Shown: piece after piece, positions 1 to 64,000 of the stretch
Layout of the letters: every line of letters begins with the position of its first letter
Position numbering within the stretch: position 1 is the first letter of the stretch
Source: Acidobacteriota bacterium
GTDB taxonomy: Bacteria > Acidobacteriota > Thermoanaerobaculia > UBA5066 > Gp7-AA6
NCBI GenBank assembly: GCA_039933215.1
Contig: JBDTOO010000004.1
Coordinates: 5,844-69,843, forward strand
DNA length: 64,000 nucleotides
Reading direction: 5' to 3'
Program-made: the position numbers and the translations under genes
The notes under the pieces: generated by a model
What the model was told of the DNA's origin: nothing
The model's database searches: none
The model's input: the letters and a program-made list of their open reading frames with translations, nothing else

Positions 1-996
1 GCCGGCAAGGGAACCTTCGTTTCCCGGCGGGACGCGGTGTCGAGCACGCGCAACACGCTCGCGCCATCTTCGTTGGTGACGTAGGCGAGCCGCTTGCCGT
101 CGCGCGAGAGGTCGAACCTCTCGACGTCCCAGGGGATCCGCGCCGTGAGGTCCGTCGTCTTTCCCGAAGCGAGGTCGATCGAGACGAGCCGCTGGAATTC
201 CGATCCTTTGTCGGTCGTCGCGTAGATCGACTTGCCGTCCGGGGCGAACAGCCCGTCGCCCCAGGCGACTTTCTCCGCGCCGGCGGCGCCGCGCGGCGTC
301 ACGGCCGTCTTCTCCCCCGTCGCGGGATCGAAGAGCCAGAGGTACGACTCGTTGACCGAGATGCCCTCGATGACGAGGATCTTCCGCCCGTCGGGCGACC
401 AGTCGAGCGGGCTCCATCCTCCTCCGGCGACTTCGGCGAACCGGCGATCGGAATCGGGCTTGCCCGGGTCCTGCACGTAGAGGTCGGAGTCCTGGCCGTT
501 GCGGCGCGTCGACGTATACGCGATGCGGTCGCCCTGCCAGGACCACAGACTGCCTCCGTTGCGCGACTTGCCGTCCGTCAGCAGCGTCACGGCTCCGGTC
601 GCGAGGTCGTAGCGGTACGTCTGGTAGAACTCACCGCCCCCGACGTCCTTCGAGAAGATGAAGAATCCGCGCGGCCTGGGCGGATAGGAGGCGCCGCCGA
701 CGCGATCCGGGAAGAACGTCAGCTGCCGCCGGGCTCCTCCCGGCAGCCGGAGGAGATGGATCTGCGGGGTGTCGCCGAAGCGCGTCGTAATGAGCATCTC
801 CCGGCGCTCGGGATCCCAGCTCGAAAAGGATGCGGTGCGGCTCTCGGCGTAGGGCCGGACGGCCTCCGCGATGGACGCCGGGATCTTCGGGATCCCCTCG
901 GCCACTAGGTTCTCGTTGGGAGCGACATCGCCCGACTGGGCGAGCGCCGCCGCCGCGGTGAGACACGCCGCGAGACAGATGGAAAGGGTTCGCATC
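1..996 (-). CDS. S9-family peptidase / TolB-like beta-propeller protein; N-terminal part only (ATG at 996-994), 3' end runs off the left edge
   Basis: My own minus-strand translation gives MRTLSICLAACLTAAAALAQ (signal peptide) followed by repeated WSPDG/FAPDGK beta-propeller blades, as in TolB or the S9 peptidase N-terminal domain. The supplied ORF track omits it because it is edge-truncated. Confidence 0.6.
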
Positions 997-1095
997 GGAC
1001 CTCCTCGGTTCGGGGGAATTCTAGTGCCGGCCGAAAATCGCCGCGGTTCACCCCCGATTCACGGAAATGCGGCTAAACTTCCTTTCACTCAACCC

Positions 1096-1833
1096 ATGGA
1101 TCTCGCCATCGTCTCGAAGGGCGCGGGGCGCCTCCGCCGGACTCTCGTCCGCGGGGTCGCGTTCGCGTTCCTGCTTCTCCCTTCCTACGCCCTCCTCGCC
1201 TACGTGCTGCTGCCTGCGGCCTGGCGGCTGCCGGCGAGCCGTCTCCTGGCGCCGCCCGCGGAGCGCGTCACGTTCACCGAAGAGGGCATCCCGTCCGATC
1301 CCCTGAACGTCGGGCTCGTCGGTTCCCGCACGGACGTCATCCTGGCGATGCGCCGGGCGGGATGGGTCGCGGCGGACCCGATCGGCTGGCGCTCCGGCAT
1401 CCGGGACGCTCACAGCGTCCTCTTCGGGCGGCCCTACGCGTCGGCGCCGATGAGCACCCAGTTTCTGTGGAACCGGCCGCAGGACCTCGCGTTCGAGAAG
1501 ACGGTCGGCGGGAGTCCCCGCCGCCGCCATCACGCGCGTCTCTGGAGGGCATCGCGGCCGCCGGAGGCCTCCGCCACCCTCTGGATCGGCGCCGCGACCT
1601 ACGACCTGAACGTGGGCGTCAGCCGCTACACCGGCGAGGTGATGCACCACATCGACCGGGACGTGGACGCCGAACGCGGCCGCCTGTTCTCCGATCTGGA
1701 CGGCGCGGGCGCGATCGCGGAGGTCGATCGCGTCGAGCGCTACCGGCCCGCGGGAACCGGCCGGAACGGCGCCGGGGACATCTACGAGTCCGACGGCGCC
1801 CTGCTCGTCGGAACGCTCGCCCCGGAGCGCTGA
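1096..1833 (+). CDS. membrane-anchored protein resembling the LssY C-terminal domain family
   Basis: ATG at 1096, chosen to avoid overlap with the divergent upstream gene. N-terminal TM helix (AFAFLLLPSYALLAYVLL) followed by a conserved soluble domain. Family assignment is from memory. Confidence 0.4.
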   Translation: MDLAIVSKGAGRLRRTLVRGVAFAFLLLPSYALLAYVLLPAAWRLPASRLLAPPAERVTFTEEGIPSDPLNVGLVGSRTDVILAMRRAGWVAADPIGWRSGIRDAHSVLFGRPYASAPMSTQFLWNRPQDLAFEKTVGGSPRRRHHARLWRASRPPEASATLWIGAATYDLNVGVSRYTGEVMHHIDRDVDAERGRLFSDLDGAGAIAEVDRVERYRPAGTGRNGAGDIYESDGALLVGTLAPER

Positions 1834-1837
1834 ACCC

Positions 1838-2037
1838 TAGCAGCCCGTGGAAAAATGGATGCGGGTGTCGCGTTCGGTCTTTTGCAATCGGCGAGAGGCC
1901 TCGACGGGATTCTCGTTCTGGAGGTGGGAGGAGTCATTTCTCCGCGTAACGCCGAGCAAAAGCCCGTCCGCCCTGCGGGTTGCGGCGGCGCGGGGCTCTC
2001 AACGCCATCCCACACCCTTTTTCCACGGGCTGCTAGT
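1838..2037. repeat. perfect 19-bp inverted repeat (ctagcagcccgtggaaaaa / tttttccacgggctgctag) flanking about 160 bp between convergent genes
   Basis: Arms read directly from the sequence at 1838-1856 and 2019-2037. Confidence 0.6.
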
Positions 2038-2575
2038 CGTCTTCGACGGCGGAGGAACGGAGGAAGTCCGCGAGGTCCCACGAACCGCCCGCGAACTGCA
2101 GGGTGAGCTGTCCGCGCTCGAAGATGGTCCGCTCGAGCGAGAAGTCCACGCCGGGCGGCATCCAGTCGTTCAGGTTCACGACCATGATCCGGTCCTCGGG
2201 GTAGTAGGTCAGGAGCCCCGGCGGAGCCTTCTGCACGAGGTAGTGGAGAAGGTGGTCCGGGATCGGGATGAAGGACAGCGCCTGCACCTTGTCGAGGACG
2301 AAGGCCAGAAATCCGTCCTTCAGACGAATCTGCGAAAGTGTCGCCTTCGCCGAGAGCGCCACGCCGAAGCGGTGCACGACGACCGTCGCCGCGAGCTCGC
2401 CCGGTGTCACGGCGATGCGCAGATCGTGGAGGTCCGGGATCCGATCGACGAGCCGCTGGACCAGAGCGTTCAGGGTTCGCTCATCGAAAATCAGAGAGAG
2501 GCCGCTCCACCGAATCCGGTACCCCGGTTCGGCGGGAGGCGGCGGAAGGGCCTCCGCCGTCGCGAGCTTTTCCAT
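2033..2575 (-). CDS. hypothetical protein (180 aa)
   Basis: Complete ORF with balanced, non-low-complexity composition. Located upstream of the ubiA-containing operon. Confidence 0.4.
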   Translation of the reverse strand: MEKLATAEALPPPPAEPGYRIRWSGLSLIFDERTLNALVQRLVDRIPDLHDLRIAVTPGELAATVVVHRFGVALSAKATLSQIRLKDGFLAFVLDKVQALSFIPIPDHLLHYLVQKAPPGLLTYYPEDRIMVVNLNDWMPPGVDFSLERTIFERGQLTLQFAGGSWDLADFLRSSAVEDD

Positions 2576-2631
2576 GTCCCTCTATTGTAACGCCGTTGGA
2601 CGATTCTTGAGAGATCCGCGGCTCCGCGCGG

Positions 2632-3603
2632 CTAGAAGACGTAGGCGAGCGCGAAGCCGACCTGGGCCGCCATCATCAGAAGATACATGTGCGTCCACGC
2701 GGGATGGTTCTCGGAGCGCGCGAGCTCGTCCGGATCGCGGACGAGAAGCCGCGCCGCGAAAGCGCCCCACAGAGCGAGGCCGAGGCCGAGCGCCGTCAGC
2801 AAGGAGCGGTTGCCGGTCAGAAGCGGCAACCCACCCTGAAGGGGTATCCAGGCGAACAGGGGGATGAGAAGCCACGGCAGGACGAAGAACGGCGCGATCA
2901 TCCAGACCGCGCGGCGGACCCCGAAGCGGATCGGGAGAGTGATGCATCCGTGCGCGCGGTCGCCCGCCATGTCCGAGAAGTCCTTGGTGGACACGGCTCC
3001 CAGCAGAAAGAGCGCGAAGATCCCGCCGATCGCCCACGCCTCGAGGGCCGCGACACTCGCGATGAATGCCCATCCGGCGACCTTAAGAAGACCGCCGCGC
3101 GGAATCGCGATCGTGAGGTTCGCGGCGAGCCAGTGGCGCTTCGTGCGCCCGAGCGCCGGAAAGGAATAGACGAGCGTCGCGAGCGCGCCCAGGCAGTAGA
3201 TGAAGAACGCGGCGTGCAGATGAAGGGGCGCCGCGAGGCGGTCGGCGAGGCGGCTGTAGGGGTACGGAACGACGATCCACACGGGAAGGATCGCGAGCGC
3301 GTACAGGGCGATCGCGGCCCGCCATGCGGCGGCAATCGAGATCTCGCCCGTGACGAGCGGCCGACCCGGCTTGTTCGTCCGGTCGATCTCGAGGTCCGCG
3401 ATCTGGTTGACGACGTTCGACGCCGCGTTCATCGCGGACGCGCACATCGAGCCGACCGCGACCGTGAGAATCACGGCCCACGTCACGCGACGGGACGGAT
3501 CGGGGTTGTGGGCCGACCCGAAGGCGCAGACCGCGCCCGAGATGATCCCGAGGAGCGGCGGAACCAGCGTGAACGGCCGGGAGAGGCGGATGTAGCGCTT
3601 CAA
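2632..3603 (-). CDS. UbiA-family aromatic/polyprenyl prenyltransferase
   Basis: About 9 predicted TM helices. Asp-rich motif NQIADLEIDRTNKPGRPL is characteristic of the UbiA superfamily. Confidence 0.8.
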   Translation of the reverse strand: MKRYIRLSRPFTLVPPLLGIISGAVCAFGSAHNPDPSRRVTWAVILTVAVGSMCASAMNAASNVVNQIADLEIDRTNKPGRPLVTGEISIAAAWRAAIALYALAILPVWIVVPYPYSRLADRLAAPLHLHAAFFIYCLGALATLVYSFPALGRTKRHWLAANLTIAIPRGGLLKVAGWAFIASVAALEAWAIGGIFALFLLGAVSTKDFSDMAGDRAHGCITLPIRFGVRRAVWMIAPFFVLPWLLIPLFAWIPLQGGLPLLTGNRSLLTALGLGLALWGAFAARLLVRDPDELARSENHPAWTHMYLLMMAAQVGFALAYVF

Positions 3604-3619
3604 GAGGAGGGTCGGTCCG

Positions 3620-4981
3620 TCACGTCTCGAACGGGAGGTACAGTGCGCCCTTCGCGAGCGACAGGGTGATCTCGGCGGCGGCGGCCGCGCCGATGAACGT
3701 GTTCAGGGCGTTCGCGAACTCGTGGTCGAGGCGGAAGCCGCGCCGGGCTCCGATGCCGGCGAGGAGGCTCTCGCCGAGCGAACCGGCGACTCCTGCGGCG
3801 ATCACGACGACGATTAGGCCCGCGGGGATCATCCCGACGCCCCAGGCGATCGCCGCGAGCGCGGCGGCGCCCGCCGCTCCGGCGATCGTTCCGGGCCAGG
3901 AAACGGCCCCGGGAGTTCCCGCCGGCACGCGCGCGAACGAGACGAGGGAGACCGGCCGGCGTCCGAGGAGCGAACCGACCTCGGTGCCGAGAGTGTCCGC
4001 GAGCGCGGCGGCGAAGCTCGCCGTCACCGCCGCGAGCACGGCGTCCGGAACGGAGGGCATCCGGGGAGCCGCCACCGCGAGGATCGCCGCCGCGACGCCG
4101 CAGTTGGCCGCGACATGCCGGGCTCCGCGCCGGCCTCCGTCCGCCTGCGCGACGCCCCGCGCGGCCTTGGCCCGGTAGCCGAGCCGGGTCGCCGCGGTGC
4201 CGAGCAGGAAGAACGCCCAGAGAATCGCATAAGGCCGCCATCCGCCGAGCGCCAGGATCAGCGTCCCGAAGACGAAGCCCGCGACGACACCGGAGCGGGA
4301 GACGACCCCGAGCCCTCCGAGGAGAAGCGCCACGGCCAGATTCACGCCGAGAGCCACGACGACGGCCCGGAGGAAGTCCCGGGAGCCCGCAAGGTCCGCC
4401 CATGCGCCCGGTCCGACGGCGAGGAGGCCCCACAGGACGAGCGCGCCGGCGACCGGCGCCACGAGGTTGTCCTCGACGCCGGTCGAGAGGGACTCGGCGA
4501 ACGCGAACGCCGCGGCGCCGGCGACGATCGCCCCGGCCGCACCCATCGGGAGAGCCCCCGCGACGAACCGGAAGGCGAAGAGAGCCGCGATGCCGCCCCC
4601 GGCGAAGTTCGCGAGGACGCCGCTCCAGCTCTTCCGCCGGTTCCACGGAAGCCCCCGCCCGGGAAAAGCGCGCCCGGCGATCGCCGCCGCGGGATCGCCG
4701 ATCGCCAGCATCGCCCAGACCGCCGCCGCAATTTCGAGATGCCGGCGAAAGAGCAGGACGAGAAGAAGGACCACGGCAGCGTACGAGACGATCCCCGCGT
4801 CGCGCGCGCCCGAGCGGTCGCGGTAGATCCCGCGCCCGATGCGGGGCATCGCGAACAGATTGAAGAGGAGCGCGGAGAGAGCCAGGAAGGCGGCGCCCCT
4901 CCCGTCGAGAAAGCGCAGCGTGAGAGCGAAGAGGCCCATCCCGGCGTGGACCGCCTTGCGCTTCCCGTCGGGGGACGTCAC
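3620..4981 (-). CDS. membrane protein: N-terminal CTP-dependent polyprenol (dolichol/phytol) kinase-like domain fused to a DUF92 (TMEM19-like) domain
   Basis: N-terminus carries a GDxxAxxxG-type motif (AIGDPAAAIAGRAF) typical of the cytidylyltransferase/dolichol-kinase family. C-terminus (ADTLGTEVGS ... HEFANALNTFIGA) is DUF92-like. The start lies 1 nt after the rfbD stop. Confidence 0.5.
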   Translation of the reverse strand: MTSPDGKRKAVHAGMGLFALTLRFLDGRGAAFLALSALLFNLFAMPRIGRGIYRDRSGARDAGIVSYAAVVLLLVLLFRRHLEIAAAVWAMLAIGDPAAAIAGRAFPGRGLPWNRRKSWSGVLANFAGGGIAALFAFRFVAGALPMGAAGAIVAGAAAFAFAESLSTGVEDNLVAPVAGALVLWGLLAVGPGAWADLAGSRDFLRAVVVALGVNLAVALLLGGLGVVSRSGVVAGFVFGTLILALGGWRPYAILWAFFLLGTAATRLGYRAKAARGVAQADGGRRGARHVAANCGVAAAILAVAAPRMPSVPDAVLAAVTASFAAALADTLGTEVGSLLGRRPVSLVSFARVPAGTPGAVSWPGTIAGAAGAAALAAIAWGVGMIPAGLIVVVIAAGVAGSLGESLLAGIGARRGFRLDHEFANALNTFIGAAAAAEITLSLAKGALYLPFET

Positions 4982-4982
4982 C

Positions 4983-5870
4983 TCACGCCTCCGGCCGCGA
5001 GCGAAGCGCGAGATATTCGGCGAGGGCGTCCTGCCACGACCGGATCGGAAGCGCCGTGCGCTTCTCGTAGAGCGTCGTGTCGAGAGCGGAATAGGCCGGG
5101 CGCTTCGCGGGCCGCGCGAGGGTCTCCGAATCGATCGGCCGGACCGTGACGTCCTCGCGGCCCGCGAGGGAGAGGATCTCGCGCGCGAACTCGAGCCAGG
5201 TCGTCTCTCCCCGGTTGGCGAAGTGGAACACGCCCGTCGCGCCCGAATGCAGCAGCGCCACGATCGCCTCCGCGAGGTCCGGGGTGGCGGTGGGGCGGCC
5301 GCGCTGGTCGCGGACGACCTCGAGCTTGGATCGACCCTGGTCCACCTGCTTCAGAATCGCCTCGACGAAGTTCCATCCGCCGCGGCCGAAAAGCCATGAG
5401 CTCCGCACGACGAGAGCGTTCGGAAGCGAGAGCGCCGCCTCCTCCCCGCGCCTCTTCGTCCGCCCGTACTCGGAAAGGGGCCGGGGCTCGTCGTCCTCCG
5501 TGTACGGCGTTTCCTTTGCCCCGTCGAACACGAAATCGGTCGAAACCTGGATCAGCGAAGCGCCGTGGATCGCGCACTCCCGGGCCAGGTTCGCCGGGCC
5601 GAGAGCGTTGACCTCCTCGGCGCGCGGGTCGGTCTCGCAGGCGTCGACGCGCGTGAAGGCGGCGCAGTTCACGACGGCCTCGGGGCGCGTCTCCCGGAAT
5701 GCCCGCCCCACGGCCGCCGGATCCCTTACGTCGAGATCCGATCGGGGTCGGGCGAAGACCTCGTAACCGGCGCGGGCCAGCGCCGGGGAGAGGTCGAAGG
5801 CGAGCATCCCGCCGGCGCCCGTGACGAGGACCCGGCGCGGCGTGGCGAGCGAAGGCTGCCGCGAGGGCAA
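4983..5870 (-). CDS. rfbD: dTDP-4-dehydrorhamnose reductase (RmlD); start uncertain (TTG at 5870 or nearby)
   Basis: VLVTGAGGMLA Rossmann motif. The catalytic-region block STDFVFDG...PYTEDDEPRPLSEYGRTK and the C-terminal region are RmlD-like. The in-frame ATG would cut the Rossmann fold, so a TTG upstream of it is proposed as the start. Confidence 0.8.
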   Translation of the reverse strand: MPSRQPSLATPRRVLVTGAGGMLAFDLSPALARAGYEVFARPRSDLDVRDPAAVGRAFRETRPEAVVNCAAFTRVDACETDPRAEEVNALGPANLARECAIHGASLIQVSTDFVFDGAKETPYTEDDEPRPLSEYGRTKRRGEEAALSLPNALVVRSSWLFGRGGWNFVEAILKQVDQGRSKLEVVRDQRGRPTATPDLAEAIVALLHSGATGVFHFANRGETTWLEFAREILSLAGREDVTVRPIDSETLARPAKRPAYSALDTTLYEKRTALPIRSWQDALAEYLALRSRPEA

Positions 5871-5914
5871 CGCCTCGGAGACTGGGGCCGCCGCGGGCGC
5901 CGAGCTCAGATTGC

Positions 5915-6967
5915 TTATCTCCGCGTCGCCGGCTCTTTCGCCGTCGCGGACGACGTCGCGAGGCGCTGCTCGTACTGGGTGCGGTAGTACTCCCGGTAGG
6001 CGGCATCCTTTTCCTTCACGGGGCGCCACCAGTCTTCCCGGTCGCGATACCACGCCACGGTTTCCGAGAGCCCCCGAGCGAAGGGGGTGGAGCTTCGAAA
6101 ACCCAGCCGGGCGAGCTTCGACGCGTCGAGCGAGTACCGGCGGTCGTGTCCCGGCCGGTCGTTGACGAACCGGATGAGCGACTCGGGCTTGCCGAGCTCC
6201 CGCAGGACCTGTTTCGTGATCTCGATGTTCTCCGCCTCGTTGCCTCCGGCGACGTTGTAGACCTCGCCCGGCTGCCCGGCGTCGAGCAGGAAGTCGATCG
6301 CCGCGGCGTGGTCCCGGACGTAAAGCCAGTCGCGGATGTTGCGGCCGTCGCCATAGAGCGGGAGCTCCCGGTCGTCGATGGCGTTCGTCACGAAGAGCGG
6401 GATCAGCTTCTCCGGGTACTGGTACGGGCCGTAGTTGTTGGACGCGCGCGTGATCAGGACCGGGAGGTCGTACGAGGCCCAGTAGGAGTACGCGAGCCGG
6501 TCGCCACCGGCCTTCGACGCCGAGTACGGATTGCGCGGATTGAGCGCGGACTCCTCGGTGAAGGAGCCCTCCGCGATCGAGCCGTAGACCTCGTCCGTCG
6601 AGATCTGAATGAAGCGCCGGACGCCTCGCCGCTTCGCCTCTTCGAGAAGCACGAAGACGCCGCGCACGTCCGTCTCGATGAAGGAGGCGTCGCCGAGGAG
6701 CGAGCGGTCCACGTGCGTCTCCGCCGCGAAATTGACGACGTCCGTGCACCCCTCCATCGCGACGCGGACCACGTCGGGATCCGCGATGTCTCCGCGAACG
6801 AATCTGTAGTTGGGAAGGTGCTCGACGTCCGCGAGGTTCGCGGGATTCGCAGCGTAGGTGAGCTTGTCGAGGTTGACGACGGAGACGCCGTCTCCCCGCG
6901 ATTCCAGAATCTGCCGAATGAAGTTCGAGCCGATGAATCCGCTGCCGCCCGTGACGAGAACCTTCAT
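5915..6967 (-). CDS. rfbB: dTDP-glucose 4,6-dehydratase
   Basis: MKVLVTGGSGFIGSNF, the YSASKAG catalytic motif, and 350 aa with full-length similarity to RmlB. Confidence 0.9.
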   Translation of the reverse strand: MKVLVTGGSGFIGSNFIRQILESRGDGVSVVNLDKLTYAANPANLADVEHLPNYRFVRGDIADPDVVRVAMEGCTDVVNFAAETHVDRSLLGDASFIETDVRGVFVLLEEAKRRGVRRFIQISTDEVYGSIAEGSFTEESALNPRNPYSASKAGGDRLAYSYWASYDLPVLITRASNNYGPYQYPEKLIPLFVTNAIDDRELPLYGDGRNIRDWLYVRDHAAAIDFLLDAGQPGEVYNVAGGNEAENIEITKQVLRELGKPESLIRFVNDRPGHDRRYSLDASKLARLGFRSSTPFARGLSETVAWYRDREDWWRPVKEKDAAYREYYRTQYEQRLATSSATAKEPATRR

Positions 6968-8028
6968 ACGATTCCGATCTCCGAGTTGTCGCCGATCAGG
7001 AAGCGATGCACCCTCGGCCGCTCCGCGCCGGGGTGGATGCGCACGTTGGTTCCGATGAGCGAGTCCGCGATCCGTCCAGGGATCCGTTCGAGCTTCGAGC
7101 CCCGAAGGACGATGGAGTTCTCGATCTCGCAGCCCTCGACGACGCAGTCCGGCCCGATCGCCGTGTAGGGACCCACGAAGGCGTCCCGGATCTCGGAGCC
7201 GGCGCCGATGATGGCCGGGCCGCGAACGATGCTCCGAACGAGGCGCGCGCCCTCTTCGACGACGACCTTTCCCTCGATGCGGCAGCCGGAATCGATTCCG
7301 TCGAGCCCGCCGCGCTCGAACGTGTCGAGGATGATTCGGTTTGCCTCGAGCATGTCTTCGATCTTCCCGGTGTCCTTCCACCATCCCGAAACGAGGTGCG
7401 GGTGGACGGACTTGCCGTGGTCGATCAGCCACTGGATGGCGTCGGTGATCTCGAGCTCGTTGCGCGGGCTCGGACGGATCGCCTTCACGGCTTCCCAGAT
7501 CGTGTCGTCGAACATGTAGACGCCGACGAGCGCGAGGTCGGACTTCGGCTCCTTCGGCTTCTCCGTCAGACGGAAGACGCGCCCGTCGTCGAGCTCCGCC
7601 ACGCCGAATTGCTCCGGGTTCGGCACCCGGGCGAGAAGGATCTGGGAGTTGCAACCGATCCGCTGGTATTCCGCCACGAGGCTCGAGATGCCGTCGGCGA
7701 TCAAGTTGTCGCCGAGGTACATGACGAAGGGCTCTCCCCGGAGGAAGGACTCCGAGATCAGGACGGCGTGGGCGAGTCCCCGGGGGGCGTCCTGCTCGAT
7801 GTACGTGAACTTCGCCCCGAACCGGGAGCCGTCGCCGAGCGCGGCCTGGATCTCGTCCCGCGTGTCGCCGACCACCACGCCGATCTCCCGGATCCCGGCG
7901 GCGACGATCGCCTCGACCCCGTAGAACAGGACGGGCTTGTTCGCGACCGGAACGAGCTGCTTGGCGCGCGTATAGGTCAGGGGGCGCAGACGGGTGCCCT
8001 TGCCTCCCGACAGGATCAGTCCTTTCAT
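6964..8028 (-). CDS. rmlA: glucose-1-phosphate thymidylyltransferase (long form)
   Basis: MKGLILSGGKGTRLRPLT nucleotidyltransferase motif plus a C-terminal left-handed beta-helix. ATGA overlap with rfbB. Confidence 0.85.
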   Translation of the reverse strand: MKGLILSGGKGTRLRPLTYTRAKQLVPVANKPVLFYGVEAIVAAGIREIGVVVGDTRDEIQAALGDGSRFGAKFTYIEQDAPRGLAHAVLISESFLRGEPFVMYLGDNLIADGISSLVAEYQRIGCNSQILLARVPNPEQFGVAELDDGRVFRLTEKPKEPKSDLALVGVYMFDDTIWEAVKAIRPSPRNELEITDAIQWLIDHGKSVHPHLVSGWWKDTGKIEDMLEANRIILDTFERGGLDGIDSGCRIEGKVVVEEGARLVRSIVRGPAIIGAGSEIRDAFVGPYTAIGPDCVVEGCEIENSIVLRGSKLERIPGRIADSLIGTNVRIHPGAERPRVHRFLIGDNSEIGIV

Positions 8029-8065
8029 TGGGGGGCGATCATAACGAAGACGGCCGCCGCGCGAT

Positions 8066-10429
8066 TCAAGGCCCGAAGATGCGATCCACGGACTGGTGGA
8101 TGTCGAACAGCGTTCCGATGTCCTTCAGGTTGACCACGATCCGGAGGTCCCGGCGGGGAGACGGAGGAAGACGCAGCTGCCGGAGCTCGACGAACACCGT
8201 GAAACACGAGCCTCGGTAGGTGACGAGCGAACGGTCCTCGAGCAGGAGCTTCTGGCGGGCGTCGTAGTTCAGCTGCGTCTCGACGCGGAACGCCTTCGAG
8301 AGATCGGCGCCCGCGGAGACGCGAAACTGGTCGGAACCGGGAGAGGGGCTTCCCGGGGGAAGCGGTGCGGCGAGGATGGGTCGGCTCGCGAACCAGGTCG
8401 CGTTCACGAACGACAGCTTGTGGCTCCAGGACGCGGAGAGCGAGGTGCCGGTCACCTGCGAGGCCTCGGTGTCGTAGGACAGTCTCCCGTCCAGGTGAAA
8501 GCCGGCGTCGGGGACGAGCCGCAGCGTCGCCTCCACGGGTCCCTTCTTCGACACCGTGGTCTGAAACGTCGTCGCGCTCGAGAGCAGGTTCTGCGGCAGC
8601 GTGAACGCCCGGGTCTGCCCGATCTCGAGGGAGGCGATCTCCACCGCGCCGCCCGCCTTCGGGTCGGCCGGCCGCGCGAGGAGCCGGTTGACGAGCGCGT
8701 ATCGCACCTGGTTCTGCCCGAGCTGGAGGTCCACCTCGTCGTACTCGGGAATGCGCTCCGGGTCGGCGACGTCGGAGACGTAGGAGTACTCGACCCGGGG
8801 CTCGATGATGTGCTTGAACTTCGCGAACGGGCCGATCGCCGCGTCGTAGATGCGCGAGAACGATGGCCCGACGATGGAGAGGCCGGCCTCGCCGTATTCG
8901 CGGCTGAGGGAATGCCCCGTGAAGACCGTCTGCGCGGAATCCGTCGAGTCCGTGTACTCCGTGAAGCGGCCTCCCACTTTCGCCGTTGCCGAGAGCCAGG
9001 GGATCCGCTTCCAGGGTAGCGAGAGAACCGGATGGACGTCGGCACGCGCGTAGTCGCCTCGCGGGAGGTTCGGACCGCGATCCATGTAGAGCCAGGAGAG
9101 TGAGGACTCCGCCGAGAAGAACAGGGGCGTGTTTCCGACGGGCGACGTGCGGCGGGAGTACTCGAGGCTCGGCAGACGCTCCTGCGTCACACGCGTTCCG
9201 AAGAACGTCTCGCTTCGCTCGAACCGAAGGTTGATCGAGTCGTCGCCGAAGTTCTTCGTCAGGAACGCCCGGGACAGGATCTGGCGCGCGGACGTCAGCG
9301 CGAACGACCGCTCGAAATCCTGAAGGTACTGGTCGTCGGAGTAGTCGCGGATCGCCACGACGCCTCGGAAGCCGAACGGCAGGTCGTCCGCGACGTGATC
9401 GAGACGGACTTTCCAGCGTGTGAGGGTCTTCCGGACGAAGATGCCCGGCCCACCGTTCGGGAGCGTGCAGGCGCCCTCCCCGCCGACGGGGTTGTCGAAG
9501 ATCGACACGCAGACCGTCGCGTCGGTGTCGCGGACCACGTACCCCTGAAACACGCCGGCGGACTCGGGGGTCGGCGTCCAGCGGAGCTCCTCGCCGAGCC
9601 CGATGGTTCCCCGCGAGTAGAGGTCGAGATTCGAGGTCAGGTCCGTCGACCGCCCGCTGACCCAGTAGTGCGTCAGGCCGACGTAGGCCCCTCGCCCGGA
9701 GCTGAAGCCGAGACCAGGCACGAGGAAGCCCGTCGCGCGGTCTTCCTTGGTCGGCCACACCAGATAGGGCGAGTAGAGAAGGGGCAGCGAACGCGCGCGG
9801 AAGGAGACGTTCTTCATCCGCGCGTAGTCGTCGAGCGTCACGACCGCCTCGGACATGCGGAAGGACCAGTCCGGCTTCGGCACGTCGCAGGCGGTGAAGA
9901 CCCCATCGCGGATGCGGTAGGTCGCCTCGCCGATCTTCTCGATCGATTTGGCGATGACGTGGTACGTGGGCGCGAGATCGGCCGTCGCGTTGTCGATCGT
10001 CCCGGTCTTCGCCTCGAGCGAGAATGTCGCGTGGTCTCCCGCGAGGCGCGTCGGCCCCTGGTCGATGACGACGTGGCCATCGAGCGTCGCCGTCTTCGTC
10101 GGGAAGTCGTAGTGCGCGGCGTCGGCGCGGATTTTGACGTCCTGGTACTCGATCAGGACCTCGTCCGACCCGTCCCATGAAACGTCCTTCTCGTAGCGCA
10201 CGGGCTTCTTCGTGTAGAGCCGGACTTCGTCTCCCTTCTGGGGGACGCGGAAGCGGATCTGGAAATTCGGCTTGGCCTTGAACTGACCCTCGAAGGGATC
10301 CGAAGCGCCGAACGGATCCTGGGCGGATGCGAGAGCGCCCGCGAGCCATGCGGCGGCCGCGAAGAGGACCGCCCGGCAAAGAAAGGCCTCGGGCGTCCGG
10401 CCGCGGGCGAGCCCGGCGGGACGCTTCAC
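8066..10429 (-). CDS. lptD: LPS-assembly outer-membrane protein LptD (OstA family)
   Basis: 787 aa with a signal peptide, an OstA-like N-terminal domain and a large beta-barrel. Overall resemblance to LptD. Confidence 0.75.
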
Positions 10430-11085
10430 GCGTCCATGGTTCGGACCTGCGGGGCCGCGCGGAACGCCGCTTCGGTACGAGCTCGGACCTCCCCTTCCGT
10501 CGTCTCCGGGGCGAGCTCCACCAGCACGAGCTCGCCCCGCTCGGGGTCGACGTCGAAGACGCAGAGGTCCGTGATGATCCGCTGGACGCAGCGGACACCG
10601 GTCAGCGGGAGCGTGCAGCGACGCAGGATCTTGGGCTCGCCCGCGCGGGACGTGTGCTCCATCGTGACGACGAGGCGGCGGGCGCCCGCGACGAGGTCCA
10701 TGGCGCCGCCCATTCCCTTCACCATCTTCCCCGGGATCATGTAGTTCGCGATCGAGCCTTCCTGGTCCACCTGCATCGCACCCAGGATGGACAGATCGAC
10801 GTGACCTCCCCGGATCATCGCGAAGGATTCCGCCGATGAGAAGTACGAAGCTCCCGGCCGCACCGTCACGGTCTCCTTGCCGGCGTTGATCAGGTCGGGG
10901 TCGATCTCGCGCTCGGTCGGGTACGGACCGAGGCCCAGGATCCCGTTCTCAGACTGGAGGATCACCTCGATCCCCTCCGGAATGTGGTTCGCGATCAGGG
11001 TCGGCATACCGATGCCGAGGTTGACCGTGTAGCCGTCTTTCAGCTCGCGGACGGCGCGCCGGATGATCCCCTCGCGGTCGAGCAT
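10426..11085 (-). CDS. scoB: 3-oxoacid CoA-transferase subunit B
   Basis: Motif SENG with the catalytic Glu ([11 protein letters not shown]). 219 aa. ATGA overlap with subunit A. Confidence 0.85.
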
Positions 11086-11780
11086 CAGCCCTTCCTGACC
11101 GTGCGCCGCTCGATGCGCTTCTCGCGCGGCGCCACGACCACCCGGTTCACGAAGACGCCGGGCGTGTGGACGCTCTCGGGGTCGAGCTCTCCGACCTCGA
11201 CGAGCTCCTCGACCTCCACGATGGAGACCTTTCCGGCCGTCGCGGCCATGGGATTGAAGTTCCGCGCCGCCTTGCGGTAGACGAGGTTGCCGAGGCGGTC
11301 CCCCTTCCACGCGGCGACGAGCGAGAAGTCGCCGACGATCCCCCGTTCGAGGAGGTACTCGCGTCCGTCGATCTCGCGCGTCTCCTTCCCCTCGGCGACC
11401 AGCGTTCCGACGCCCGTCGGCGTGAAAAACGCGGGAATTCCCGCGCCGCCGGCCCGCATGCGTTCCGCCAGCGTGCCCTGGGGGACGAGCTCGACCTCGA
11501 GCTCTTTCGTCAGGAACTGCCGCTCGAACTCGGCGTTTTCGCCGACGTACGACGAGACCATCTTGCGGATCTGCCGCGTCGCGAGGAGGCGCCCGAGTCC
11601 CCAGTCATCCACGCCGCAGTTGTTCGAAACGACGGTCAGGGCCCGCACGCCGCGACGCACCAGGGCCTCGATGAGATTCTCGGGGATCCCGCAGAGGCCG
11701 AACCCGCCGACGACGAGCGTCGCGCCTTCGAACACGTCCGCCACGGCGGCGTCGGCGCTGGCGACGACCTTGTCGATCAT
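11085..11780 (-). CDS. scoA: 3-oxoacid CoA-transferase subunit A
   Basis: [13 protein letters not shown] motif. 231 aa. Confidence 0.85.
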
Positions 11781-11810
11781 CCTCGGATCATAAGGCGGGA
11801 GCGAGGATCT

Positions 11811-12977
11811 TCAGGCGGGCGAAGCCACGGCGAGAAACTCGACGGCGTCGAGATCGGAGGACGCGCCCGGGAACCGGGCGAGCGCCGCCAGCCGCGCCGC
11901 TCCTTGCGGCGACGGCGGCGAAAGGACCGCGTCGATCGCTCGGACGCGGTAGCCGCACGCCTCGAAGAGGTCCCGCAGCGTCTGCCGCGTGAAGAATCGG
12001 ACATGGGTGCCGGAGAGAATGGAGTAGGGCACGTACTCGAAGCGGCCCTCGATGAGGTCGGCGATCACCGACCAGTGCCCGACGTTCGGCACCGAAGCGA
12101 CCACGACGCCCGACGCCGAGAGCCAGGGACGGACCCGCGCGAGCGCCGCCGCCGGGTCCTCCAGATGCTCGAGGACGTCGCCGAACAGCACCGCGTCGAA
12201 GCGGCCCGGAAACTCGTCGCGGATCGCCTCGAGGGGCTCGCGCAGCACGCGGTCGTAGACCCCCGCCGCCTGCTCCGCGTCGCCCGGGTCCGGCTCTATG
12301 CCGAAAATCTCCGCGACCCCGGCCTGGCGCAGCGCCGGCCCCGTCGCGCCGCGCGAGCACCCGACGTCGAGCACGGAGCGCGCTCCCGCGGGTACGCGGG
12401 CGGCGAGATCCTCCCGCGCCTGGCCGTCCATCTCGCCGTAGCGGTGGAGGTAAGCCCCGGGATCGACCGCCACGGACCGTCCCGCCCGGGACGCTTCCGC
12501 GACGACCTCGTCGAGAAACGTCCCGGGAGGCATCGACGCGACCGCCGCGCGCCGCGCCGCGAACACCGGCGACCGAGCGGCGACGCCGGCCCGCAGCGCC
12601 CCGCCGCGCGCGGCCACGGCCGCGGCGGCTTCTTCGAGGAGCGCTGGAGTCTGGTACGCGAAGGGCGGATCGCCGCGCGTCTCGACGCTCCCCGGCTCGT
12701 TCGAGACGGGAACGACCACGTCGGCGCCCCCCGCTTCGACCGCCGCGAGGAGGCGCCTGGCGGCCAGGGGAGCGAGATAGGCCTCCGGGTCCGCGTGAAC
12801 GAGGACGATCGGACTCTCGCCCTCGAGGTCTCCGACCGTCGGCCGCACGCGCGGGCGTTCGACGAATCGCCGCGCCGGGAGGCGCCGCGCCCACCTCCGC
12901 GCAAGCCGCCACGCCCACGCCGACTCGGCCTCGAAACGCGGGATCCCTCCGATCAGGAGGTCGAAGGGGGTCGGCAC
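11811..12977 (-). CDS. class I SAM-dependent methyltransferase with an N-terminal extra domain; start approximate (GTG at 12977)
   Basis: C-terminal half has VLDVGCSRG ... DAVLFGDVLEHLEDP (Methyltransf_11/23-like). The N-terminal roughly 200 aa is a separate domain. The ORF-track start overlaps the thiolase and was rejected. Confidence 0.55.
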   Translation of the reverse strand: MPTPFDLLIGGIPRFEAESAWAWRLARRWARRLPARRFVERPRVRPTVGDLEGESPIVLVHADPEAYLAPLAARRLLAAVEAGGADVVVPVSNEPGSVETRGDPPFAYQTPALLEEAAAAVAARGGALRAGVAARSPVFAARRAAVASMPPGTFLDEVVAEASRAGRSVAVDPGAYLHRYGEMDGQAREDLAARVPAGARSVLDVGCSRGATGPALRQAGVAEIFGIEPDPGDAEQAAGVYDRVLREPLEAIRDEFPGRFDAVLFGDVLEHLEDPAAALARVRPWLSASGVVVASVPNVGHWSVIADLIEGRFEYVPYSILSGTHVRFFTRQTLRDLFEACGYRVRAIDAVLSPPSPQGAARLAALARFPGASSDLDAVEFLAVASPA

Positions 12978-13014
12978 GAAAGGCGTCGCCGCGGCGGCCC
13001 CGGAGGGCGCGGGA

Positions 13015-14196
13015 CTACGCGACCTCGACCAGCATCGCGGTCGCTTCTCCGCCTCCGATGCAGATCGCCGCGATACCGCGCTTCTTTCCGTCGCGGCGCA
13101 GCGCATGGACGAGCGTGGTCAGGAGACGGGCGCCGGAAGCGCCAATCGGGTGGCCGAGCGCCACGGCTCCGCCGCGGACGTTCACGCGCGCCGGATCGAG
13201 GTCGAGCTCGCGGATCGACGCCATCGCGACGGCCGCGAAGGCCTCGTTGATCTCGAAGAGGTCGATGTCGCCGGTCTTCAGCCCCGTCTTCGAGAGGAGC
13301 TTCTGAACGGCGCCGATCGGAGCCGTCGTGAACCACTCCGGCGCCTGAGCGACCCCCGCCCACCCGAGGATCCGCGCGATCGGCTTCGCGCCGAGCTCGC
13401 GCGCTTTCTCCTCCGACGCGAGGACGAGCGCGGCGGCACCGTCGTTGATCTTGGAGGAATTGGCCGCCGTGACGGTCCCGCCCTCCTTCTGGAACGCCGG
13501 CTTCAATCCCGCCATCTTGTCGAGCGGCGCCGCGAAGGGCTCCTCGTCCGTGTCCACGATGGCCGGCGCGCCCTTCTTCTGGGGGACCTCCACGGGAACG
13601 ATCTCGTCGGCGAACAGCCCGTTCTTCGAGGCTTCCTGCGCGCGCCGGTAGGACTCGAGCGAGAACGCGTCCTGCTCCTCGCGGGTGAAGTGGTATTTCG
13701 CCACGCACATCTCCGCGCAGTTGCCCATGTGGACGTCCTTGTACGGATCCCAGAGGCCGTCCTTGATCATCGAGTCGACGAGCACGCCGTTGCCCATCCG
13801 GTACCCGGTCCGCGCGCGCTCCAGGAGATAGGGGGCGTTCGACATCGACTCCATGCCGCCCGCGATCGCGATGTCGTACTCGCCGGCGATGATCGCGTTG
13901 CCGACGTCCATGGCGGCCCGCATGCCCGAGCCGCACACCTTGTGCACGGTGACGCACGGAACCGTATCGGGGATTCCGGCGCCGAGAGAGGCCTGCCGTG
14001 CCGGCGCCTGGCCCTGGCCGGCCTGCAGGACGTTGCCGAGGACGACCGATTCGATCGACCCGGGCTCGACGTGCGCCTGCTGGAGAACGCCGCGGATCGC
14101 CGCGGCGCCGAGCGCGTGCGCGGGCAGCGACGAGAGCTTGCCGAGGAAAGAGCCGACGGGCGTACGCGCCGCGCCGAGGATCCAGACGTTCTTCAT
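13015..14196 (-). CDS. acetyl-CoA C-acetyltransferase (thiolase II)
   Basis: 393 aa. Active-site Cys (VHKVCGSGM), C-terminal NVRGGAVALGHPIGASGAR and CIGGGEA motifs. Confidence 0.9.
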   Translation of the reverse strand: MKNVWILGAARTPVGSFLGKLSSLPAHALGAAAIRGVLQQAHVEPGSIESVVLGNVLQAGQGQAPARQASLGAGIPDTVPCVTVHKVCGSGMRAAMDVGNAIIAGEYDIAIAGGMESMSNAPYLLERARTGYRMGNGVLVDSMIKDGLWDPYKDVHMGNCAEMCVAKYHFTREEQDAFSLESYRRAQEASKNGLFADEIVPVEVPQKKGAPAIVDTDEEPFAAPLDKMAGLKPAFQKEGGTVTAANSSKINDGAAALVLASEEKARELGAKPIARILGWAGVAQAPEWFTTAPIGAVQKLLSKTGLKTGDIDLFEINEAFAAVAMASIRELDLDPARVNVRGGAVALGHPIGASGARLLTTLVHALRRDGKKRGIAAICIGGGEATAMLVEVA

Positions 14197-14421
14197 GGCC
14201 GCGATGATAACCGCGCCGGAGCGGCCGCGATTCCCCGCGTACGCCCGCCCCGGCGGGCCGCGGAATACCCTTCGGATCGAACGGGTTGGCGTCCGCCGGA
14301 TCTTCGGATCACGCACGCGCGCCGGCCCCTCTCGTCTTCCCCCCGGCCGTTGCGAGGGCAGCCCCGAGAAAAGCACGGACGATCCGTGATCGGGGCCCGG
14401 CCCTGTAAACTCGCGAGCGAC

Positions 14422-14829
14422 ATGCCCCGCATCCTGGCCGTGGACTTCGGCGAGCGCCGCATCGGGCTCGCGACGTCCGACGCAAACGGGATCCTCGCGA
14501 CCCCGCGCAAGACGATCGGTCGCAAGGGCGACGAGGCGGCGATCGCCGAGATCCTCGCCTTCTCGGCCGCCGAGGAGATTGCGACGATCCTCCTCGGGAT
14601 CCCCCGCTCCCCCGACGGCGTGGAGAGTCCCTTCGGAGCCCGGATTCGCTCGTTTGCCGCGAAGCTCGCCCGCGCCGCGCATGTCCCCGTCGTCTTCCAC
14701 GAAGAGACTCTCACGTCCGACGAGGCCGCTCGGCGCGTGCCGCCCGGCGCTCCGCGCGAGGCCATCGACCGCACGGCGGCGGCGGTCCTCCTCGAGGACT
14801 ACCTTCTGCACGAGCAGCGACGGTCATGA
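14422..14829 (+). CDS. ruvX: Holliday-junction resolvase-like RuvX/YqgF
   Basis: MPRILAVDFGERRIGLA N-terminus. 135 aa. Confidence 0.85.
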   Translation: MPRILAVDFGERRIGLATSDANGILATPRKTIGRKGDEAAIAEILAFSAAEEIATILLGIPRSPDGVESPFGARIRSFAAKLARAAHVPVVFHEETLTSDEAARRVPPGAPREAIDRTAAAVLLEDYLLHEQRRS

Positions 14830-15932
14830 CCGCGAAACGCCGGTTCCTTCGCGTCGTCCTCGTCCTGGCGCTCGTGAGCGTGGCCGGAGCGGGATTCCTC
14901 TTCTACCGGCTCGAGCATCCGCGCCGGCCGGGAAGCGCGCAGCAACAGGCGAAGATCGCCTTCCCGACTGGAACCCCGACGGCGCGCATCTTTCAGACGC
15001 TGGAGAAGGAGGGCGTGGTCGCGGACGCGCGACTGGCGGAGATCTACTATCGCGTCTACCGCGCCAGCACGCCGCTCCAGGCGGGCGAGTATCTCTTCGA
15101 CCGGCCGATGCCGATCGACGAGATCATCAACCGGATGGCGAAGGGCGACGTCGTGAAATACAGCGTCGTCGTGCCCGAGGGGCTCACCGCCGACGAGACG
15201 TTCGAGCTCTTCTGGAGCAAGGGGCTCGGCGGTCCGGAGGCCTTCAAGAAGGCCCTCGTCGATACGGAGCTCCTGCCGGGCCTGACGAACGGCGTGAGCG
15301 ACCTCGAGGGATTCCTGTTTCCCAACACCTACGTCGTGACGCGGTCGACGTCCGCACGGCAGATCGTGGACCGCATGGTGGGAGAGTTTCGGAAAAATTT
15401 CACGCCGGAGATGCGGGAGAAAGCGCACGCGCTCGGGTTCACTCCCCGGCAGGCCGTGATCCTGGCCTCGATCATCGAGAAGGAGACGGCGCTCAAGCAG
15501 GAGGGGCCGCTCATCGCCGCGGTCTACAGCAACCGCCTCAGAAAAGGGATGCGTCTCCAGGCTGATCCCACCGTGATGTATGCGCTGAAGCGCGACGGCA
15601 AGTGGCAGGGGATGCTCCATCGCTCCGACTACGGATACGACTCCCCGTACAACACCTACATGAACGAAGGCCTCCCTCCCGGCCCGATCTGCAACCCCGG
15701 CCTCGCCGCCCTGAAGGCGGCGCTGTCTCCGGCGCGGACGGACTTTCTCTACTTCGTCGCCGATACGACCGGCGGCCACACCTTCACGAGGACGTACGAG
15801 GAGCACCTCCAGGCGATCGCCACCTCGCGCCGCCTCCGGGCCGCCGCGGGGGAGTCGCTCCGGGAAGAGCCGGACGCCGCGCCGCCCGCGCCCGCGACGC
15901 CCGCCGCCTCCTCCCCCGCGCCCCTGCCTTGA
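14826..15932 (+). CDS. mltG: endolytic murein transglycosylase MltG (YceG-like)
   Basis: N-terminal TM helix and a YceG-like domain (FPNTY ... EKETA ... ADPTVMYAL). ATGA overlap with ruvX. Confidence 0.85.
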   Translation: MTAKRRFLRVVLVLALVSVAGAGFLFYRLEHPRRPGSAQQQAKIAFPTGTPTARIFQTLEKEGVVADARLAEIYYRVYRASTPLQAGEYLFDRPMPIDEIINRMAKGDVVKYSVVVPEGLTADETFELFWSKGLGGPEAFKKALVDTELLPGLTNGVSDLEGFLFPNTYVVTRSTSARQIVDRMVGEFRKNFTPEMREKAHALGFTPRQAVILASIIEKETALKQEGPLIAAVYSNRLRKGMRLQADPTVMYALKRDGKWQGMLHRSDYGYDSPYNTYMNEGLPPGPICNPGLAALKAALSPARTDFLYFVADTTGGHTFTRTYEEHLQAIATSRRLRAAAGESLREEPDAAPPAPATPAASSPAPLP

Positions 15933-16009
15933 CCCCCGGCCGCACCGGCCCCACAATCGATCATCCACACAGCGACGTCCATCTCCCCCGCGGTCGGCCC
16001 CTCGCGGCC

Positions 16010-17863
16010 ATGACCGACTCTCTGCCGCGGCCCTTCGGCTCGCACCTCCTCACGGCCGAGCTCGGGGAGGATGCCCTCGGCCGTACGTACCGGGCCATCC
16101 GGACGACCGGGGAGCGGGAGTTCGTCCGGTTGAGGATCTTCGAGGGCCCCGACATCTCCGAGGACGCCGTCCTCGACGCGATCGAGGAGAACGGGGAAGT
16201 CCACAACTTCCTGAAGAACCCCGCCATCGCGCGGGGCGTCACGCTCGATTCCGTCGACGGGACACCGTTTCTCGCGTGGAACGAGGAGAGCGGCCGCACG
16301 CTCGACGCCCTGATCGCGCGCGCCCGGCTGCAGCAGCAGACGGTGCCTTACGAGCACGCCCTCCTGATCACCGAGAAGGTCGCGACCGCGCTCGACCATG
16401 CGTACAACACGACGATCGACGGGGACCGCACGCTGCACGGACTGGTGTGGCCGGGGTTCGTTTCGATCTCGGACGACGGCGAGACGCGGCTGACGGGATT
16501 CGGCCTCGCCGCGGGCTTTCTTCCGTCGCTCGGCCGGCCGCGCTTCGCGCGGGAGATCTCGCCGTATCTCGCTCCCGAGGAACGCGAAGAGAACCGCATC
16601 GGGAAGAACTCCGACGTCTACTCACTCGGTGCGATCCTCTTCGAGCTCCTGATCGGCCGCCTTCCGGACGCGGCCGAGCCGATGAGGGACCTTCGGATCG
16701 CCCAGCGGGACGGAGCCCCTATCGCTCCCGACGTCGCCGCCGTCCTCCGTCTCTGCCTCGCGCCGCCCGCGGGCCGCTACCAGTCGAGCGGCGAGGTCCG
16801 GCGCGAGCTCGGCAAGCTCCTCTTCTCGGGGCCGTACGCGCCGTCGACGTTCAACCTGGCGTTCTTCTTGAACGGCCTCTTCTCCGCCGAGATCGAAGCG
16901 GAAACGAACGCGCGCCTGCGCGAGGCCGGCCTCGAGATGTCCGGCGGGGCCGCTCCCCGACCGGGCGCCGCACCGCCGCCGGCGCCCCGCTTCCCCGCGC
17001 CGCCTCCGCGCCCGCCGGCTCCGCGCGCGCTGGTCCCGCCTCCCGGGCCGTCGCACCGGCCCGCTCCCCCGGGAGCCCCGCCCGCGGTCCCGGAACCGCC
17101 GGAGCGGAGCCGCAATCCCTTCGTCTTCGGAGGCATCCTCCTCATCCTCGCCGCCGCGGCCGGCACCGCGTGGGTCTACCTCCGGCGGACGCCCCCGGCC
17201 CCGGCGCCCTTGCTCGCGACGCCGCTGCCGGTCGTCCCGACTGAGACGCCCTCGCCCGCCGTCGTCATCGGCCCAACGACGAAGATGTCGGACGCCGAGT
17301 TCAAGGACGAAGTGGCGCGGCGGGTCGCGGTGGAGATGAAGAAGATGGAGCTCGCAATGCGGCGCGCTTCGCCCTCTCCGACGCCGGTCGAGATCCCCCG
17401 GGGACGCGGGAACGGCGCCGGGCTCGCCGGCCGGGCGGAGACGCCAGCGACGCCGCTTCTGGCTCCGGCCGCGGTGACGGCCACCAGCCTCGCGGAGCCG
17501 GCGCCGAAGGGCGTCGAGGAGCCCCCGCGGGAGGAGCCCCCGCCGCCTCCGACCGCGGCGCCCGCGCCGCCGGAGTCCGTTCCCGCGTCGAATGAGATCG
17601 ACGTGGCGCCGAAGATCGCAACGGTCGTCAAGCCGTCCTATCCGCCGGTCGCGCTGCGCGCGCACATCGGCGGGGTCGTGCTCCTTCGCGTCCTCGTCTC
17701 GGAGGCCGGGGTCCCCGTCGAGATCCAGGTCATCAAGGGAGCCCCGGGAGGGCTGACCGAGAGCGCGGTCGCGGCCGTCAAGGGCTGGCGCTTCGTTCCG
17801 GCCAGCCGGGCCGGCGCGCCGGTGCCGGCGTGGACGATGGTGCCGATCCCTTTCGAGCCCTAG
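16010..17863 (+). CDS. fusion protein: cytoplasmic protein-kinase-like (pseudokinase) domain, Pro-rich linker, single TM helix, periplasmic TonB C-terminal domain
   Basis: N-terminal region has a kinase fold signature (SPYLAPEE, SDVYSLGAILFELL). It lacks the VAIK Lys (FVRLRIF), the HRD catalytic Asp (HGLVWPGFV) and DFG (GFG instead). TM helix is FVFGGILLILAAAAGTAWVYL. The C-terminus (VVKPSYPPVALRAHIGGVVLLRVLVSEAGVPVEIQV ... GWRF) is a canonical TonB_C domain. Confidence 0.6.
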   Translation: MTDSLPRPFGSHLLTAELGEDALGRTYRAIRTTGEREFVRLRIFEGPDISEDAVLDAIEENGEVHNFLKNPAIARGVTLDSVDGTPFLAWNEESGRTLDALIARARLQQQTVPYEHALLITEKVATALDHAYNTTIDGDRTLHGLVWPGFVSISDDGETRLTGFGLAAGFLPSLGRPRFAREISPYLAPEEREENRIGKNSDVYSLGAILFELLIGRLPDAAEPMRDLRIAQRDGAPIAPDVAAVLRLCLAPPAGRYQSSGEVRRELGKLLFSGPYAPSTFNLAFFLNGLFSAEIEAETNARLREAGLEMSGGAAPRPGAAPPPAPRFPAPPPRPPAPRALVPPPGPSHRPAPPGAPPAVPEPPERSRNPFVFGGILLILAAAAGTAWVYLRRTPPAPAPLLATPLPVVPTETPSPAVVIGPTTKMSDAEFKDEVARRVAVEMKKMELAMRRASPSPTPVEIPRGRGNGAGLAGRAETPATPLLAPAAVTATSLAEPAPKGVEEPPREEPPPPPTAAPAPPESVPASNEIDVAPKIATVVKPSYPPVALRAHIGGVVLLRVLVSEAGVPVEIQVIKGAPGGLTESAVAAVKGWRFVPASRAGAPVPAWTMVPIPFEP

Positions 17864-17888
17864 ATGGTCCGGCCGAGGTCTTAGAAAC

Positions 17889-19037
17889 CTACCTCGCCGC
17901 GTAGCTGATCGTCTTGGTCTTCGGGAAGAGCGTCCGCAGGAAGTCTTCCATGACCTTGTCGTCGATCCAGGTGATCTCGGTTCCGTCGATGAAGTACGTG
18001 GGCGTCGAGTAGACACCGAGCCGGTACCCCTCCTCGATCTCGCGCCGCACCCGGGAGAAGCTTCCCTCCTGAAGGTAGCAGGCGAGGAAATCCGCGGCGC
18101 TGACGCCCTCGGCTTCCCCGGTGGTCACGGCGATCTCGTCGATGCCCGATACCGTCATGCTTTCCTGCCGCGCGTAGACGGCCGATTTGAACCGGAACAT
18201 CGCGGGCGCCCCGGCCGCCTGGAAGATGCAGTCGGCCGCGGAGGCCGCCTTCATCGCCCAGACGTGTCCGAGCCAGAGAGGGAAGAACTTGTAGTGGCGG
18301 CGCACGTTGACGATGCCGGCGTTCGCCTCGAGCAGCCGGTCCATCTGCAGCCCGCGCATCTTGCAGTATCCGCATTCCATATCGGCGAACTCCACGACGT
18401 TGATCGTCGCGTCGGGCTTGCCGGTCGTCCGGTTGGCGGACAGGTCGATGCGGCGGCGGCGTTCCTCCCGCGGGTCGGAGCGGAAGTCCCAGAAAGGACC
18501 CTGGAGGTACGCCTTGCCGTCGGCGGACACGTAGCCCGGCATGTGCACGACGCCGTACCCCGTCTCGACGGCGACGCCCACGGCCTTGTAGGGCGGCGCG
18601 TCGCGCTCGGGGACCAGCCCCACGCGCACGCTCGTCTTGAAGAGCGTTGCGAACTTTTCCTGCACCCAGCCGAGGTCGGACGCGGATCGGATCGGACGCC
18701 CCGACGCGTTCGTCACCGAGTCGCCCGGGAAGAACCAGTGGCCGTCGTCGGAGACGTAGTAGAGCTTGTCGACGTTCAGCTTCTCGTAGCGGCCCTTCCG
18801 GCGGATCTTCCAGCCCTGCATCCCCGGCAGCCGCTCGGTCCCCTTTTCGGCGGTCACCCGGGAGTCGGGATCCCAGGGGAGGAACTTCCCCGCGTAGGCG
18901 GAGACGTCGGCGGCCGTCACGGGAGACGACGCCGCGGCGGGGGCCTGGGCTGCGGATGCCTTCCGGGCGGGAGGCGACGCCGCGAGACCCGTCAGGGCGG
19001 TTGCGGCCAGGAGCACGACGGCGGTCTTTCTGGGCAT
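17889..19037 (-). CDS. secreted thioredoxin-fold (DsbA-like) protein with an N-terminal extra domain
   Basis: Signal peptide. CGYC redox motif inside a DsbA/Thioredoxin_4-like C-terminal domain. ATG at 19037. Confidence 0.6.
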   Translation of the reverse strand: MPRKTAVVLLAATALTGLAASPPARKASAAQAPAAASSPVTAADVSAYAGKFLPWDPDSRVTAEKGTERLPGMQGWKIRRKGRYEKLNVDKLYYVSDDGHWFFPGDSVTNASGRPIRSASDLGWVQEKFATLFKTSVRVGLVPERDAPPYKAVGVAVETGYGVVHMPGYVSADGKAYLQGPFWDFRSDPREERRRRIDLSANRTTGKPDATINVVEFADMECGYCKMRGLQMDRLLEANAGIVNVRRHYKFFPLWLGHVWAMKAASAADCIFQAAGAPAMFRFKSAVYARQESMTVSGIDEIAVTTGEAEGVSAADFLACYLQEGSFSRVRREIEEGYRLGVYSTPTYFIDGTEITWIDDKVMEDFLRTLFPKTKTISYAAR

Positions 19038-19205
19038 GGTGTTCCTCGTGATCGGAGAGGGTCGCGACGGGAGCCGGGCGGCGGCCGCCGGAGGCGGAAC
19101 AGAGGGACTCGGCACGGCGCGCAAGGTAACACGGCGGAGGCGCTGGAGGGGTGTCCGAGGGCCGCGCGGGCCTGCTAGAATCGCGAAGCCTTCGAAGGAG
19201 ACGCT

Positions 19206-20321
19206 ATGAAGGCTTCCGATCGCTTCCGCCCCGCCGCACTCGTGCTTTCGGCCGCACTGCTCGGACTTCTCGGGGGTGTCCCCGCCGCGCGAGGCTCCGC
19301 GGAGTCGCCCACCCTGAGCGAGCTGTTCCAGAAAGCCAAGACCGAGTTCCGCATCGCTTCGTACAAGTCGTCCCTCGACACGTTCGCCGTCCTCGAGAAG
19401 GCGAGCCTCGAGCCCGGAAACGAGGCGTCGCGGGAGAAGCTCGCGCCCATCATTTCGTTCTACCGCGCGGCCAACCTCGCGGCGCTCGGCCGCGCCGAAG
19501 AGGCGAAAAAGGAGTTCGAGAGCTACCTCGAGAGCTCGCCGAACACCCGCCTCGATCCGGGCACCTTCCCGCGCCCTGTCCTCGAAGCCTTCCAGCGCGC
19601 CAAGGAATCCGTGGCGCTGCGCAACCCGAAGACGGAGGAGTCCGCAGGGCGCCCCGACGAGAGCGGCATCGAGGCCGCCTATCGGAAGTTCCGCCCGGAC
19701 CCGTCCCTCGCGCCGATCGGTGTCGAGCCCGGCTCCGAGGCGGCGCTCCGCTTCATCATGACTTCCCGGGAAAAAGACGCGTGGATGCGCGTGTCCGACT
19801 CCCAGGAGAAGGCGGAGTTCCTGACCCAGTTCTGGCGGCGCCGCGATCCCAGCCCGACAACTCCTGAGAACGAGTTCCGCGAGGAGATCGAGCGGCGCAT
19901 CCGATTCGCCGATTCCCGCTTCGCGCAGGAGGAGCACCGGGGCAGCGAGAGCGATCGAGGAATGGTGTTCGTGCTGATGGGGCCCCCGAGCTACATCGGA
20001 CAGAAGCCTTTCAAGACCGAGGACGATCCGCTTCAGATCGCGCGCAACGCGCCCATCCGCGAAACGACGCGCAACGCGGATGGATCGACCTCCACGATCC
20101 TCGTCCCGCGCACGGCTCTCACCGCTCAGACGCTCCAGGGGACGCGGGAGATCTGGTACTACCGGCGGGACCGCCTCCCGAAGCAGGTCCGGTTCACCGA
20201 GGTCGACTTCGAGTTCCTGACGCGCAAGGGGATCGGCACGGCGGTCCTGCAGCGCGACCACGAGATCCTGACCACGCTCGATCAGGTCGCGCGCGCCGCG
20301 CTCCCGACAAACACCGACTGA
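19206..20321 (+). CDS. secreted GWxTD-domain protein
   Basis: Signal peptide plus a C-terminal region resembling the GWxTD family that is common in Acidobacteria. Assignment is from memory and of moderate confidence. Confidence 0.45.
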   Translation: MKASDRFRPAALVLSAALLGLLGGVPAARGSAESPTLSELFQKAKTEFRIASYKSSLDTFAVLEKASLEPGNEASREKLAPIISFYRAANLAALGRAEEAKKEFESYLESSPNTRLDPGTFPRPVLEAFQRAKESVALRNPKTEESAGRPDESGIEAAYRKFRPDPSLAPIGVEPGSEAALRFIMTSREKDAWMRVSDSQEKAEFLTQFWRRRDPSPTTPENEFREEIERRIRFADSRFAQEEHRGSESDRGMVFVLMGPPSYIGQKPFKTEDDPLQIARNAPIRETTRNADGSTSTILVPRTALTAQTLQGTREIWYYRRDRLPKQVRFTEVDFEFLTRKGIGTAVLQRDHEILTTLDQVARAALPTNTD

Positions 20322-20342
20322 CGCCGGTCGCGATCCTGCGTA

Positions 20343-22343
20343 TCAGGGAGCGGCCGCGGAGAGGCGGAGCGCTTCGCGGATCGAAGGCTGGTCGGGGTCG
20401 ATCGAGAGCGACCGCTCGAAACGGCGGCGGGCGGATGCCCGATCTCCTGCGCAGAGCTCGGAGACGCCGAGCAGATTCAACGCGTCGCGCCCGCCCTTCT
20501 CCCCGAACGGGGCGAGAGTCTTCGAGGCTCCCGCGCAATCCTGCGCCTCGAACTGGTTTCTCCCGAGCGCGACCGCGAGGGGCTCGGATGCCGGGTAGCG
20601 GCGCAGGCCCTCCTCGAGCACGGCGCGCGACCCTCCTTTCGAGCCGACCGCCGCGCTCCACTGGAGGAGCGTCTGCTCGGGGTCGGGGTGCCCCGCCTCG
20701 AGCGATCGAAAGAGCCAGTCCCGCGCCGGCGCCATGCGCCCGCGCAGGCGCTCCGTCACCGCCAGATTGAACATCGGCGAGGAATAACCCGGCCGTATCT
20801 TCAGCGACTCCCGGAAGGCGCGCTCGGCGTCGTCGTAGCGTCCCGCCTCCCGCTCGAACAGACCGAGGTTGTTCCAGGCTCCCTCCGTGCGCCCGGGCCA
20901 GGGGCCACCGGGCGCTGGGGCCGACCGCGTCTCGCCTCCGCTCAGGTAACCGAGCGCGCGGAGTTTTTTCGCGTATTCATCCTGTTCCTCGCGGGACGGT
21001 TCCGCCGCCGCGACCCGCCGCACCGCGATCCCCGCGAACGCATCGCCGCGGGGCGACTCACGTGCGGCGGGAAACCAGGACGCGAGGAACTTCCCCGTCA
21101 TCCGCCGGTCGGCCGGCACGCCGAGCAGCGCGGACACCGTCGGCGCGACGTCGTAGACGCTCGCGCCGCCCCTCTCCGCCGACGCGGCCACTCCGGGTCC
21201 CCAGGCCGCGAGGACGCCGTCCAACCGGTGCCAGAACGCCGCCGTGGACCACTCGAGAGACGAGCGGCGGCAGGTCCGGTCCTCGCCCCACTTGAACCCG
21301 TGGTCGGAGCAGATCAGGAGGATCGAGCCGTCCTCGGCGGCGCGCCGCATCCACTGGCCGAGAAGCCGGTCGACGAGCGCGTAGTACGCGTCGACAACGC
21401 CCGAGTAGCGCGCGAACTCCTCGTCGGGCGTGCACGCGAGCTTCGGGGGAACGTCGGCGGCGAAGACGTGCCCGATCGCGTCGGTCCCTTCGAAGTAAAC
21501 CGCGGCGAGATCCGGCCGCTCGCGGTCGTAGAGGTCCCGCGCGATGCGCTGGACCGTGCGCGTCGCGCCGAGGATCTTCGCGAGTGCGACCATCCGATTC
21601 TCGAGCCCGCCACCGCGGCTTCGCTCGGCGGCGATCTCGGACCCGTTCGCCGAAACGTACGGAGCGAGGTCGGCGTCCGGAACCCGGTTTTCCGCGGACA
21701 TGACCGCGCGGACGCCCTCCGCGAGCGCCGTCGGAAATGCGACCGAGGAGGTCTGTCCTTCGAACAGGATCGAGCTCGCATGGTCGGTGACCATGTATCC
21801 CCCGACTTCTTCGGCGGGGTCCGTCGCCCACCATCCGGTCACGCCGACCCGGAGCCCGGCCGAGGAAACGGTGTTCCACACGGCGGGAACCCGCCGCGAC
21901 CGGCCCGATATGGGGACCGCGGCGCCGGTTTTCGGATCGAGCTCCTGGAAGTCGAGGACGCCGTGAATGTCCGGAGTGACTCCGGTCGCGATCGACGTCC
22001 AGACGACGGGCGAAAGGACCGGCACGAAGCTCCGCAGGTTGGCCGTGCGGCCCTCGCGAACGAGCCGCGCGAGGTTCGGCATGCGGCCCGCGCCCGCGAG
22101 GCGGTCCAGGATCGACCAGTCGGCGCCGTCGAGACCGACGACGATGACACCGGTCCGGCCGCGCCGCTGGGCCTTCCGCGGAGGATCCGTGTCTTCGACG
22201 CTCGGCCGCGCGGCGGCCGCGAGAGCGGCCTTGCCTTCTCCGGCCGGGGTCCCGCGCGAAGACTCTCCGCACCGGACCGCGAAGAGAACGAGAAGGACGG
22301 CGAGAAAAACCGCGACCGGCCGGCCCCTTCGGAGAAAAACCAT
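20343..22343 (-). CDS. secreted alkaline-phosphatase-superfamily enzyme (type I phosphodiesterase/nucleotide pyrophosphatase or sulfatase-like) with C-terminal TPR repeats; start at ATG 22343 or 22358
   Basis: VIVVGLDGADWSIL ... metal-binding N-terminus of the AlkP core. C-terminal TPR-like helices. The signal peptide begins at MVFLRRGRPVAVFLAVLLVLFA. Confidence 0.6.
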   Translation of the reverse strand: MVFLRRGRPVAVFLAVLLVLFAVRCGESSRGTPAGEGKAALAAAARPSVEDTDPPRKAQRRGRTGVIVVGLDGADWSILDRLAGAGRMPNLARLVREGRTANLRSFVPVLSPVVWTSIATGVTPDIHGVLDFQELDPKTGAAVPISGRSRRVPAVWNTVSSAGLRVGVTGWWATDPAEEVGGYMVTDHASSILFEGQTSSVAFPTALAEGVRAVMSAENRVPDADLAPYVSANGSEIAAERSRGGGLENRMVALAKILGATRTVQRIARDLYDRERPDLAAVYFEGTDAIGHVFAADVPPKLACTPDEEFARYSGVVDAYYALVDRLLGQWMRRAAEDGSILLICSDHGFKWGEDRTCRRSSLEWSTAAFWHRLDGVLAAWGPGVAASAERGGASVYDVAPTVSALLGVPADRRMTGKFLASWFPAARESPRGDAFAGIAVRRVAAAEPSREEQDEYAKKLRALGYLSGGETRSAPAPGGPWPGRTEGAWNNLGLFEREAGRYDDAERAFRESLKIRPGYSSPMFNLAVTERLRGRMAPARDWLFRSLEAGHPDPEQTLLQWSAAVGSKGGSRAVLEEGLRRYPASEPLAVALGRNQFEAQDCAGASKTLAPFGEKGGRDALNLLGVSELCAGDRASARRRFERSLSIDPDQPSIREALRLSAAAP

Positions 22344-22388
22344 CCGCGTTCCGATCATAGCAACGGACACCCCGTCACCCATCAGACG

Positions 22389-22545
22389 TGGGAGGTGAGA
22401 GGTGAGAGGAGACAGGAGGCAGGAGACAGGTGACGGGTGACGGCAGACACGTGGCTTTGGATGGATGACGGCCCCCCGATCCCACCTCCCACCTCCCACC
22501 TCTCACCTCTGACCTCTCACCTGTCACCTGTCACCTGTCACCACC
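22389..22545. repeat. purine-rich heptamer array (GGTGAGA/GGTGACA/GGAGACA) and its pyrimidine-rich inverted copy around a 35-bp spacer; long imperfect palindrome
   Basis: Read directly: gggaggtgagaggtgagaggagacaggaggcaggagacaggtgacgggtgacgg ... ccacctcccacctctcacctctgacctctcacctgtcacctgtcacctgtcacc. Confidence 0.6.
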
Positions 22546-22577
22546 TCCTCTCGCCGGGATCGTCCGAACAAAAAAAA

Positions 22578-22605
22578 GGCCCCCTGGCGGGGGCCCCTTT
22601 CCAGC
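22578..22605 (-). terminator. rho-independent terminator downstream of the TonB-dependent receptor gene
   Basis: On the minus strand: GGCCCCC-GCCA-GGGGGCC stem-loop followed by eight T. Lies 14 nt past the TBDR stop. Confidence 0.7.
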
Positions 22606-22618
22606 GAAACCGGAAGGA

Positions 22619-25558
22619 CTAGAAGCTGACCTTCCCGAAAACCCGCAGGCTGCGGCGGCCCGTGAAGGAGATCGGCCGCCCGTAGTTGGCCTGCTGCGGT
22701 CCGCCTTCCGTCAGGTCGAAGCGCTCGTCCTGCTGGAGGACCCTCTGCTGGTTCAGGACGTTGAAGACATCCGCCCCGACGTTGAACTCCGCGGGCCCCA
22801 TGGGGATCGAGTAGCCGAGGTGGAGGTCCGCGTCGTAGACGGACGGCGTGCGTCCCGCCGTTCCGCGCTGGGTCAGATAGAGCTCGTAGTTGCGGTAGTC
22901 GTTGTAGTAGCCCCGCTGGGTGAGCGGCGTGCCTGTGAAGTAGAACGCCGACAGACCCACGGTGAGCCGGAACGGGGTGATGTAGGACCCGTCGAGCTTC
23001 AGGGTGCTCCGGCGGTCGTTCGAGAGGTATCCGCGGGCGTTGTCCAGGAACACCCGGTAGTCGTACGCCGAATTGATGTTCGGGTCGAGCTGTCCGGTGG
23101 AGGTCTGGAAGACTCCGTCGTAGTTGCCCTGGAGCTTCGAGTAAACGTAGGACGCGATGAACTGGAGCGAGTTGCTGAAGCGCTTCTGGGCGGTCAGCTG
23201 GATCGCGCGGTAGTAGCGGCGCGGGGCCACGTTGACAAACTCCTGACCAACCAGCTCGCCCGTGTCGGGGCTGATGAACGTGGTGCCGGGGTTGAAGATG
23301 AAGTACTCGAGGTCGCCCGCCGCGTTCACGGCGCCGCCATCCTCGATGACCCGGCCGAGACCCCGGTAGTTCGCTTCGATGCCGACCGAGAGGTCCTGCA
23401 GCGGCTCGAACTGGACGCCGAAGCTGATGCCGTCCGAGTACTGGCCCTGAATGCCGGGCTGCGTGGGCTCACCGAAGGAACCGCCCGTCTTGATCGTGCT
23501 CTGCCGGCCGGCGGAGCAAACGCGGGACGTCGCCGTCGAGGCGCCGACCGGCGTGAAAAAAACTCCGCAAACCGAAGGATCGCCGACGTCGCTGTTCGGG
23601 TCGCGGTTGTAGACCGCCGTCGTGACTTCGAGGCCGTAGGCGCGGATGTTGATGTCCGTGGGCATCGTCTCGTAGAAGCGGGCGTAATTGCCGTACAGGC
23701 GGGACCGTCCGCCGCCCAGGAAGTCCCAGGCGAATCCGACGCGCGGCATCCACTCGTCGTTGATGTGGATCTGGGTCAGGTTGCTGATGTCCTTGACCTT
23801 CTGATCTTCCCAGCGGACACCGAGGTTCAGCGTCAGGGTCGGGAGGATCTGCCACTTGTCCTGGAAAAAGGCGCCCGTGTTGTTGGTGCGGGAGAGCGTT
23901 CCGCCCGGAGCGACGTCGACCTCGATCGGATCCCCAGCCGCGTTGCGCACGCCGCTCGAGTTGTACTCGTGCTGGTAGATCGTTCCTTCGACGAAGTTCC
24001 GAACGAAGACCGTCTCCTTCATGCCCGCCGGCCCCGTGTAGAGCCGCTTGCTGTCCGAGGAGTTCTGGGCGTAGTCGCCGCCGACCTTGAACTCGTGCGA
24101 TCCGAAGAAATTGACGAAGGCGCTCGCGTTCGCCTTGAAGTAGTTGCGCTGGAAGGTCTGGGACTGGTGGAAGCCGTAGCCGCCCTGGTTCGGAATGCCC
24201 GAGGGCACGACGGTCGTGAAGAGGCGAAGATCCTCGGCCGCCGGCGCGAAGACGTTCTTCTCGTTGTGTCGGGCACCCTGCAATTCAAAGAGGAAGGCCG
24301 ATCCCACGACGCCCGACAGGCGGCCCGTGTAGTCCGTGCCACCCTGCTTGCGCACGCCCTGGTAGGTCCCCGGATCGGCGCCGGCCAGCGGGGTGACCAG
24401 GTTGGGCCCGAGCTCATTCGGGTCGCCGAAGACCGATCCGGTCAGGGACAGCCCTTCGAGGATCCGGAACGTGAGCTTGCCGGCGTAGAGGTCCTGATTC
24501 AGGATCCGGGCGGTCGTCGCACCCGTGAGCGTGCCCGTTCCGGGGCCCGCGTTCCCGCCGATCGTGCCGTTGCCGATCGGGTTATTCAGGAAGTTGTTGC
24601 CTCCCGTGTGGACCCGGTCGTAGGCGCCGAAAAACCAGATCCGGTCCTTGACCGCGAAACCGCCGATGTCCGCGCCCCAGTCGGCCGTCAGGGTGTTTCG
24701 GATAGGGTCGGCCTGGGACCGCGCGGTGCCCAAACTGTCCGACTTCTCCTGGACGTGCTTGTCCGCCGCGGCCCAGATGTTGCCGCCCGTCGCGTCATTG
24801 CTGCGTCCCGAGTAGTAACCGAACGCGTCGCCGTGGAAGGTGTTCCCGCCCGACTTGGTGATGGCGTTCAGCACGCCGCCCTGGGCGTGGCCGTACTCCG
24901 CCTGGTAGCCGCCGACCTTGACCTCGACCTCCTGGATGAACTCGGACGGCGCGGCCTTGCCCTGCCGGCCGTACTGGACCTCGGTCGTGTCGACGCCGTC
25001 GATGATGAAGCTGTTCTCCGCACCCGTCGAGCCGTGCACGTTGAAGTTCGTGTTGTCGAGTCCGAAGCCCGCCACGACGCCGGGAGTCTTCGTCGCGATG
25101 GCCTGGAAGCCGCGGCCGATGGGCAGCGTCTTGACGAACTCCGACGTGAAGTTGGCGCCCGTCGACGAGGAGGTCGCGTCGATGACGGGGGCTTGGCTCG
25201 ACACCGTCACTTCCGCCGTTGCGCCCGAGATGGACATCGCCGCGTCGACGATGACGGTCTTGTCGAGCTGGACCGCCGCTTTCTTCTCGATCTTTCCGAA
25301 GCCCGAGAGGTTGTAGGACACCACGTACTCGCCCGGGGGAAGGAGAGAGATCCGATACTGCCCGTCTCCGCCGGTCGTCGCGGACTTGGTCCCCTGGAGA
25401 GCCTGGCTCCGGGCCTCGACCGTTACACCGGGAAGCACGCCGCCCGTGCTGTCCTTGACCTGCCCGCGGATCTCGCCCGTCGTCTGGGCGAGCAGGCCGG
25501 CGGCGGCCGAAAACAGTGCCACACAAAGGAAATAGCGAAACGAAGAACCAGACCTCAT
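22619..25558 (-). CDS. TonB-dependent outer-membrane receptor with an N-terminal carboxypeptidase-regulatory-like (CarboxypepD_reg) domain
   Basis: Signal peptide. TGEIRGQVKDSTGGVLPGVTVEA ... DGQYRISLLPPGEY domain, then a plug and a 22-strand barrel ending in C-terminal F. RBS GGAGGG upstream of the ATG at 25558. Confidence 0.8.
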   Translation of the reverse strand: MRSGSSFRYFLCVALFSAAAGLLAQTTGEIRGQVKDSTGGVLPGVTVEARSQALQGTKSATTGGDGQYRISLLPPGEYVVSYNLSGFGKIEKKAAVQLDKTVIVDAAMSISGATAEVTVSSQAPVIDATSSSTGANFTSEFVKTLPIGRGFQAIATKTPGVVAGFGLDNTNFNVHGSTGAENSFIIDGVDTTEVQYGRQGKAAPSEFIQEVEVKVGGYQAEYGHAQGGVLNAITKSGGNTFHGDAFGYYSGRSNDATGGNIWAAADKHVQEKSDSLGTARSQADPIRNTLTADWGADIGGFAVKDRIWFFGAYDRVHTGGNNFLNNPIGNGTIGGNAGPGTGTLTGATTARILNQDLYAGKLTFRILEGLSLTGSVFGDPNELGPNLVTPLAGADPGTYQGVRKQGGTDYTGRLSGVVGSAFLFELQGARHNEKNVFAPAAEDLRLFTTVVPSGIPNQGGYGFHQSQTFQRNYFKANASAFVNFFGSHEFKVGGDYAQNSSDSKRLYTGPAGMKETVFVRNFVEGTIYQHEYNSSGVRNAAGDPIEVDVAPGGTLSRTNNTGAFFQDKWQILPTLTLNLGVRWEDQKVKDISNLTQIHINDEWMPRVGFAWDFLGGGRSRLYGNYARFYETMPTDINIRAYGLEVTTAVYNRDPNSDVGDPSVCGVFFTPVGASTATSRVCSAGRQSTIKTGGSFGEPTQPGIQGQYSDGISFGVQFEPLQDLSVGIEANYRGLGRVIEDGGAVNAAGDLEYFIFNPGTTFISPDTGELVGQEFVNVAPRRYYRAIQLTAQKRFSNSLQFIASYVYSKLQGNYDGVFQTSTGQLDPNINSAYDYRVFLDNARGYLSNDRRSTLKLDGSYITPFRLTVGLSAFYFTGTPLTQRGYYNDYRNYELYLTQRGTAGRTPSVYDADLHLGYSIPMGPAEFNVGADVFNVLNQQRVLQQDERFDLTEGGPQQANYGRPISFTGRRSLRVFGKVSF

Positions 25559-25761
25559 GAGCCCTCCTCTTGGGTTATTGAAGGGTGCTTTTGCCACACG
25601 TTGGACTCCAATTTCCCACATGTAGAGCAATGTCACTGCCAATATGCGACCATTCGCCACAACATGGTATGTCTATGAGCCACAAGGACATGGCATCGTC
25701 GAGAGGCGCGACGTTAGGCCGCCGAAACTATAAATTTGAAGGAAAATCCAACCGTTTGGAT

Positions 25762-26283
25762 CTAGGGCTGGACTTCGAGGGAGACGAGATGAGCACCTTT
25801 TTCGACGGCCTGGCCGGCGGAAGCCGTGAGCCGGGAGACCCGCCCGGCGACCGAGGCGCGGATCTCGTTCTGCATCTTCATCGCCTCCAGAATCAGGAGA
25901 AGCGCGCCCGCGGCCACCGTGTCCCCCTCGGACACCTGCACCTCGACGACGCGGCCCGGCATCAGGGCGCGGACCTCTTCCCCGCTCGCGTCGGAGGCTT
26001 CCATCTCCGTGTGCGCGGCGCGATGGCGGGGGTCGGCGAGCGGGACGCGGACGATCGCGCCGCGGCGTCCCACGAGCGATTCCGGACGTCCGGCGACGAC
26101 GCGGCCGCAGACCTGCCGGCCGTCGGCGAAGAGGAGCGAAAGCCGCCCGTCCGGCAGCCGGACCGCATCGACCTCGGAGCGCACTCCGCCGTCGTCGACG
26201 ACGGCGCCGGAGGATGTCCATGCGACGACGATCTCCCGCGCCCCGTCGGCACCCCGATAGTGGAGCCGGATCCGGCCGTGCAT
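25762..26283 (-). CDS. biotin carboxyl carrier protein (biotinyl/lipoyl domain), stand-alone
   Basis: EAMKMQNEI biotinylation motif. 173 aa. ATGA overlap with the upstream biotin carboxylase gene. Confidence 0.75.
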   Translation of the reverse strand: MHGRIRLHYRGADGAREIVVAWTSSGAVVDDGGVRSEVDAVRLPDGRLSLLFADGRQVCGRVVAGRPESLVGRRGAIVRVPLADPRHRAAHTEMEASDASGEEVRALMPGRVVEVQVSEGDTVAAGALLLILEAMKMQNEIRASVAGRVSRLTASAGQAVEKGAHLVSLEVQP

Positions 26284-27770
26284 CAGCGGACCGAGTCCCG
26301 CCGGGCGGTCCGGCGCCAGAGCGACGCCTTCTCCTCTCGCGACGCGGACGGCGCGTCCATGCCTTCCGCCGCGAGCCCGACGGCGGCGAGGAAGACGTCC
26401 TCCGGCGCGGGCGGCCGGTCGGGAAAGAAGCCCCCGGCGAGCCGGCGGTCGAGCCACTGGACGTCGAACGCTCCCGCCCGGAAATCCTCGTCTTCGACCA
26501 GCCGGCGAAAGAGAGGAAGCGTCGTCTCGACTCCCCAGATCTCGTACTCTTCGAGGGCGCGGGCGAGGCGCGACACGGCCGCCGGCCGGTCGGCGGCGTG
26601 GACGATGAGCTTTCCGAGCATCGGGTCGTAGTCGAACGGAACGACGGAGCCCTGCTCCACTCCCATGTCGTGCCGGATCCCCGGCCCCTGGGGGAGCCGG
26701 AGGGCGGAGATCGTCCCAGGGCTCGGCGCGAACCCGCGGCGGGGATCTTCCGCGTAGATGCGGCATTCGATGGCGTGCCCGCGCGGAGTGAGATCGGAGA
26801 ACGAGAGCGGCTCGCCGAGGGCGACGCGGATCATCTCGGCGGCGAGGTCCACGCCCCACACCTCCTCCGTGACGGGGTGCTCCACCTGCAGCCGGGTGTT
26901 CATCTCGAGAAAGTAGAAGGCTCCGTCCGAAGCGAGGAGAAACTCGACGGTGCCGCACGACGAGTAGCCGACGGCCGCCGCGGCGGCGACAGCGGCTTCG
27001 GACATGCGCCCGCGAAGCTCGGCGGAGACGGCGGGAGACGGACACTCCTCCACGACCTTCTGGTGCCGGCGCTGGATGCTGCACTCGCGCTCGCCGACCG
27101 CCACGAGATGGCCTCGCGAGTCGCCGATCACCTGGACCTCGACGTGGCGGGGTTTTTCGATGAGCTTCTCGGCGTACACGGAGCCGTCCGCGAACGAAGC
27201 GCGGGCCTCCGACGCGACCCGGTCGAGGGCGCTCGCGATTTCGCCGGGGGAATCGACCTGCCGCATCCCCTTCCCGCCTCCGCCCGCCGACGCCTTGAGG
27301 AGGATCGGATATCCCGCCTCGCCGGCGAAACGTTCGACTTCCGCGGCGCTCGCCGCCGCCGCGCTCATCCCGGGGACCACGGGGACGCCCGCGGCCGCCA
27401 TGCGCTGTCGCGCGGCCGTTTTGCTGCCCATGGCTTCGATCGCGGAGGCCGGAGGGCCGACGAACGTCAGGCCCACCTCCCCACAAGCGCGCGCAAACGC
27501 CGCGTTCTCCGAGAGAAACCCGTAGCCCGGATGGACGAGAGTCGCCCCGGTCTTTTCGGCGGCGGCGAGGATGGCCGCCACCGACAGGTAGCTCTGCGCG
27601 GCGGGCGCCGGACCGAGGCGCACCGCCCGGTCCGCCGCCGCGACGTGGGGCGCCTTGCGGTCCGCGTCCGAATAGACGGCCACGGTCTCGATGCCCAGGT
27701 CGCGGCACGCGCGGAAGATCCGGAGCGCGATCTCGCCGCGGTTCGCGACGAGGAGGCGGGGCTTCACCAC
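26283..27770 (-). CDS. acetyl/propionyl-CoA carboxylase biotin carboxylase subunit
   Basis: MVKPRLLVANRGEIA N-terminus, an ATP-grasp fold and a BC C-terminal domain. 495 aa. Confidence 0.85.
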   Translation of the reverse strand: MVKPRLLVANRGEIALRIFRACRDLGIETVAVYSDADRKAPHVAAADRAVRLGPAPAAQSYLSVAAILAAAEKTGATLVHPGYGFLSENAAFARACGEVGLTFVGPPASAIEAMGSKTAARQRMAAAGVPVVPGMSAAAASAAEVERFAGEAGYPILLKASAGGGGKGMRQVDSPGEIASALDRVASEARASFADGSVYAEKLIEKPRHVEVQVIGDSRGHLVAVGERECSIQRRHQKVVEECPSPAVSAELRGRMSEAAVAAAAAVGYSSCGTVEFLLASDGAFYFLEMNTRLQVEHPVTEEVWGVDLAAEMIRVALGEPLSFSDLTPRGHAIECRIYAEDPRRGFAPSPGTISALRLPQGPGIRHDMGVEQGSVVPFDYDPMLGKLIVHAADRPAAVSRLARALEEYEIWGVETTLPLFRRLVEDEDFRAGAFDVQWLDRRLAGGFFPDRPPAPEDVFLAAVGLAAEGMDAPSASREEKASLWRRTARRDSVR

Positions 27771-27794
27771 CTCAGGGCCTCACGCTCCCCGCCG

Positions 27795-29336
27795 TCACAG
27801 CGGAATGTTTCCGTGCTTCTTGCGCGGCAACGTGACCCGTTTGCCCTCCAGGAGGCCGAAGGCCTGGATGAGCTTCTCGCGCGTCTCGGAGGGCTCGATG
27901 ATCTGGTCGACGTATCCGCGCCGCGCCGCGATGTACGGCGTCGCGAAGTTCTCGACGTACTCCGCCACTTTTTCAGCGCGGCTTTCGGGAGGTCCGTCGG
28001 CGAGCTCGCGTCGGTAGAGGACGTTCACCGCGCCCTCCGGTCCCATCACGGCGATCTCCGCAGTGGGGTACGCGAAGTTGAAGTCGGTCGCGATGTCCTT
28101 CGAGAGCATCACGCAGTAGGCGCCGCCGTAGGCCTTTCGCGTGATCACGGAGATCTTCGGAACGGTCGCCTCCGCGAACGCGTAGAGGAGCTTCGCGCCA
28201 TGCCGGATGATCCCGCCGTATTCCTGCTGCGTGCCCGGGAGAAAGCCCGGGACGTCCTCGAACACCAGGAGCGGGACGTTGAAGGCGTCACAGAACCGGA
28301 CGAAGCGGGCGGCCTTGACCGACGCGTCGATGTCGAGCACCCCGGCCAGGTGCATGGGTTGGTTCGCCACGACGCCGACGGAGCGGCCGTCCAGGCGGAT
28401 GAATCCGCACAGGATGTTCCTCGCGAAGGCGGGCTGGACTTCCAGAAACGTCCCCGAGTCGGCGACCATCCGGACGAGACCGGCCATGTCGTACGGCTTG
28501 TCGGGCTCCTCGGGGATGAAGCGGTCGAGATCGGACCCGGAGACGGCGGGCTCGGCCGGCTCGGCGCGCGGCGGGTCGTCGAGGTTGTTCGAGGGGAGAT
28601 AGGAGAGGAGCTCGCGGATTCCGGCGAGCACCGCCGCGTCGTCCTTCCGGACGAAATGCGCGACGCCGGAGACGGCGGCATGGGTGCGGGCTCCGCCCAG
28701 CTCTTCCTTCGTCACCTCTTCGTGCGTCACCGTGCGGATCACGTCGGGACCCGTGACGAAGAGATAGGACGTCTTCTCCGTCATGAAGACGAAATCCGTG
28801 ATCGCGGGCGAATACACGGCGCCGCCCGCGCACGGTCCGAGGATCGCCGAAATCTGCGGCACGACGCCCGAAGCCCGCGTGTTGCGCAGGAAGACCCTCG
28901 AATACCCGGCGAGCGACACGACCCCTTCCTGGATCCGGGCGCCGCCCGAGTCGTTCAATCCGATGATGGGGGCGCCGTTCTGGACGGCGAGGTCCATCAC
29001 CTTGCAGATCTTCTCGGCGTTCGATTCGGAGAGCGATCCGCCGAACACGGTGAAGTCCTGGGCGAACACGTAGACGGCGCGTCCGTCGATCCGGCCCGCG
29101 CCGCACACGACTCCGTCCCCGGGAAACTGCGTCTTCTCCATGCCGAAATCGCGGCAGCGATGCGCCACGAAGGGGTCGAGCTCGAGGAAGGAGCCGGGAT
29201 CGAGGAGGCGCTCGACGCGCTCGTGGGCGGTGAGCTTTCCCTCGGCGTGCTGGCGCTCGATCCGGGCAGCCCCGCCGCCCTCCCGAGCCTTCTCCCGCAG
29301 GGCTTCCAGATCCGCGATCCGCTTGTCGAGCGTCAT
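27795..29336 (-). CDS. acyl-CoA carboxylase carboxyltransferase subunit (propionyl-CoA carboxylase beta / methylmalonyl-CoA carboxyltransferase family)
   Basis: 513 aa. Dual crotonase-like carboxyltransferase domains with PccB-like motifs. Confidence 0.9.
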
Positions 29337-29742
29337 GGGATGAAGCTATCAGCTAAATCGTCGCCTCCGCGTTCGCGCTGCGGCGCGACCGCTCCGGCTC
29401 CCGCCCCGTGAGGCTCCTCCCTCCTCCGTCGGGAGACTCCTCACGGGGCGAGCAGATGCTTGGAATAGGCGGAAATGTTGCGGCGGTCCTTCCTTAATCT
29501 TCCGACGAAAAGGTCGCATCGAAACTAAGCCGAGCCGCAGCTCAAGCTCGAGAGGAACTCAACGAGCGGCACAACCCCAGAAGCGCCCTGGTCGCATCGC
29601 GAATAGTCTCCGCGCGATTCCGCGCGGAGGAGGTTCGCGATGCGGGAGCGGAGCGCCGCAAGGGACCAGGCGGACGGTCGAGGCGAAGCCGAGCCGTCCG
29701 CCGGCCGCGTCAGCGGAGGTCCCTTGCGACGCGCAGCGACGT

Positions 29743-30021
29743 TTAGAGGACGATCCCCCGCTGCTCCGCGAGCTTGCGCCGGATGCGCCGGAAGAGCTCC
29801 TGGCCGTCGACGCGGCCGGACGCGATCTCGCTGCGCGCGGCCTCCATCATGCGGCGCGCCTCTTCATCGAGCGTCCGCTCCTTGTCGACTTCTTCGGCGA
29901 GAGCCGCGAGGACCGAGTTCCGCAACGCTCCCGGCACGCGCTCCTCGAACAGCTGGCGCGCCGCGAGACCTCGCGCGGCACGCACGGCGATGAACTCCTT
30001 GCGCGTGTCGGAAACGGACAT
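29743..30021 (-). CDS. small hypothetical protein (92 aa); weak resemblance to a ribbon-helix-helix/ParD-like antitoxin C-terminal region
   Basis: Reasonable composition but no clear RBS. A competing antisense ORF 29640..29993 has a perfect RBS but a junk-like Arg/Ala/Pro composition. Confidence 0.3.
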   Translation of the reverse strand: MSVSDTRKEFIAVRAARGLAARQLFEERVPGALRNSVLAALAEEVDKERTLDEEARRMMEAARSEIASGRVDGQELFRRIRRKLAEQRGIVL

Positions 30022-30095
30022 GGCGAAATCGTATCGCAGACGCGTCCCGAAATCCCTTTACGGCAACGGCGTCTGCCCGTACCCTTGTCGCCCTC

Positions 30096-31424
30096 ATGTC
30101 CCTGGACGGATCGCGCATCGCCGGCTGGATCGAGCCGCTCGCCAAGAGGCCGGGCGAAATCGTCGAGGTTTTCGGCGAACGGCGGCGGGAGGCGGTCCTG
30201 GAGCTCGCCGACGGAGAGATCGTCGGGGCAGGAACCACCGCCGTTGCGGGCGTCTCCGCCCGGTGGGCGCTCGGTCCGGACGAGATTCTGACGTCGGTGT
30301 CGAGACTGGACGAGCCGTCCGCCCGCGAGGCGGTGAGGCTTCTCCAGACCTCTCTCGGCCGGTCCCCCCTTCCTGCGAGATCCGGGTTGCCGCCCGCCCT
30401 GGCGGACGAGGCCGCGGAGCTCGAGGCCGACCGTTGGAGCCGCCGGTTGGTTGCAAGCGTCGCGCGCCACGCGCCGCGCCATCGCCTTCGGTGGAGCCTG
30501 ATCGAGATCGCCCGGCAGGTGATTCCCGCCCGGGGAGCGGAGGCTTCGCACACGCGCCGTCTCGTTTCCCTTGAAGGGACGATCACCGCCGCTTCCCGCC
30601 GCGGCGACGAGACGCGCGGCTTCTGTTTCCATGCGCCGGACGCCGATTCCACGCCGGACGAGCTGCGGACGGCCCTCCTCCGGGCCGCGGAGCCGCGAGA
30701 CGCCCCCGTGCCGTGCGGCGACGGAGCGACAGACATCCTCCTCGCGGACGGCTGTGCGGCGATGCTCTTTCACGAGATCCTTTCGCATCCGCTCGAAGCA
30801 GGCGAGACGTCTCCGCTCTCCTCGCTCGAACAGGCCCGCGTGGCGGTGACCGAGCTCGACGTCCGGGACGATCCGTCGAGGCTCGACCTCTTCGGAGGCT
30901 ACGAACGGGACGACGAAGGCGTGAAGCCGCGCGCCGTGAAGCTTTTGGACGGCGGGCGGCTGGCCGGCCGGCTGACCGATCTCGCGCACGCGCAGAGCTC
31001 GTTCGGAGGATCGAACGGCCACGGCCGCCGCTCGAGCGCTTCCGATTCCCCGCTGCCGCGCGGCTCGAACGTCGTCGTCGCGCCGGGACACGCGACCACG
31101 GACGAGATGATCCGCCGCGCAGGCAACGGCCTCTGGATCGGAGAGCTCGCGAGCGGCTCGATCGAGCTCGCGAGCGGCCGCTTCCGCGTCCATTTTCCTC
31201 GGGCGCGGAGGATCCGGCGGGGACGGCTCGCGGACGAGTGCGGCCCGGGCGTGATCTCCGGCGACATCCTCACCACCCTGAAGGCGGTCGAGGCCGGAAT
31301 CGGCCGGGAAGTCCATTCCTATCGCCCCCTCGGCTGGTGCTCCCGCGGAGCCCAGGTCGTGCCCGTTCAGGGCGCCGCGCCGGACGTCATCCTGCGCGCG
31401 GCGGCCATTCGGTCGACCTCTTGA
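30096..31424 (+). CDS. TldD/PmbA-family (peptidase U62) protein, TldD-like
   Basis: HEILSHPLE metal-binding motif in the TldD position. 442 aa. Confidence 0.7.
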   Translation: MSLDGSRIAGWIEPLAKRPGEIVEVFGERRREAVLELADGEIVGAGTTAVAGVSARWALGPDEILTSVSRLDEPSAREAVRLLQTSLGRSPLPARSGLPPALADEAAELEADRWSRRLVASVARHAPRHRLRWSLIEIARQVIPARGAEASHTRRLVSLEGTITAASRRGDETRGFCFHAPDADSTPDELRTALLRAAEPRDAPVPCGDGATDILLADGCAAMLFHEILSHPLEAGETSPLSSLEQARVAVTELDVRDDPSRLDLFGGYERDDEGVKPRAVKLLDGGRLAGRLTDLAHAQSSFGGSNGHGRRSSASDSPLPRGSNVVVAPGHATTDEMIRRAGNGLWIGELASGSIELASGRFRVHFPRARRIRRGRLADECGPGVISGDILTTLKAVEAGIGREVHSYRPLGWCSRGAQVVPVQGAAPDVILRAAAIRSTS

Positions 31425-32674
31425 ACGAATCGGATCTCCGCGCGGAGCTCGAGCGGCGGGCTCCGGCCAACTGGGATCTCTACTGGAAGCGCGCCGAGTC
31501 GCGCGAGACCACCTGGGCCGGCGCGGCACGGCACTCGGCGTCGCGGTCCGAGGAGGGGTGGGCGGCGAGATGGTGGGAGGGCGATTCTCCACGGTTCGCC
31601 GCCGCGTCCAGCGCCGAGGACCTCACGCGGCAGATCCGCGCCGCGGCGCGCCTTCCCGTGCGTGCGGCGCCCGCCCCGGCGTGGCCGGCCGGGAAGAGTC
31701 CCGTCCTCGACGCTCCTCCCGCCGTCGAGGCCCCTCCCGACCTGTTCGAGCCCCTCGGACGCCTCCTGGCGGCGGAGTCCCGCGGGGACGCCGTCCTCGC
31801 CGGTCTCTCCGTGCGACGGGGCGCGAGGACCGAGCGCATCTGGAACGGCCGGGGAGCCGACGTCTCGCTGCGCGCGGAAATCCTGGAGGGAATGGCCCAC
31901 GCCATCGGCCGCCGCGACGGAAATGCCTGCGAGGCCCGGGCCCTCTTTCGCTGGGACGAAGAGCCCGCGCTCGAGCCGCTCGCGCGGAGGCTGTCGGATC
32001 GCGCCACGCTCCCTCTGTCCGACCGCGGGACGCCGCTCGCGCACGGGGAGTGGCTGCTCGACCCCGCGGTCGGCGCCGCGCTGCTCGCGGCCATCGCGCC
32101 TCTCTTCACGGCCCGAACCCTGCCCGCATGGGTGCAGCGGGCGCAGCTCTTCGCTCCGGGCGTGACTGTCGTCGACGACGCGGCCGCCGACGCGCCCTTC
32201 GACGGCGAGGCGACGCCGACGCGGCGCATCGTGCTCGTCGACCAGGGAGGCCTGCGAGCCCGATTGCACGATCTGCGTTCGGCGCGCGACAGCGGTGCCG
32301 CACCGACCGGGCACGGGGTCCGCGTCTCCTTCCGGACCCCGCCCGCCGCCGGACCCCGCCGCCTGTTCTTCGAGACCTCGCGCGGCGCCGCGCCGAGGGA
32401 GCTTCTGGCCGCCGTGCGGCGCGGCCTTTTCGCCTCGGCGCTCACGGCGCCGGTACGCATCGACGTCGAGCGCGACCGGTTCGAGATCGAGTTCACCGGC
32501 ATTTCCGTCGTCGCGGGACACGCCCAGGGCCCCGTAGCGGGCGCGCGCGCGAAAGGACGGCTCTCTCAACTTCTCCGGCGAATCTCCGCCGTGTCCACCG
32601 ACCGCCAGTTCTTTCCCTCGCCCTACCCGACGGGCTCGCCGACGCTCTGGATCGACCGCGCCGAGTTCGACTAA
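31421..32674 (+). CDS. TldD/PmbA-family protein, PmbA/TldE-like partner subunit; TTG start overlapping the upstream stop (TTGA)
   Basis: Reads in a different frame from the upstream gene. C-terminal region resembles PmbA. Start inferred from the overlap pattern. Confidence 0.55.
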   Translation: MNESDLRAELERRAPANWDLYWKRAESRETTWAGAARHSASRSEEGWAARWWEGDSPRFAAASSAEDLTRQIRAAARLPVRAAPAPAWPAGKSPVLDAPPAVEAPPDLFEPLGRLLAAESRGDAVLAGLSVRRGARTERIWNGRGADVSLRAEILEGMAHAIGRRDGNACEARALFRWDEEPALEPLARRLSDRATLPLSDRGTPLAHGEWLLDPAVGAALLAAIAPLFTARTLPAWVQRAQLFAPGVTVVDDAAADAPFDGEATPTRRIVLVDQGGLRARLHDLRSARDSGAAPTGHGVRVSFRTPPAAGPRRLFFETSRGAAPRELLAAVRRGLFASALTAPVRIDVERDRFEIEFTGISVVAGHAQGPVAGARAKGRLSQLLRRISAVSTDRQFFPSPYPTGSPTLWIDRAEFD

Positions 32675-32841
32675 CGGCGCCCCGCGCGGAGCGCGGAAAG
32701 GACGCCGCGTCGTATTCGGGCGGGCGCGCCCCACGCGCGCCCGAATACGCTCAAAGGTAGCGCCGCAGACATGACCAGGACACGCTGCTCGCCGCGCCCC
32801 GCGCGCAGCGCGCGTCGCATTCTGGCGCGCGCGGCTTCATG

Positions 32842-33840
32842 CTACTGCGGCGGAGGCGGTGGCGGAGGCGTCGGCTGCGGAGGCTTCGGCCGCAGCCCGA
32901 GCGGATCGTACGCGTCGGGGGGTCGGGGCGTCGTTCCGGGAGGCGGCGGGGGCGCGGCCTCTTCCGGAATCGGCGGCGAGGAGGGAGGGCCCGGCTCGGC
33001 CGACGAAGGGGCGGGCGCGGGAGACGCCGGCGCGGGAACGATGTAGGCCGGGCCGAGGTCCTGCGGGCGGATCTCGCGCGGTCCGGGCGCGATCGGGACG
33101 GGCCCGGTCGCCGGACGCGGCTCGCTCGCCCGGCTGCGGTCCACGGGCTCCGGAGCCGTCGGATCGGCGACCTCGTCGCTCCAGACCGGGCGGTCGACGG
33201 GAGCCCGCCGGTAGGAAGCGAGCGCGGGATCCGCGAACACCCCCTGCGCGGAGAGCGAGGCGCGGGCCATGTCCTTCTCGTAGTTGACGAGCGAGACCCG
33301 CGCGAGAAGCTGCGTGTCCGCGACCAGAGGGTTTCGGCGCACGTCCCGCATCGACGGGTCGATCTGGAGTGCGCGGGCGTATTGCTCGATCGCGTCGCTC
33401 ATCCGCCCCCGCTTCTCGTAGAGCCGGCCGAGGCGGAAACGCGCGGCCGGAAAGCCGCGGTTCCGATCAACCGACCGCTCGTAGGCGCGGATCGCGCGCC
33501 CCGTCTGCCCCTCCGTCTCGGCGAGGAGGCCGAGATTGTAGGGAGCGAGAGAGCTCTTCGGATCGAGCTTCATCGCGATCTCATACTGTTCGCGCGCCTC
33601 CCTGGGGAAGCGCCGCGCGGCGAGGAGATTTCCGAAGTCGTTGTGAAGGGCCGGCGAGCCCGGATCGGCCTCGACCTTCTTCTCCTGCTCGAGAATGCGA
33701 TCGTCGAGCGGATTGCCCGGCGCGAGGAACCGGCGGTAGAACGGCTCCTCGGGAGCCTTGTCCTTGCGCTCGGCGGCACCGGCCGCCGGGGAGATCGTCG
33801 CCGCCGCGATCCACAGGAGAGCCGTCGCGAGTCTCTTCAT
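32842..33840 (-). CDS. secreted TPR-repeat protein with a Pro-rich C-terminal tail
   Basis: Signal peptide. Several TPR-like helix pairs. The C-terminal roughly 90 aa is a P/A/S-rich low-complexity tract. Confidence 0.6.
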   Translation of the reverse strand: MKRLATALLWIAAATISPAAGAAERKDKAPEEPFYRRFLAPGNPLDDRILEQEKKVEADPGSPALHNDFGNLLAARRFPREAREQYEIAMKLDPKSSLAPYNLGLLAETEGQTGRAIRAYERSVDRNRGFPAARFRLGRLYEKRGRMSDAIEQYARALQIDPSMRDVRRNPLVADTQLLARVSLVNYEKDMARASLSAQGVFADPALASYRRAPVDRPVWSDEVADPTAPEPVDRSRASEPRPATGPVPIAPGPREIRPQDLGPAYIVPAPASPAPAPSSAEPGPPSSPPIPEEAAPPPPPGTTPRPPDAYDPLGLRPKPPQPTPPPPPPPQ

Positions 33841-33862
33841 GGTTTCTCCGCCCCTTCGGGCA

Positions 33863-34459
33863 TCACGATTTCCGCCTCGCCACGAGCTTGACCTTTCCGT
33901 CGCGCTCGGCGACGTCGAACTCCACGTCGGCCCCGCCGAACCGCTCTCGAAGCCGTTCCGTCTCCTTGCGCAGGTTGTCGGCGAAGCGCTCGAAATCCAG
34001 GCCGGCGGCCGGCTCCCCCCGGGCGACTTTCGCCGCGACGAACTTCTCGTAGAGATCCCGTTCCCGAACCGGCGCGGGAGCCTCGTCCCGTCTTACGGAG
34101 GCGGGGCGCTCCGCGTTGGCCTGGTCCGGCGCCGCGGGACCGGGGGCCGGGCTGCCCTCCGGATCGTGGGCGGGCCGGAAGTGGCCGTACAGCCCGGGGC
34201 GCCGGCCGGCCTCCTTTTCGGCCTGAAGGCGCTCCCAGCGCTCCCCGAGCGCGTTCCAGCGACCCTGCAGGGTCGAGAACCGGTATCGGTCGGCGGCGGA
34301 ATCGGCGTCGCGGCCTCCCAGGCTTCGCATCATCCGCTCGACGTTGCGGCGGCTCTCGACGGGAGGGCGCGCCCCGGTGCCGTAGAGAAAGGCGTCGTAC
34401 TCGACGGAGACGGCCGCGATGGCCCGCTCGAGCGCCTGCAGATCCCGCTCCCACGTCAT
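33863..34459 (-). CDS. hypothetical protein (198 aa)
   Basis: ATG at 34459. Non-repetitive composition. The longer ORF-track version, with its Arg-rich N-terminus, was rejected. Confidence 0.4.
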   Translation of the reverse strand: MTWERDLQALERAIAAVSVEYDAFLYGTGARPPVESRRNVERMMRSLGGRDADSAADRYRFSTLQGRWNALGERWERLQAEKEAGRRPGLYGHFRPAHDPEGSPAPGPAAPDQANAERPASVRRDEAPAPVRERDLYEKFVAAKVARGEPAAGLDFERFADNLRKETERLRERFGGADVEFDVAERDGKVKLVARRKS

Positions 34460-34582
34460 GGACCTATAGTACCGGGCGTGCGGCCGTCGGGTGGCGATCG
34501 AAGCGGACCAAACGGGAGCCCGGGGGCGCCGGAACCGGTTCTGGCCGGCGCGGCCGCCTCGCCCCGGCGCGTGCCGCCGTCG

Positions 34583-35902
34583 ATGGACTCCCTCCTTTCG
34601 GATCCCGCGGCGGCCGGGCTCCTGGAACGATTCGGACGGGAGGCCGTGAAGGAAGCCTTCCGCGGAGCGATCGCCGGGGGCGCCGCCGACCCCGCGGAGA
34701 TTCTGGCCGGCGGCGAGGGGACCCTGCGGGAGCGGTTCACCCCGAGCCTCCGGACCGCCATCAACGCCACGGGCGTCCTTCTCCACACGAATCTCGGCCG
34801 GGCGCCGCTTTCCGAGGAGGCGCGGGCGGCCGTCGCGGCGGCCGCTGGCGGCTACTCGACGCTCGAATACGACCGGGCGACCGGCGAGCGCGGGCGGCGG
34901 CAGGACCACGTGCGCGCGGCCGCGTGCGCGCTCTTCGGCTGCGAGGACTCTTTCGCCGTCAACAACAACGCCGCGGCGGTTTTCCTCGCGCTCTCCGCGC
35001 TGGCTGGGGGACGGCGCGTGCTGATCTCACGGGGAGAGCTCGTGGCGATCGGAGGCTCGTTCCAGATCCCGGCGATCCTCGAGGCGAGCGGCGCCCGCCT
35101 CGCCGAGGTGGGAACGACGAACCGAACGACGATCGAGGATTACCGCCGGGCATTAACTCCCGACGTGGCCCTCCTCCTGACCGTGCATCCGTCGAACTAC
35201 GAGATCCGGGGGTTCACGGCCCGGCCGGATCCCGCGGAACTTTCCAAACTCTCCCGGGAGGCGGGGATCCCGTGGCTCCATGACCAGGGGACCGGATGCG
35301 TCGCGGATCTCTCGGACTTCGGCGTCCCCGACGAGCCGACGGTCGCCGGGTGCCTCCGTGCCGGGGCCGACGTCGTCACCTTCTCGGGCGACAAGCTCTT
35401 CGGCGGCCCTCAGGCGGGAATCGTCGTCGGCCGCGGCGACGCCGTCGCGAGGCTCGCCCGCCACCCCGTGGCTCGCGTCGTGCGGCCCGACAAGCTCACG
35501 CTCGCGGCGCTCGGCGCGACGCTCGCCGCTTGGCAGACGGGAGCCTGGCGGCGGATGCCCATATACCGCGCGGCCGCCGCGCCCATCGCGGATCTCGAGC
35601 GGCGCGGCGAGGCGATCCGCGCGCGGACCGAAGGGTCCGGGGTGCGGGTCGGCGTGGTCGAATCGCTCGCGCTCTTCGGCGGCGGGACGAGCCCGGAAAA
35701 GCGGTTCGCGTCGCGCGCGCTCTCGGTCGAGCGGCCCGGAAGGTCCGCGGACCGGCTCGCGAGAGACCTGCGCGCGCGCGACATCCCGCTCGTCGGACGC
35801 GTCGAGGATGATCGTCTGCTCCTCGACCTGCGATCGATCGCGCCGGAGGAAGACGGCCTCGTGGTCTCCGCGCTCGCGAGCCTCGGCGCGGCGTCCGCAT
35901 GA
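34583..35902 (+). CDS. selA: L-seryl-tRNA(Sec) selenium transferase
   Basis: 440 aa. PLP-fold with a SelA-like block SRGELVAIGGSFQIP and a Lys-containing FSGDKLFGGPQAG motif. Confidence 0.8.
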   Translation: MDSLLSDPAAAGLLERFGREAVKEAFRGAIAGGAADPAEILAGGEGTLRERFTPSLRTAINATGVLLHTNLGRAPLSEEARAAVAAAAGGYSTLEYDRATGERGRRQDHVRAAACALFGCEDSFAVNNNAAAVFLALSALAGGRRVLISRGELVAIGGSFQIPAILEASGARLAEVGTTNRTTIEDYRRALTPDVALLLTVHPSNYEIRGFTARPDPAELSKLSREAGIPWLHDQGTGCVADLSDFGVPDEPTVAGCLRAGADVVTFSGDKLFGGPQAGIVVGRGDAVARLARHPVARVVRPDKLTLAALGATLAAWQTGAWRRMPIYRAAAAPIADLERRGEAIRARTEGSGVRVGVVESLALFGGGTSPEKRFASRALSVERPGRSADRLARDLRARDIPLVGRVEDDRLLLDLRSIAPEEDGLVVSALASLGAASA

Positions 35903-36132
35903 GACAATGGCGCATGTCCCGACGACGGCGCGGCGCGCTTCTCTGTGCCGGCATTCTGGCGTTCGCCCTGCCGGTCCTGCCCGGCTGCCGGAGGAAATCG
36001 ACGCCCCCCTCCGCGGCCGAGCCGGCGAAGGCGACGCCCGTGCCGATGGTCCGCTTCACGCCGATGCCGCCGCCGCCGACTCCCACGCTGCGCCCCGGAG
36101 TTCCGACGCGGCTTCCCTCCCTGCCCGACTGA
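35899..36132 (+). CDS. small putative lipoprotein (77 aa)
   Basis: ATGA overlap with the selA stop. Signal peptide ending in an LPGC lipobox. The C-terminus is Pro-rich. Confidence 0.3.
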   Translation: MRQWRMSRRRRGALLCAGILAFALPVLPGCRRKSTPPSAAEPAKATPVPMVRFTPMPPPPTPTLRPGVPTRLPSLPD

Positions 36133-36182
36133 CGAGCCGGGCGCCCGGCGTCCGGCATCCTTCCAGGCCCCGCGGACGCCGC

Positions 36183-37550
<1,368 letters not shown>

Positions 37551-37640
37551 GGGAGGGTTCCCTACAGGGTACGGCGTCGGCGGGAGAACGCAAGGGCCGC
37601 CCTTTCGGACGGCCCTTCGGAACTCGAGCGGCGACGCGGC

Positions 37641-38564
37641 TTACTGGGGAGGCTTCGGCTGCAGGTCCGGGTTCGCCGCTCCCGGAATGTACCCGGACTT
37701 GCCGTCCGCGGGAGCGGTGGACGGGGCGGACCCGGCGGGCGCCGCGTAGAGGCTCCCCTGGCCGTACGGAGTCGGCCGAGGGGCCGGAGGGGAGCTCGCG
37801 GGCGCCGGAGCCGTGGCGGGAGCACCGGAGGCTCCGGCCGAAGCGGCGGCCGAGGCGGCGGCCGCCGCGGCGACGGCCGCGGGCGGAGCGGCTGCCGGCG
37901 GTGCGCTCCAGGTGGGCGTGAATCGGAAGTGGTTGATCGTCTTGTCGCCGACCGGGAGGGTGACGGTGAAATTGGCGGACTGGCCGCCTTCGATCGTGCC
38001 GCCGGCCATGATCGCGTTCGCGCTCGTGACGGCGTTTCCGGCTTCGTCGATCCCGCTCACCGTCATGCGGGTGCCGGTCACGGTCTCCGTGCCGGTATTC
38101 ACGACATTGCCCGTGAGAAGAAGGTTCGTCCCCGCTTTCTGCTGCTTGTAGTCCCCGACCTCGACGCGCGCGGGACCCGCCTTCGCTCCGTTGGTCTTGT
38201 CGACCTCGTCGACCGGGATCATCGAGGAATGTCCGACGTCCGCGTCGGTCACGCGGACCCTGGCCCTGGGCTCCCGGCCGGAGCGCACGGCGTCGGCGGG
38301 CGTCGAAGGCGGAGCGACGACGGCCGGGCGGGCCGCCACCGGCCCGCTCGACCGCGCGGCCGCGGTCGCCCGGGTGTCGATCTCGGTCACCGGCACCGAG
38401 AGGAGCGTCCCGTCGGCCCGGGTCAGGATGGCGTTGCTCCCCTGCTGGACCCACGGCTGCTTCAAGTCGATGCGCGAGCCTCCCCGCAGGACGACGACGT
38501 CCGAAGCGAGCGCGAGGCCGGCGGCCAGGAAGAGACCGGTTCCGACGGATCGAATGTGGCTCAT
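37641..38564 (-). CDS. secreted hypothetical protein with an Ala/Pro-rich C-terminus, last gene of the minor-pilin/pilY1 operon
   Basis: Signal peptide. ATGA overlap with the pilY1 stop. Confidence 0.5.
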
Positions 38565-41500
38565 TGCTGCTGCTCTTTCCAGTTCTGACGGTTCTGCTTG
38601 CCGTCGAGATTATCCGTATTCTCGTCCAGCTTGCCGGTGGTGTGCGAGTACGTCGTGTGACTCTTCTGATCCGAACCGATCGTGTTCGCGGCGCTGACGA
38701 CGCCCGTCCCCATGTCCGACCGGTAGTCGGCGTACGTCAGGGTCGGGGAGGTCGTCGGATCGTAGAGCGGCGCTCCGTTCCGGTAGAAGAACCGGTACTG
38801 GAAGGAGTTGCCGTCGGTCGCGCACGGATTGGACACCGGCGAGAACGTGAGGACGGAGAGGTATCCATTCACCGCGATGACCGAGGACGTGGCCTTCTCG
38901 TCCTGCGTCTCGAAGTCGAGGTAACCCCCGAGCGAGAAGTCCGGCGGATTGGCGACCGTCGGGTTGATCGAGGTCAGGTCGGTGTCGTGAAGGGTCGTGA
39001 CCGCGCCGTCGTCGATCATGAAGAACAGCCGGTTGACCGAGGGATTCGGCGTCTTCAGGAGGTCGGAGCGGTCCCCCGTGCCCCAGGCGACGCCGAGAGT
39101 CGGCCGCGCGCCGCCGTTCAAGTAGATGAGCGTCGGCTCGAGGAAGATCGGCTGGTTCGGCTGCGTCGTTGACGTCGAGGCGTCGAACCGGAGGATCGGC
39201 TGCCAGTTGGTGATCATGTTCGAGACGATGAGCCCCTTCTTCGGCGTCGACGCGGCGTCGGCGGTCAGGTCGAGGCGCCACATGCGGCCGTTCACGTCGC
39301 CCATGTAGACCACATCGAGATACCCGTCGTCGTCGTAGTCGGCGACGGCCGGCGGCGCCGGCATCGGAGCGAAGTCCGACGCGCCCGTCCCGCTGTCGTC
39401 ACCCGACGTCGCCTTGTAGATGATCTTGCCGGTCTCGATGTCGAGGACGTAGATCGCCCGGCCCTTGGTCGCGTTGACGCCGGACGTCACGATCGGGTCT
39501 CCCGGCTTGAACGAGGGATCGTTGCCGCCGCCGAAGATCGCGACGTAGCGGTCTTCGTAGGCCGCTCCGACGACCACCTTGATCCGGCCGATGACCGGAG
39601 TGGACCACGTCTCGCCCATCGCCGGCAGGCCCAGGCAGGTGCCGGGGCTGACCGCGCAGTCGTCCATGACCTCCCAGAGAACGTTGGGGTAGATGCTGGG
39701 GCAGGAACCGCCGCCGTTCAGGCAGTCGGGTACGGTGTGCTTGCCGGCCGTCTTCACGCCGTAGGTCGACGAAGCGACGACGGTGTCGACCCGGTCCGGC
39801 TGGGTCACGTCGAGCCCGAAGACGGCGTTGCCGCCCTGGCGCAGCGTACCGACCAGGACCGTCCGCCAGGCCCGGTTCCCGTTCACCGGGGCCCCCGAGT
39901 GGTTCGTGTCGATGAACACGTCGCCGAGCGAGACCGAGCCGTCCACGAGGTAGCGGGGCTGCGGCGGGAAATTCAGGAGCTTCGTCTCGGACTTCATGAC
40001 CGCGCGGGGCTGGTACGCGAAGATCTCGCGCCCCGTGCCGAGGTCGAACGTGCCGGAGAAGACTCCGGGGTCGCGGCCCCACACGCCCGCGTCGAAGGCG
40101 TGGAGGAATCCGTCGTTCGAGCCCACGAAGACCACCTTGCGGCGCTTCTCGTGGAAGGTCGCGAACGTCGGGTAGGCGTTCAGGCTGCCCGAAAGATACG
40201 GGTATTTATGCGGAGGCTCGAGCACGAGCGGCTCGGAGTGGAAGATGTCGCCGAGCTTGTGCCCGTAGCCAGGGATCCCCGCGCCCGCCGAGGGAGGAGC
40301 CGGATCGGTCGGAATCTGCGGCGCGACGCCGGGGGCCGGAATGTTGTCGCGGTAGTAGTACGAGTAGAAGTTCTGCTGTCCGGCGGCCGGTCCGATGGCG
40401 GCGCCGATCGGCTTGACGCCCGGCAGATTCAGGATCTCGTCCCGGTTTCCGTTCGTCGACATGCCGCCCCGGAGGAACGCCACGAGGCGCTGCGCCTTGA
40501 CGTCGTCCGTCCCCGGAGTCAGGCCCATGTTCGTCATGAGGGTGGTGAAGCAGCCGCCGGTGCAGGAGCCGGTGTTCGGCAGGAACTCCCTGCGCACGAG
40601 AGGCACCGTCGGCGCTGCGCCGTCGGACCAGATCATCTTCCGGCCCGGCCACACCTTCAGGGGGCCCGCGTTAGCGGCTGTGTACGGAGCGCTCGGAGCC
40701 GCTTCGTTCTCGGAGCCGTTGCCCGTCAGGGTCGCCACGGGGTCCGTGTAGCCGAGGACGCGAGCCGCGTTCCAGGCGGGGAACCTGAGATCCGGATTCG
40801 CGTTGTCCGGGTCGGTCTCGTCCGGGAACCCGCCGCGCACGGGGCCGGCCGGGGTGGGCGTCGGCGTGGGACCGCCCGCGGTCGGCACCGGCGCGATGCC
40901 GGCCACGAGCGGGATGAAGCCGATGGAGTCGAGCTTGTAAGCCTTGAGCGAGCCGCTCCAGATGGACCACTGCGACGCGACGTCGTTGCCGCTGGAGTCC
41001 TTGCTGTCGTGGCTGGGGATGACGGCTCCGAGGATGCCCGTTTCTCCGAAGCCCGTCGACACCGCGGGAACCGAAGGAGCCGCGATGACGTTCGAGGTGC
41101 GTCTGAAGTCGATGATCGTCTGAAGGGCCGCCAGGATGGCGGCGCGGTTGTCCGCCGGATAAACCAGGCCTCCGCTGTTGTCCGCGATGCACTTCAGGCG
41201 GGGATCCGCCGGGTTCGTGTTCATCGCGATGACGTTGACCGGCACGCCCTTGACCTTGATCGAGAGGTCCGCGGCGGCCGCGAGGGCGCGGGCTCCGGAC
41301 GGGGATTCCGGAAGCAGAAGCTCCCCGAGGTCGCCGGCCGGGCCCTTGCCGGTCGGTCCGCCGACGCACGGGTTGGAGAAGCACTCGTCGAGGCCGTCCG
41401 TCAGGAAGACGACGATGTACTTGCGGCAGTTGATGCTCGGATCGTCCGTCTGCGGGAAGACGCTGTTGACGAGGTAGTTGTAGACGTCGTGCAGTGATCC

Positions 41501-44086
41501 CGCGAGGGGCGTGCCGGGAGCGGTCACGACGACGTTCCGGGCGTCCTCGGCGAGGGAGTACTCGTCCATGTGGGGCTTCGTCGAGTCGTAGTTCACGATC
41601 GACGTCGAGAAGCGCAGCAGGCGCTTGATCGCCTGGACGCTGTCGCCGTCGGTCGTCTTGAAGGCGCCCCAGTCGCGGGAGAACGGAACGACCGGCCAGT
41701 CCGCGGGACTGGGCGCCTCAGTGCCGGGCTGGTAGGGCAGGTAGGCCGGGTTGCCCGGCGCGGAGTCCGAGAAGTGCGCAATGCCGCCGCAGTCCCCCCC
41801 GTACGGGTCGCACGGGTTCGCGAGCGGCGGGAACGGACACGAGACGCCTCCGGACGCGTCGTTCGGGAACTGCTGGTCGCGCTGCGGCCGGTCCTTGTTG
41901 TAGATCGCCGAGTAGGCGCCCTGGTTGTGGCGGTTCGCGATCGCATCGGGCAGCGTGTCGGCGTCGCCGTCGGCCGCGACCGAACCCCACGGCGGGTTGC
42001 CGTTCGTCACGTCCTGCGCCGTCGCCTGGTAGACCGGGGGCAGGTCGTACAGGTCGGCGCGCCGGTAGCTGACGCGGACGACCCGCACGGGGGGACCGGT
42101 CAACGCCGCCGGATCGGCCTGGGGGTCGTCGAATCCGCGGTACGCGCGGGGAAGCGGATCGCCGTCGGGCTCGCCGTCGCCGTCGAAGTCCACGAACGAG
42201 CAGGACTTCAGCGGATCGTACTGGCACGGCCCGCACAGAAGCGGCGGGTTCGGGGGGCTGTTGAAGAGCGACTGCGGCACGCCCGGGCACGGAACGCCGG
42301 GGGAGCTCGAGGACGGGGGGGGCGGAGGCGGAGCCATCGCCAGGAGGCCGCGCATCGCGGCGGACACCCAGCGTCCCGCCGCCGGGATCAGGCTCGCCGC
42401 GGGCATCTGTCCGCTGGGGAGCGTGATGACGGGCGTCGGAGTCCGCGTGCTCGAGGGCGTCCGCGTCGGCGTGAACGTCGGCGGCAGCGGCGTCAGCGTG
42501 AACGTCGCCGTCCGCGTCGGCGTCGCCGTCAGCGTGTTCGTCTGCGTCGGCGTGTTGCTCGGCGTGAAGGTTTTTGTGATGGTCGGCGTGTTGCTCGGCG
42601 TGAACGTCTGCGTGAACGTCCGCGTGACGGTCGGGGTGCTCGTCGACGTGAAGGTCGGCGTGATCGTGCGCGTGTTGCTCGGCGTGAACGTCGGCGTGAT
42701 CGTGGGCGTCAGCGTGATCGTCGGCGAGAGCGTGGGCGTCAGCGTCTGAGTCGCCGTCCGGGTCTGCGTCAGGGTGACGGACGGAGTCACCGTGGGACTC
42801 TGCGTTCCCGTGGCCGTCGCCGTGAACGTCGGCGTGATCGTCGGCGTGCTCGTCTTCGTGAACGTCGGCGTGATCGTCGGCGTGTTGGTCCTCGTCGACG
42901 TGCTGGTGAACGTCGGCGTGATCGTCGGCGTGCTCGTCGTCGTGAAGGTCGGCGTGATCGTCGGCGTCAGCGTGATCGTCGGCGTCTTCGTCGGCGTGCG
43001 CGTCTTCGTCGGCGTGCGCGTGTTCGTCCGTGTGCGTGTGTTCGTCGGGGTATTGGTCTCCGTTGCGGTGTTCGTGACGGTCGGCGTCGCCGTCGGCGAG
43101 GCCGTGGAGGTGTTGGTCGGAGTCGGGGTTATCGTGGGCGTGTTCGTGGAAGTCGGCGTCGGCGTGTTCGTGGCGGTGGCCGTCGGCGTCGGCGGAGGCG
43201 CCCACTCCTCGATCTCGACCACGAGGTTGGGATCCGAGTAGTTGCCCGAGACGACCTTCATCCGCAGCTCGTATCCGCGCCGCGTGGCGGACTGCGTGCG
43301 GTAGATCACCTCTCCCTGGTTCAGACCCTTGGGGCCGAACGCTCCGCGCCAGGTGCCCGGAGCGGGAGCGGGCGGGACGGGGACGCCGACGCCCGGCCCG
43401 TACGGCGGCCGGGTGTCCGCGACCTCGCCCGTGTCCTCGCGGTTGTAGCTGTGCATGACCTTGTGGCCGAACTGCAGGTACCGGCCCTGGGAGATGTCGG
43501 GGTAGTCCCAGACCCCCACGCCGCTGTTGGGGTTGAACACGGCGTCGACCGACCCGCCGGGGGAGACAGCCGACGTGACGTCGATCTTGTCTGCGAAGTA
43601 GAGGAACTCGACGCCGCCGTTGTTCAGCAGGTCGCCCTTGACCCTGGCGCCGTTGATCGGATCTCCGAACGCCGCCGTGTCCTCGGCGCCGAACGACTGG
43701 TTCGGGTTGCGGTAGTACGCGAAGGCCCAGTTGACGTTCTGGCTCGTCGAGAGCACCTCGCGGAGCACGCTCTTGGCGACACCGAGCTTCGACCCTTCCG
43801 TGGGCACACCCGTCGTGCCCTCCGGGTAGATGAAGTCGTCCATGTAAGCCGGCAGCTCGAAGGAGTCCGTGAACTCGCGGTTCATCGAGTGCGAAGAGTC
43901 CAGGATCACGATCACGTCCGCGTTGGCGCCGGGGTTCGTCTGAAGGAGCTGTCGATCCTCCGGGCGGGCCGGAGAGGCCATGACGAAGAGGAGGAGCATC
44001 GTCACGGCGGCGCGATGCCGCTGTGCGAAGGCTCTCAGACCGCTGCGATGCGATGACGGGTTGTTTTTCATGGCCTCAGCTCTCAA
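38561..44086 (-). CDS. pilY1: PilY1-like type IV pilus tip adhesin (1841 aa): N-terminal VWA domain, roughly 260-aa Thr/Pro-rich tandem-repeat region, C-terminal PilY1 beta-propeller
   Basis: VWA MIDAS motif [11 protein letters not shown]. [14 protein letters not shown] repeats at residues 295-555. C-terminal [15 protein letters not shown] Ca-binding loop typical of PilY1/PilC. ATGA overlap with pilX. Confidence 0.7.
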
Positions 44087-44670
44087 AAGGGCAGTTTCTC
44101 GGGATACGGACCGACCTCGATGTCGGCGACGAGCGCTTTGGAAGACTCCGGCACGAGGGGATTACCGGGCGTGTTGCCCCCCTCGGTCCGCACCTCGAAG
44201 CTCCACAGATACAGGGCGGTTTCCTTGTTGTTCTGGTTCATCGGACCGAGGGGCATGTACCGCCGCCCGACGAGGCTCGGCGTCTGCACGTGCACCTGCA
44301 GGCCCGTTTCGGACGCGTCACCCGTGAAAAACGAACCGGCCGCATGGACGTGGCTCGGCATCTGGAAGGTGAGGCGGCCGAAGGGCGTCGTGAACTCCGG
44401 GCGCTTCATCAACGGAATGGTCGGCGCGCGCATCTCCGCCGACGCCCAGCGGATGCCCGAGTCCGCGGCGTAGAAGGCGCGGTTCACGGACCACTCGTTG
44501 GCGGCGATGCGGGACTCCGTGCTCGTGACGAGCATCAGGGCGATGCCGATCACGGTCAGGATGGCGAGCACCAGGATCGCGATCACGAGCGCCGCGCCGC
44601 GCTCGCCGCGGCGGGCGCGGTACGCGGGTGACACTCTTCGGGGACGCGGCGATGTGGCGAAGGTCTTCAT
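44083..44670 (-). CDS. type IV pilus minor pilin PilX-like protein
   Basis: PilX N-terminal domain: [35 protein letters not shown]. Confidence 0.6.
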
Positions 44671-44683
44671 GGGTTTCCCGAGG

Positions 44684-46039
44684 TCAGTAGTTCCGGAGAT
44701 TGATCTTGATCGTCTGGATCCGGCGGCGGAAGTGCGGTTCCGTCGACAGGGTCGGGTACTGCGCGACGTCCGGGATCCCCGCCGTCACGGGCGTGTTCAT
44801 CACGACCATGCCGAGCGAGCCCTCCGCGCGATAGGTCGGGTCGGGGTCCTTCGACTTCGCGACGAGCGAGACCATGACGCCCTGGAGGCGCGGGCAGTGC
44901 GCGTTCGGGGTTCCGGGCACGAAGAAATCCGTCGCCACGTTCACGGTCTCCGTCGGCACGTTCGGGCGCCACTCGTCCTTGTTCGCCGCGGTCGAGAAGT
45001 TCTCGTCCGTATCCGTCGTGGCGTTGATCGACGCGGTGTCCCGGTCGATGCTGCCGTTGTCGTCGGCGTCCACGCCGTAGGCGATCTGCATGTCCTCGAC
45101 GTCGTCGGCGAGGCGCACGACGTCGAAATGGTCCCCGCGCCGCGTGGCCTGGGCGAGCGCCGGATGGAGGTGGTCCGTGTCGTCGATGAAATAGATGATG
45201 TCGTCCAGGATACCGGCGCGCCGGACGTTCTTGAGGCCTGCGGCGACCACCCCGGCGGCTCCGGGATCCTCGCCGTTGAAGCTCTGGGCGAGCGCGGTGC
45301 CGTACTTGACCGCGGCACCGAAGGTCCCCGTGCCGACGAGCGTCGTGGGATTGTCGAGCTGACCGACGCTGTACGAGTTCTGCATGATCCCGCAGGCCGG
45401 GTGGAGGTCGTCGTTGAAGGAAACCACGACGAGAAACGGGTTCACGCCCGTCGCCGACTGCGTGTAGAGATCGATGGCCGAGAACTGGGCACGGCCGTTG
45501 GCGGGATCGTCGTTGACGTGCTGCTTCGTGAGCACTCCCGTGATCGGCGCCGTCCAGAGGAGCATCGCGCTTCCGACGCACGCGGCCGGAGACGCTCCGA
45601 TCGCGCCCACACAGCCGTGCCCTTCGTCGAAGCCGACCAGGGGCGAATTGATCACCCCGCGGATCTCGATGATGTCGGTCCCGTCACGAACGGGAACGTC
45701 GACATCGGAAAGGTTCTTGATCTTGGTCGAGGAGACGTTGTCGTAGCTCGCCGAGCCCGAGTAGCCCGGCAGCCCGTTCGGCTGATGGTTCAGGACCGCC
45801 TGGGTGACGTAGACCCCGCCGGCGCCCGCGGCGCGGATCGTCCGGGTCATCTGGTAGATGCCGAAGCGCACGGAGCCCTGGGCGTCCGCGACGTCCTGCT
45901 CGCTCTTGTTGATGCGGGCGCTGGCGTCGAAGACCGCCAGGAGACCGAGCATCGCGATCGCGAGCAAGAACACGACGACCAGCATCTCGATCAGCGTGAA
46001 GCCGTGCTCCCGGGGGGAGAGGGTACGAACGGTCGTCAT
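44684..46039 (-). CDS. type IV pilus minor pilin PilW-like protein
   Basis: Prepilin motif HGFTLIEMLVVVFLLAIAML. ATG at 46039 gives an ATGA overlap with pilV. About 450 aa. Confidence 0.6.
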   Translation of the reverse strand: MTTVRTLSPREHGFTLIEMLVVVFLLAIAMLGLLAVFDASARINKSEQDVADAQGSVRFGIYQMTRTIRAAGAGGVYVTQAVLNHQPNGLPGYSGSASYDNVSSTKIKNLSDVDVPVRDGTDIIEIRGVINSPLVGFDEGHGCVGAIGASPAACVGSAMLLWTAPITGVLTKQHVNDDPANGRAQFSAIDLYTQSATGVNPFLVVVSFNDDLHPACGIMQNSYSVGQLDNPTTLVGTGTFGAAVKYGTALAQSFNGEDPGAAGVVAAGLKNVRRAGILDDIIYFIDDTDHLHPALAQATRRGDHFDVVRLADDVEDMQIAYGVDADDNGSIDRDTASINATTDTDENFSTAANKDEWRPNVPTETVNVATDFFVPGTPNAHCPRLQGVMVSLVAKSKDPDPTYRAEGSLGMVVMNTPVTAGIPDVAQYPTLSTEPHFRRRIQTIKINLRNY

Positions 46040-46674
46040 GGCGTGGGGGTCGCCGGCGGAGAGCAGGGAGGCGATCCGCACGGGTCGGATACGGAGACGT
46101 TCGTCGCGGGCGCCGGGTTATCGATGAACCCCGTGACCCGGGTCATCCGGGAGCCGATTCCGAGCGGTCCGCTGCTCACCTGGACAGTGACGTCAATGCG
46201 CTTGTACTGCACCGTCTGGTTCGCCGCCGTGACATGCACCGGGGTGAAGATCGTCGGATCCGGCGTCAGGGGCGCGGGAGTCGGCCCCCCGGGCGTCGGG
46301 ACCGCGTCGGGGGCCGGGACGGCGTACTGAGACACGTAATACGTAATCGAATAGGGATTCTGAACGCCGGGCGTCGCCGCCCCGGGGGGGACGCCGGTCT
46401 TGGGATCCGGAAGCTTCGGCGGCTGGTCGTTGCCGTGCGCACCCACGCTCAGACGCGCGTCGGTATAGCTCAGGTTCGAGAGCTGCTCGAGCTTGTCCCT
46501 CGCGAGCACGTTGACACTCGTGTACTCATTGGCCGAGTAGTTCGACTTCATGCTCGAGATGAAGAGCGGCGCGATCCCGAGAAGAACGAACGAGAGGAGC
46601 GCGAGAGAGATCAGGAGCTCGACCAGCGTCAGGCCCTTTTCCCCCCGGCGGCGGACGAGCGTCTTCACTGCCAC
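46036..46674 (-). CDS. type IV pilus minor pilin PilV-like protein
   Basis: Prepilin motif KGLTLVELLISLALLSFVLLGIAPL. Confidence 0.6.
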   Translation of the reverse strand: MAVKTLVRRRGEKGLTLVELLISLALLSFVLLGIAPLFISSMKSNYSANEYTSVNVLARDKLEQLSNLSYTDARLSVGAHGNDQPPKLPDPKTGVPPGAATPGVQNPYSITYYVSQYAVPAPDAVPTPGGPTPAPLTPDPTIFTPVHVTAANQTVQYKRIDVTVQVSSGPLGIGSRMTRVTGFIDNPAPATNVSVSDPCGSPPCSPPATPTP

Positions 46675-47216
46675 ACCACCGGCGTGATGACTTCCACCTT
46701 TCCGGAGGCGGAAGTGCGGATCGTGATCTGGTTCTTGTCACCGGCCGCGACGGGGCCCTCGATCTTGATGTCTGTCGAGAGCGGCGGGGGCGGCACGATG
46801 ACGCGGCCGTTGCCGTCGAAGGTGATCTTCCCGCCCGTCGGAAGCGTCAGGAACGCGAGCGACGCCTTGGGCAGGTTCAACTTGGTCTTCGGAAGCGGCG
46901 TCGGAGTTGGCGCCGGCGTATCCGCCTCGATCGTGTCGAGGAGATGGGTGCTCTGCGCCGCGGTCGCCGTCGTGACGTAGACGCTCGCGGGGAGGTTGCG
47001 CCGGACGGCGCGCATCCGGGCCGCGAGCAGCGTCGACTGGATCTCCGAGGCGGCGCTGCGGATCTGATTGCGGCGCGACATCTTCCCGAGATACGGGATC
47101 GCGATCGCGGTGAGGATTCCGACGAGGGTGAGCACGACGAGCATCTCCAGGAGGGTGAATCCTCGCTGGGACCGGTGGCGCAGATCGCCCGGGCGTTCGG
47201 TTTTCGAGCAAAGCAT
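46665..47216 (-). CDS. FimT/GspH-like minor pilin; start at ATG 47216 preferred over the ORF-track 47315
   Basis: Prepilin motif RGFTLLEMLVVLTLVGILTAIAIPY. The shorter start leaves a 200-bp divergent promoter region. Confidence 0.55.
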   Translation of the reverse strand: MLCSKTERPGDLRHRSQRGFTLLEMLVVLTLVGILTAIAIPYLGKMSRRNQIRSAASEIQSTLLAARMRAVRRNLPASVYVTTATAAQSTHLLDTIEADTPAPTPTPLPKTKLNLPKASLAFLTLPTGGKITFDGNGRVIVPPPPLSTDIKIEGPVAAGDKNQITIRTSASGKVEVITPVVWQ

Positions 47217-47309
47217 CGAGTGGTCCAAGAGCGATTCCCGTGCCCGGGTGGCCGCCGGGAGGCATCTCATTGAAAAACAATGGCTTAACTTCAGCCATGG
47301 CCGGGGGCC

Positions 47310-47325
47310 TGGCATCCTCAGTGCC
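47310..47325 (+). promoter_or_regulatory. candidate sigma-54 (-24/-12) promoter TGGCAT-N6-TGC upstream of the HEAT::pilT gene
   Basis: GG and GC elements are spaced exactly as in the TGGCAC-N5-TTGC consensus. One mismatch at the -14 position. Confidence 0.3.
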
Positions 47326-47342
47326 GAATTTCGTTTCCAAAA

Positions 47343-49907
47343 GTGACGCTCGGGGGCGGTCCGAGCGCGATCGCGTCGGGTCCCCGGATCGCTCGGGGGG
47401 GTTACACTTTCGCATTCATGTGGTCAAAAAAGCGACGCTCGCCTCCCCCCGAGGCGCGGGCGCTCCTGACCCGTGTCCGAGGGCACATCTGGAAGTCGGA
47501 CGGGGAGCGGGATGACCTGCTCCGCCGCATCTCCGCGGAGACCACGCTCGAAGCGGAAGACGTCGGCTGGATGGCGGCGAACGCCGACCCGTCGGTGCGC
47601 CAGTCCGGGATCGCGATCCTCCAGAAGTTTCCGTTCGAGGCCGCCTCCGCGGCCCTGTTCGAGTTTCTCGCGGGCCACGGCGACGCGGCCCGCCGGAACG
47701 TCTCCGCATCCCTGGAGCTCGTCGGCGGCGCCTCCTTCGGCTCGCACCTGCCGGCGCTTCTCGCGCACCCGGACCCCGGCGTCGGCTTGATCGCGCTCGA
47801 CTGGCTCCGGCGCAACCCGTCCGAGGCCGCGCTCGACGGGATCGTGCCCGCCCTGGCGTCGACGTCGGCGTCGCTGCGCCGGAAGGCGTTCGCGATCGTC
47901 GAGGCGACGCCGGGCAGGAAGAGTCTCGCCCTCGCGCGTGCCGCTCTCGACCACGATGACGAGGAGATCCGGTTCCGGGCGGTCGGCCTGGTCGCAAAAT
48001 ACCCCGACGAGGCGAACGTTCCGCCGCTTCTCCGCCGGTGCCATGCCGACTCGGCCCGAGTCCAGGACGCCGCGACCGCCGCGCTCGCGCCGCTTCTCGG
48101 GGCGCTCGCCGCGGGCAACGACTCCGACGCCCGCTTCCACGAGCACATCCTTCCCCTCCTGACGGACGTGAACCCGCGCGTGCGGCAGCTCGCGATGAAG
48201 ATCCTTGAGAGCCAGGATCCCGCCCGGGTCGCCGACTCCTTTTTGAAAGGATTCCGCGATACGTACGGCCCGGCCCGCGACCGCGCGATCGAAGGGCTCC
48301 ACGAGCTCGGCCCCGCGTTCATCCAGGCCTTTCTGGATCGCGACGACGACCCGGACCGGGGGGTCGCCGCGCTCGCGTCCTCGATCGCCGTGACGCTGCG
48401 CGGCCCGGACGTCGTCCCTCACTGCATGCGCTTTCTCGAAGGGACCGACTGGTGGCTTCGCGATCGGGCCGCACAGGCGCTCGCGGAGATCCGCGACGAG
48501 CGTGCGCTGCCCGCGCTCCTCCACATGCTGAACGACCCCGATTCCGACATCTCGGCCGCCGCCGCCCTCGGCGTCTGGGGCAGCCCGCAGGCGCTCCCGG
48601 GGCTCCTCGAGGCGTTCAAGAAGGGGACCAAGGACCTGCGGCTCGAGATCCTCGAGGCCTTCGCGAGAATCCCCGATCCGCGGGTCGACCCCCTCCTGGA
48701 GCAGATCGCGCGGATGGTCGCCGACCCGCTGATCCACGGCAAGGCGACGCGGATGCTCGCCGCCCGCGCCGGCGCCCCGATCGAGGAGACGCCGGAGCCC
48801 ACGTTCACGGAAATCGACTTCGCGGCCAAACCCTTTCCGTCGCTGCGCGACCTGCTCCACCACGCGCGCGCCGTCGGAGCCTCGGACCTCCACCTCTCGG
48901 CCGGAACGAAGCCGCACGTGCGCCGGCTCGGGCGCCTGGAGCCCCTCCCTCTCGCCGACACGACGGACGGGCAGATGCGCGAGTGGATGCCGCAGATCCT
49001 GGGAGAGCGCGCCGGCGAGCTCGAGGCGCTCCGTCAGGTCGACTTCTGCTACAAGGACCCGGACCTCGGGCGCTTCCGGACGAACGTCTTCTTCCAGCGC
49101 AAGGGCTTGAACGCCGTCTTCCGGCTCGTCCCGTTCGAGATCCCCACGCTCGCGGAGATCGGGATGCCGGAGAGCCTCTGGGAGATCAGCACGTTCAGCC
49201 AGGGGCTCGTCCTCGTCACCGGCGCCGCCGGCTGCGGGAAGACGACGACCCTCGCGGCGCTCGTCGACCGGATCAACGCGACGGAGCACTCCCACATCCT
49301 CACCATCGAAGACCCGATCGAGTACGTCCACGCCAACAAGGAGTCGCTGATCAACCAGCGGGAGATCCCCTCGCACTCGAAGTCCTTCGCCCGGGCGCTC
49401 CGGCAGTCCCTGCGGGAGGATCCCGACGTGATCCTCGTCGGCGAGATGCGCGACCTGGAGACGATCTCCCTCGCGATCACCGCGTCGGAGACGGGTCACC
49501 TCGTCCTGGGAACCCTCCATACGACGACGGCGTCCTCCACCGTCGACCGCATCATCAACGCGTTTCCCGCGGAACAGCAGAACCAGATCCGCATGATGAT
49601 CTCCGACTCCCTGAAGGCCGTCGTTTCGCAGACGCTGCTCCCCCGGCGGGACGGCGCCGGGCGGGTGGCGGCCTATGAGGTCCTCCGCAACACGCCGAAC
49701 GTGGCCGGGTTGATCCGCGACGGGAAGACGTTTCAGCTTCCGACCGCCATGCAGACCGGAAGCGCGTCCGGAATGGTCCTCATGGACACCGCTCTGATGG
49801 CGCTCGTGCAGGACGGCGTCATCGAGCCGCGGGCCGCGTACAACCGGGCGCAGCGCAAGGAAACCTTCGAGCCGATGCTCCAGGCCGACGAGGGAGCGAC
49901 GGCGTGA
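47343..49907 (+). CDS. fusion: N-terminal HEAT/PBS-lyase-like repeat domain (about 480 aa) plus C-terminal PilT/PilU-type twitching-motility ATPase; start 47343 (GTG) or 47418 (ATG)
   Basis: N-terminal repeated DPxVR ... ALxxLG HEAT-like units. C-terminal Walker A GAAGCGKTTT, Asp box and His box identical in layout to PilT. Confidence 0.7.
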   Translation: MTLGGGPSAIASGPRIARGGYTFAFMWSKKRRSPPPEARALLTRVRGHIWKSDGERDDLLRRISAETTLEAEDVGWMAANADPSVRQSGIAILQKFPFEAASAALFEFLAGHGDAARRNVSASLELVGGASFGSHLPALLAHPDPGVGLIALDWLRRNPSEAALDGIVPALASTSASLRRKAFAIVEATPGRKSLALARAALDHDDEEIRFRAVGLVAKYPDEANVPPLLRRCHADSARVQDAATAALAPLLGALAAGNDSDARFHEHILPLLTDVNPRVRQLAMKILESQDPARVADSFLKGFRDTYGPARDRAIEGLHELGPAFIQAFLDRDDDPDRGVAALASSIAVTLRGPDVVPHCMRFLEGTDWWLRDRAAQALAEIRDERALPALLHMLNDPDSDISAAAALGVWGSPQALPGLLEAFKKGTKDLRLEILEAFARIPDPRVDPLLEQIARMVADPLIHGKATRMLAARAGAPIEETPEPTFTEIDFAAKPFPSLRDLLHHARAVGASDLHLSAGTKPHVRRLGRLEPLPLADTTDGQMREWMPQILGERAGELEALRQVDFCYKDPDLGRFRTNVFFQRKGLNAVFRLVPFEIPTLAEIGMPESLWEISTFSQGLVLVTGAAGCGKTTTLAALVDRINATEHSHILTIEDPIEYVHANKESLINQREIPSHSKSFARALRQSLREDPDVILVGEMRDLETISLAITASETGHLVLGTLHTTTASSTVDRIINAFPAEQQNQIRMMISDSLKAVVSQTLLPRRDGAGRVAAYEVLRNTPNVAGLIRDGKTFQLPTAMQTGSASGMVLMDTALMALVQDGVIEPRAAYNRAQRKETFEPMLQADEGATA

Positions 49908-51067
49908 CGCCGGCGGCTGTGGCGGGCGGCACGGAGGTGCAGGCGTTCGGAGCGAACCGGGTGGACCGGTTCCTTTCGATCCTGCCGAAGCGCAACGGCT
50001 CGGACCTGCACCTCGCCGTCGGCGGTCCGCCGATGCTCCGGATCGACGGCCGGCTCGAGCGCATCCGCTTCCGAGCCCTGACCGAAGGGGATTTCTACAA
50101 CCTGATCGGGCCGATCACCCCGGCGCGGCTCTGGGAGGCGTTCACGCGCGACGGGGACGCGGATTTCGCCTACCAGATGGGCGAGGAGGCCCGCTTCCGC
50201 GTGAATCTCCTCCGGCAGGAGCGCGGGTCGGCGGCGGTCTTTCGCCTGATCCCGTCGCGGGTTCCCACCGTCTCCGATCTGCGCCTCCCGGATGCGATCG
50301 CGAATCTCTCCGACGGAACGCGGGGGCTCGTGCTCGTGACGGGGCCGACCGGCAGCGGAAAGACGACCACGCTCGCAGCGATCCTGGACCGGATCAACCA
50401 GCGCCAGCCGTACCACGTCGTCACGATCGAGGACCCGATCGAGTTCGTCCACATCAACCAGCGGTCGGTCTTCACGCAGCGCGAGATCGGGACCGACGTG
50501 CCGGGCTTCGCCGAAGGGGTCAAGGCGGCGATCCGCGAGGATCCCGACGCGCTCTTGATCGGCGAGATGCGGGACCTGGAGACGATGCGCATGGCCCTGT
50601 CGGCGGCCGAGACGGGGCTCCTCGTGTTCGCGACGCTCCACACCAATTCCGCGGCGAAGGCCATCGATCGGATCATCGACGCGTTTCCCGCCGCGGAGCA
50701 GGAGCAGATCCGCACCGTCCTCGCCGAGTCGCTGCGCGCCGTCGTGGCCCAGCAGCTGCTCGCGCGCGTGGGGGGCGGCCGGGCCGCGGCGTTCGAGATC
50801 CTGATCGGCTCCACGGCCCTCTCGAACGCGATCCGCGAGGGAAAGACCTCGCTCATCAACAATCAGATCCAGACCGGCAAGGCGAAGGGGATGATCGCGA
50901 TGGATCAGTCGCTCGGCGAGCTCATGCGCGCCGGCACGGTCTCCCCCGAGGACGCGCTCGAGCGCGCTCTCGATCGCGAGAGCTTCAAGAACGTGATTGC
51001 CGGCTGGATTCCCGATCCGAAGCCGGCGCCCCGCCCGGCGCCGTCGCGGCCGCCAGCCGCAAAGTGA
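49904..51067 (+). CDS. pilT: type IV pilus retraction ATPase PilT
   Basis: GPTGSGKTTT Walker A and a PilT-type AIRE[DE]PD motif. GTGA overlap with the upstream gene. The 3' low-complexity tail overlaps the convergent kinase gene by 83 nt. Confidence 0.85.
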   Translation: MTPAAVAGGTEVQAFGANRVDRFLSILPKRNGSDLHLAVGGPPMLRIDGRLERIRFRALTEGDFYNLIGPITPARLWEAFTRDGDADFAYQMGEEARFRVNLLRQERGSAAVFRLIPSRVPTVSDLRLPDAIANLSDGTRGLVLVTGPTGSGKTTTLAAILDRINQRQPYHVVTIEDPIEFVHINQRSVFTQREIGTDVPGFAEGVKAAIREDPDALLIGEMRDLETMRMALSAAETGLLVFATLHTNSAAKAIDRIIDAFPAAEQEQIRTVLAESLRAVVAQQLLARVGGGRAAAFEILIGSTALSNAIREGKTSLINNQIQTGKAKGMIAMDQSLGELMRAGTVSPEDALERALDRESFKNVIAGWIPDPKPAPRPAPSRPPAAK

Positions 51068-52787
51068 AGACGGCGCCCCCGCCGGGGCGCGCATCCACCT
51101 CCACCGTCCCGCCGTGCATCTGGGCGATCCGCACGACGATCGCCAGCCCGAAACCGACTCCGTCCGGCTTGCTCGAGTAGAACGGCAGGAAGATCTTCTC
51201 GCGCGCTTCCGCGTCCACGCCCGGTCCGCGGTCGGCGACGGCGATCGACACCTCGCCGTCCGCACCCCCTCCCGAGACCGCCACGGCGTCGCTCTCCGTC
51301 CGGCGCCCGGGAGGCGTCGCTTCCGTCGCGTTGCGGAGGAGATTGGCGACGGCGCGCCGCAGGAGGAGCGTCGACCCGGCCACCTCCGGGAAGTTCCCCG
51401 CGCGGCGGACGCGCAAGCCGGGAAATGCCGCCTCGATCTCCGCGGACGCCGCTTCGACGACCGCGGCCAGGTCGACGGGCTCCGGCACGAATCCGTCGGG
51501 TCGGGCGAAGAGAAGGAAGTCGCTCGTCACCCGGCTCATCTCCTGCGCCTCGTTCCGGATGGCCTTCAAATGGTCCCCCGCGCGATCGGGGTTGCGCAGC
51601 GCGAGATCCGCGTATCCATCGATCGCGGCCGCCGCGTTACGGAACTCGTGCGCCGCCCCCGCGGAAACTTCTCCGAGGTCCGCGAGATGACGCGCCCGCG
51701 CGATGTTCGCCTCGAGCCGTCGCACCTCGGTCAGGTCCGAGAAGAGCGCCAGGACGCCCAGGAATCGTCCATCCGCGCCGGCCGCCGGGGTCGCAGTGAC
51801 GCCGAGGACCCGTTCGGGATCGCCCCAGCGGACCTCGCGGCGGCCGACGGCTTCCCGTTCGTCCAGCACCGACCTCACGACGGCGCGCAGCTCCGGCACG
51901 TGCCGGAGCGTCTCCTCGAAGCCGGCACCCCGGACGTCCTGCGGGAGCCCGAGGATCTCCCGGCCCGCCTCGTTCAACTCCACCACCGCCCCCGAGCGGT
52001 CGACCGACAGGAGCCCCGTCGGAAGGTTCCGGGCGAGCGTCCGCGCGGCGATCTCCATGTCGTCGGCGCGCTCTTTCTCCGCGCGGGCGAGACGCTCGAG
52101 CTCGAGCTCCTTTTCGGAGAGCGCCGCGATGGTCGCCTCGAAGCGCGCGATGACGAAATCGCGTTCGTCGGCCGACGCCCGCGCGGGGTTGTTTCCCCGC
52201 GGCGCCGCGCCCGCCGTCGCGAGCAGCCGGTCGTACGGCGCGAGCAGCGAGCGCAGATAGAGCCACGCCAGAACCACCAGGATCGCGCCGGCGAGAGGGA
52301 CGAGAACCGTCAGGTTGCGGGCGTACGAGCGCAGCGCCGAGCCGGGCGCCGGGTCGAGAGCGACGAGGTAGAAGCCGGGCGGCCCGGCAGCGGACGCGAG
52401 CAGCAGAGGCGGCGAGCTCTTCCAGTCGCTCAGCACGCGGCCGGCGGCCGGGTGGTCCGCGGGCAGTTTCTCCGGCGCCTGCACCTCGTGCGTCACGGCG
52501 CGGACTCTCCGGCCGCCGCGGTCGTAGACGGCGACGTAGACGACGTCCGGCCCCAGCGCCGCCCGGTCCAGCATGTCGGTGGGATCGGACGACGGAAGCG
52601 CCAGGCGCCTCAGGATCTCCGCGGCGCGGAGCTCCGCCTGGCGGCTCCCCCACTCCGTCGCGTTGCGCAGGAAGAGGAGCGTCACGAAGTTCAGGAAGAG
52701 GATCAGAAGCAGCGCGACCGACAGGAAGAGCCGCGAGTCCCGCCGAAACGAGCGCGGAACCTCGTCCGGGAGGCGCGCGCCGGTCAC
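50985..52787 (-). CDS. membrane sensor histidine kinase (PilS-like position); GTG start overlapping the pilD stop (GTGA)
   Basis: Two TM segments. HisKA H-box SAGAAHEFRNA. HATPase_c with a GVGFGLAIV G-box. The ORF-track start overlapped pilD in another frame and was trimmed. Confidence 0.7.
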   Translation of the reverse strand: MTGARLPDEVPRSFRRDSRLFLSVALLLILFLNFVTLLFLRNATEWGSRQAELRAAEILRRLALPSSDPTDMLDRAALGPDVVYVAVYDRGGRRVRAVTHEVQAPEKLPADHPAAGRVLSDWKSSPPLLLASAAGPPGFYLVALDPAPGSALRSYARNLTVLVPLAGAILVVLAWLYLRSLLAPYDRLLATAGAAPRGNNPARASADERDFVIARFEATIAALSEKELELERLARAEKERADDMEIAARTLARNLPTGLLSVDRSGAVVELNEAGREILGLPQDVRGAGFEETLRHVPELRAVVRSVLDEREAVGRREVRWGDPERVLGVTATPAAGADGRFLGVLALFSDLTEVRRLEANIARARHLADLGEVSAGAAHEFRNAAAAIDGYADLALRNPDRAGDHLKAIRNEAQEMSRVTSDFLLFARPDGFVPEPVDLAAVVEAASAEIEAAFPGLRVRRAGNFPEVAGSTLLLRRAVANLLRNATEATPPGRRTESDAVAVSGGGADGEVSIAVADRGPGVDAEAREKIFLPFYSSKPDGVGFGLAIVVRIAQMHGGTVEVDARPGGGAVFTLRLAAATAPGGAPASDRESSRQSRS

Positions 52788-53587
52788 GATGCCGGCCACA
52801 GGGCGCGGTATCGCGCGACGAGCGGCTCCCCGAAGAAGAAGGCCGCCACCGCCCCGACGGCCAGGAAGACGCCGAACGGCAGGCGCAGCTTGCGGTCGCC
52901 GGCGCCGGTCACGATGAGAAGCACGCCCACGAGGCTCCCCGAGAGAGAGGCGAGCAGGATCGTGACGAGGACTCCCCAGGGACCGATGAAGGCGCCGATC
53001 ATCCCCAGCATCTTCACGTCCCCGAGTCCCATGCCCTCGTGCCCGGCGATGCGCTCGTAGAGAAACGCGACGAGGAAGAGCGATCCCGCACCGGCGGCGG
53101 CCCCGAGCACCGCCGCGAGCGGGGAGCGCGACGGTGAGAGAAAGGCGACCCCGATCCCGAACGCGATGCCGGTCAGCGTGATCTTGTCGGGGAGGATCTG
53201 GAACTCCGCGTCGATCGCGAGGAGCGCGAGGCAGGCGGAGACCAGGAACACCCCCGAGAGGATCTCCCCCCAGTCGCGCCCGCGCATCGCGACGAGAACC
53301 CAGAGGATCCCGTTCGAAAGCTCCAGCGCGGGGTAGCGGATCGCGATCGGCGCCCGGCAGGTCGCGCACTTGCCGCGCAGCGCGAGCCAGGAGATGACCG
53401 GCACGTTCTGGAGCGGCCGAATCGGCTCGCCGCAGGAGGGACAGTGCGAGCCGGGCGAAACGAGGGACTCGCCACGCGGCAGGCGGTGGACGAGCACGTT
53501 CAAGAACGAGCCGACGAGAAGACCCGCGACGCCCGCGAGCGCGAGGAGAAGCGGACCCCAGTCCGACCAGGGCCCGACGGGCGTCAC
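52784..53587 (-). CDS. pilD: prepilin peptidase (A24 family) PilD
   Basis: N-terminal Cys-box CPSCGEPI ... CATC. Polytopic C-terminus with catalytic Asp motifs (ILPDKITL; GLGDVKMLGMIGAF). GTG start, GTGA overlap. Confidence 0.8.
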   Translation of the reverse strand: MTPVGPWSDWGPLLLALAGVAGLLVGSFLNVLVHRLPRGESLVSPGSHCPSCGEPIRPLQNVPVISWLALRGKCATCRAPIAIRYPALELSNGILWVLVAMRGRDWGEILSGVFLVSACLALLAIDAEFQILPDKITLTGIAFGIGVAFLSPSRSPLAAVLGAAAGAGSLFLVAFLYERIAGHEGMGLGDVKMLGMIGAFIGPWGVLVTILLASLSGSLVGVLLIVTGAGDRKLRLPFGVFLAVGAVAAFFFGEPLVARYRALWPAS

Positions 53588-55785
53588 AGGACCGCCCCGG
53601 CGCGGGCGGGCTCTCCGCGGCGGACGAGGACGACGAGCAGGATCAAGCCCGCGGCGGAGAGTGCCGCGCCGGCCGCGAACGAGACCGGCCGGTAGAGAAA
53701 CGCGACGCGATGAGGACCCGCGGCGAGCGCGACAGCCCGGAAGCACCCGTCGGCGAGGAGGATCTCGGCGCGCTTCCCGTCGACCTCCGCCCGCCAGCCG
53801 GGCCAGGCGAGGTCGGTCAACACGAGAAGCCCGGCCCCGTCGGCGTGGACCTCGGCGACGACGCGTTCGGGACGGTCCTCCGCGATGCGGGCGATCAGAA
53901 ATCCCTTCCGCGCCGATCCCTCGACCGGTCGGGGAGACGGCTCCCGGTCGACGAACACCGTCCGCTCCCAGTCGGCATCCCCGCGCGCCATCCGGGCCCA
54001 TGCCTTCGCGGGGTCCGGCTCGATCGAGAACGCGCGGACGAAGGAGAGCCTCGGACGGTAGGGATGGATCGGCGCCCGGAAGTAGTCGCCGACTCTTCTC
54101 GAGCCCATGTTCGGAGGGAGGTAGGGCGTCCAGAGGACGCGCCCGCTCGCCGCTCCGGCGGGCCGCTGCGGATCGCGTTCCGAATCGACGACGTCCGCCA
54201 CGGCCCGCGCCGAGAGGGTCGCGAGCGGAGATGCGGTCCGGAGAGTTCGCACCCCCATCGTGAGATTCGTGTATCCGAGAAGCGCTTCCCGCTGCCGGCG
54301 CAGCGTGGCCGCGTCGAAGGCGTCGTCGCGGAGGACCGCGGGGACGAGCGTCGCCATCGGCGGCGTGAGCACGCGTCCGGGCAAAGCCGCGAGAACGGAG
54401 ACCGCCGGCGGAATGCGCCGCAGCTCCGACTCGGGCGCGAAGCGGAAGAGACGCCCTCCGGAGAACGCGAGACCCGCGCAGAGGAACAGGGCCGCGGCCG
54501 TCTGCATCGCGCCCTGCCACGGGAGGCGCTCCGGCGAAACGAGCGCGACGGCCGCGAGCGCCGCGAGCCCGGCGGCCTCGGCCGCGCGCGCCACCGCCGG
54601 CTGCGCGGAGAAGGCGATGAGCAGCGCGCCGGCGGTCGCCGCGCCCGCGAGGAAGATGCGGTGCCGCGCCTCGCGAGAGAAGCGAAGGCTGTCGAGCCCG
54701 AGGCCGGCGAGAACCGCGAGCGCGAACGCCGCCGGCGCGAGAGCCTTCGCCGGGTAGCGGATCCGGTCCAAGGGCGGGAGGCTCCGCAGCCAGGCGCCGG
54801 GCGGACCGGCGGCCGCGAGGGCGACGCCGGCGAGGACGATTCCGGCGAGAACGAGGGTCAGGGGACGGCGCTCCCGCTCGCGGAGGGCGGCGGCGGCGAG
54901 GACGAGCGTCAGCGTTCCCGCCGCCAGCGATGGAAGGTAGGACGTGCCGCTTCCGCGCGAGAGCCCCGTCACCCCGGCGAGCCCCTGCCACCCGACGGCT
55001 CCTGCGTCGCGCTCGACGGCGGGCAGCGGGCCCCGGCGCTCGGACCGCAGCGTGAGCTCGCCGAAGGGAACGAGCGCCACCGCGGCGAGCACGAGCCCGA
55101 GCGCGGCGGAAGCGGCGAGCCGCCCGAGGCGGAGGCGCGGCGAAGGCTGGAATCCCCCCTCGCGAGCGGGCAGCGCCCGCCAGACGAAGAGCAGCGCGAT
55201 CGCGGCGGTCGCCCCCGAGATCTCCGGGCTTCCGGACAGCGCCTGGACGGCGAAAAGGCCCGCGAAGGCGAGGCGCGACGCGCGCGTCGCGAGCCCGCCC
55301 CGCGCGAGCGCCGCGAGGATCGGAAGCCAGGCATACGCTCCGAAGTGATTCCAGTAGCCGCAGAGAGACGCGGCGAAGCCCGACGCCGCAAACGACGCCG
55401 CCCCCGCCAGTGACGCCGCTTCCGTGGCGCCCTCCTGCCGCAGGAAGGCGCGTGTTCCGGCGACGGCCGCCGCGAAATGGAGGACCAGGAACAGCCCGGC
55501 CGCGAGCGCGGCGGAAGGCAGCAGGAACAGGAGCCCCGGCGGGTAGAACGCGCCCGACTGGAGATTCGCCAGCCAGGGCTCGCCGCACCCCGACAGGGGA
55601 TTCCACAGAGGCAGCTCGCCGGCCCGGAGACGATCCGCCGTGTAGAGCTTCAGCGGAAAGAAGAAGTCCGCCTGGTCGCGAAAGGTCGGCGCTGCGCGCC
55701 GGAAGAGGGCGGGGAAGAGCCAGTCGAGACAGGGAAAAACAGCCGCCGCGGCGAGAAGGCCGGCGGGGGCGCGGCGGAGGGTCAC
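53584..55785 (-). CDS. large polytopic membrane protein (733 aa), YfhO-like / putative GT-C-fold glycosyltransferase
   Basis: More than 12 TM helices followed by a soluble C-terminal domain. N-terminal loop motif resembles the YfhO family. Paralogous to 58998..61325 and 61322..63664. Confidence 0.4.
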   Translation of the reverse strand: MTLRRAPAGLLAAAAVFPCLDWLFPALFRRAAPTFRDQADFFFPLKLYTADRLRAGELPLWNPLSGCGEPWLANLQSGAFYPPGLLFLLPSAALAAGLFLVLHFAAAVAGTRAFLRQEGATEAASLAGAASFAASGFAASLCGYWNHFGAYAWLPILAALARGGLATRASRLAFAGLFAVQALSGSPEISGATAAIALLFVWRALPAREGGFQPSPRLRLGRLAASAALGLVLAAVALVPFGELTLRSERRGPLPAVERDAGAVGWQGLAGVTGLSRGSGTSYLPSLAAGTLTLVLAAAALRERERRPLTLVLAGIVLAGVALAAAGPPGAWLRSLPPLDRIRYPAKALAPAAFALAVLAGLGLDSLRFSREARHRIFLAGAATAGALLIAFSAQPAVARAAEAAGLAALAAVALVSPERLPWQGAMQTAAALFLCAGLAFSGGRLFRFAPESELRRIPPAVSVLAALPGRVLTPPMATLVPAVLRDDAFDAATLRRQREALLGYTNLTMGVRTLRTASPLATLSARAVADVVDSERDPQRPAGAASGRVLWTPYLPPNMGSRRVGDYFRAPIHPYRPRLSFVRAFSIEPDPAKAWARMARGDADWERTVFVDREPSPRPVEGSARKGFLIARIAEDRPERVVAEVHADGAGLLVLTDLAWPGWRAEVDGKRAEILLADGCFRAVALAAGPHRVAFLYRPVSFAAGAALSAAGLILLVVLVRRGEPARAGAVL

Positions 55786-55809
55786 GCCGTCATTGTAAGG
55801 GCCGGCGCT

Positions 55810-56289
55810 TCAGTTCTGGGTCCCCTCGGGCCACTGGATGAACGTGCCGTTGCTGAAGAGGATGTCGTCGTTGAAGTCCGTCGTCGTTCCACACACGACG
55901 GAGGACGAGACCCCGTCGCGTCCGAGGCTGCGAACGTTGTACTTCGAGAAAGCGACGTCCATGTTGTAGACCATGTAGTGCGACCAGCCGTCCCGCAGCG
56001 GCGGAAGGGCGATGTAGGTCGGGGAGAGGTTGGTGAACGAGGTCGCCGCGAGAACCGTGCCGGCGTCGGTGTACGTTCCCCCGGCGCATGCCGCCGCCGG
56101 AAAGAAACTGTTGTCGACGTGGTACGCCTCGAGAGCGACGGCGAGCGTCCGCATGTCCGCGACGGTGCGCTTCTGCCTCGCTCGCTGGACGGCGTTCAAG
56201 AGATTCGGAATCGCGATCGCGGCCAGGATGCCGATGATCGCGATCACGATCAAGAGCTCGATCAGCGTAAAGCCTCGCTGGCGTTTCAT
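55810..56289 (-). CDS. type IV pilin (PilA/GspG-like) with prepilin leader, copy 1
   Basis: MKRQRGFTLIELLIVIAIIGILAAIAIPNLLNAVQRARQK. C-terminal Cys pair. Confidence 0.75.
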   Translation of the reverse strand: MKRQRGFTLIELLIVIAIIGILAAIAIPNLLNAVQRARQKRTVADMRTLAVALEAYHVDNSFFPAAACAGGTYTDAGTVLAATSFTNLSPTYIALPPLRDGWSHYMVYNMDVAFSKYNVRSLGRDGVSSSVVCGTTTDFNDDILFSNGTFIQWPEGTQN

Positions 56290-56332
56290 TGGGCGCCTCC
56301 GCTCGGATGGATCGAGTCCTGCACCGGTCGGC

Positions 56333-56827
56333 CTACTGCTGGGTGCCTTCGGGCCACTGCAGGAAGGCGCCGTCCGCATACGCGATGTCGTCGTTGAAGT
56401 CCGTCGTCGTGCCGCAGACGAGCGTCGTGTTGATGGTCTTGTTGCGTCCGCCCGACTGGATCCGATAGTTGTTGCCCGGCGTGTCGCTCGAGTAGTTCAT
56501 CGCCGCCGACCAGCCGTCGACCTTCGGGGGCTGCGCGATGTACGTCGGCGAGAGATTCGTGAACGACGCAGTGGCGAGCGCCACGTTCGAGCCGCCCGTG
56601 TACAAGCCCGCGGCGCAAGCGGCGGCCGGGTACTTGTTGTTGTCGACCGCGTAGGACTCGACCGCCGTCGCCAGCGCCCGCATGTCCGACATGGTCCGCT
56701 TCTGCTTGCCGCGCTGCACGGCGTTCAGAAGGTTGGGGATCGCAATCGCGGCCAGGATGCCGATGATCGCGATGACGATCAGAAGCTCGATCAGAGTGAA
56801 ACCCGACTCCGCTTTTCTTGGGGACAT
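56333..56827 (-). CDS. type IV pilin (PilA/GspG-like), copy 2
   Basis: SGFTLIELLIVIAIIGILAAIAIPNLL ... MSDMRALATAVESYAVDNNKYP. RBS AAGGA upstream. Confidence 0.75.
   Translation of the reverse strand: MSPRKAESGFTLIELLIVIAIIGILAAIAIPNLLNAVQRGKQKRTMSDMRALATAVESYAVDNNKYPAAACAAGLYTGGSNVALATASFTNLSPTYIAQPPKVDGWSAAMNYSSDTPGNNYRIQSGGRNKTINTTLVCGTTTDFNDDIAYADGAFLQWPEGTQQ
56336..56810. repeat. 475-bp direct repeat (copy A), near-identical to 56963..57437 (pilin gene duplication)
   Basis: The two stretches read identically base for base over most of pilin copies 2 and 3. Confidence 0.8.
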
Positions 56828-56918
56828 TTGGTCATCCTTTGGTCACGAAGGCCTGGACCGGGAGCCGCTTCGGCGATAGGAGCGGGACAGATTCCCGGCC
56901 GGAGAGTTCAAAAAAAAA

Positions 56919-56941
56919 CGGTCCCGACCGGGTCGGGACCG
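56919..56941 (-). terminator. rho-independent terminator after pilin copy 3
   Basis: Perfect 23-nt palindrome cggtcccgaccgggtcgggaccg followed on the minus strand by a U9 tract. Confidence 0.7.
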
Positions 56942-56961
56942 TTTCCCTGGGCAACGCCCGA

Positions 56962-57450
56962 TTACTGCTGGGTCCCTTCGGGCCACTGCAGGAAGGCGCC
57001 GTCCGCATACGCGATGTCGTCGTTGAAGTCCGTCGTCGTGCCGCAGACGAGCGTCGTGTTGATGGTCTTGTTGCGTCCGCCCGACTGGATCCGATAGTTG
57101 TTGCCCGGCGTGTCGCTCGAGTAGTTCATCGCCGCCGACCAGCCGTCGACCTTCGGGGGCTGCGCGATGTACGTCGGCGAGAGATTCGTGAACGACGCAG
57201 TGGCGAGCGCCACGTTCGAGCCGCCCGTGTACAAGCCCGCGGCGCAAGCGGCGGCCGGGTACTTGTTGTTGTCGACCGCGTAGGACTCGACCGCCGTCGC
57301 CAGCGCCCGCATGTCCGACATGGTCCGCTTCTGCTTGCCGCGCTGCACGGCGTTCAGAAGGTTGGGGATCGCAATCGCGGCCAGGATGCCGATGATCGCG
57401 ATGACGATCAGAAGCTCGATCAGAGTGAAACCGGATTCCCGTTTCTTCAT
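56962..57450 (-). CDS. type IV pilin (PilA/GspG-like), copy 3; likely the major pilin, with its own promoter and terminator
   Basis: MKKRESGFTLIELLIVIAIIGIL .... RBS GGGAGGGAAG. C-terminus identical to copy 2. Confidence 0.8.
   Translation of the reverse strand: MKKRESGFTLIELLIVIAIIGILAAIAIPNLLNAVQRGKQKRTMSDMRALATAVESYAVDNNKYPAAACAAGLYTGGSNVALATASFTNLSPTYIAQPPKVDGWSAAMNYSSDTPGNNYRIQSGGRNKTINTTLVCGTTTDFNDDIAYADGAFLQWPEGTQQ
56963..57437. repeat. 475-bp direct repeat (copy B) of 56336..56810
   Basis: See copy A. Confidence 0.8.
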
Positions 57451-57493
57451 CTTCCCTCCCTGTTTTCTATGCTGTTGAGTTCGCCCGGTATAG

Positions 57494-57509
57494 AGCAAGG
57501 GGGAAGCCA
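57494..57509 (-). promoter_or_regulatory. candidate sigma-54 promoter (TGGCTT-N5-TTGCT on the minus strand) about 45 nt upstream of pilin copy 3
   Basis: GG (-24) and GC (-12) elements with canonical spacing. Type IV pilin genes are classically RpoN/PilR-dependent. Confidence 0.4.
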
Positions 57510-57582
57510 GAGAGCGTGGCATTCAAGTCTTTCAAAATCAACGATTTGCGATCCAGGCCCCGAAGGCCCATGACGCGTTTTG

Positions 57583-59001
57583 TCACTTTGCGGCCGGAGA
57601 CGGTGACGAAATGCCGTCCGGGAAAAAGGCGAACTCCAGGAGCACCTGGTCCATCAGCTCGACGCCGCGGAGGTAGTCGCGCAGGAAAACGCGCTCGTCA
57701 TTCCCGTGGCGGCGGACCTCGTCGGTGATGTTGTAGGGGATGGGCGAGAAACCGTAGGCAGGATAGCCGCGGGCGCGAAAGGAGCTGCTCGTGGTCGTCC
57801 CCCCGAAGGTCGGAAGAGGGCCAAAGGGCACGCCGGGATTCAGCGCCTGGGTGACCCGCTCCAGGAGATCCGTGAGCGCGGTCGGGTAGGGGCTCGCCCT
57901 GGTGGCTCCGGAGGAGAGGCGCTCCCGGATCGCGACCCCTTCCTCCTTCGCGGCGGCGGCGATCGTCTCCAGAAACGGGTCGGGCGCCTGGCCGGGCGGC
58001 ACCGAGACCACGGCGTAACCGCGGTAGGTGGCCGTCTGCCCGGGAGGGTACGGGTAGGAGCCGGACCAGTGGATCCGCGGCTCGAGGAAGGCCCCGTACC
58101 GGTCGGGCAGGAGCGCCAGCTCCTTCGGATCGCGGCGCACCCGGTCCAGGTGGCGCAGCGGGTCGGTCAGCGGATGCTGGAGGTGGTTCGCGAGCATCCC
58201 GAAGGAGACGACGACCTGCGGATCGGGTTCCACCGGGGCCCCCTCGATGCGGGGAAACCGTTTCGCGAGCGCGTCGATCGGCTGCGCGCCGCGCGACTCG
58301 AGCTCGAGAAACCCGTAGCCCGCCTGCAGCGTCTCCAGGCCCCAGAAGCGGACGTCCCGGAGGACAACCTCGGCGGCCCCGCCCTCGTTCAAGACGGCGC
58401 CCACCCCTTCGAACCACTCCGGCCGGTGCTCGAGGAGCCATTTCGAGCCGAGACGCTGGCCGACCTCCTCGTCGGCCTCGGCCAGGAAGAGGATGTCCGT
58501 CTCGGGGACGATGCCGCGCTGTTTCAGGTTCCGCATCGCGATCGCCTGCGCGAGAGCGAGGGACTTCATGTCGTAGGACCCGCGCCCGTAGAGATAGCCG
58601 CGCTTGATCTCGGCGGCAAAGGGGGCGGCCTCCTTCCAGAGCGACGGGAAGACCGGCGCGACGTCGATGTGGTTCAAGAGAAGGAGAGCCCCCTTGCGGC
58701 GGCGGCCCGCCAGGCGCGCGAGAAGGTTGCAGCGGCCGGGCTCGGGACAGACGATCTCCGACGGGATGCCGGCGCAGTCGAAGATGCCCTGGAGGAAGAG
58801 GGCCCCCCCCCGCTCTCCCGCGCCCTCCGACGTCGTGTCGATGCGGACGTAGTCGCGCAGCAGCGCCACGGGCTCCTGCTTCAGCCACTCGGCGGCGGGC
58901 CGGACCTGGTCGAGCTCGATTCCAGAGGAGATCCTGGGCGGGCGCCGGCACGATCCGGCCGCGAGAACGAGCAGGACGGCGCACGCGATCTTCGCTTTCA
59001 T
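57583..59001 (-). CDS. M20-family metallopeptidase/deacylase lipoprotein
   Basis: Lipobox LAAGSC. Motifs HIDVAPV, GRGSYDMK and EADEEVG are typical of the M20 (ArgE/DapE/CPG2) family. Confidence 0.7.
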   Translation of the reverse strand: MKAKIACAVLLVLAAGSCRRPPRISSGIELDQVRPAAEWLKQEPVALLRDYVRIDTTSEGAGERGGALFLQGIFDCAGIPSEIVCPEPGRCNLLARLAGRRRKGALLLLNHIDVAPVFPSLWKEAAPFAAEIKRGYLYGRGSYDMKSLALAQAIAMRNLKQRGIVPETDILFLAEADEEVGQRLGSKWLLEHRPEWFEGVGAVLNEGGAAEVVLRDVRFWGLETLQAGYGFLELESRGAQPIDALAKRFPRIEGAPVEPDPQVVVSFGMLANHLQHPLTDPLRHLDRVRRDPKELALLPDRYGAFLEPRIHWSGSYPYPPGQTATYRGYAVVSVPPGQAPDPFLETIAAAAKEEGVAIRERLSSGATRASPYPTALTDLLERVTQALNPGVPFGPLPTFGGTTTSSSFRARGYPAYGFSPIPYNITDEVRRHGNDERVFLRDYLRGVELMDQVLLEFAFFPDGISSPSPAAK

Positions 59002-61325
59002 CTCTTCTCCCGTTTGCCCCTGGCGACGACGAACAATCCGATCGCCCCGTACAGTCCCGGGCCGAGGCCGGACTCGGGCCAGCCGGGCAACCGCTCCTCC
59101 CACTCGACGCGGTGGACTCCCGCGGGCAGCGCGAGCGCCGAATAGGCGAGCTGCGCCGGGACCGGCCCGACCTCGCGGCCGTCGACCCGCACGCGGCGGT
59201 GGGTCCAGAAACCGCGCAGGACGAAGAGCCACCCGGGCCGGGGGCCGCCGGCGTCGAGGACGAGCTTCTCGGGCCGATCGGACAGGACCCGCAGGCTTCT
59301 CTCTCCGGCGGTTCCCCGGGCGTCGCGCCCCGACTCGACGACGACCTCGCCTCCCGCGAGCGCCGGCAGGGTGCGAAACGCCTCGACGGGACCCGGCGTC
59401 TCTCTCCACGACCCGGCGAGACGGATGGCGGGAAGCGCCCCCGGGAGCTCGTCCCAGTCCTGGAGCGCGTCGCCCCCCGTGCGGCGGTAGCCGGGCAGGG
59501 CTTCCTGGTCCCGGTACCGGACGCCGAAGCGCAACCCGAGGGATCCGAAGAGCCCCTCCCCCCAGGCCTCCTGCGAGGCGCCGCCCGCGATCCGCCGCAG
59601 GCTCACGAGCCGCGAGAGATCCCCTTCGTCGAAGTCGTACTGGAGAACCGTTCCTCGCCCCCAGAGCTGGTGGGTCTGCTGATACCAGCCGCGGCGCCCG
59701 TCGTCGACGCCCGCCTGGTCCGCCTCGTCGTTGGCTTTCCAGACCGGCGAGAGCGGACGGAAGAGCGATTCCCCGAGCACCCGGAACCGGCCCGCCGGAT
59801 CAAGCCGGGCGACGTGCCGGGCGTACGCAGTGGGCGCGAGGACGTTCGCCTCGGGAAGGGAGAACGGAATCCGCAGCGTCGCCGCGATCGGAACCGCGGT
59901 GAAGAGCAGGAGCGCCGCCGCGGCCGGGGCGGGCCGGCGGGATCGGCGCGCGAGCAGATCGATCGCGATCCCCGTCGCGATCCACAGGAGCCCCGCCTCG
60001 GCGAGCGCGGCGGGAATGCGCCGCGCGGCGACGGCGGCGAGATCCGGCGGCGCGTCGGCGAGACGGGCGAGCGCCGGGTCCGTTCCGACCGCCGCCACCG
60101 CGAGGGCCCCCGCGGGCCGGCCGACGAGGGCGACGCCCACGGCGAGAGCCGCGCAGAGGGCGGCGGCGGCGAGAGGCCATCGAGGCCGGACCGCGATCCG
60201 CCGCAGGCCGTCCCACGCGAGACCGGCGAGGACGGCGAGGGCGAAGACCGTCAACACGGTGAACTTCTCCGGGTTGCGCAGCGGGATCGGCGACGCCGAG
60301 CCGCTCCACGCCTTCGGAAGCAGGCTGCCGGGGATTGCGAGCAGGAGCGAGAGCGCGAGCGTCCAGCGGGCGAACCTCACTGGTATCCCTCGATCGCGCC
60401 AGAGGAGCGGAAGCGCGACGACGGAGAGGGAGCCCGCGAAGAGCGTCGCGTGGAACCCGAGGGTCTTGTAGTGGAAGACGGGCCATCCCCACGTCTCCCA
60501 CCGCGAGAGCGCCGCCGTGGCGCCGAACGGATACGGGATCGCCAGCTCCAGGAGGCGCCACGGCGACAGCGAGAAGAGCAGCGCGTCGCCGAGCGTCAGT
60601 CCGGTGATCCCGCGGGCGGTCTCCGGCGCCCAGAGGAGCGTTGCCGCGAGCTGCGGCGCCGCCAGGAGTCCGCCGAGGAGCAGACCGAGGAGGAGCGCGG
60701 CCACGCGCTGCTCCCCGCGTCCCGCGAGCACGAGGAAGACGCCGCAGGCGAAGAGAGCCATCCCCGCTCCGAAGGGGTCGCCCGCGAGCCCCGCCAGCCC
60801 GAAGAGTCCGCCGAGCCCGATCGCGCGCCTTCCGACGGAAAGCCCCGGCCGGGCGAAGACACCGACGATCCAGGGGATGAGCGCGGTTCCGGGATGCAGG
60901 TTGGGAAAGAAAACCATCCCTACCCCGACGCCCGAGAACACGTAGGCGACCGCCGCGATCCAGCCGGCCGCCGCGGAGGCGCCGAGGGCGGAGAGGAGGA
61001 GGAGCATCCCGATTCCGGCGCCGAGCCAGTGAATTACGGGAAAGAGGCGCATCGCCGCCGGGAACGGAAGCGGCGCGAGAAGGATCCGGACGGGATAGAG
61101 CGCTCCCGCGTTGGGGTTCGGCGCGAGCGGCCGTCCTCCCGAAATCCCCGGCGACCACACGGGGATCTTCCCGCGGGACCACGCGTCGTGGACGGCGCGC
61201 TCCATGGGGAGGTTGTAGACGGTGAGATCGCGCCCCGCGTAGATCCGCCGGAAGAAGATCGGGTCCGCGTGGCACGCGATCACGAGGAGCGCGAAGAGAG
61301 CCGCGAGCCCGATCCGGTTTCTCAT
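58998..61325 (-). CDS. large polytopic membrane protein (775 aa), YfhO-like / putative GT-C glycosyltransferase, paralog A
   Basis: The ORF-track 1547-aa ORF was split. ATG at 61325 with an ATGA overlap to paralog B. N-terminal GRDLxxYxLPxExAxHxAxxRGxxPxW motif shared with the paralogs. Confidence 0.45.
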   Translation of the reverse strand: MRNRIGLAALFALLVIACHADPIFFRRIYAGRDLTVYNLPMERAVHDAWSRGKIPVWSPGISGGRPLAPNPNAGALYPVRILLAPLPFPAAMRLFPVIHWLGAGIGMLLLLSALGASAAAGWIAAVAYVFSGVGVGMVFFPNLHPGTALIPWIVGVFARPGLSVGRRAIGLGGLFGLAGLAGDPFGAGMALFACGVFLVLAGRGEQRVAALLLGLLLGGLLAAPQLAATLLWAPETARGITGLTLGDALLFSLSPWRLLELAIPYPFGATAALSRWETWGWPVFHYKTLGFHATLFAGSLSVVALPLLWRDRGIPVRFARWTLALSLLLAIPGSLLPKAWSGSASPIPLRNPEKFTVLTVFALAVLAGLAWDGLRRIAVRPRWPLAAAALCAALAVGVALVGRPAGALAVAAVGTDPALARLADAPPDLAAVAARRIPAALAEAGLLWIATGIAIDLLARRSRRPAPAAAALLLFTAVPIAATLRIPFSLPEANVLAPTAYARHVARLDPAGRFRVLGESLFRPLSPVWKANDEADQAGVDDGRRGWYQQTHQLWGRGTVLQYDFDEGDLSRLVSLRRIAGGASQEAWGEGLFGSLGLRFGVRYRDQEALPGYRRTGGDALQDWDELPGALPAIRLAGSWRETPGPVEAFRTLPALAGGEVVVESGRDARGTAGERSLRVLSDRPEKLVLDAGGPRPGWLFVLRGFWTHRRVRVDGREVGPVPAQLAYSALALPAGVHRVEWEERLPGWPESGLGPGLYGAIGLFVVARGKREKR

Positions 61326-63664
61326 CGGACGGCGGAGGCGTCGGCCGGAGGCGCCGAGTCCGGCCGGCGCCTCGCGCGGAAGAAGATGAGGGCGAACGCC
61401 AGCGCGAACAGGACCGGTCCCCACGCCGAGAGCGGGACGCCCGGCATCTCCTCGATCCATTCGACCTCGTGCCGGCCCGGCGGCACGGCGATGGCGCTGA
61501 AGGCGAGCTGGGCGGGAAAGACCTCCACGGCCCGGCCGTCCAGCCGGACGGTGCGGTAAGGCCAGAAACCGCGCAGGACGAAGAGCCACGCGGGATCCGG
61601 AGTCGCGACCCGGAGAGACATCCGCTCGGAGGTCTTCTCGAGGACGTCGATCCGGCCGGGGCGCGCCCGGCCGCGCGCCGGCGTCCCGCTCTCGATGACC
61701 ACTTCGTCCGGAGCCAGGCCGCGGATGGCCGCGACGGCCTCCCGCGAGCCGGGCACCTCCGTCCACGCGGGCAGGAGGCGCACGTCCGGAAAGGCGCGCT
61801 CGTGCTCCTCCCAGTCCTCGAGGGCGTTGCCGCCGATGCGGCGATATCCGGGCGGGGGCTCCTGACCCCGGTACCGCACGGCGAATCGCAGCCCGAGCGC
61901 CCCGTAGAAGGGCCCCGAGTCCCGATAGCGCGCCGCGGCCTCGGAGAGGCGCCGCAGGCTGTAGGCCCGCGACAGATCTCCGGCGTCGTAGTCGTCGGTC
62001 AGAACCGTGCCGCGCCGCCAGAGGACGGACGCGTACTGGCCCCAGAAGCGCCGGACGAATTCCAGGTAGCCCGGATCCGTGCCCAGGTAACGCGCCGATT
62101 CGGCGGGATCGAGCGAGGTGCCGAGCGTCCGGTAGGCGCGGTCGGGGTCCCGGCGGTCGAGATACCGCGCGAACGCCGTCGGCGCGAAGATCTCCTCCTC
62201 GCGAAAGTCCGGCGCGACGCGGCGGTTGGCGGCGATCGGGATCGCGGCGAGAAGAAGGAGCGCGCCGACGCGGAAGACGCGCCGCCCGACCCAGTCGAGC
62301 GCGAGGATCGTGGCCATCCACAGAAGTCCCGCTTCCGCGAGCGCGCCCGGCAGCGCCGCCGACGCCAGCGGCGCGAGCTCGCGCCCCTCCCCCACCGCCG
62401 CCACGGCGGCGCGCCCCGCGGGGCCGGGAAAGAACGCCGCGGCGGCCGCACACGCGGCGAGCGCCGCGCCGACGGCGATCCCGGGCCGGGCGGCCAGAGG
62501 CTTCTCGCGGATCCGGTCGTAGGCGATCGCGACGAGGATCGCGAGCGCGAGCACGACCGCCACCATTACCTTCTCGGGATAGCGCAGGGGCACCGGCGAG
62601 ACGCTCTCCCCCCAGCGGCGGAAGAGCGGGTAGGGGAGGATCGCGGCGGCGAGACCCAGCAGGAAGAGAGCGCGCGCGAACCGCGAGCCGGACGCGCGCG
62701 ACCGCCAGGCCACCACGACGGCGATCACCGCGAAAGCCCCGGCGTAGAGAGTGGTGAAGAAGCCGATGGCCTTGCCCTGCAGCGTGGATCGGCCCCAGAC
62801 CGAGAGGACGTCGATGTCCCAGGTCGGGCCGAAGAGATACGGCACCACGAGCTCCAGGAGCCGCCACGGCGAGACGGAAAAAGTCAGGACGTCCTTGACC
62901 TTCAGACCCTGGATCGCGCGCTCCGTCAACGGAATCCAGAGCGCGCTCGCGACGATCTGCGGCGCGGCGAGGAGCGCCCCGAGCGCGCCCGCGGCGGCGA
63001 GCTCCACGATCCGGGAGATCCGCGTCGGACGCTCCGTCTCGAACAGGATCCACACCGCGGCGGCCACGGCCGCGAGGCCGATCGTGAAAACGTCCCCGGC
63101 GTACATGTCGAGTCCGAAGAGGACGGACGCCGTGAACAGCCGCGACAGGCGGGTCGCGCCGGGCCGGGCGATCGCCCAGACGATCCACGGCAGGAGCGCC
63201 ATCCCGGGCTGGATGTTCGTGTAGAACGCCTCGGACACGCCGACGCCGGAGAACACGTACGTCACGGACGCCAGCCAGGAGGCCTCCCTCGACGCGCCGG
63301 CCGCGCGCGCCAGGAACATCGCCCCGAGGCCGGCCGCGATCCAGTGGAGAACGGGAAAGAGCCGCGCCGCGAGGGGGAACGGGAAGACCGACAGGAGAGG
63401 ACGCACGGGATAAAGAGCGCCCGTGTTGGGGTTGGCGAGCAGCGGTCGCCCGCCGGAGATCTCCGCAACCCAGACGGGGAGCCGGCCGCGCCCGTACGCG
63501 GCGTGGATCGCGCTCTCGACGGGCAGGTGGTACGAGAGCAGGTCGCGGCCGCCGAAGTTGCGCCGGACGAAGAGCGGGTTCGCGTAGACCGCGACGACGA
63601 GGACCGTGAAGAGAAGCGCCGGCGTCGCGCGCGCGTTCCAACGTGCCCCCCTGCGCGTCGCCAT
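61322..63664 (-). CDS. large polytopic membrane protein (780 aa), YfhO-like / putative GT-C glycosyltransferase, paralog B
   Basis: Collinear with paralog A at about 45% identity by eye. ATG at 63664 preferred over the TTG at 63700. Confidence 0.45.
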   Translation of the reverse strand: MATRRGARWNARATPALLFTVLVVAVYANPLFVRRNFGGRDLLSYHLPVESAIHAAYGRGRLPVWVAEISGGRPLLANPNTGALYPVRPLLSVFPFPLAARLFPVLHWIAAGLGAMFLARAAGASREASWLASVTYVFSGVGVSEAFYTNIQPGMALLPWIVWAIARPGATRLSRLFTASVLFGLDMYAGDVFTIGLAAVAAAVWILFETERPTRISRIVELAAAGALGALLAAPQIVASALWIPLTERAIQGLKVKDVLTFSVSPWRLLELVVPYLFGPTWDIDVLSVWGRSTLQGKAIGFFTTLYAGAFAVIAVVVAWRSRASGSRFARALFLLGLAAAILPYPLFRRWGESVSPVPLRYPEKVMVAVVLALAILVAIAYDRIREKPLAARPGIAVGAALAACAAAAAFFPGPAGRAAVAAVGEGRELAPLASAALPGALAEAGLLWMATILALDWVGRRVFRVGALLLLAAIPIAANRRVAPDFREEEIFAPTAFARYLDRRDPDRAYRTLGTSLDPAESARYLGTDPGYLEFVRRFWGQYASVLWRRGTVLTDDYDAGDLSRAYSLRRLSEAAARYRDSGPFYGALGLRFAVRYRGQEPPPGYRRIGGNALEDWEEHERAFPDVRLLPAWTEVPGSREAVAAIRGLAPDEVVIESGTPARGRARPGRIDVLEKTSERMSLRVATPDPAWLFVLRGFWPYRTVRLDGRAVEVFPAQLAFSAIAVPPGRHEVEWIEEMPGVPLSAWGPVLFALAFALIFFRARRRPDSAPPADASAVR

Positions 63665-64000
63665 GTGTGAAGTGAAGCTAGGATACGGCATCGGATCCAA
63701 ACCGCCAAACGCCGGTCTGCCGGCTCGAGAGCGCGCCGCCGCGATCGGAGTCGCGTTGCTCGCGGCGCTCTCCGTCGCAGGCCGTCTCTTCTTCCTTCTC
63801 CGGCGACCGGTGTGGCACGACGAGATCTACACCGTCTGGGTGTCGCGGCGGTCCGCGGCGTCCCTGGTCGCGGCGCTGCGGGCGGATTCCGGGCCGCCTC
63901 TCTACTACCTGCTCGCGCGGCCTTTCGTGGTGATCGCGGAAGCGCTCGCGCTCCCCGACTCCTTCGCCCGGCTTCTCTGTTTCGCCGCGATCATACTGAC
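63663..64000 (+). CDS. GT39/GT83 (ArnT/PMT-like) family glycosyltransferase, N-terminal part only; continues past the window end
   Basis: My own translation: MCEVKLGYG ... AAIGVALLAALSVAGRLFFLLRRPVWHDEIYTVWVSRR ... PPLYYLLARPFVV. The PxWxDExYT-type first-loop motif is typical of the family. Confidence 0.5.
   Translation, partial: MCEVKLGYGIGSKPPNAGLPARERAAAIGVALLAALSVAGRLFFLLRRPVWHDEIYTVWVSRRSAASLVAALRADSGPPLYYLLARPFVVIAEALALPDSFARLLCFAAIIL

Follow-up and report, generated by a model that had tools for sequence, protein, structure and literature searches.

What does a protein do that carries a kinase-like fold at one end and the C-terminal domain of TonB at the other? This question is raised by a gene in a stretch of 64,000 nucleotides of acidobacterial DNA, the whole of which is referred to here as the window (Table 1). 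An earlier note had described the product as a pseudokinase fused, through a proline-rich linker and one transmembrane (TM) helix, to a genuine TonB_C domain, and this description was borne out by Pfam, NCBIfam, AF2, Foldseek and an alignment to PknA. In the 617-residue product, the kinase fold (residues 1-306) is followed by the Pro-rich linker, the TM helix (372-392), a periplasmic tether of ~145 residues and TonB_C (536-617), and we infer that it is a bitopic inner-membrane protein. Both domains scored above their Pfam cut-offs, Pkinase over residues 17-221 (33.5 bits versus 31.7) and TonB_C (PF03544) over residues 541-616 (55.5 bits versus 24.6), and these were the only two Pfam domains in the product; the NCBIfam model tonB_Cterm (TIGR01352) also matched, with 39.4 bits versus a cut-off of 27.1. 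A chance match to Pkinase, which lies 1.8 bits over its cut-off, was ruled out by structure prediction, the fold search and a PDB profile search. The gene is a single intact ORF, its homologues are collinear end to end, and an NCBI protein from a MAG, named only 'TonB family protein [Acidobacteriota bacterium]' (P0001), is 100% identical to its product; this identical entry and hundreds of full-length collinear homologues rule out a frameshift or gene-fusion artefact. No second paralogue was found within the window.

Table 1. Features of the pseudokinase-TonB_C gene and its surroundings, in window coordinates.
Feature	Position	Strand	Description	Basis
ruvX	14422..14829	+	YqgF-type nuclease; first gene of three-gene cluster	Pfam RuvX 102 bits, synteny
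mltG	14826..15932	+	YceG-like lytic transglycosylase; directly upstream of pseudokinase gene	Pfam YceG 290 bits
Candidate promoter	15929..15957	+	sigma-70-like match TTGACC-17-CACAAT in gap between mltG and pseudokinase gene	consensus scan
Pseudokinase-TonB_C gene	16010..17863	+	617-aa bitopic protein; ATG 16010, stop 17861-17863	ORF and translation
Cytoplasmic pseudokinase domain	16010..16927	+	aa 1-306	Pfam Pkinase, AF2, Foldseek, PknA alignment
Arg42	16133-16135	+	in place of beta3 (VAIK) Lys	profile alignment to PknA
HGL	16436-16444	+	H143-G144-L145 in place of HRD	profile alignment to PknA
GFG	16496-16504	+	G163-F164-G165 in place of DFG	profile alignment to PknA
Most conserved motif of family	16817..16882	+	aa 270-291 (LLFSGPYAPSTFNLAFFLNGLF); helix right after kinase core	
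Cytoplasmic linker	16928..17119	+	aa 307-370; disordered, 41% Pro	composition, AF2
TM helix	17123..17185	+	aa 372-392; single, no His, no SxxxH	AF2 helix, hydropathy scan
Periplasmic tether	17186..17614	+	aa 393-535; Pro-rich disordered stretches around one helix	AF2, composition
Tether helix	17285-17368	+	aa 426-453; conserved, amphipathic	AF2 helix 428-453
Periplasmic TonB_C domain	17615..17860	+	aa 536-617; P-x-Y-P-x-x-A motif	Pfam, TIGR01352, AF2
TonB-dependent-receptor-like ORF	22619..25660	-	CarboxypepD_reg, Plug and barrel domains	

The kinase fold that had been proposed for residues 1-300 was recovered by each of the approaches used. Most of residues 1-306 were modelled by AF2 with a pLDDT above 90, and the top PDB matches in Foldseek were the kinase domains of PknA, PknI and PknB of M. 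tuberculosis (TM-score on the target 0.71-0.79, E ~1e-13), while a search with the family profile matched PknA with E = 2e-16. The domain shares the fold of active Hanks-type kinases (PF00069) but lacks their beta3 Lys, HRD Asp and Asn, DFG Asp and GxGxxG loop. In the profile alignment to PknA, the Mg-binding Asn position is occupied by Phe150 and the APE motif (188-190) is retained, and the glycine-rich loop reads G19-E-D21-A-L-G24, its middle Gly being an invariant Asp. Across 88 close relatives, R40, H143, G144, G163-F164-G165 and E190 are invariant. The wider conservation set comprised 115 full-length representatives at 50% identity, with column counts given out of 116; here the beta3 position is Arg in 87/116 and Lys in 3/116, H143 is kept in 115/116 and G144 in 114/116, the DFG Asp position is Gly in 108/116, and the HRD Asp position is Asp in a single representative (P0261). 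The residues at the former Asp and Asn positions differ by clade, being Leu, Phe or Ala and Phe or Leu, respectively. At the level of sequence, the domain is confirmed as a pseudokinase, a kinase fold from which the VAIK Lys, the HRD Asp and the DFG Asp have all been lost family-wide, and the alignments show purifying selection on the predicted dead site.

The pseudokinase is the best-conserved region of the protein (62-77% identity), the linkers being unalignable, and its C-lobe retains a conserved structural core consisting of the HRD His, the APE Glu, Asp202 of subdomain IX and Arg256 of subdomain XI. The most conserved motif of the family lies immediately after the kinase core; it is invariant or near-invariant in A1, A2 and A3, takes the form Y-x-P-T/S-T-F-N-L-A-F-F/Y among the 115 representatives, and falls in a region where helices 280-290 and 292-306 are modelled with a pLDDT of ~96.

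The family to which the protein belongs is large. At 50% identity, 729 clusters reach E <= 1e-30, and more than 700 share both the architecture and the substitutions at the dead site. It is carried by 140 species-level genomes, all from Acidobacteriota and labelled Thermoanaerobaculia or 'Holophagales'; the named sources are Acidobacteriota MAGs only, and the annotation is just 'TonB family protein'. The family is uncharacterised and, among sources bearing names, confined to Acidobacteriota. One relative, the P0261 mentioned above, consists of a REC domain, a catalytically intact kinase, a TM helix and TonB_C, and therefore a signalling kinase can have TonB_C as its periplasmic module. Literature searches on a pseudokinase with TonB, MltG with a pseudokinase, and TonB with a kinase domain in Acidobacteria returned nothing relevant, and the family does not appear in the main text of the current bacterial STK atlas and review (10.1101/2025.01.12.632604, PMC12599244) or of the survey devoted to force transducers of the TonB/TolA type (PMC12204202); the atlas does list a family, PTCK, with an unnamed second domain. 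The domain also drew PADLOC matches to anti-phage defence kinases (PD-T4-6 and others) of up to 73 bits, with MADS6 at 54 bits versus a cut-off of 460, which reflect generic kinase-fold similarity; an anti-phage reading was rejected because the catalytic residues are gone and the surrounding genes are a conserved housekeeping set.

Beyond the kinase domain, the cytoplasmic linker was modelled with a pLDDT mostly of 44-62, falling below 50 over residues 339-368, and is poorly conserved. The periplasmic tether has a pLDDT below 50 outside its helix and a Pro content of 26-30%; within the helix, F431, E434, V435, R438 and E442 are conserved. In distant relatives, the same spacer position is occupied by helical sequence rich in Ala, Glu, Lys and Arg. 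The TonB_C domain was modelled with a pLDDT above 93 and has PDB matches to TonB and TonB2. It retains the YP motif, as do real TonBs, and this would still permit binding to the TonB boxes of receptors.

The earlier reading placed the gene in the context of a nearby receptor, which was not borne out, and overlooked the conserved ruvX-mltG-X cluster of which it is the third member. In this cluster the ruvX stop overlaps the mltG start, and 77 nt separate mltG, the most conserved neighbour of the family, from the pseudokinase gene. RuvX-mltG is itself a widespread gene pair. Of the 84 close loci, essentially every one whose sequence reaches far enough upstream has this pair immediately before the family gene and on its strand. 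The same holds for 53 of 62 diverse loci from metagenomes (~30-35% identity), while about 9 of the 62 (about 15%) have no mltG upstream; the upstream genes of these exceptional loci share no common theme. The adjacency to mltG persists in two loci with different outer flanks (L088 and L089), and also in one from an organism of 36-38% GC that carries two tandem copies of the family gene (L087). In the close clade, thiolase, DsbA-like and phosphodiesterase genes are conserved neighbours as well, and common descent can preserve gene order without selection. The group-C relatives occupy the same ruvX-mltG slot and are therefore orthologues in other lineages, which rules them out as paralogues. A promoter scan returned one site, versus 0.1 expected in shuffled sequence, and this hints at a possible independent transcript of the pseudokinase gene from the candidate promoter in the gap. 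The cytoplasmic stub of the MltG encoded here is only ~6 residues long, so that any contact between the two proteins would be in the membrane or periplasm and not with the pseudokinase.

Because the family almost always adjoins mltG, coordination of the cell envelope is a likelier role than nutrient uptake. The reading that we tentatively put first makes the protein an adaptor or signalling scaffold that spans the envelope, has no enzymatic activity and is tied to MltG and peptidoglycan processing. TonB_C would dock, by beta-strand addition, on a short peptide that a partner in the outer membrane or periplasm presents, or on the murein layer; the docking, perhaps together with helix-mediated dimerisation, would be passed inwards through the membrane to the pseudokinase, whose effect on cytoplasmic partners would come from binding, not phosphorylation. 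This would link the role of the protein to envelope growth and to the way MltG processes glycan strands, instead of to nutrient import powered by ExbBD. Relaying a signal across the envelope, or scaffolding, had already been suggested in the earlier note and is still the most reasonable class of function, whereas the coupling to a receptor and ExbBD that came with this suggestion was not supported.

That coupling is the core of an explanation that we regard as quite improbable, namely that the protein is a working TonB paralogue, powered by ExbB/ExbD or TolQ/TolR and pulling receptors such as the one listed in Table 1, with the pseudokinase reporting on or gating this activity. The genuine TonB_C with its P-x-Y-P motif, and the Pro-rich periplasm-spanning spacer, which resembles domain II of TonB, are what such a paralogue would have, and the TonB-dependent receptor that had been noted ~5 kb away is indeed present. 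The receptor-like ORF, however, lies 4.8 kb downstream on the opposite strand with three unrelated genes between, and among 84 related loci a receptor was detected in just 10, in none of them next to the family gene, which leaves a functional link to it unsupported; the conserved neighbour is mltG. The site in TonB and TolA that binds the motor protein ExbB or TolQ is the SHLS motif (PMC12204202, PMC10907165), and the strand just after the TM helix forms the D-box or motor box (PMC10907165). Neither feature could be recognised here, since a His or SxxxH was found in the TM helix of 0/350 family members, the helix itself being only weakly conserved, and after it AF2 placed no strand and the alignment held no conserved Pro-flanked alternating hydrophobic pattern, although the D-box motif is itself loose. 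Moreover, Pfam scans detected no MotA_ExbB or ExbD domain in 32 window ORFs and no exbBD or tolQR in 11 annotated homologous loci. To judge from these motifs and neighbours, the protein does not look TonB-like in its use of ExbB/ExbD. We consider it just as improbable that the linkage to mltG is incidental and that the protein is a generic tether or TolA-like envelope strut, its cytoplasmic domain a folded plug and its role unrelated to peptidoglycan. The synteny with thiolase, DsbA-like and phosphodiesterase genes in the close clade, the TolA-like Ala/Glu/Lys helical spacers of distant relatives and the minority of diverse loci without mltG all fit such a strut; yet the adjacency to mltG outlasts changed outer flanks and reaches the lineage of 36% GC, and the high conservation of the cytoplasmic domain, above that of any other part of the protein, is not what one would expect of a plug.

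A further explanation, somewhat less improbable than these two but still unlikely, is that an active Hanks kinase docks on the pseudokinase, is allosterically activated by it or phosphorylates it, so that the protein feeds a conventional Ser/Thr phosphorylation pathway. There is a precedent in MviN of M. tuberculosis, which acts with PknB and FhaA (PMC12599244). The intact-kinase relative P0261 shares the layout of TM helix and TonB_C, the N-terminus of the ORF upstream of the family gene at one exceptional locus (L132) looks Ser/Thr-kinase-like, by eye only, and S279 and T280 of the most conserved motif are candidate phospho-sites. On the other hand, an active kinase, an FHA protein or a phosphatase was never a conserved neighbour in the loci examined, no Ser or Thr is conserved in the activation segment, and the S/T-T motif is part of a hydrophobic helix modelled with confidence, so that its role looks structural. 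It is very improbable, finally, that the kinase fold has been repurposed through non-canonical residues and forms a cryptic enzyme like SelO or SidJ. Such repurposing is known, for instance in SidJ (10.1101/2021.04.13.439722), and invariant polar residues (D21 in the Gly-rich loop, R28, R40/R42, H143, D155 and E158) do remain close to the former active site; however, all four canonical catalytic or metal-binding residues have been exchanged, for Arg, Leu/Phe/Ala, Phe/Leu and Gly, what stands in place of the Asp and Asn differs between clades, unlike in a new active site, and the invariant Asp at the second Gly of the Gly-rich loop would be expected to clash with nucleotide phosphates.

The adaptor reading can be carried a step further, to a proposal that we hold to be doubtful as a whole: the family could be the core of a trans-envelope control system that has so far gone unrecognised in diderm Acidobacteriota. 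A dead kinase in the cytoplasm would be coupled to the glycan-strand terminase MltG by a TonB_C that grips an outer-membrane or murein-associated partner, and signals would travel by conformational change or scaffolding, with no phosphorylation and no ExbBD-type motor. Such a system would correspond, in diderms, to the axis of PASTA kinases and MltG in Firmicutes. If the link to MltG is real, it would offer a handle on how the cytoplasm, the wall and the outer membrane are coordinated in an abundant, poorly studied phylum of soils and sediments. A TonB_C domain tends to be taken as a sign of 'nutrient uptake', yet in this family it forms the periplasmic end of proteins with a conserved dead kinase, and the steady genomic partner is a peptidoglycan enzyme. 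Labels such as 'TonB family protein' conceal proteins that are unlikely to act as transducers of motor force. So large a family would also extend the short list of bacterial pseudokinases.

Among known systems, TonB and TolA share with this protein a C-terminal TonB_C with a YP motif, one TM helix, a long periplasmic spacer that is Pro-rich here and helical in the relatives, and the expectation that targets are bound by beta-strand addition. TonB, however, 'in general lacks a cytoplasmic domain' (PMC8262864), while here the TM helix is not N-terminal but at ~372, behind a folded cytoplasmic domain of 306 residues, and no SHLS/His motif, recognisable D-box or linkage to exbBD or tolQR was seen, the conserved neighbour being mltG. 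That TonB-like proteins can have roles other than transport is illustrated by SjdR, which acts on septal peptidoglycan (PMC8262864). With regard to the pseudokinase, EssB/YukC of type VIIb secretion and MviN/MurJ of M. tuberculosis are bitopic bacterial pseudokinases that act as scaffolds, MviN in peptidoglycan synthesis (PMC12599244), and they likewise have a membrane-anchored cytoplasmic Hanks-type fold with three degraded catalytic motifs; they differ in having other extracytoplasmic modules, without TonB_C, and Gram-positive or actinobacterial hosts, and their relation to the family is one of fold only, the best PDB matches here being the active PknA, PknI and PknB. The GLW pseudokinases (10.1101/2025.01.12.632604; PMC12599244) have GLW for HRD and a poly-Leu beta3 (LLLL/W), are mainly proteobacterial and are described with no mention of a second domain; compared by description only, our family differs in that, where HRD would be, this clade has HGLVW and other clades HGF or HGA; its beta3 reads V-R-L-R-I, its hosts are acidobacterial and it carries TonB_C. 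The PASTA kinases (PknB, StkP and IreK) resemble the family in their kinase fold, single TM helix, wall-facing outer domain and connection to MltG, which is a substrate of IreK and StkP in Firmicutes (PMC12369325, PMC7011611) and a syntenic partner here, but they are active, carry PASTA repeats and belong to monoderms, whereas the family combines a dead kinase and TonB_C in a diderm host whose MltG has almost no cytoplasmic tail. In overall layout, GltJ and GltG of Myxococcus xanthus gliding (PMC11135422, PMC11761067) also join a cytoplasmic regulatory domain, a TM helix, a Pro-rich linker and a TonB_C-like domain, although the cytoplasmic part of GltJ consists of a zinc-ribbon and GYF in place of a kinase fold, and GltJ works with the AglRQS motor and a dedicated motility cluster, whereas the neighbours here are ruvX, mltG and a dsbA-like gene. 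The family is an uncharacterised variant among bitopic bacterial pseudokinases and TonB-like proteins with cytoplasmic domains such as GltJ, and the layout of GltJ and GltG shows that linking a switch in the cytoplasm to the outer envelope is within the reach of a TonB-type protein.

The pseudokinase-TonB_C gene was found to be one open reading frame of 617 codons; a longer frame from GTG 15602, which runs into mltG, is unsupported by the homologues, all of which open with M-x-x-E-x-LPRxFG. Pfam assigned residues 17-221 to Pkinase, scoring 33.5 bits where the cut-off is 31.7, and residues 541-616 to TonB_C (55.5 bits), and NCBIfam recovered tonB_Cterm (39.4 bits, cut-off 27.1), the other NCBIfam kinase similarities being generic and far under their cut-offs. 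Since the Pkinase score was marginal, the fold was tested independently. An AlphaFold2 model, with 88 sequences in the input alignment, gave a pLDDT >90 over most of residues 1-306, helices at 372-392 and 428-453, and residues 535-617 folded compactly at the C-terminus (pLDDT >93), all joined by disordered segments; proline makes up 41% of the linker 307-370. In the PDB the model best matched three M. tuberculosis kinase domains, those of PknA, PknI and PknB (Foldseek, E ~1e-13, TM-score on the target 0.71-0.79), and a search with the family profile gave E-values of 2e-16 for PknA and 3e-9 for E. coli TonB. The layout is bitopic, with a long flexible periplasmic tether that carries one conserved helix and a canonical TonB_C domain. 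We infer an N-in/C-out topology from the lack of a signal peptide, the cytoplasmic location of kinase folds and the periplasmic location of TonB_C. The structural description in the earlier note, including the N-terminal kinase fold, was thus correct in every particular, and neither of the findings that it named as refuting, a missing kinase fold or a frameshift, applies.

Residue-by-residue alignment to PknA showed Arg42 at the VAIK lysine position, H143-G144-L145 at HRD, Trp147 in place of the HRDxK lysine, Phe150 for the Mg-binding Asn and G163-F164-G165 at DFG, while APE (188-190) survives, as do the Asp of subdomain IX (D202) and the Arg of subdomain XI (R256). R40, H143, G144, G163, F164, G165 and E190 are invariant across 88 close relatives. 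Among 115 full-length representatives at 50% identity (counts given out of 116), beta3 carries Arg in 87 cases and Lys in 3, H-G is retained at the HRD site in 114-115/116, the catalytic Asp position holds Phe, Leu, Ala and others, Gly replaces the DFG Asp in 108, and the APE Pro is retained in 116/116. Catalysis was thus lost long ago and the loss has been maintained, while selection acts on the C-lobe's structural core. Conservation in the family peaks outside the kinase core, directly past it: L-L-x-x-G-x-Y-x-P-(T/S)-T-F-N-L-A-F-(F/Y) (residues 270-286), modelled as confident helices. This motif, LLFSGPYAPSTFNLAFFLNGLF in the target, might form an interface or an amphipathic helix facing the membrane, or it might be phosphorylated (S279/T280).

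An NCBI MAG entry named "TonB family protein [Acidobacteriota bacterium]" matches the target at 100% identity, and scoring of the candidates covered over 860 homologues, nearly all with PF00069 and PF03544. In an exhaustive profile search of 1.84 billion representatives, 729 clusters (50% identity) reached E <= 1e-30; the top 150 of these all had E < 1e-62, most being 600-750 aa and matched end to end. The phylogenetic distribution, proposed in the earlier note as a check, came to 140 genomes when each species was represented by a single genome; all are MAGs from Acidobacteriota, under the labels Thermoanaerobaculia, Acidobacteriota or "Holophagales". A protein search seeded with distant representatives, whose host taxonomy comes from source names only, likewise returned no names but Thermoanaerobaculia and Acidobacteriota, and always "TonB family protein"; every family member is from an uncultured genome. 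Distant relatives retain the pseudo-active-site and the STFNLAF motif at 30-35% identity, and carry Ala/Glu/Lys/Arg-rich helical sequence, recalling TolA domain II, instead of the Pro-rich periplasmic spacer. Only one of the 115 representatives, P0261, retains the catalytic triad (FAIK, HRD, DFG); its intact kinase is combined with a receiver domain, a TM helix and TonB_C, so the kinase-TM-TonB_C layout exists in a catalytically competent form too.

The genomic partnership of the family with mltG is stable. The order ruvX-mltG-pseudokinase gene was present in every annotated close locus and, by tblastn across 84 loci, in essentially every one with sufficient sequence; in a diverse metagenome set, where protein identity to the target is only ~33%, mltG lay upstream in 53 of 62 loci, and 46 of the 53 also had ruvX. 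The cluster is retained despite different outer flanks in two homologous loci (L088, L089). It is also retained in L087, from an organism of 36-38% GC, where two tandem pseudokinase-TonB_C genes come after it; they belong to different family subgroups and may encode a heterodimeric pair. Loci that depart from this order have varied neighbours, one (L086) with a LysM protein and BamD. In another, L132, the gene before the homologue opens MDAERWQRV...LLAAD, which by eye we take to be a typical Acidobacteria/Myxococcota Ser/Thr kinase N-terminus, and it may encode an active kinase partner. The 77-nt gap between mltG and the target contains a sigma-70-like match, and no terminator-like site was found past mltG; both co-transcription with mltG and independent transcription are possible. 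The divergent thiolase gene and LptD occur in 5/5 long loci with Pfam tables, close ones or those of other lineages (group C), and the CoA-transferase and methyltransferase in some. Convergence of the DsbA-like gene on the target is shared by the close clade and a 30%-identity Thermoanaerobaculia clade; the gene was not detected in the diverse metagenome loci. Long-range synteny is strong in this lineage, so gene order should not be over-read. Given the SelA gene elsewhere in the window, the organism probably uses selenoproteins.

Coordinates of the pseudokinase-TonB_C gene, its neighbours and related loci (window positions unless a locus is named)
Feature	Position	Strand	Remarks
ORF without Pfam match	2033..2581	-	182 aa; coding-like GC3, 0.86
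LptD, CoA-transferase subunit, SAM methyltransferase, thiolase	8066..10948; 11085..14196	-	upstream of cluster
ruvX	14422..14829	+	upstream of mltG
mltG	14826..15932	+	YceG, 290 bits
Pseudokinase-TonB_C gene (target)	16010..17863	+	ATG at 16010
Motif LLFSGPYAPSTFNLAFFLNGLF	16817..16882	+	aa 270-291; conserved above every former catalytic motif
DsbA/thioredoxin-like	17889..19037	-	382 aa; long N-terminal extension
GWxTD-domain protein	19206..20321	+	
Outer-membrane receptor-like	22619..25660	-	~1000 aa; CarboxypepD_reg N-terminal, weak Plug, beta-barrel (OMP_b-brl_4 / TonB_dep_Rec)
Selenocysteine synthase SelA	33740..35902	+	405 bits
Sigma-54 response-regulator activator	36183..37640	-	
Type IV pilus block	38561..47423; 47289..51067	-; +	1866-aa PilY1-like; three minor-pilin-like genes (N_methyl, PilW, GspH); then two PilT/T2SSE-type ATPases, the first unusually fused to HEAT repeats (872 aa)
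ORF without Pfam match	61322..63826	-	834 aa; coding-like GC3, 0.91
Tandem pseudokinase-TonB_C genes	L087:1543-5603		699 and 651 aa; contig JALWYX010000060.1, GCA_027078415.1; directly past ruvX-mltG
Locus with mltG absent upstream	L132:1939-3219		
P0261	L170:251-2851		866 aa; then accD and Mur-ligase/FolC-like gene

TonB/TolA proteins are recognised by an N-terminal TM helix with an SHLS motif that binds the motor, a spacer and a C-terminal domain (PMC12204202, PMC10907165), and TonB generally lacks a cytoplasmic domain (PMC8262864). The target shares their spacer and C-terminal domain, but its TM helix follows a 370-residue cytoplasmic region and is poorly conserved, and His or SxxxH was found in this helix in 0 of 350 relatives. 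No conserved D-box-like strand, itself a loose motif, was seen after it. Given the position and poor conservation of the helix and the absence of His/SxxxH, we do not class the protein as a TonB/TolA-type force transducer; it uses a TonB-type docking domain. Neither ExbB/ExbD nor TolQ/TolR was found in 32 window ORFs scanned or in 11 Pfam-annotated homologous loci. The receptor that the earlier note placed 5 kb away does exist as a receptor-like gene, separated by DsbA-like, GWxTD and phosphodiesterase-TPR genes, but is not a conserved neighbour: a homologue was detectable in at least 10 of 84 loci, a lower bound given short flanks, and was never adjacent. A true motor-coupled TonB is rather unlikely.

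We tentatively favor, at a little under even confidence, a role for the dead kinase fold and TonB_C in envelope growth and peptidoglycan strand processing with MltG. TonB_C would dock either on the murein layer or on a short strand of a partner in the outer membrane or periplasm; occupancy would be relayed to the pseudokinase, possibly with dimerisation through the 426-453 helix, and the pseudokinase would signal or scaffold through protein-protein contacts, serving envelope growth and strand processing alongside MltG. The mechanism is plausible in light of precedents: MltG of Firmicutes is phosphorylated by the PASTA kinases IreK and StkP (PMC12369325, PMC7011611), the pseudokinase MviN has a role in how mycobacteria synthesise peptidoglycan and EssB/YukC serves as a scaffold (PMC12599244), GltJ combines TonB_C with a switch in the cytoplasm (PMC11135422), and the TonB-like SjdR shapes septal peptidoglycan (PMC8262864). 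The cytoplasmic stub of the window MltG, only ~6 residues, is too short for direct contact with the pseudokinase. The synteny with mltG may be partly inherited, since other neighbours are also conserved in the close clade; that it is incidental and the protein a generic tether is nonetheless rather unlikely, the cluster persisting in distant loci. That an active Hanks kinase has the protein as its partner or substrate, as the putative kinase gene in L132 might suggest, overlaps with the role alongside MltG and is unlikely, if less so. A cryptic enzyme is highly improbable.

Full-text searches returned no paper in which a pseudokinase is connected to TonB or to MltG. The main texts of the Ser/Thr-kinase atlas and the pseudokinase review (listing ActPs1-3, GLW, CP1, DYD and DLHK) mention neither a TonB domain nor Acidobacteria, and the main text of the periplasmic force transducer survey does not mention a kinase. 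Compared by description, as far as the sources give it, the GLW family shares with the target a C-terminal TM helix and, at the HRD site, a Gly-Leu...Trp string; its beta3 strand is described as poly-Leu and its hosts as proteobacterial. The combination of pseudokinase and TonB_C, the size of the family, its family-wide dead site and its linkage to mltG appear to be undescribed; the parts of the protein are known and similar two-sided designs exist.

Follow-up and report, generated by a model that had tools for sequence, protein, structure and literature searches.

Our analysis of the window, a 64,000-nt stretch of Acidobacteriota DNA, suggests that the window ends, on its right side, in one flank of a conserved protein-glycosylation locus linked to pilin genes in the Thermoanaerobaculia (Acidobacteriota), where YfhO-type enzymes, as analogues of TfpW, would form a periplasmic O-glycosylation system dedicated to pilins. 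We give this reading, in both its parts, roughly even odds (about 0.5). Three membrane proteins, M1, M2 and M3, stand in a pilin-linked arrangement that is kept in more than 100 related genomes and are therefore good candidates for pilus glycosylation, with M1 as the candidate pilin glycosyltransferase. The initial annotation had already proposed a candidate pilin O-glycosylation system at this place; the GT-C fold, the conserved linkage to pilins and the existence of precedents now speak for it, whereas we infer glycosylation itself, the catalytic activity behind it, its O-linkage, its donor, its acceptor and its sugar. The source organisms of the M1 loci are uncultured MAGs, and a glycan on their pilins is a prediction.

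Pilus genes and transcription signals of the window

Since the GC content of the window is ~70%, genes were called by GC3 frame analysis. The features discussed below are the following.

2632..3603: UbiA-family protein, best matches chlorophyll synthase and GGGP-type prenyltransferases
38561..44005, minus strand: PilY1-like protein, 1814 aa (PF05567, 1.5e-17)
44083..47228, minus strand: minor-pilin operon with fimT/gspH-like, pilV-like, pilW and pilX genes (Pfam)
44083..44634, minus strand: PilX_N protein (Pfam)
44684..46081, minus strand: PilW (Pfam)
46036..46674, minus strand: N_methyl protein, pilV-like (Pfam)
46665..47228, minus strand: GspH/FimT (Pfam)
47418..49907, plus strand: HEAT_2 + T2SSE fusion, a HEAT-repeat::PilT-type ATPase (Pfam)
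49904..51067, plus strand: PilT-type ATPase, pilT (Pfam)
50985..52799, minus strand: PAS-HisKA-HATPase sensor kinase, PilS-like by position (Pfam)
52784..53587, minus strand: prepilin peptidase PilD, family A24 (A24_N_bact 6e-34, Peptidase_A24 1e-18)
53584..55785, minus strand: M1, YfhO-type GT-C membrane protein, 733 aa (Pfam YfhO, relatives, fold)
55810..56289, minus strand: pilin A, GspG-like, diverged paralogue directly upstream of M1 (N_methyl + T2SSG)
56333..56827, minus strand: pilin B, GspG-like (N_methyl + T2SSG)
56910..56940, minus strand: hairpin GGTCCCGAC..GTCGGGACC then T9, intrinsic terminator after pilin C (direct reading)
56962..57450, minus strand: pilin C, GspG-like type IV prepilin (N_methyl + T2SSG)
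57494..57509, minus strand: sigma-54-type -24/-12 element (TGGCTT-N5-TTGCT) upstream of pilin C (direct reading)
57583..59001, minus strand: M20-family metallopeptidase or deacylase with a lipoprotein-type signal (Pfam Peptidase_M20, 5e-26)
58998..61325, minus strand: M2, YfhO-superfamily GT-C paralogue in tandem with M3, 775 aa (identity to M3, alignment to the M1 family)
61322..63664, minus strand: M3, YfhO-superfamily GT-C paralogue, 780 aa
63663..64000, plus strand: 5' end of a divergent polytopic membrane protein of the U493 family (orthology with genes beside M3 in relatives)

Pfam matches bear out the minor-pilin operon fimT-pilV-pilW-pilX-pilY1 of the initial annotation, as well as its HEAT::PilT fusion, pilT, PAS histidine kinase, pilD and three pilins, and the three large polytopic membrane proteins lie exactly where it had put them. 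Its view that the type IV pilus gene set of the region is full does not hold, since the window lacks pilB, pilC and pilMNOPQ: a profile scan gave no match for T2SSF, secretin or PilM/N/O, the sole T2SSE proteins are the two PilT-type ones, and the pilus genes present are only pilins, minor pilins, pilY1, pilD, pilT and HEAT-pilT. The absent genes may be located elsewhere in the genome. The other 38 kb of the window hold housekeeping genes.

The junctions are tight, with gaps of 24 nt and 43 nt and overlaps of 4 nt. Because M1 starts 24 nt past the last pilin gene (pilin A) and overlaps pilD by 4 nt, co-transcription of pilin A, M1 and pilD is likely. Pilins B and C share 100% DNA identity across at least 300 nt, their mature parts being identical, and pilin C is the probable major pilin gene. 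The strict sigma-54 pattern occurs at the same distance in 36/115 related loci, against 1.9% of random 250-nt windows, and the hairpin that follows pilin C was seen by direct reading, a consensus terminator scan not having it in its list. Since promoter and terminator flank pilin C, M3, M2 and the M20 gene are probably transcribed separately from the pilins. The end of M2 and the beginning of the M20 gene share 4 nt, and this lipoprotein peptidase gene between M2 and the pilins, not mentioned in the initial annotation, is conserved in that position between M2/M3 and the pilins.

Fold and family of the membrane proteins

Predicted structures of M1 and M3 have the GT-C fold, and in both AlphaFold models a set of TM helices is followed by a large domain rich in beta strands and then by one last TM helix. 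In M1 the helices extend to residue 446 and are followed by a mixed/beta-rich domain (447-698), a beta-sandwich without a Pfam TPR match, and by the last helix (701-723); in M3 the beta domain spans residues ~607-738 and the last helix 748-766. If the positive charge of the N-terminus is taken as the guide to sidedness, the models match the YfhO layout, in which a large extracytoplasmic domain separates the last two of ~13 TM helices (PMC5836110). For the description of M1, M2 and M3 as YfhO-like paralogs, indirect support from fold, relatives and mutual homology is strong, whereas direct Pfam support in the window is thin: M1 matches YfhO (PF09586) at 34.6 bits (cut-off 28.5) over its C-terminal 70 aa only (profile positions 765-835), M3 reaches 20.6 bits, below the cut-off (profile positions 88-262), and M2 has no Pfam match of its own. 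All 26 sequences scanned, that is, M1 and the 25 closest outside relatives of full length (identity to M1 24-34%), match Pfam YfhO (best E 1.9e-26), and some M1 orthologues are named 'YfhO family protein' by NCBI. Aligned from end to end, M2 and M3 share 46% identity, and M1 is distantly related to both (BLASTP 2e-13); hhalign of the M1 family against the M2/M3 family, M2 being a row of the latter alignment, gave 99.9% (E 6.7e-31, 647 columns). The M1-related superfamily comprises 62,029 cluster representatives.

An Arg-Asp pair in the first loop is invariant in the M1 family (R36 and D37 in M1, with D40) and in the M2/M3 family (R40 and D41 in M3, with E50). A regex search of the first 80 residues found no DXD, DDX, DXE or EXD; M1 has D-x-x-D. 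It is highly improbable that M1 is a non-catalytic accessory with a GT-C fold, chaperoning or docking pilins for PilD processing or assembly, a role for which the non-catalytic GT-C-fold subunits PIG-U and GAB1 offer a comparison. We favour an enzymatic M1, in which the invariant Asp37 (and Asp40) of the first periplasmic loop would form the catalytic site.

The gene starting at 63663 had been described as a GT39/ArnT-like glycosyltransferase, an identity for which we found no profile support: neither the 112-aa fragment nor 22 full-length orthologues gave a Pfam, NCBIfam or PDB-sequence match, none of the 22 matches PMT or PMT_2, and hhalign of the U493 family against genuine PMT_2 neighbours of relatives returned E 0.079. 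The likeness to GT39/ArnT is at motif level only (RPxWHDE, DSGPPLY/FY). The orthologues beside M3 in relatives are 426-509 aa long, and the real start in the window is possibly later, e.g., at 63756. Two JGI records label U493 homologues 'mannosyltransferase'.

Conservation of the pilin-linked gene order

Nearly all of the ~80 species-level Thermoanaerobaculia genomes have these genes in one and the same order: M2/M3, M20 peptidase, pilin(s), M1, pilD. Because the strong synteny all comes from one class with shared ancestry, the linkage counts (80 species-representative genomes) are inflated: M1 has a pilin upstream in 60/63 to 65/70 genome loci, pilD directly downstream in 69 of 72-74, the M20 gene upstream in 47/47 loci with enough flank, and M2/M3 upstream in 45/45. 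Metagenome loci have a pilin upstream of 49/51 M1 orthologues. Comparison of gene neighbourhoods shows that the linkage of M1 to pilins is conserved across Thermoanaerobaculia genomes. The block is intact despite different genes past pilD in eight loci (L015, L025, L031, L033, L042, L058, L068, L070), with breakpoints on both sides of it and none inside. Diverged lineages with an M1-like gene at 32-39% identity (L084/L085, L087, L158, L163) keep pilin(s), the M1-like gene and pilD, and two of them (L158, L163; M1-like 32%, PilD 43-45%) do so without M2/M3 or M20. The evidence is therefore unequal among the paralogues: the link between M1, pilin and pilD persists in deeply diverged lineages, whereas that of M2/M3 is limited to a single clade. 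Between M2/M3 and the pilins there is no co-variation in copy number.

These patterns bear on an alternative that we consider unlikely on balance, namely that M1-M3 are real GT-C enzymes acting on a non-protein envelope polymer (LPS core/O-antigen, exopolysaccharide or lipoglycan), and that the pilin genes adjoin a general cell-surface glycan island only by inherited gene order. The YfhO enzymes on which the family was founded have teichoic acids and not proteins as their acceptors, and the superfamily mostly serves non-pilin substrates of this kind (PMC5836110); the island of relatives holds many GT-C types (STT3-like, PMT_2, a weak MptA_B match and the U493 family), as polysaccharide and lipoglycan loci do; three of the more distant M1-like loci (L150, L160, L161) have no pilin nearby; and M3-M2-M20 is apparently transcribed apart from the pilins. 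However, M1 sits inside the pilin-pilD unit with its 24-nt and 4-nt junctions, this unit survives in L158 and L163 where all else has changed, and the breakpoints spare the interior of the block.

Donor and acceptor, and comparison with known systems

No GT2 donor gene or flippase was found inside the window. Relatives (L001, L003, L164) carry two GT2 genes two to four genes past M3, and two are also present in the closest relative (M3 83% identical). Their best NCBIfam matches are AglJ, Dol-P-hexose transferase, PpgS, ArnC and PgfS, all below equivalog cut-offs, and one of the two polyprenyl-phosphate-sugar synthase-like proteins is fused to a methyltransferase. The cluster of relatives also includes a PMT_2 gene and an STT3-family gene; the latter matches TIGR04154 (archaeo_STT3) at 217 bits, below the NCBIfam cut-off of 450, along with Pfam STT3 and an AglB_core-like domain. 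By tblastn, an STT3-like gene lies between pilin and M1 in five loci (L017, L018, L027, L040, L155), the family being confirmed by Pfam in L040 (50.7 bits), and the STT3-like proteins of L003 and L040 have no WWD[YW]G-like motif.

In the pathway that we propose, a DPM1/AglJ/PgfS-like GT2 would load a monosaccharide onto polyprenyl phosphate at the cytoplasmic face, the genes for this step presumably lying just past the window end, as in relatives; a flippase would move the lipid-linked sugar to the periplasmic leaflet; and M1 would transfer the sugar in the periplasm to Ser/Thr of pilins residing in the inner membrane before assembly. M2 and M3 could extend the glycan or serve other acceptors, e.g., the Thr/Pro tract of PilY1, a role that would parallel that of PgfM1 and PgfM2, two YfhO-type enzymes of one streptococcal pathway.

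The pilins are unusually conserved and not Ser/Thr-rich (S+T = 15%). Their sole conserved hydroxyl cluster, CGTTT, lies beside Cys and a DFNDD motif and may be structural, and N-X-S/T sequons are semi-conserved only, with two positions at 57-58% and none in 12/109 pilins. PilY1 does carry the mucin-like Thr/Pro tract ascribed to it, a TPTxT tract of ~270 aa (aa 268-538, roughly nt 42392..43204), which is a possible second glycan acceptor. A similar tract is found in both orthologues readable that far (L023, L082), and it was not seen within the first 411 aa of the L062 protein. That proteins are glycosylated but the main acceptor, instead of the major pilin, is this tract or some other protein of the periplasm or surface that is rich in Ser/Thr, we regard as distinctly improbable. 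The recurrence of the tract, the compact and conserved nature of the pilins, and the specificity of the streptococcal YfhO-type enzymes PgtC2 and PgfM1, which O-glycosylate Ser/Thr-rich disordered regions of extracytoplasmic proteins (PMC12041528), would fit such a preference, but pilY1 lies ~10 kb from M1 in a separate operon, the minor-pilin/pilY1 operon does not adjoin the M1 block in several loci, and the tract is checkable in few orthologues.

Among known systems, the proposed pilin-dedicated one may be compared with that of TfpW, the GT-C D-arabinofuranosyl transferase of Pseudomonas aeruginosa group IV (Pa5196/PA7) pilins, which is encoded just downstream of pilA (bioRxiv 10.1101/2020.04.19.049825). 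M1 shares with it the polytopic GT-C type, a gene immediately downstream of a pilin gene (pilin A), conserved acidic residues in the first periplasmic loop, a sizeable C-terminal domain on the periplasmic side and, as proposed, a polyprenyl-phosphate-linked donor. It differs in its match to Pfam YfhO, in its phylum, and in a C-terminal domain made of a beta-sandwich and a TM helix instead of TPR repeats; M1, M2 and M3 lack the YX6PFX7P (loop 4) and DDX (loop 1) motifs by regex, and the D-Araf precursor genes (DprE1, DprE2, polyprenyl-phosphate PRPP transferase) are absent among the window genes scanned. PglL/TfpO (PilO) of Neisseria, Pseudomonas group I and Acinetobacter are Wzy_C enzymes that transfer preassembled oligosaccharides linked to undecaprenyl pyrophosphate. 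They too have pilins as periplasmic substrates, tfpO being the gene that directly follows pilA, whereas M1 and M3 have a GT-C fold and no gene scanned in 50985..64000 matched Wzy_C in Pfam.

To our knowledge, teichoic acids and adhesins of Gram-positive bacteria are the only targets yet linked to YfhO-family enzymes. The CsbB/YfhO (Bacillus subtilis) and GtlA/GtlB (Listeria) systems share with the present one the YfhO architecture and, as proposed here, a pathway in three steps, with GT-A synthase, flippase and GT-C transferase in turn (PMC5836110), but their acceptor is lipoteichoic acid and they have no pilin linkage. The streptococcal PgfS/PgfM1/PgfE/PgfM2 and GtrB/PgtC2 systems resemble the present one as proposed: a YfhO GT-C enzyme is paired with a GT2 polyprenyl-phosphate-sugar synthase (candidate genes here in relatives), more than one YfhO paralogue serves a pathway, and the acceptors are extracytoplasmic proteins with Ser/Thr-rich regions. 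M1 matches the PgfM1 and PgfM2 models weakly in NCBIfam (17.7-22.3 bits, cut-offs 1400-1500), over ~60 C-terminal residues only. The streptococcal hosts are Gram-positive and the targets cell-wall-anchored adhesins, whose genes in S. mutans are in the same cluster as the Pgf enzymes (PMC12041528), whereas here a diderm host has type IV pilins as candidate targets, and the cluster showed no gene for an epimerase. Diderm Acidobacteriota are not known to make teichoic acid polymers.

Archaeal type IV pilins and archaellins are N-glycosylated by AglB (STT3). The STT3-family gene in the extended cluster of relatives, beside a pilin in five loci by tblastn, recalls this system, but it lies outside the window, scores below cut-off and lacks WWD[YW]G, and the pilin sequons are semi-conserved. 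It is rather doubtful that the whole island is a multi-enzyme pilus-glycosylation factory in which the STT3-like protein, two polyprenyl-phosphate-sugar synthases, PMT_2, U493, one to three M2/M3 proteins, a periplasmic M20 deacylase or peptidase and the pilin-embedded M1 would together attach a complex glycan, which may be methylated, to pilins (and to PilY1). If so, it would be a third, evolutionarily independent route of pilin glycosylation in diderms, besides PglL/TfpO and TfpW, and an echo of what AglB does in archaea, where it glycosylates type IV filaments.

Gene content and transcription of the pilin region

With a GC content of about 70%, the window gives raw ORF lists crowded with shadow frames; genes in 38561..64000 were called by third-position GC and then checked with Pfam and NCBIfam. 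The gene coordinates of the initial annotation proved correct, and the region holds the following genes and predicted signals.

pilY1-like gene (-), PilY1-like protein of 1814 aa (PF05567)
after the pilY1-like gene (-), PilX_N, PilW, pilV-like prepilin and GspH/FimT-like prepilin genes
47418..49907 (+), HEAT-repeat::PilT-type ATPase fusion
after the fusion (+), PilT-type ATPase (canonical pilT)
50985..52799 (-), PAS-HisKA-HATPase kinase
between kinase and M1 (-), A24 prepilin peptidase (pilD)
53584..55785 (-), M1, polytopic membrane protein of 733 aa
55810..56289 (-), pilin A, GspG-like prepilin
56333..56827 (-), pilin B, GspG-like prepilin
about 56910..56940 (-), perfect 9-bp hairpin with T9 directly after pilin C, predicted intrinsic terminator
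56962..57450 (-), pilin C, GspG-like prepilin
57494..57509 (-), sigma-54-type -24/-12 element (TGGCTT-N5-TTGCT), about 75 nt upstream of pilin C
57583..59001 (-), M20 lipoprotein peptidase
58998..61325 (-), M2, polytopic membrane protein
61322..63664 (-), M3, polytopic membrane protein
about 63663 to 64000 (+), divergent membrane-protein gene, first 112 codons only

The region had been described as a full set of type IV pilus genes, which overstates it: pilB, pilC and pilMNOPQ are all missing from the window, whose left 38 kb encode housekeeping functions (rmlABD, lptD, a thiolase, an acyl-CoA carboxylase, selA, an NtrC-type regulator and others). A 4-nt overlap with the pilY1 stop codon probably puts the gene of a predicted secreted protein of 307 aa (37641..38564, -) in the same operon; this protein has a weak FxLYD-domain match only and a Pro-rich tail at its end. 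The HEAT-repeat domain of the ATPase fusion spans about 500 aa; the fusion gene overlaps the canonical pilT directly downstream, and the pair is kept beside the kinase in most related loci.

Gene packing in the window fits pilin-M1-pilD as the tightest association, with gaps of 43 nt between pilins B and A and 24 nt between pilin A and M1, and overlaps of 4 nt between M1 and pilD and 16 nt between pilD and the kinase. The sigma-54-type element recurs at the same distance in 36/115 related loci, compared with 1.9% of 250-nt windows taken at random, and fits regulation through the NtrC-type protein encoded at 36183..37550 together with the PAS kinase. The hairpin after pilin C was missed by a consensus terminator scan and was spotted by reading the sequence. 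It is predicted to be strong, and suggests that pilin C is expressed at a high level from a monocistronic unit, while read-through reaches pilin B, pilin A, M1 and pilD.

Linkage of M1 to pilins and pilD

Homologues of M1 and M3 come from Thermoanaerobaculia MAGs, and in an Acidobacteriota MAG at NCBI their counterparts are ABI592_01615 (M1) and ABI592_01645 (M3). A genome scan, one genome per species, gave 80 loci with M1 identities of 48-69%, onto which the proteins of the window were mapped. Upstream of M1 there is a pilin in 60/63 to 65/70 loci with enough flank; where none was found, the sequence available upstream is shorter than 2.6 kb, and in two cases an STT3-like gene intervenes. pilD is directly downstream in 69 of 72-74 loci. 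The M20 gene and M2/M3-type genes were likewise found upstream of M1 in 47/47 and 45/45 loci, respectively. In eight genomes the block from the U493 gene (the orthologue of the partial gene at 63663) through M2/M3, M20, pilins and M1 to pilD is unbroken while the genes after pilD differ, which indicates that rearrangement around the block had time to occur. The gene-neighbourhood comparison across relatives proposed in the initial annotation finds the pilin-M1-pilD order in nearly all loci with flank.

More distant YfhO relatives were used to seed a metagenome scan, which returned mostly M1 orthologues (49/51 with an upstream pilin) together with several deeply diverged lineages, L087 among them. 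In two of these, L084 and L085, the genes run M2-like, M20, two pilins, an extra opposite-strand membrane gene, M1-like, pilD and pilT, with identities of 32-35% for the M1-like protein, which retains FRDQSDFF, 39% for M20 and 34% for the M2-like protein. The opposite-strand gene (L085 3881..5656, -; L084 1..1256, -) encodes a 591-aa membrane protein with no Pfam match, and occupies the slot taken in another locus, L040, by an STT3-like gene. Two other diverged loci, L158 and L163 (pilins 48-51%, M1-like 32%, PilD 43-45% identity), keep pilin(s), the M1-like gene, pilD and the kinase, with unrelated genes upstream and neither M2/M3 nor M20. Since these loci retain it on its own, pilin-M1-pilD is the deepest as well as the tightest association; that with M2/M3 and M20 is real, yet restricted to one clade.

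No pilin was found in three distant loci (L150, L160 and L161). The alternative that M1-M3 act on a non-protein envelope glycan we consider possible if rather doubtful. Across 45 loci the copy number of M2/M3 (1-3) had no clear relation to that of the pilins (1-3), and this comparison does not count as evidence here.

Family and fold of M1-M3, and candidate donor genes

Tandem paralogues with 46% end-to-end identity, M2 and M3 are distantly related to M1 (BLASTP 2e-13, over the N-terminal part and collinear C-terminal pieces); profiles of the two families align over 647 columns (hhalign, probability 99.9%, E 6.7e-31). The Pfam YfhO profile matches M1 with 34.6 bits, confined to the last 70 residues, and M3 with 20.6 bits, below the cut-off; M2 has no Pfam match, and in NCBIfam M1 matches the streptococcal YfhO-type PgfM1 and PgfM2 weakly and C-terminally only. 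Searches of both family profiles against PDB sequences found nothing, and fold comparison alone was informative. In the models of M1 and M3 a TM-helix bundle is followed by a large beta-rich domain and a single last TM helix, the layout described for YfhO (PMC5836110). Direct profile support being thin, it is this shared fold and architecture that settles the YfhO-type question. A search with the M1-family profile retrieved 62,029 cluster representatives (6,783 at E <= 1e-30), among which the M1 clade collapses to one 50% cluster. The 25 full-length proteins closest to this clade from outside share 24-34% identity with M1, and YfhO was matched by all 26 proteins scanned, M1 included (best E 1.9e-26). 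From sequence and models we place M1-M3 in the YfhO branch of GT-C as divergent members, and fold and assignment together exclude a transporter or other non-glycosyltransferase family, the case named at the outset as refuting a glycosylation role.

A motif search found no classical DXD in the first 80 residues of M1-M3. Both families have an invariant Arg-Asp where the first loop begins (in M1, R36 and D37, with D40; in M3, R40 and D41). A non-catalytic accessory role of M1 appears very improbable.

The closest relative of the window, L164 (M3 83% identical), stands in for its own contig past 64000. Beyond M3 in this locus and in L001 and L003 lie a U493 protein, a GT2::methyltransferase fusion, a PMT_2 protein, a second GT2 and an STT3-family protein, sometimes with a weak MptA_B-like protein as well. 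In L001 the two GT2 genes occupy 1201..1980 and 3713..5110. The best NCBIfam matches of both GT2 proteins are AglJ, Dol-P-hexose transferase, PpgS, ArnC and PgfS, all below equivalog cut-offs, and by this resemblance the two are putatively the kind of donor-making enzymes that a GT-C transferase needs. The rml genes could supply dTDP-sugars, but 46 kb separate them from the pilin cluster. Within 2632..8028 (-), where no rmlC was seen, rmlA (long form), rmlB and rmlD each score above the NCBIfam equivalog cut-off, and they adjoin one gene for a UbiA-family prenyltransferase and another for a DUF92/TIGR00297 membrane protein. A D-arabinofuranose pathway like that of TfpW was rejected, as the window genes scanned include neither DprE1 nor DprE2 and the UbiA protein belongs to a different type.

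The partial gene at 63663, which had been annotated as GT39/ArnT-like, corresponds by orthology to the divergent U493 protein of the relatives. That assignment could not be confirmed: the gene has no match in Pfam, NCBIfam or PDB sequences, hhalign gives no link to the PMT_2 neighbours, and a homologue search did not support it either. The family (about 480 aa, polytopic, lineage-restricted, 314 homologues; L001 6167..7648, -) has the invariant motifs RPLWHDE and DSGPPLFY and is possibly a novel GT-C-like family.

An STT3-like gene lies between pilin and M1 in five loci (L017, L018, L027, L040 and L155, by tblastn), with the family confirmed by Pfam in L040 (50.7 bits). This STT3/AglB-family gene of the extended cluster (L003 320..2329, -; L040 567..2852, -) encodes an STT3-like first-loop motif, FDSDSAYHLRR. 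A motif search found no WWDYG in the L003 and L040 proteins, so that the enzyme may not be a canonical N-oligosaccharyltransferase; as pilin sequons are moreover only semi-conserved, N-glycosylation of the pilins by this neighbour was down-weighted and is not argued for.

Possible acceptors and comparison with known systems

The 109 pilins from related loci are unusually conserved, with 153-155 aa in the mature form, a Cys pair and a C-terminal CGTTT-FNDDI-QWPEG signature; their variability is concentrated at residues 60-128, and S and T together make up only 15% of the sequence. The conserved TTT could serve as a glycosylation site or have a structural role. The DNA of pilins B and C shows 100% identity along a stretch of at least 300 nt (56334..56633 and 56963..57262, a 629-nt period), but leader peptides and upstream regions differ; the cause is a tandem duplication of very recent date or gene conversion, or possibly an artefact of the assembly. 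In PilY1, residues 268-538 form a TPTxT tract about 270 aa long, by analogy a textbook-looking substrate for YfhO-type enzymes (PMC12041528). A similar tract is present in L023 and L082, the two orthologues readable that far; 10-kb flanks stop before the tract, which is readable in only two to four orthologues. That PilY1 or other Ser/Thr-rich proteins are the true targets has this tract in its favour and the low S+T content of the pilins beside it; with M1 packed against pilins rather than pilY1, we judge it improbable.

We put the probability that M1 glycosylates the pilins at roughly one half. In the best-supported model, which is of periplasmic glycosylation, a GT2 enzyme would make a polyprenyl-phosphate sugar, the lipid-linked sugar would be flipped across the membrane, and M1 would move it onto pilins sitting in the inner membrane; M2 and M3 might lengthen the glycan or act on PilY1. 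For the M20-family metallopeptidase/deacylase, which has a lipoprotein signal (LLVLAAGSC) and overlaps M2 by 4 nt, sugar deacylation or pilin trimming are guesses. Beyond GT-C enzymes conserved next to pilins, all of this is what we infer. The initial observation of such genes beside pilins was largely correct, apart from the supposed GT39 gene and the full pilus set, and its glycosylation reading is plausible, better founded for M1 and weaker for M2 and M3.

Pilin glycosylation influences phage resistance, pilus surface chemistry, adhesion and immune evasion. To our knowledge, the established bacterial solutions are just two, Wzy_C-type O-oligosaccharyltransferases (PglL/TfpO) and the GT-C enzyme TfpW. 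If the model is true, a YfhO-type enzyme between pilins and pilD would be a third, across a class of abundant soil Acidobacteriota; the protein-glycosylating role of YfhO would reach from Firmicutes to diderm bacteria, and a slice of a mostly uncharacterised superfamily would gain a concrete, testable function. Literature searches on YfhO with pilins or type IV pili, and on pilin glycosylation in Acidobacteria, returned no paper with this linkage, an absence that is not proof. What appears to be new is a candidate GT-C glycosyltransferase encoded next to pilins and belonging to a family with no earlier link to pili. TfpW is likewise a GT-C enzyme, encoded directly downstream of pilA, and the M1 system would work alike; however, M1-M3 lack the DDX motif, the YX6PFX7P motif and the TPR domain, and there are no D-Araf genes, so M1 is not a member of the TfpW family. 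Nor is this a PglL/TfpO-type system, since M1-M3 have no Wzy_C domain. By family, the closest known system is that of the YfhO enzymes.

Follow-up and report, generated by a model that had tools for sequence, protein, structure and literature searches.

It is through PilY1 that a type IV pilus makes contact with its surroundings. We analyzed a 64,000-nucleotide stretch of DNA (the window), for which a sequence-only reading had reported a mucin-like Thr/Pro tract of about 260 residues at 42424-43204. That reading placed the tract between the VWA domain and the propeller of a PilY1 and regarded it as a stalk, likely O-glycosylated, prone to slipped-strand length changes. The tract proved real (261 residues at 42419-43201), and so did the identity of the gene: the 1841-residue protein matched T4P_PilY1 (Pfam PF05567) at E 1.5e-17 (64 bits, cutoff 28.1) and the structure of P. 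aeruginosa PilY1 (PDB 3hx6) at E 4.7e-16. Its homologues are named PilC/PilY family, and pilY1 lies downstream of fimU-pilV-pilW-pilX, a gene order repeated in three other loci (L001, L029, L031). Judged from these matches, the protein, which comes from an uncultured acidobacterium, is a PilY1. An exact look-up in public assemblies, carried out for two start codons, recorded no identical protein; the closest relative is 83% identical. The predicted Ca-binding loop DYDDDGYLD, also singled out by the sequence-only reading, aligned within a 10-residue context with the Ca-binding loop DNNSDGVAD (ADNNSDGVAD) of 3hx6, and its D, D, D, G and D columns are almost invariant among family members. The reading frame is intact with a GC3 of 0.92. 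Antisense open reading frames across the tract (e.g. 41570-44056 and 42774-43241, plus strand) were rejected as genes and regarded as mirror-image low-complexity frames, the overlapping plus-strand frame showing a mirror-frame GC pattern (0.93/0.60/0.55). All features are collected in Table 1.

Table 1. Coordinates of genes, domains and segments in the window.
Feature	Residues	Position	Strand	Evidence or context
PilY1-like type IV pilus tip protein	1841 aa	38561..44086	-	TTG start overlapping pilX stop codon; ORF, Pfam, PDB match
PilY1 β-propeller and C-terminal region	1278-1841	38564..40255	-	Pfam, 3hx6 match
Ca-binding loop (putative), DYDDDGYLD	1583-1591	39314-39340	-	alignment to 3hx6
VWA fold, C-terminal piece (predicted): α2, MIDAS-Thr helix (GTPLAG, aa 858), β4 with FLTDG (aa 894), α4-β5-α5-β6-α6	816-1000	41087..41641	-	AlphaFold2, pLDDT mostly 83-95
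Lobe B, Cys- and Asp-rich	593-815	41642..42310	-	invariant Cys, Asp, Trp columns; moderate pLDDT
Conserved post-tract segment: predicted helix 569-582, then polyproline run	557-592	42311..42418	-	consensus, AlphaFold2
(X-Thr)n tract	296-556 (261 residues)	42419-43201	-	periodicity statistics, AlphaFold2
Strictly alternating tract core	299-532	42491-43192	-	register analysis
β-rich lobe A, first part of the predicted excursion from the VWA fold	136-295	43202..43681	-	AlphaFold2, homologue conservation
VWA fold, N-terminal piece (predicted): β1 with MIDAS DxSxS (DSSHS, aa 63-67), α1, β2, β3	56-135	43682..43921	-	AlphaFold2 pLDDT 71-90, HMM, spliced profile
Minor pilin genes		44083..47315	-	Pfam and NCBIfam matches
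pilX		44083-44670	-	Pfam/NCBIfam
pilW		44684-46081	-	Pfam/NCBIfam
pilV-like		46036-46674	-	Pfam/NCBIfam
fimU/gspH-like		46665-47315	-	Pfam/NCBIfam
YfhO-family GT-C-type polytopic membrane protein, candidate periplasmic O-glycosyltransferase		53584..55785	-	between pilin genes and pilD
Two further YfhO-like paralogues		58998..63700	-	upstream of M20 peptidase gene and pilin genes
YfhO-like paralogue	776 aa	58998-61328	-	similarity, hydropathy
YfhO-like paralogue	792 aa	61322-63700	-	similarity, hydropathy

The base unit of the tract is a dipeptide, X-Thr (2 aa, 6 nt). Within the core, 117 consecutive dipeptides keep a single unbroken register over 234 residues, with Thr at 110 and Ser at the other 7 alternating positions, whereas the longest alternating run in composition-preserving shuffles averaged 14.6 and reached 36 at most. 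Periodicity is evident at the protein level, where autocorrelation was 0.42-0.54 at even lags compared with 0.02-0.07 at odd lags. Among the X residues, 12 aa (36 nt) was the sole clear higher period (z = 4.6), weaker than the dipeptide. Tandem Repeats Finder returned periods of 6, 12, 18 and 36 nt at 60-89% match, including 36 nt in 5.1 copies (73%, 42821-43009) and 18 nt in 3.7 copies (89%, 42982-43048). The degenerate 18- to 36-nt repeats of the sequence-only reading are thus present in the DNA, but the defining unit is the dipeptide, held by selection on Thr. Thr, Pro and Ser account for 119, 44 and 17 of the 261 residues (69% together); X positions are 30% Pro and about 26% hydrophobic, with F, I, N and R among the other residues found there. 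The net charge is +14 for the tract and -34 for the protein as a whole, and no second such tract occurs in the 64 kb. High Pro/Thr/Ser content, tandem repeats and a predicted unstructured state are all features of PTS-type sequences, while a Pfam search with the tract alone gave no family at E<=10, including no PT-repeat or other curated low-complexity family. In AlphaFold2 models based on 43 aligned sequences, residues 300-556 had a pLDDT of about 30 and no secondary structure; the flanks reached 70-95. The tract can be described as a polycationic (X-Thr)n stretch of PilY1 that is predicted to be intrinsically disordered.

More than 40 Thermoanaerobaculia/Acidobacteriota PilY1 homologues carry a tract of 155-388 residues at the identical insertion point, three of them on long-read contigs. 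Tract length, insertion point, spacing and charge were measured across 32 homologues. The tract is unusual, as had been proposed, only against the PilY1 proteins of model organisms; in the acidobacterial clade it is the rule. Net charge was +11 to +40 in 31 of the 32 family tracts and +3 in the remaining one, with D+E amounting to 0.4% overall. Acidic residues are excluded across the family, whereas unrelated (X-T)n tracts do contain them. No register switch was detected in five homologues over tract windows of 255-373 aa, and the internal landmarks TGTQ and TPLPPT are conserved. Between the window protein and P0001, 46 of 109 Thr/Thr columns (42%) differ in codon, replacements in the T register are limited to Ser (7) or Ile (1), and identity is 61% in the X register compared with 83% in the flanks. 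Based on these alignments, purifying selection maintains Thr (rarely Ser) at alternate positions while X residues drift, and Thermoanaerobaculia PilY1 has conserved the tract as a selected feature. Not all family members have it: a different sequence takes its place in P0012 and P0015, P0016 and P0020 are without it, and it is therefore dispensable for PilY1 function as such. The alternative inserts of P0016, P0021, P0025 and P0038 were considered as a CBM5/12-like carbohydrate-binding module, a reading that was rejected as Pfam gave no support.

Such losses and replacements, together with the drift in X residues and length, would be expected if the tract were a neutral filler, i.e. a slippage-born low-complexity spacer in a permissive surface loop that merely connects two lobes. 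Further, (X-T)n tracts are common in unrelated large proteins, with 5638 representatives at E<=1e-3; the few that were sampled appear to be secreted or located at the surface, and a look-up of their cluster members returned almost no names or taxonomy. A neutral origin does not sit well with the retention of Thr despite codon divergence, the near-exclusive replacement by Ser, the constant register, the family-wide exclusion of acidic residues or the fixed insertion point with its conserved landmarks. We consider this explanation unlikely, although it retains a real share of the probability.

Regarding the position of the tract, AlphaFold2, a family HMM, a spliced profile and hhalign all indicate that it interrupts the VWA fold instead of following it as first described. 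The predicted order of elements is β1(DxSxS)-α1-β2-β3, insertion, α2-α3(GTPLAG)-β4(TDG)-α4-β5-α5-β6-α6, which, insertion aside, appears to follow the canonical VWA topology. The MIDAS residues DxSxS...T...D likewise appear in canonical order, and D16, S18, S20 and T174-D175-G176 are invariant in the spliced VWA alignment. With the family HMM, residues 56-135 aligned to where classical PilY1 VWA domains begin (DxSGS), and the post-tract region to residues 275-518 of the classical PilY1 P0059 (E 6e-6), in which the Pfam VWA match spans 221-352. By hhalign, residues 816-1000, and that half only, matched the P0059 VWA region with a probability of 79% (E 1.7e-5), and the spliced profile matched the VWA domains of PDB 4cn8 collinearly in both of their halves at E 1.6e-4. 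Pfam and NCBIfam gave no VWA call for the native PilY1 or its sub-pieces; in spliced family members Pfam VWA/VWA_2 matched at E 0.007-0.0095, below cutoff. Foldseek matches of the model to the PDB were weak (E 0.07 or worse) and mostly VWA domains. In the resulting model, the chain leaves the VWA fold after β3 and rejoins it before α2, and the tract lies inside this excursion of about 680 residues. We infer that the pieces before and after the tract belong to one VWA sheet.

The tract is flanked within the excursion by two lobes. Lobe A is predicted to form strands at 160-168, 203-207, 246-249, 259-263, 273-280 and 287-295, with a pLDDT mostly of 70-92. Beyond the tract, the conserved segment lies at a distance of about 27-30 residues in 30 of the 32 homologues (range 12-30); its predicted helix falls within a 15-residue stretch, and the post-tract consensus comprises 26 letters. 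Residues 557-815, which include lobe B, carry a net charge of -13.

This topology bears directly on the proposal that the tract is an extended, O-glycosylated, mucin-like stalk between VWA domain and propeller, with slipped-strand length changes tuning the reach of the tip adhesin. As the tract is predicted to lie within the VWA fold, a simple stalk setting adhesin reach does not fit, and another 277 residues separate the C-terminal part of the VWA fold from the propeller. The high Thr/Pro content and predicted disorder would suit a stalk, as would the spread of lengths across species, the differences of 18-59 residues between some pairs with 94-96% identical flanks and the occurrence of indels as repeat units. 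Among 17 gap runs between relatives, which consist of whole codons by construction because protein alignments were used, 11 were exactly 6 residues and the others 3, 14, 25 or 28. Length does vary by in-frame repeat-unit indels, but the tract is not a fast slippage hotspot: no exact repeat in the degenerate array exceeds 33 nt, indels are only about twice as dense as elsewhere in the gene at 83% identity, and close relatives are often equal in length, including three species representatives with 95-97% identical flanks. Judged from these comparisons, tract length changes slowly, chiefly by in-frame indels of 6 aa (18 nt). The tract also differs from phase-variable contingency loci in its unit lengths (6, 12, 18 and 36 nt), degenerate match and short exact repeats, and frameshift switching is impossible since all repeat units are multiples of 3 nt. 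Overall, we regard the stalk as rather improbable.

A folded alternative would resemble TxT ice-binding proteins, with the tract forming a β-solenoid or a surface of stacked strands to which minerals, ice or polysaccharide bind directly. Strict i, i+2 spacing would place all Thr on one strand face, and the hydrophobic share of the X positions would be compatible with such a fold. The Pro content at these positions, the absence of predicted secondary structure even with 43 aligned sequences, the lack of any coil-length periodicity besides the weak 12-residue signal and the frequent 6-residue indels, which argue against a fixed fold, make this very improbable. A collapsed or expanded repeat can be practically dismissed, although relatives' short-read contigs often break within the tract (L002/L003 starts there) and many homologues called at 1225-1394 aa start at or just past its end, several at a conserved Met, because the window tract is collinear with those of two independently assembled relatives except for indels of 6, 6 and 3 aa, tracts of 269-353 residues are present on long-read contigs of up to 4.28 Mb (L011, L016, L017), the k-mers used were longer than any exact repeat, and the reading frame and its GC3 are undisturbed.

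We favor a reading in which a disordered, selected tract loops out of the VWA fold, tethers two lobes, is probably glycosylated and forms a cationic brush; taken as a whole, we give it an even chance of being correct. If a single VWA sheet takes in both sides of the excursion, the tract would act as a long tether or loop. With a contour length of about 80-90 nm, it would join the two lobes at the tip protein's distal face and would not lift the VWA domain off the propeller. Once the protein has been exported by Sec, the Thr hydroxyls of the tract would most likely be O-glycosylated in the periplasm, the candidate enzymes being the YfhO-type GT-C proteins of the pilin operon. The product would be a stiffened, protease-resistant and hydrated cationic brush. 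We speculate that this brush might be the first to touch anionic surfaces, with low specificity, and/or might screen the MIDAS site of the VWA domain.

The enzymes put forward for this step are three YfhO-type paralogues. In case of the protein encoded between the pilin genes and pilD, Pfam YfhO scored 34.6 bits against a cutoff of 28.5, covering profile positions 765-835 only (the C-terminal 70 residues), and NCBIfam PgfM2/PgfM1 gave a C-terminal match only (E 3e-5) with scores far under the cutoffs. It has about 9 hydrophobic segments including one at the C-terminus, its homologues are annotated as YfhO family, and the gene order pilin-YfhO-PilD is shared by three loci (L027, L028, L029). 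The 792- and 776-residue paralogues are 46% identical to each other, polytopic by hydropathy and match the first protein at their N- and C-termini (E 2e-13 and 2e-7); their synteny is repeated in L028 and L029. Based on the three paralogues in the pilin operon, periplasmic O-glycosylation of the tract Thr residues is plausible by analogy with streptococci, where YfhO-family GT-C enzymes O-glycosylate extracytoplasmic Ser/Thr-rich disordered regions (PMC12041528). A YfhO gene also adjoins the tract-less PilY1 P0016 (L031), so that co-occurrence with the tract is not discriminating and pilins may instead be what the enzymes modify; nothing could be learned on this from the P0012 locus. A more specific version of the favored reading would make the tract the dedicated substrate of the three pilus-locus enzymes, a diderm, acidobacterial counterpart of the streptococcal system for Ser/Thr-rich regions, and the glycosylated cationic loop a mechanical element whose hidden length of about 80-90 nm is freed as the retracting pilus pulls the vWA sheet open. 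We put this forward as a tentative and rather unlikely proposal.

The streptococcal adhesins Cnm and WapA, glycosylated by the YfhO-family GT-C enzymes PgfM1 and PgtC2, are similar to the system described here in that an extracytoplasmic, Thr-rich disordered region is part of a surface adhesin and YfhO-family membrane proteins are encoded, in our case within the pilus locus. They differ in phylum and envelope type, and the adhesin here is located at a pilus tip and not anchored to the cell wall. Strict dipeptide alternation contrasts with the TTT-type blocks of streptococci, and resemblance to PgfM is weak and confined to the C-terminus. TfpW and TfpO/PilO of P. aeruginosa, which act in pilin glycosylation, resemble the candidates of the window, identified by sequence, in that a membrane glycosyltransferase gene directly follows the major pilin gene; here, however, the enzyme family is another one (YfhO), there are three paralogues, and pilin, PilY1 or both may be modified. 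PT linkers of actinobacterial cellulases, mucin PTS domains and fungal Ser/Thr-rich stalks (e.g. Candida Epa1) are likewise Thr/Pro-rich, repeat-derived and disordered or extended. They are usually O-glycosylated and variable in repeat number. These sequences connect whole domains or raise a domain off the cell wall, whereas the window tract is predicted to sit within a domain, alternates Thr with diverse X residues, is polycationic and matches no Pfam repeat family.

P. aeruginosa PilY1, Neisseria PilC and the Myxococcus PilY1 paralogues share with the window protein a gene position after fimU-pilVWX, a C-terminal propeller with a Dx(D/N)xDxxxD Ca loop and an N-terminal VWA/MIDAS module. In contrast to P. 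aeruginosa PilY1, the predicted VWA fold of the window protein is interrupted, and sequence identity is confined to the propeller. No (X-Thr)n tract was found in the classical PilY1 proteins retrieved (P0049, P0056, P0059). The vWA domain of P. aeruginosa PilY1 is the force-sensitive part of the protein (PMC8806160, PMC9210963, PMC11891296) and has been proposed to act as a mechanosensor. Literature searches on Thr-rich or disordered tracts in PilY1 and on strictly alternating (X-T)n tracts found nothing relevant on the former and no description of the latter.

According to our model, an environmental Acidobacteriota clade has inserted a selected polycationic loop into the vWA domain of PilY1, and the same clade retains three YfhO-type genes, encoding candidate glycosyltransferases, in its pilin operon. 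If the tract is glycosylated, YfhO glycosylation of Ser/Thr-rich disordered regions would extend from streptococci to diderms and to pilus tips. Thousands of large proteins from uncultured bacteria contain strictly alternating (X-T)n tracts, and the PilY1 family offers a good setting in which to study their function because it combines a fixed insertion site with naturally long, short, absent and replaced variants. On a practical note, these tracts break short-read assemblies, and gene callers then report a truncated 'PilY1' that starts from an internal Met.

The 1841-aa product encoded in the pilus locus is, judged by its matches, a PilY1: Pfam T4P_PilY1 was matched at aa 1278-1431 (E 1.5e-17) and the C-terminal domain of P. 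aeruginosa PilY1 (3hx6) with E 4.7e-16. In the 3hx6 alignment, [10 protein letters not shown] of the window protein stands opposite ADNNSDGVAD, the loop reported to bind Ca. The sequence-only reading had placed a Thr/Pro repeat tract at 42424-43204, in agreement with our coordinates (see table), and had read it as a likely O-glycosylated stalk prone to length variation; the observation was confirmed and the interpretation supported in part. Of its 261 residues, 119 are Thr, 44 are Pro and 17 are Ser; no other tract of this kind lies within the 64 kb window. Its fundamental unit is an X-T dipeptide: across residues 299-532, Thr (110) or Ser (7) occupies alternate positions, yielding an unbroken series of 117 X-T units in a single register. 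This run of 234 residues compares with a mean longest run of 14.6 and a maximum of 36 in shuffles of the same 261 residues. The X register is composed of P 35, N 12, A 10, I 10, F 10, R 9, S 8, L 7 and fewer of others, including one Thr, one Glu and no Asp; its sole clear higher-order period is 12 aa (z = 4.6), matching the 36-nt DNA unit. Tandem Repeats Finder (TRF) returned arrays that overlap one another, their periods being 6, 12, 18 and 36 nt (match 60-89%). In the best of them, a 36-nt unit recurs 5.1 times (42821-43009) and an 18-nt unit 3.7 times with 89% match (42982-43048); the plus-strand motif named earlier corresponds to the TRF consensus. ACG accounts for 78% of Thr codons and CCG for 86% of Pro codons. 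The longest exact DNA repeat is only 33 nt, in two copies, so the array is degenerate.

Features of the window and of its PilY1 protein (nt positions unless marked aa; aa elements from AlphaFold2 unless noted)
Feature	Position	Strand	Remarks
TonB-dependent receptor with CarboxypepD_reg domain, biotin carboxylase + carboxyltransferase genes	22619-25660, 26283-29336	minus	
FxLYD-like protein, 307 aa	37641-38564	minus	secreted-looking; weak FxLYD-domain match
PilY1 ORF, 1841 aa	38561-44086	minus	
Conserved post-tract segment, aa 557-592	42311-42418	minus	[26 protein letters not shown]; predicted helix, then polyproline
Tract, aa 296-556	42419-43201	minus	Thr/Pro-rich; pLDDT ~30, without secondary structure
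PilT/T2SSE-type ATPase, 854 aa	47343-49907	plus	long N-terminal HEAT-repeat region fused
Second, plain PilT-like ATPase	49904-51067		after HEAT-repeat fusion ATPase
YfhO-family membrane protein	53584-55785	minus	Pfam YfhO 34.6 vs cutoff 28.5 bits, C-terminal part only
Third pilin, diverged	55810-56379		~74% nt identity
Pilin tandem duplicates	56333-56827, 56962-57522	minus	629-bp spacing
YfhO-like paralogue	58998-61328	minus	
YfhO-like paralogue	61322-63700	minus	
β1	aa 56-62		
α1	aa 100-114		
β2	aa 118-125		
β3	aa 131-135		
β-rich lobe A	aa 136-295		
Helix	aa 569-582		
Cys/Asp-rich lobe B	up to aa ~815		
α2	aa 816-823		
α3	aa 861-876		
β4	aa 889-896		
α4, β5, α5, β6, α6	up to aa 992		pLDDT mostly 83-95

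Searching with the tract removed from the query gave 46 close homologues, and the gene is present in 24 species-representative genomes. Close relatives all stem from Thermoanaerobaculia/Acidobacteriota MAGs. The window, too, comes from an Acidobacteriota MAG, one of the neighbouring proteins matching locus tag ABI592_01615 with 100% identity. The tract starts 44-46 aa past a conserved GAFGP motif in 29 of 32 full-length sequences (49, 51 and 58 aa in the others) and ends 25-30 aa ahead of [11 protein letters not shown] in 30 of 32, the two deviating cases including contig L006 with 12 aa. Between these anchors its length ranges from 155 to 368 aa. A sliding-window measure gave tracts of up to 388 aa and shorter ones in homologues P0025 (97 aa) and P0026 (128 aa), and P0011, judged by eye, apparently has just a short Thr/Pro segment of roughly 50 aa. 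No register switch was detected in five homologues with tract windows of 255-373 aa. At the same site, P0012 and P0015 carry an unrelated ~260-aa segment lacking Thr alternation, while the tract is missing from P0016 and P0020 and is only 116 aa long, in combination with extra domains, in P0021; such alternative inserts had no Pfam match. The insertion site (equivalent to about window position 43200), within the VWA excursion, behaves like a variable cassette slot.

Tract evolution was followed by comparison with homologue P0001, which is 83% identical overall. The tracts share 77% identity with three indels (6, 6 and 3 aa). Thr codons differ in 46 of 109 Thr/Thr columns, a higher synonymous turnover than the 25-32% of identical-residue columns seen in flanking sequence, while T-register changes are to Ser (7) or Ile (1) and nothing else; X-register identity is 61%. 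Retention of Thr despite this turnover indicates that the alternation is held by protein-level selection rather than DNA homogenisation. The tract is also strongly cationic, with a net charge of +14 in a protein of -34 whose other segments are all negative. Family tracts carry +11 to +40 in 31 of 32 cases and +3 in one (D+E 0.4%, K+R 7.3% of residues), and since Asp/Glu are common in unrelated (X-T)n tracts, this bias is specific to the present PilY1 family. Neutral filler is thus an unlikely account of the tract, contradicted by selection on Thr, the bias in charge and an insertion site that does not move.

Pfam did not find a VWA domain in the native protein. However, MIDAS motifs straddle the tract, with DSSHS (aa 63-67) before and GTPLAG (aa 858) and FLTDG (aa 894) after it. 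When aligned to classical PilY1 proteins (those retrieved, P0049, P0056 and P0059, have no such tract), the family HMM matched separately with its pre-tract DxSxS segment (E 3e-4) and its post-tract segment (E 6e-6, P0059 residues 275-518), in the same region where Pfam places the classical VWA domains; hhalign of the C-terminal VWA piece against P0059 gave E 1.7e-5. A spliced family profile (aa 48-136 + 812-1000) matched the VWA domains of PDB 4cn8 (E 1.6e-4), N- and C-terminal pieces being collinear inside one VWA domain. In an AlphaFold2 model of aa 1-1200 (43 aligned sequences; mean pLDDT 58, pTM 0.58), the order of elements follows VWA topology; pre- and post-tract strands would pair in one sheet. 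Foldseek matches were weak, though for the most part to VWA domains. Probably, then, the VWA domain is split by an excursion holding the tract between lobes A and B, both ends of the excursion being tied to one fold, which removes the proposed placement between VWA and propeller.

A stalk that tunes adhesin reach by slippage is accordingly improbable, slightly more so than neutral filler, being contradicted by this topology and by a modest indel rate. Tract lengths do differ between relatives, but indel density per 100 aa is 1.15 in the tract vs 0.57 elsewhere, and the array is degenerate. Between close relatives whose flanks share at least 94% identity, the length difference was 0 among L004, L005 and L009; L018 and L021 differ by 18 aa (three 6-aa indels), and L010 differs from L007 and P0003 by 53-59 aa. 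The usual indel unit is a hexapeptide (18 nt), and the landmarks TGTQ and TPLPPT are retained through length change. All repeat units being multiples of 3 nt, length can vary with no frameshift switch-off of the gene. A folded Thr-ladder is very improbable in view of Pro content and the AlphaFold2 prediction.

Assembly artefact can practically be dismissed, given long-read contigs (L011 of 4.28 Mb, L016 and L017, with tracts of 269, 285 and 353 aa) and collinearity with the tracts of two independently assembled relatives; the tract is a family-wide feature. Short-read contigs often break within it, and L002/L003 starts inside one. Such breaks appear to explain many 1225-1394-aa homologues that start where the tract ends or shortly beyond, as checked directly for L002/L003 only, and several of these start at a conserved Met. 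The strongly conserved post-tract segment directly adjoins the tract, and truncated PilY1 gene models often begin at its Met. Breaks in (X-T)n sequence result in N-terminally truncated PilY1 calls and spurious antisense ORFs, a systematic annotation artefact in this family.

To the reading we prefer we give about an even chance: the tract would be a loop or tether, disordered, polycationic, kept by selection and probably O-glycosylated, that projects at the pilus tip from the split vWA module. There it could make a soft initial contact with anionic surfaces and/or act as a shield. Its contour length is estimated at ~80-90 nm (0.31-0.36 nm per residue). PilY1 tip proteins and Thr-rich disordered regions are both known kinds, combined here. 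Searching 1.84 billion representative proteins with the tract (phmmer) gave 5638 matches at E<=1e-3, of which 798 reach E<=1e-10 and 27 reach E<=1e-30, mostly internal 150-250-aa stretches in 600-7500-aa proteins, and Pfam found no family on the tract. Sampled matches (a subtilase with T9SS sorting domain, SBBP-propeller, VWA+DUF11 and FlgD-Ig proteins) share the X-T alternation. Strictly alternating tracts of 150-250 aa occur in thousands of large proteins (P0182-P0331 among the matches). The sequence type is therefore common, and what is unusual here is its nesting in a PilY1 VWA domain, its charge and its conserved locus context.

Periplasmic O-glycosylation of the tract is plausible. Streptococcal YfhO-family GT-C enzymes PgtC2 and PgfM1 O-glycosylate extracytoplasmic Ser/Thr-rich disordered regions (PMC12041528), and the polytopic YfhO-family protein of the window weakly matched S. 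mutans PgfM2/PgfM1 models. Three paralogous, polytopic YfhO-like membrane proteins are encoded on either side of the pilin genes. TfpW sets a precedent for a glycosyltransferase gene located after pilA. The order of two ~775-aa proteins, M20 peptidase, pilin(s), YfhO and PilD recurs in the related genomes L028 and L029, pilin-YfhO-PilD also in L027, and YfhO and pilD overlap by 4 nt in L027 and L028. This cluster looks like a pilus-linked glycosylation locus, of a sort that literature searches did not turn up. The link to the tract is circumstantial: next to a tract-less PilY1 there is a YfhO gene as well, and the enzymes may target the pilins. It is doubtful, about as much so as neutral filler, that the tract is a substrate of the YfhO enzymes and that its loop is hidden length freed when pulling opens the vWA sheet; if true, this would tie in with the part that the vWA domain of Pseudomonas PilY1 plays in force sensing (PMC8806160, PMC11891296).

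Genes for fimU/gspH-like and pilV-like proteins, pilW and pilX lie upstream of PilY1 on the same strand. Downstream there are genes for an FxLYD-like protein, which is translationally coupled, and for a sigma-54 response regulator. The start codon of the FxLYD-like gene and the stop codon of PilY1 overlap as ATGA, with counterparts of this gene after PilY1 in L001, L002 and L031, and its product has a low-complexity, Ala/Pro-rich C-terminal tail. Two PilT-type ATPase genes, a pair also seen in L027, are transcribed divergently; beyond them lie a histidine kinase, pilD, the YfhO-family gene and three pilin genes. The duplicated pilins share at least 300 nt at 100% identity and have identical mature proteins. 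The receptor and carboxylase genes are ordinary neighbours, unconnected with the pilus locus.

Follow-up and report, generated by a model that had tools for sequence, protein, structure and literature searches.

A HEAT-repeat solenoid fused to a PilT-type ATPase in Thermoanaerobaculia, with a free-standing counterpart beside pilT-like and pilU-like genes in Planctomycetota

In Thermoanaerobaculia, a HEAT solenoid and a complete PilT-type ATPase are joined in one polypeptide, the product of a real and conserved gene. The gene lies in a 64,000-nucleotide stretch of Acidobacteriota DNA, analysed here as a whole and called the window, where it is followed directly by a second PilT-type gene. In Planctomycetota the HEAT module is a separate protein. 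Because the module is fused in Thermoanaerobaculia and stands beside a pilT-like/pilU-like pair in Planctomycetota, comparison of the two arrangements tips us towards regarding it as a dedicated accessory subunit or scaffold of a two-ATPase retraction motor, fused here to one of the ATPases.

The fusion gene occupies 47418..49907 (+) and encodes 829 amino acids plus the stop. The ORF listing gives 47343..49907 (+) as one open frame without interruption, and the original prediction accordingly described an 854-aa product. That product is about 25 codons too long, because an NCBI protein 100% identical to the fusion (P0001) is also 829 aa and because M1 is conserved (≥90%) and followed by a conserved W2 in a 60-sequence alignment. 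The ATG at 47418 is thus the most likely start codon. Could an assembly or sequencing error have merged adjacent genes for a HEAT protein and a PilT? The gene is in pieces in some relatives (L020, L033, L039-L041, L049), as a merge might lead one to expect. However, the breaks in those relatives are frameshifts within the ATPase or HEAT part and never fall at the domain boundary. An intact single ORF is present in more than 120 protein clusters of independent origin and in 27 species-level loci, where it encodes 808-833 aa. The chance of such an artefact is practically nil.

The family is large. Full-length orthologues, about 825 aa long and 61-89% identical, number more than 120. In species-representative genomes, a scan with a query built from closer N-terminal sequences located 42 loci, and about 40 of these have a member of the fusion family. 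The proposed search for orthologous fusions in other Acidobacteriota was thus amply rewarded: the carriers are nearly all Thermoanaerobaculia or Acidobacteriota MAGs. The architecture as a single ORF recurs in 27 species-level loci and persists in more distant members, whose HEAT parts are 27-42% identical. In a neighbour-joining tree the fused ATPases group together (88% bootstrap), as do the proteins encoded by the adjacent gene (100%); the branching orders of these two clades match, which points to inheritance of the two genes as a pair. Three loci from Planctomycetota and Pyrinomonadaceae (L042-L044) fall outside the family: they show generic repeat matches only, with no PilT-type ORF nearby, and their HEAT proteins do not adjoin PilT genes. 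L049 resembles a split form, in which a separate PilT comes after a 525-aa HEAT protein; in reality it has a frameshift inside the N2D. Broken fusion genes occur mostly on MFD-named MAG contigs, which we take to be long-read assemblies, and L049 is a short JGI contig.

The ATPase part comprises the N2D and CTD of a complete PilT-type enzyme (aa 476-817, 48843..49868, +), as judged by NCBIfam, alignment and Foldseek. Family TIGR01420 (pilT_fam) matches aa 476-815 over profile positions 2-342 of 343, with 420.1 bits against a cutoff of 319.1, and aa 477-817 align to residues 4-344 of Pseudomonas aeruginosa PilT (PaPilT, 3JVU) with 330 bits. The top Foldseek matches are PilT4 (6OJY/6OJX) and PaPilT (3JVV), with E ~1e-15, although the monomer model is of low pLDDT in places within the CTD. 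Every motif of the predicted core was found. Walker A reads GAAGCGKTTT (aa 602-611, 49221..49250, +) and the Asp box LTIEDPIEY (aa 628-636, 49299..49325, +). The Walker B region, REDPDVILVGEMRD (aa 666-679, 49413..49454, +), has the core DPDVILVGEMRD and includes the catalytic Glu; the His box, SETGHLVLGTLHTTTA (aa 690-705, 49485..49532, +), has the core ETGHLVLGTLHT and both histidines. The Walker A Lys, the Asp box, the Walker B Glu and the two His-box histidines are retained in 27/27 orthologues, in all of which Walker A fits G[PAS][AS]G[CS]GKTTT. With its catalytic motifs intact, the fused ATPase is predicted to be competent. Fusions of two deep-branching lineages (L046 and L048) are without the essential second histidine of the His box, and in the L048 protein the Walker B Glu is also replaced by Asp.

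One further motif differs from well-known PilT proteins. The position of AIRNLIRE, intact in PaPilT and Aquifex PilT, reads NVAGLIRD in the fusion (49698..49721, +; 3/8 identical by PaPilT alignment and motif table) and [NA]V[AG]GLIR[DE] in its orthologues. We also considered a PilB/GspE-type ATPase and rejected it: the scores are 122.9 against a cutoff of 675.65 for PilB and 132.8 against 630.25 for GspE, and Pfam gives no T2SSE_N match.

The N-terminal part is an alpha-solenoid of 27 helices, or about 13-14 hairpins (aa 11-451, 47448..48770, +; Pfam, AlphaFold2, Foldseek and hhalign). It had been predicted to consist of HEAT/PBS-lyase-like repeats, and by domain search, AlphaFold2 and Foldseek it is a true solenoid. 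Pfam HEAT_2 matches three stretches with 106.2 bits (cutoff 27.7, E 1e-30), HEAT scores 42.3 (cutoff 23.5) and HEAT_PBS 21.2 (cutoff 20.9). Modelled alone by AlphaFold2, this part gives the 27 helices with a pLDDT of 88.6 and a pTM of 0.70. Together, the HEAT_2 and TIGR01420 matches and the many full-length orthologues bear out the predicted fusion of a HEAT domain to a complete PilT-type core. Structural matches to the module include PP2A PR65, alphaRep, AP2 and karyopherins. It has the alpha-solenoid fold and a similar repeat consensus in common with PP2A PR65/A, a scaffold that holds enzyme subunits together, and with PBS-lyase-type HEAT proteins (the alphaRep designs; CpcE/F and NblB), yet it is functionally unrelated to them. 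We rejected identity with the phycobiliprotein lyases or NblB because the scores lie far under the equivalog cutoffs: 32.6 against 300 for NblB, 27.7 against 330 for CpcE and 19.8 against 220 for CpcF. The best-conserved segment of the module (aa 331-420) is also the one nearest to the generic PBS-HEAT repeat consensus, so its conservation may be structural and not the mark of a binding site. Net charge and pI of the HEAT module, the ATPase and the partner protein showed no consistent complementary pattern.

Between solenoid and ATPase lies a variable linker of about 25 residues (aa 452-475, 48771..48842, +). Residues 451-480 have the highest entropy of the fusion, 1.94 bits, and in the full-length AlphaFold2 model pLDDT drops below 50 at aa 454-459. 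The linker nevertheless ends in a motif conserved in 27 orthologues, DF..NP.P[ST]L, just before the ATPase. The full-length model gives no fixed orientation of the HEAT part to the ATPase (pTM 0.48).

What might such a module do? The strongest clue comes from the Planctomycetota, where 485-aa proteins (P0282, P0329-P0344) annotated only as 'HEAT repeat domain-containing protein' match the N-terminal part of the fusion end to end, with an hhalign probability of 100%, an E of 4e-40 and 437 collinear columns. We examined the split arrangement in four planctomycete loci plus L046. In 4/4 planctomycete loci the HEAT gene is the third of a pilT-like, pilU-like, HEAT trio, and the flanking genes are unrelated. 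In contrast to the Acidobacteriota locus, then, the HEAT protein is a separate polypeptide encoded by a third gene, and its ATPase neighbours are PilT-like and PilU-like, not two PilT-type paralogues. The PilU-like protein is without AIRNLIRE and has a C-terminal extension. L046 encodes four PilT-type or related ATPases; a fusion is present there, and so is an additional HEAT paralogue as a separate protein. No pilin genes were found within 8-10 kb of the planctomycete trios, which are connected with pili by PilT/PilU homology. The position of a separate HEAT gene directly after the pilT-like/pilU-like pair lends strong, if indirect, support to the earlier suggestion of a built-in scaffold or regulatory module.

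Scaffold and regulator are different things, though. The HEAT part might act within its own polypeptide, as an autoinhibitory lid or a sensor of a small ligand (for example, c-di-GMP) that gates the fused ATPase, and not as a recruiter of proteins. N-terminal domains do regulate related extension ATPases, as MshEN does by binding c-di-GMP, and the short linker with a conserved motif right before the ATPase would suit such a role. The module is also encoded as a free-standing protein, however, and must therefore be able to act in trans. It matches no known nucleotide-binding or PilZ/MshEN family in Pfam or NCBIfam, its Foldseek matches are protein-protein scaffolds, and AlphaFold2 does not dock it confidently on the ATPase. 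We judge a purely intramolecular regulator to be distinctly unlikely.

The fusion gene is always accompanied by its partner, a gene for a PilT paralogue of 387 aa (49904..51067, +; TIGR01420, 428 bits) whose product is 45% identical to the fusion's ATPase. The two genes overlap in the sequence GTGA: the GTG start of the partner (49904-49906) overlaps the TGA stop of the fusion (49905-49907), and an SD-like GAGGGAG (49890-49896) lies 7 nt upstream, so that the coupling signals span 49890..49907 (+). An NTGA stop/start overlap is found at 30/31 fusion/partner loci; at 26/30, an SD-like element precedes the partner start by 6-16 nt. Judged by these signals, the partner is shown to be made from the fusion's transcript by coupled translation. 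A promoter search found no sigma-70-like promoter, and no convincing terminator separates fusion and partner; across the window, matches to the sigma-54 promoter consensus are not above chance (24 found, 30.6 expected).

While the coupling was as predicted, the description of the partner as a standard pilT is not fully apt. Its Walker A and Walker B are canonical, but its His box, ETGLLVFATLHT, has Leu for the first His, and ALSNAIRE stands at the AIRNLIRE position (5/8 identical). That histidine is Leu in 27/27 orthologues of the partner and Leu or Ile in distant lineages.

Is this a PilT/PilU pair, with the fusion as PilU? By descent it is not. The fusion's ATPase scores 330 bits to P. aeruginosa PilT against 239 to PilU (PaPilU, 9N32), and the partner 346 against 218. 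In the neighbour-joining tree both fall in the PilT-type group (72% bootstrap for the fusion), apart from the PilU-like planctomycete proteins. By these comparisons fusion and partner are both PilT-type, contrary to the original prediction. With PilT itself (3JVU/3JVV; Aquifex 2EWV; Geobacter PilT4 6OJX) the fusion has in common the N2D/CTD core, the motifs and the type IVa neighbourhood. It differs in its 470-aa N-terminal HEAT solenoid plus linker, in NVAGLIRD for AIRNLIRE, in a Walker A with Cys (GxxGCGKT) and in its constant association with a specific second paralogue. At 829 aa it does not have the core-only architecture of PilT (~345-400 aa, no N-terminal domain); the PilT and PilU chains matched in the PDB have 344-402 residues and align from their first ~35 residues, which leaves no room for an N-terminal domain. 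Modules of this kind are familiar from extension and secretion ATPases, in which a docking or regulatory module likewise precedes a superfamily ATPase core: the N1 domain of PilB/GspE binds PilM/GspL, the N-domain of MshE binds c-di-GMP and Thermus PilF has GSPII domains. Those modules have other folds (T2SSE_N/GSPII), none of which was detected in the fusion, and are not known from PilT-type retraction ATPases.

Descent aside, the pair might still divide its labour as PilT and PilU do. The PilT-PilU tandems of V. cholerae, P. aeruginosa and A. baylyi, and PilU of M. xanthus, likewise involve two adjacent PilT-family ATPase genes whose products presumably cooperate. In the current model, stacked hexamers of PilT and PilU are held together by the C-terminal tail of PilU, which attaches to the N-domain of PilT (Teipen et al., bioRxiv 10.1101/2025.10.30.685630). 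By analogy, the partner would contact PilC while the HEAT-PilT fusion stacks beneath as a PilT-dependent booster, its arms free in the cytoplasm. AIRNLIRE lies within the PilT-PilC interface of an AF3 model (Teipen et al.), and it is more degenerate in the fusion (3/8) than in the partner (5/8); LIR[DE] is retained in the fusion. A bulky N-terminal domain would suit a distal position, if the N-face of PilT points away from PilC. The fusion also has a conserved C-terminal tail of 12 aa. We set this acidic tail aside as evidence for a PilU-like role, however: it overlaps the SD sequence of the partner gene, and its conservation is confounded because EEGG encodes that sequence, its codons forming the next gene's SD in 26/30 loci. 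Moreover, score and tree alike class the fusion's ATPase as PilT-type, and of the two proteins the partner is the one with the weakened His box. With the corresponding substitution, H222A, P. aeruginosa PilT supports less twitching, retracts more slowly and detaches more from the machine (PMC10187167). The loss of the second His in the L046 and L048 fusions and of the Walker B Glu in L048 is more in keeping with a bridging or adaptor ring than with a booster. The Acidobacteriota pair differs from PilT-PilU tandems in other respects as well: both members are PilT-type, the appendage is a large N-terminal solenoid and not a short C-terminal tail, the partner's His-box substitution is fixed and the gene for the decorated ATPase comes first. 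A booster of the PilU kind is, in our estimate, unlikely.

The surroundings of the pair point to pili. Divergently from it runs a minor-pilin operon (38561..47315, -; Pfam) encoding a GspH/FimU-like protein (46665-47315, -), an N_methyl pilin (46036-46674, -), PilW (44684-46081, -), PilX (44083-44670, -) and PilY1 (38561-44086, -); the synteny of this operon is repeated in L001, L002 and L050. Convergent with the pair, in PilS-like position, is a PAS-HisKA-HATPase sensor kinase (50985..53369, -; Pfam), a conserved neighbour in relatives, whose 3' end overlaps the partner gene by 83 nt. A sigma-54-dependent response regulator occupies a PilR-like position (36183..37640, -; Pfam Response_reg, Sigma54_activat, HTH_8), and two tandem T2SSG-type pilins carry N-methylation motifs (56333-56842 and 56962-57522, stop-to-stop, -; Pfam N_methyl, T2SSG). 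Its gene content marks this as a type IVa pilus cluster: the neighbours are FimU, PilV, PilW, PilX, PilY1, the PilS/PilR-like pair and pilins, and in relatives also PilD. Fusion and partner are the only T2SSE-family ATPases of the window, and they stay adjacent where the pilin neighbours are lost (L045, L046, L048).

Those last loci could be taken to mean that the pair serves something other than retraction, such as exopolysaccharide or biofilm regulation, DNA uptake or secretion, as has been suggested for some PilT paralogues. Canonical AIRNLIRE is absent from both fusion and partner, the planctomycete trios are also without pilin neighbours, and many bacteria have several PilT paralogues of unclear role (PMC13584747; PMC5065972). 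Against this, the pair is hemmed in by pilus genes, both in the window and in relatives close or moderately distant: the minor-pilin/PilY1 operon flanks it on one side, the PilS-like kinase, PilD and pilins on the other. Besides, pilT and pilU lie away from pilin genes in well-studied species too. We consider a non-retraction system highly unlikely.

We return to the HEAT module as an accessory subunit of the retraction motor. In Thermoanaerobaculia its covalent attachment to one ATPase would give each hexamer six solenoid arms on the N-domain face. In the manner of PP2A PR65, the arms may serve as a protein-binding scaffold that holds or positions a partner at the motor. The best candidate for that partner would be the hexamer of the co-translated second ATPase, the alternative being a regulator or some component of the platform; in each case the arms would govern how the retraction motor is assembled, coupled or engaged. 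The direction in which they point is uncertain because the face of the PilT hexamer that looks toward the membrane is contested: Adams 2019 (PMC6762196) and Teipen 2026 (bioRxiv 10.1101/2025.10.30.685630) disagree. Should these genomes have a third, fully canonical PilT, the fusion/partner pair would be an auxiliary system. Our search of the literature on PilT/PilU with HEAT repeats or N-terminal extensions, or on Thermoanaerobaculia pili, found nothing relevant. We tentatively entertain a broader proposal: that the HEAT module, conserved in at least two phyla, serves as an unrecognised and dedicated third component in type IV pilus retraction motors with two ATPases, where it would physically couple or gate the hexamers or tether them to the pilus machine or to a polarity or regulatory factor. 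If true, this would be an alternative to the mechanism by PilU C-terminal tail described in gammaproteobacteria.

In most descriptions a retraction ATPase is no more than a bare PilT core. Work on its recruitment, on its exchange with the extension motor and on the cooperation of two retraction motors has only just begun, with PilT-PilU stacking through the PilU C-terminal tail. As a conserved solenoid fused to PilT in one phylum and encoded beside pilT-pilU in another, the module is a concrete candidate accessory or coupling subunit, and its fused and split forms are a natural experiment that allows direct comparison. Planctomycetota include cultured, genetically tractable species, and so the idea is testable even though these Thermoanaerobaculia are known only as MAGs. 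Natural variants, namely the first-His change in the partner and the deep-branching fusions without the second His, could show which ring powers retraction and which serves as an adaptor.

An ORF analysis of the window finds a single open frame from 47343 to 49907 (+), with no stop separating the HEAT and PilT parts. Its third-position GC of 0.90 is normal for genuine genes in a window of 65-75% GC. The original prediction gave this frame an 854-aa product, which is about 25 codons too long. P0001, an NCBI product from an Acidobacteriota MAG that is identical in sequence to the fusion and named 'PilT/PilU family type 4a pilus ATPase', has 829 aa, and the family alignment (n=60 sequences) opens with a conserved Met-Trp. 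The start is therefore probably ATG 47418.

The domain content stands as predicted. The C-terminal 350 aa cover the full NCBIfam profile TIGR01420 at 420 bits (cutoff 319), and the PilT core is complete: Walker A (GAAGCGKTTT), Asp box, Walker B (DPDVILVGEMRD) and His box (ETGHLVLGTLHT) are all present. In the N-terminal 450 aa, Pfam recognizes HEAT_2 (E 1e-30), HEAT and HEAT_PBS, and the PDB sequence matches are alphaRep designs. AlphaFold2 agrees, predicting a repeat fold of 27 helices from aa 11 to 451 (pLDDT 88.6) for which Foldseek returns PP2A PR65, alphaRep, AP2, karyopherins and CAND1. In the full-length model the linker is disordered at aa 454-459 and pTM is 0.48, so that the model sets no definite position of one half relative to the other. 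On its sequence, the gene encodes a PilT-type ATPase that carries a HEAT solenoid and keeps its catalytic motifs intact. PilT proteins usually carry Ser in Walker A (GPTGSGKS); the fused ATPases have Cys there (GxxGCGKT; window 49221-49250) in 26 of 27 orthologues.

Could the fusion be an artefact? A full-length protein search returns more than 120 clusters whose proteins, about 825 aa long, match at 61-89% identity with 100% coverage, and the named organisms among the matches are Thermoanaerobaculia. The HEAT half as sole query recovers those same full-length proteins (51-82% identity). Scanning one genome per species yields 42 loci, nearly all from Thermoanaerobaculia or Acidobacteriota MAGs and one of them a closed 3.84-Mb chromosome (OY970224.1); a 4.1-Mb contig in CAWCPN010000002.1 also carries the fusion. 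Orthologous fusions, which it had been proposed to look for in other Acidobacteriota, thus occur there. In 27 species-level loci the protein has 808-833 aa and retains all four catalytic motifs. A few loci carry frameshifts, most of them on MFD-named MAG contigs, which we take to be long-read assemblies; the breaks fall within domains, not at the HEAT/ATPase junction. With the clusters and intact loci, this rules out an artefact, and we regard the identity and conservation of the fusion as solid. The HEAT half diverges more quickly than the ATPase (59% versus 77% mean pairwise identity), and the linker is the most variable segment. With the HEAT half as query, an exhaustive HMMER search also recovers five more distant proteins (P0163, P0177, P0196, P0267 and P0289) that keep the architecture at 27-42% identity.

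Directly downstream lies the partner gene (49904-51067, +), a PilT-family ORF at 428 bits whose product is 45% identical to the fusion ATPase. The partner's GTG start codon shares nucleotides with the TGA stop of the fusion, and GAGGGAG lies 7 nt upstream. Of 31 loci, 30 have the NTGA overlap, and an SD-like element is present in 26 of 30, bearing out the predicted translational coupling of the downstream pilT. The partner directly follows even distant fusions at loci without pilin genes (L045, L046, L048). The arrangement shows, as a prediction from gene structure, stoichiometric co-expression of the fusion with one specific paralogue. We do not take the conserved acidic C-tail of the fusion (…AEEGG.A; window 49869-49907) as evidence of a PilU-like feature: its GAG, GAA and GGN codons form the SD-like element of the overlapping partner gene, so that constraints on protein and RNA are confounded there. 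The partner's own N- and C-terminal extensions (window 49904-49966 and 50987-51064) are of low complexity, with many Pro, Ala and basic residues, as in L005, L007, L008 and L046; the N-terminal one varies from 10 to 110 aa across orthologues and reaches about 275 aa in L046.

The pair sits in a type IVa pilus gene context. An operon encoding FimU/GspH-like, PilV-like, PilW, PilX and PilY1 proteins is divergent from it, and a PAS histidine kinase gene is convergent with it; upstream is a sigma-54 response regulator gene, and downstream are two pilin genes. Relatives keep this order and add a prepilin peptidase (L001, L002, L050).

Several details of this region deserve mention. The 3' ends of the partner (+) and kinase (-) genes overlap by 83 nt (window 50985-51067), comparably in L002 and not in L001. 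The PilY1-family protein (window 38561-44086, -) has 1841 aa and matches the PilY1 propeller only at aa 1278-1431; most of the protein matches no Pfam family, and its 1937-aa L002 orthologue has no Pfam hit on record. Between the kinase and pilin genes lies a YfhO-family membrane protein gene (window 53584-55785, -), likewise in L002, a position taken in L001 by a 1001-aa prepilin peptidase gene; the YfhO-family gene could point to pilin modification. Immediately 5' of the first pilin gene, TGGCTTCCCCCTTGC (window 57495-57509, -) resembles a sigma-54 promoter (GG-N10-GC), and a sigma-54 activator gene lies in the same window at 36183-37640; across the whole window, matches to the sigma-54 consensus are not enriched. 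The organism probably uses selenoproteins, because a gene for selenocysteine synthase (SelA) is located close to the pilus locus (window 33740-35902, +).

Are the two ATPases a PilT/PilU pair with the fusion as PilU, as the original prediction suggested? By descent they are not. Against P. aeruginosa PilT the fusion ATPase scores 330 bits and the partner 346, against PilU 239 and 218. A neighbour-joining tree resolves the fused ATPases (88% bootstrap) and the partners (100%) as two clades whose internal branching orders match. The two clades group with P. aeruginosa PilT and the planctomycete PilT-like proteins (72%), away from the PilU-like proteins. On these scores and this tree, the pair are PilT-type paralogues by descent, inherited together.

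The diagnostic motifs do not all point one way. The fusion retains both His-box histidines and has NVAGLIRD (3/8) at the position of AIRNLIRE, the C-terminal PilT motif. The partner has ALSNAIRE (5/8), and in its His box (ETGLLVFATLHT, aa 235-250) the first His is Leu in 27/27 orthologues, and every distant lineage has Leu or Ile there (L045, L046, L048, L050). H222A, which alters the corresponding residue of P. aeruginosa PilT, lowers twitching and retraction speed and raises machine detachment (PMC10187167). Among the fused members, the deepest-branching lineages have Asn for the essential second His: GTING in L046 (P0289, L046:3615-6116) and TTMNT in L048 (P0267, L048:8167-10818), where the catalytic Walker B Glu is also replaced by Asp (GDLRD). 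Because of these losses, the fused ring of L046 and L048 may be catalytically impaired and mainly structural. The fusion in the window belongs to the PilT/PilU family on every sequence criterion tested. It differs from PilT proper in its HEAT module, and so is no bare core, and in lacking the exact AIRNLIRE; from PilU it is set apart by its closer affinity to PilT.

The HEAT module also exists as a separate protein. P0282 (486 aa), found in the exhaustive HMMER search, aligns end to end with the fusion's HEAT half. It belongs to a family of roughly 485-aa 'HEAT repeat' proteins whose organism-named members are all Planctomycetota. Profile-profile comparison of the fusion's N-terminal half with this family gives 100% probability (E 4e-40) over 437 collinear columns (11-448 versus 8-448). 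Judged by these alignments, the two are homologous over their full length, beyond generic repeat similarity. In 4/4 contexts examined, the free-standing HEAT gene is third of a trio, after a PilT-like ATPase with AVAN[LI]IRE and a PilU-like ATPase with a 'RQAPKV' Walker B region, a C-terminal extension and no AIRNLIRE; the genes flanking the trio vary among all four loci. Metagenomic L046 (L046:3615-13191) has four consecutive T2SSE-family ATPase genes: a HEAT-PilT fusion, its partner, whose long N-terminus is disordered, a PilT-like gene of planctomycete type and a 564-aa T2SSE-family ATPase. Next come an unknown gene and another HEAT paralogue, this one free-standing.

The planctomycete HEAT proteins (L047:5312-6772, L051-L053) end in a conserved 'LELEMENP.L' peptide that by eye looks similar to the motif 'DF..NP.P[ST]L' in the fusion's linker, just before the ATPase, and their PilU-like neighbours end in 'RGE.TSD.G.LEM…'. 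The resemblance may reflect a shared short docking motif.

Our literature search turned up no description of PilT fused to HEAT repeats, nor of a HEAT protein as partner of PilT or PilU. In databases the fusion is annotated only as PilT or a PilT/PilU-family ATPase, and the only label on the free-standing proteins is 'HEAT repeat'. The fusion is moderately interesting.

How might the module act? The linker of about 25 residues would place six HEAT arms around the N-domain face of the fused hexamer. The N1 domains of extension ATPases act at the PilM/PilC region. The older orientation, with the AIRNLIRE face towards the cytoplasm (PMC6762196), would put the HEAT arms near that region. In the current V. 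cholerae model, the PilT face carrying AIRNLIRE binds PilC, and PilU stacks on the N-domain side of PilT, held by its C-terminal tail (bioRxiv 10.1101/2025.10.30.685630). With that geometry the HEAT arms would instead be directed away from the platform, where they could wrap around the second ring or bind a cytoplasmic regulator.

We infer that the HEAT module would serve a two-ring retraction motor as an accessory scaffold. For a module to be fused in one lineage and a neighbour in another is the classic signature of proteins that act together. The split and fused forms of the HEAT module offer a good lead, and its association with an ATPase pair is conserved in two phyla.
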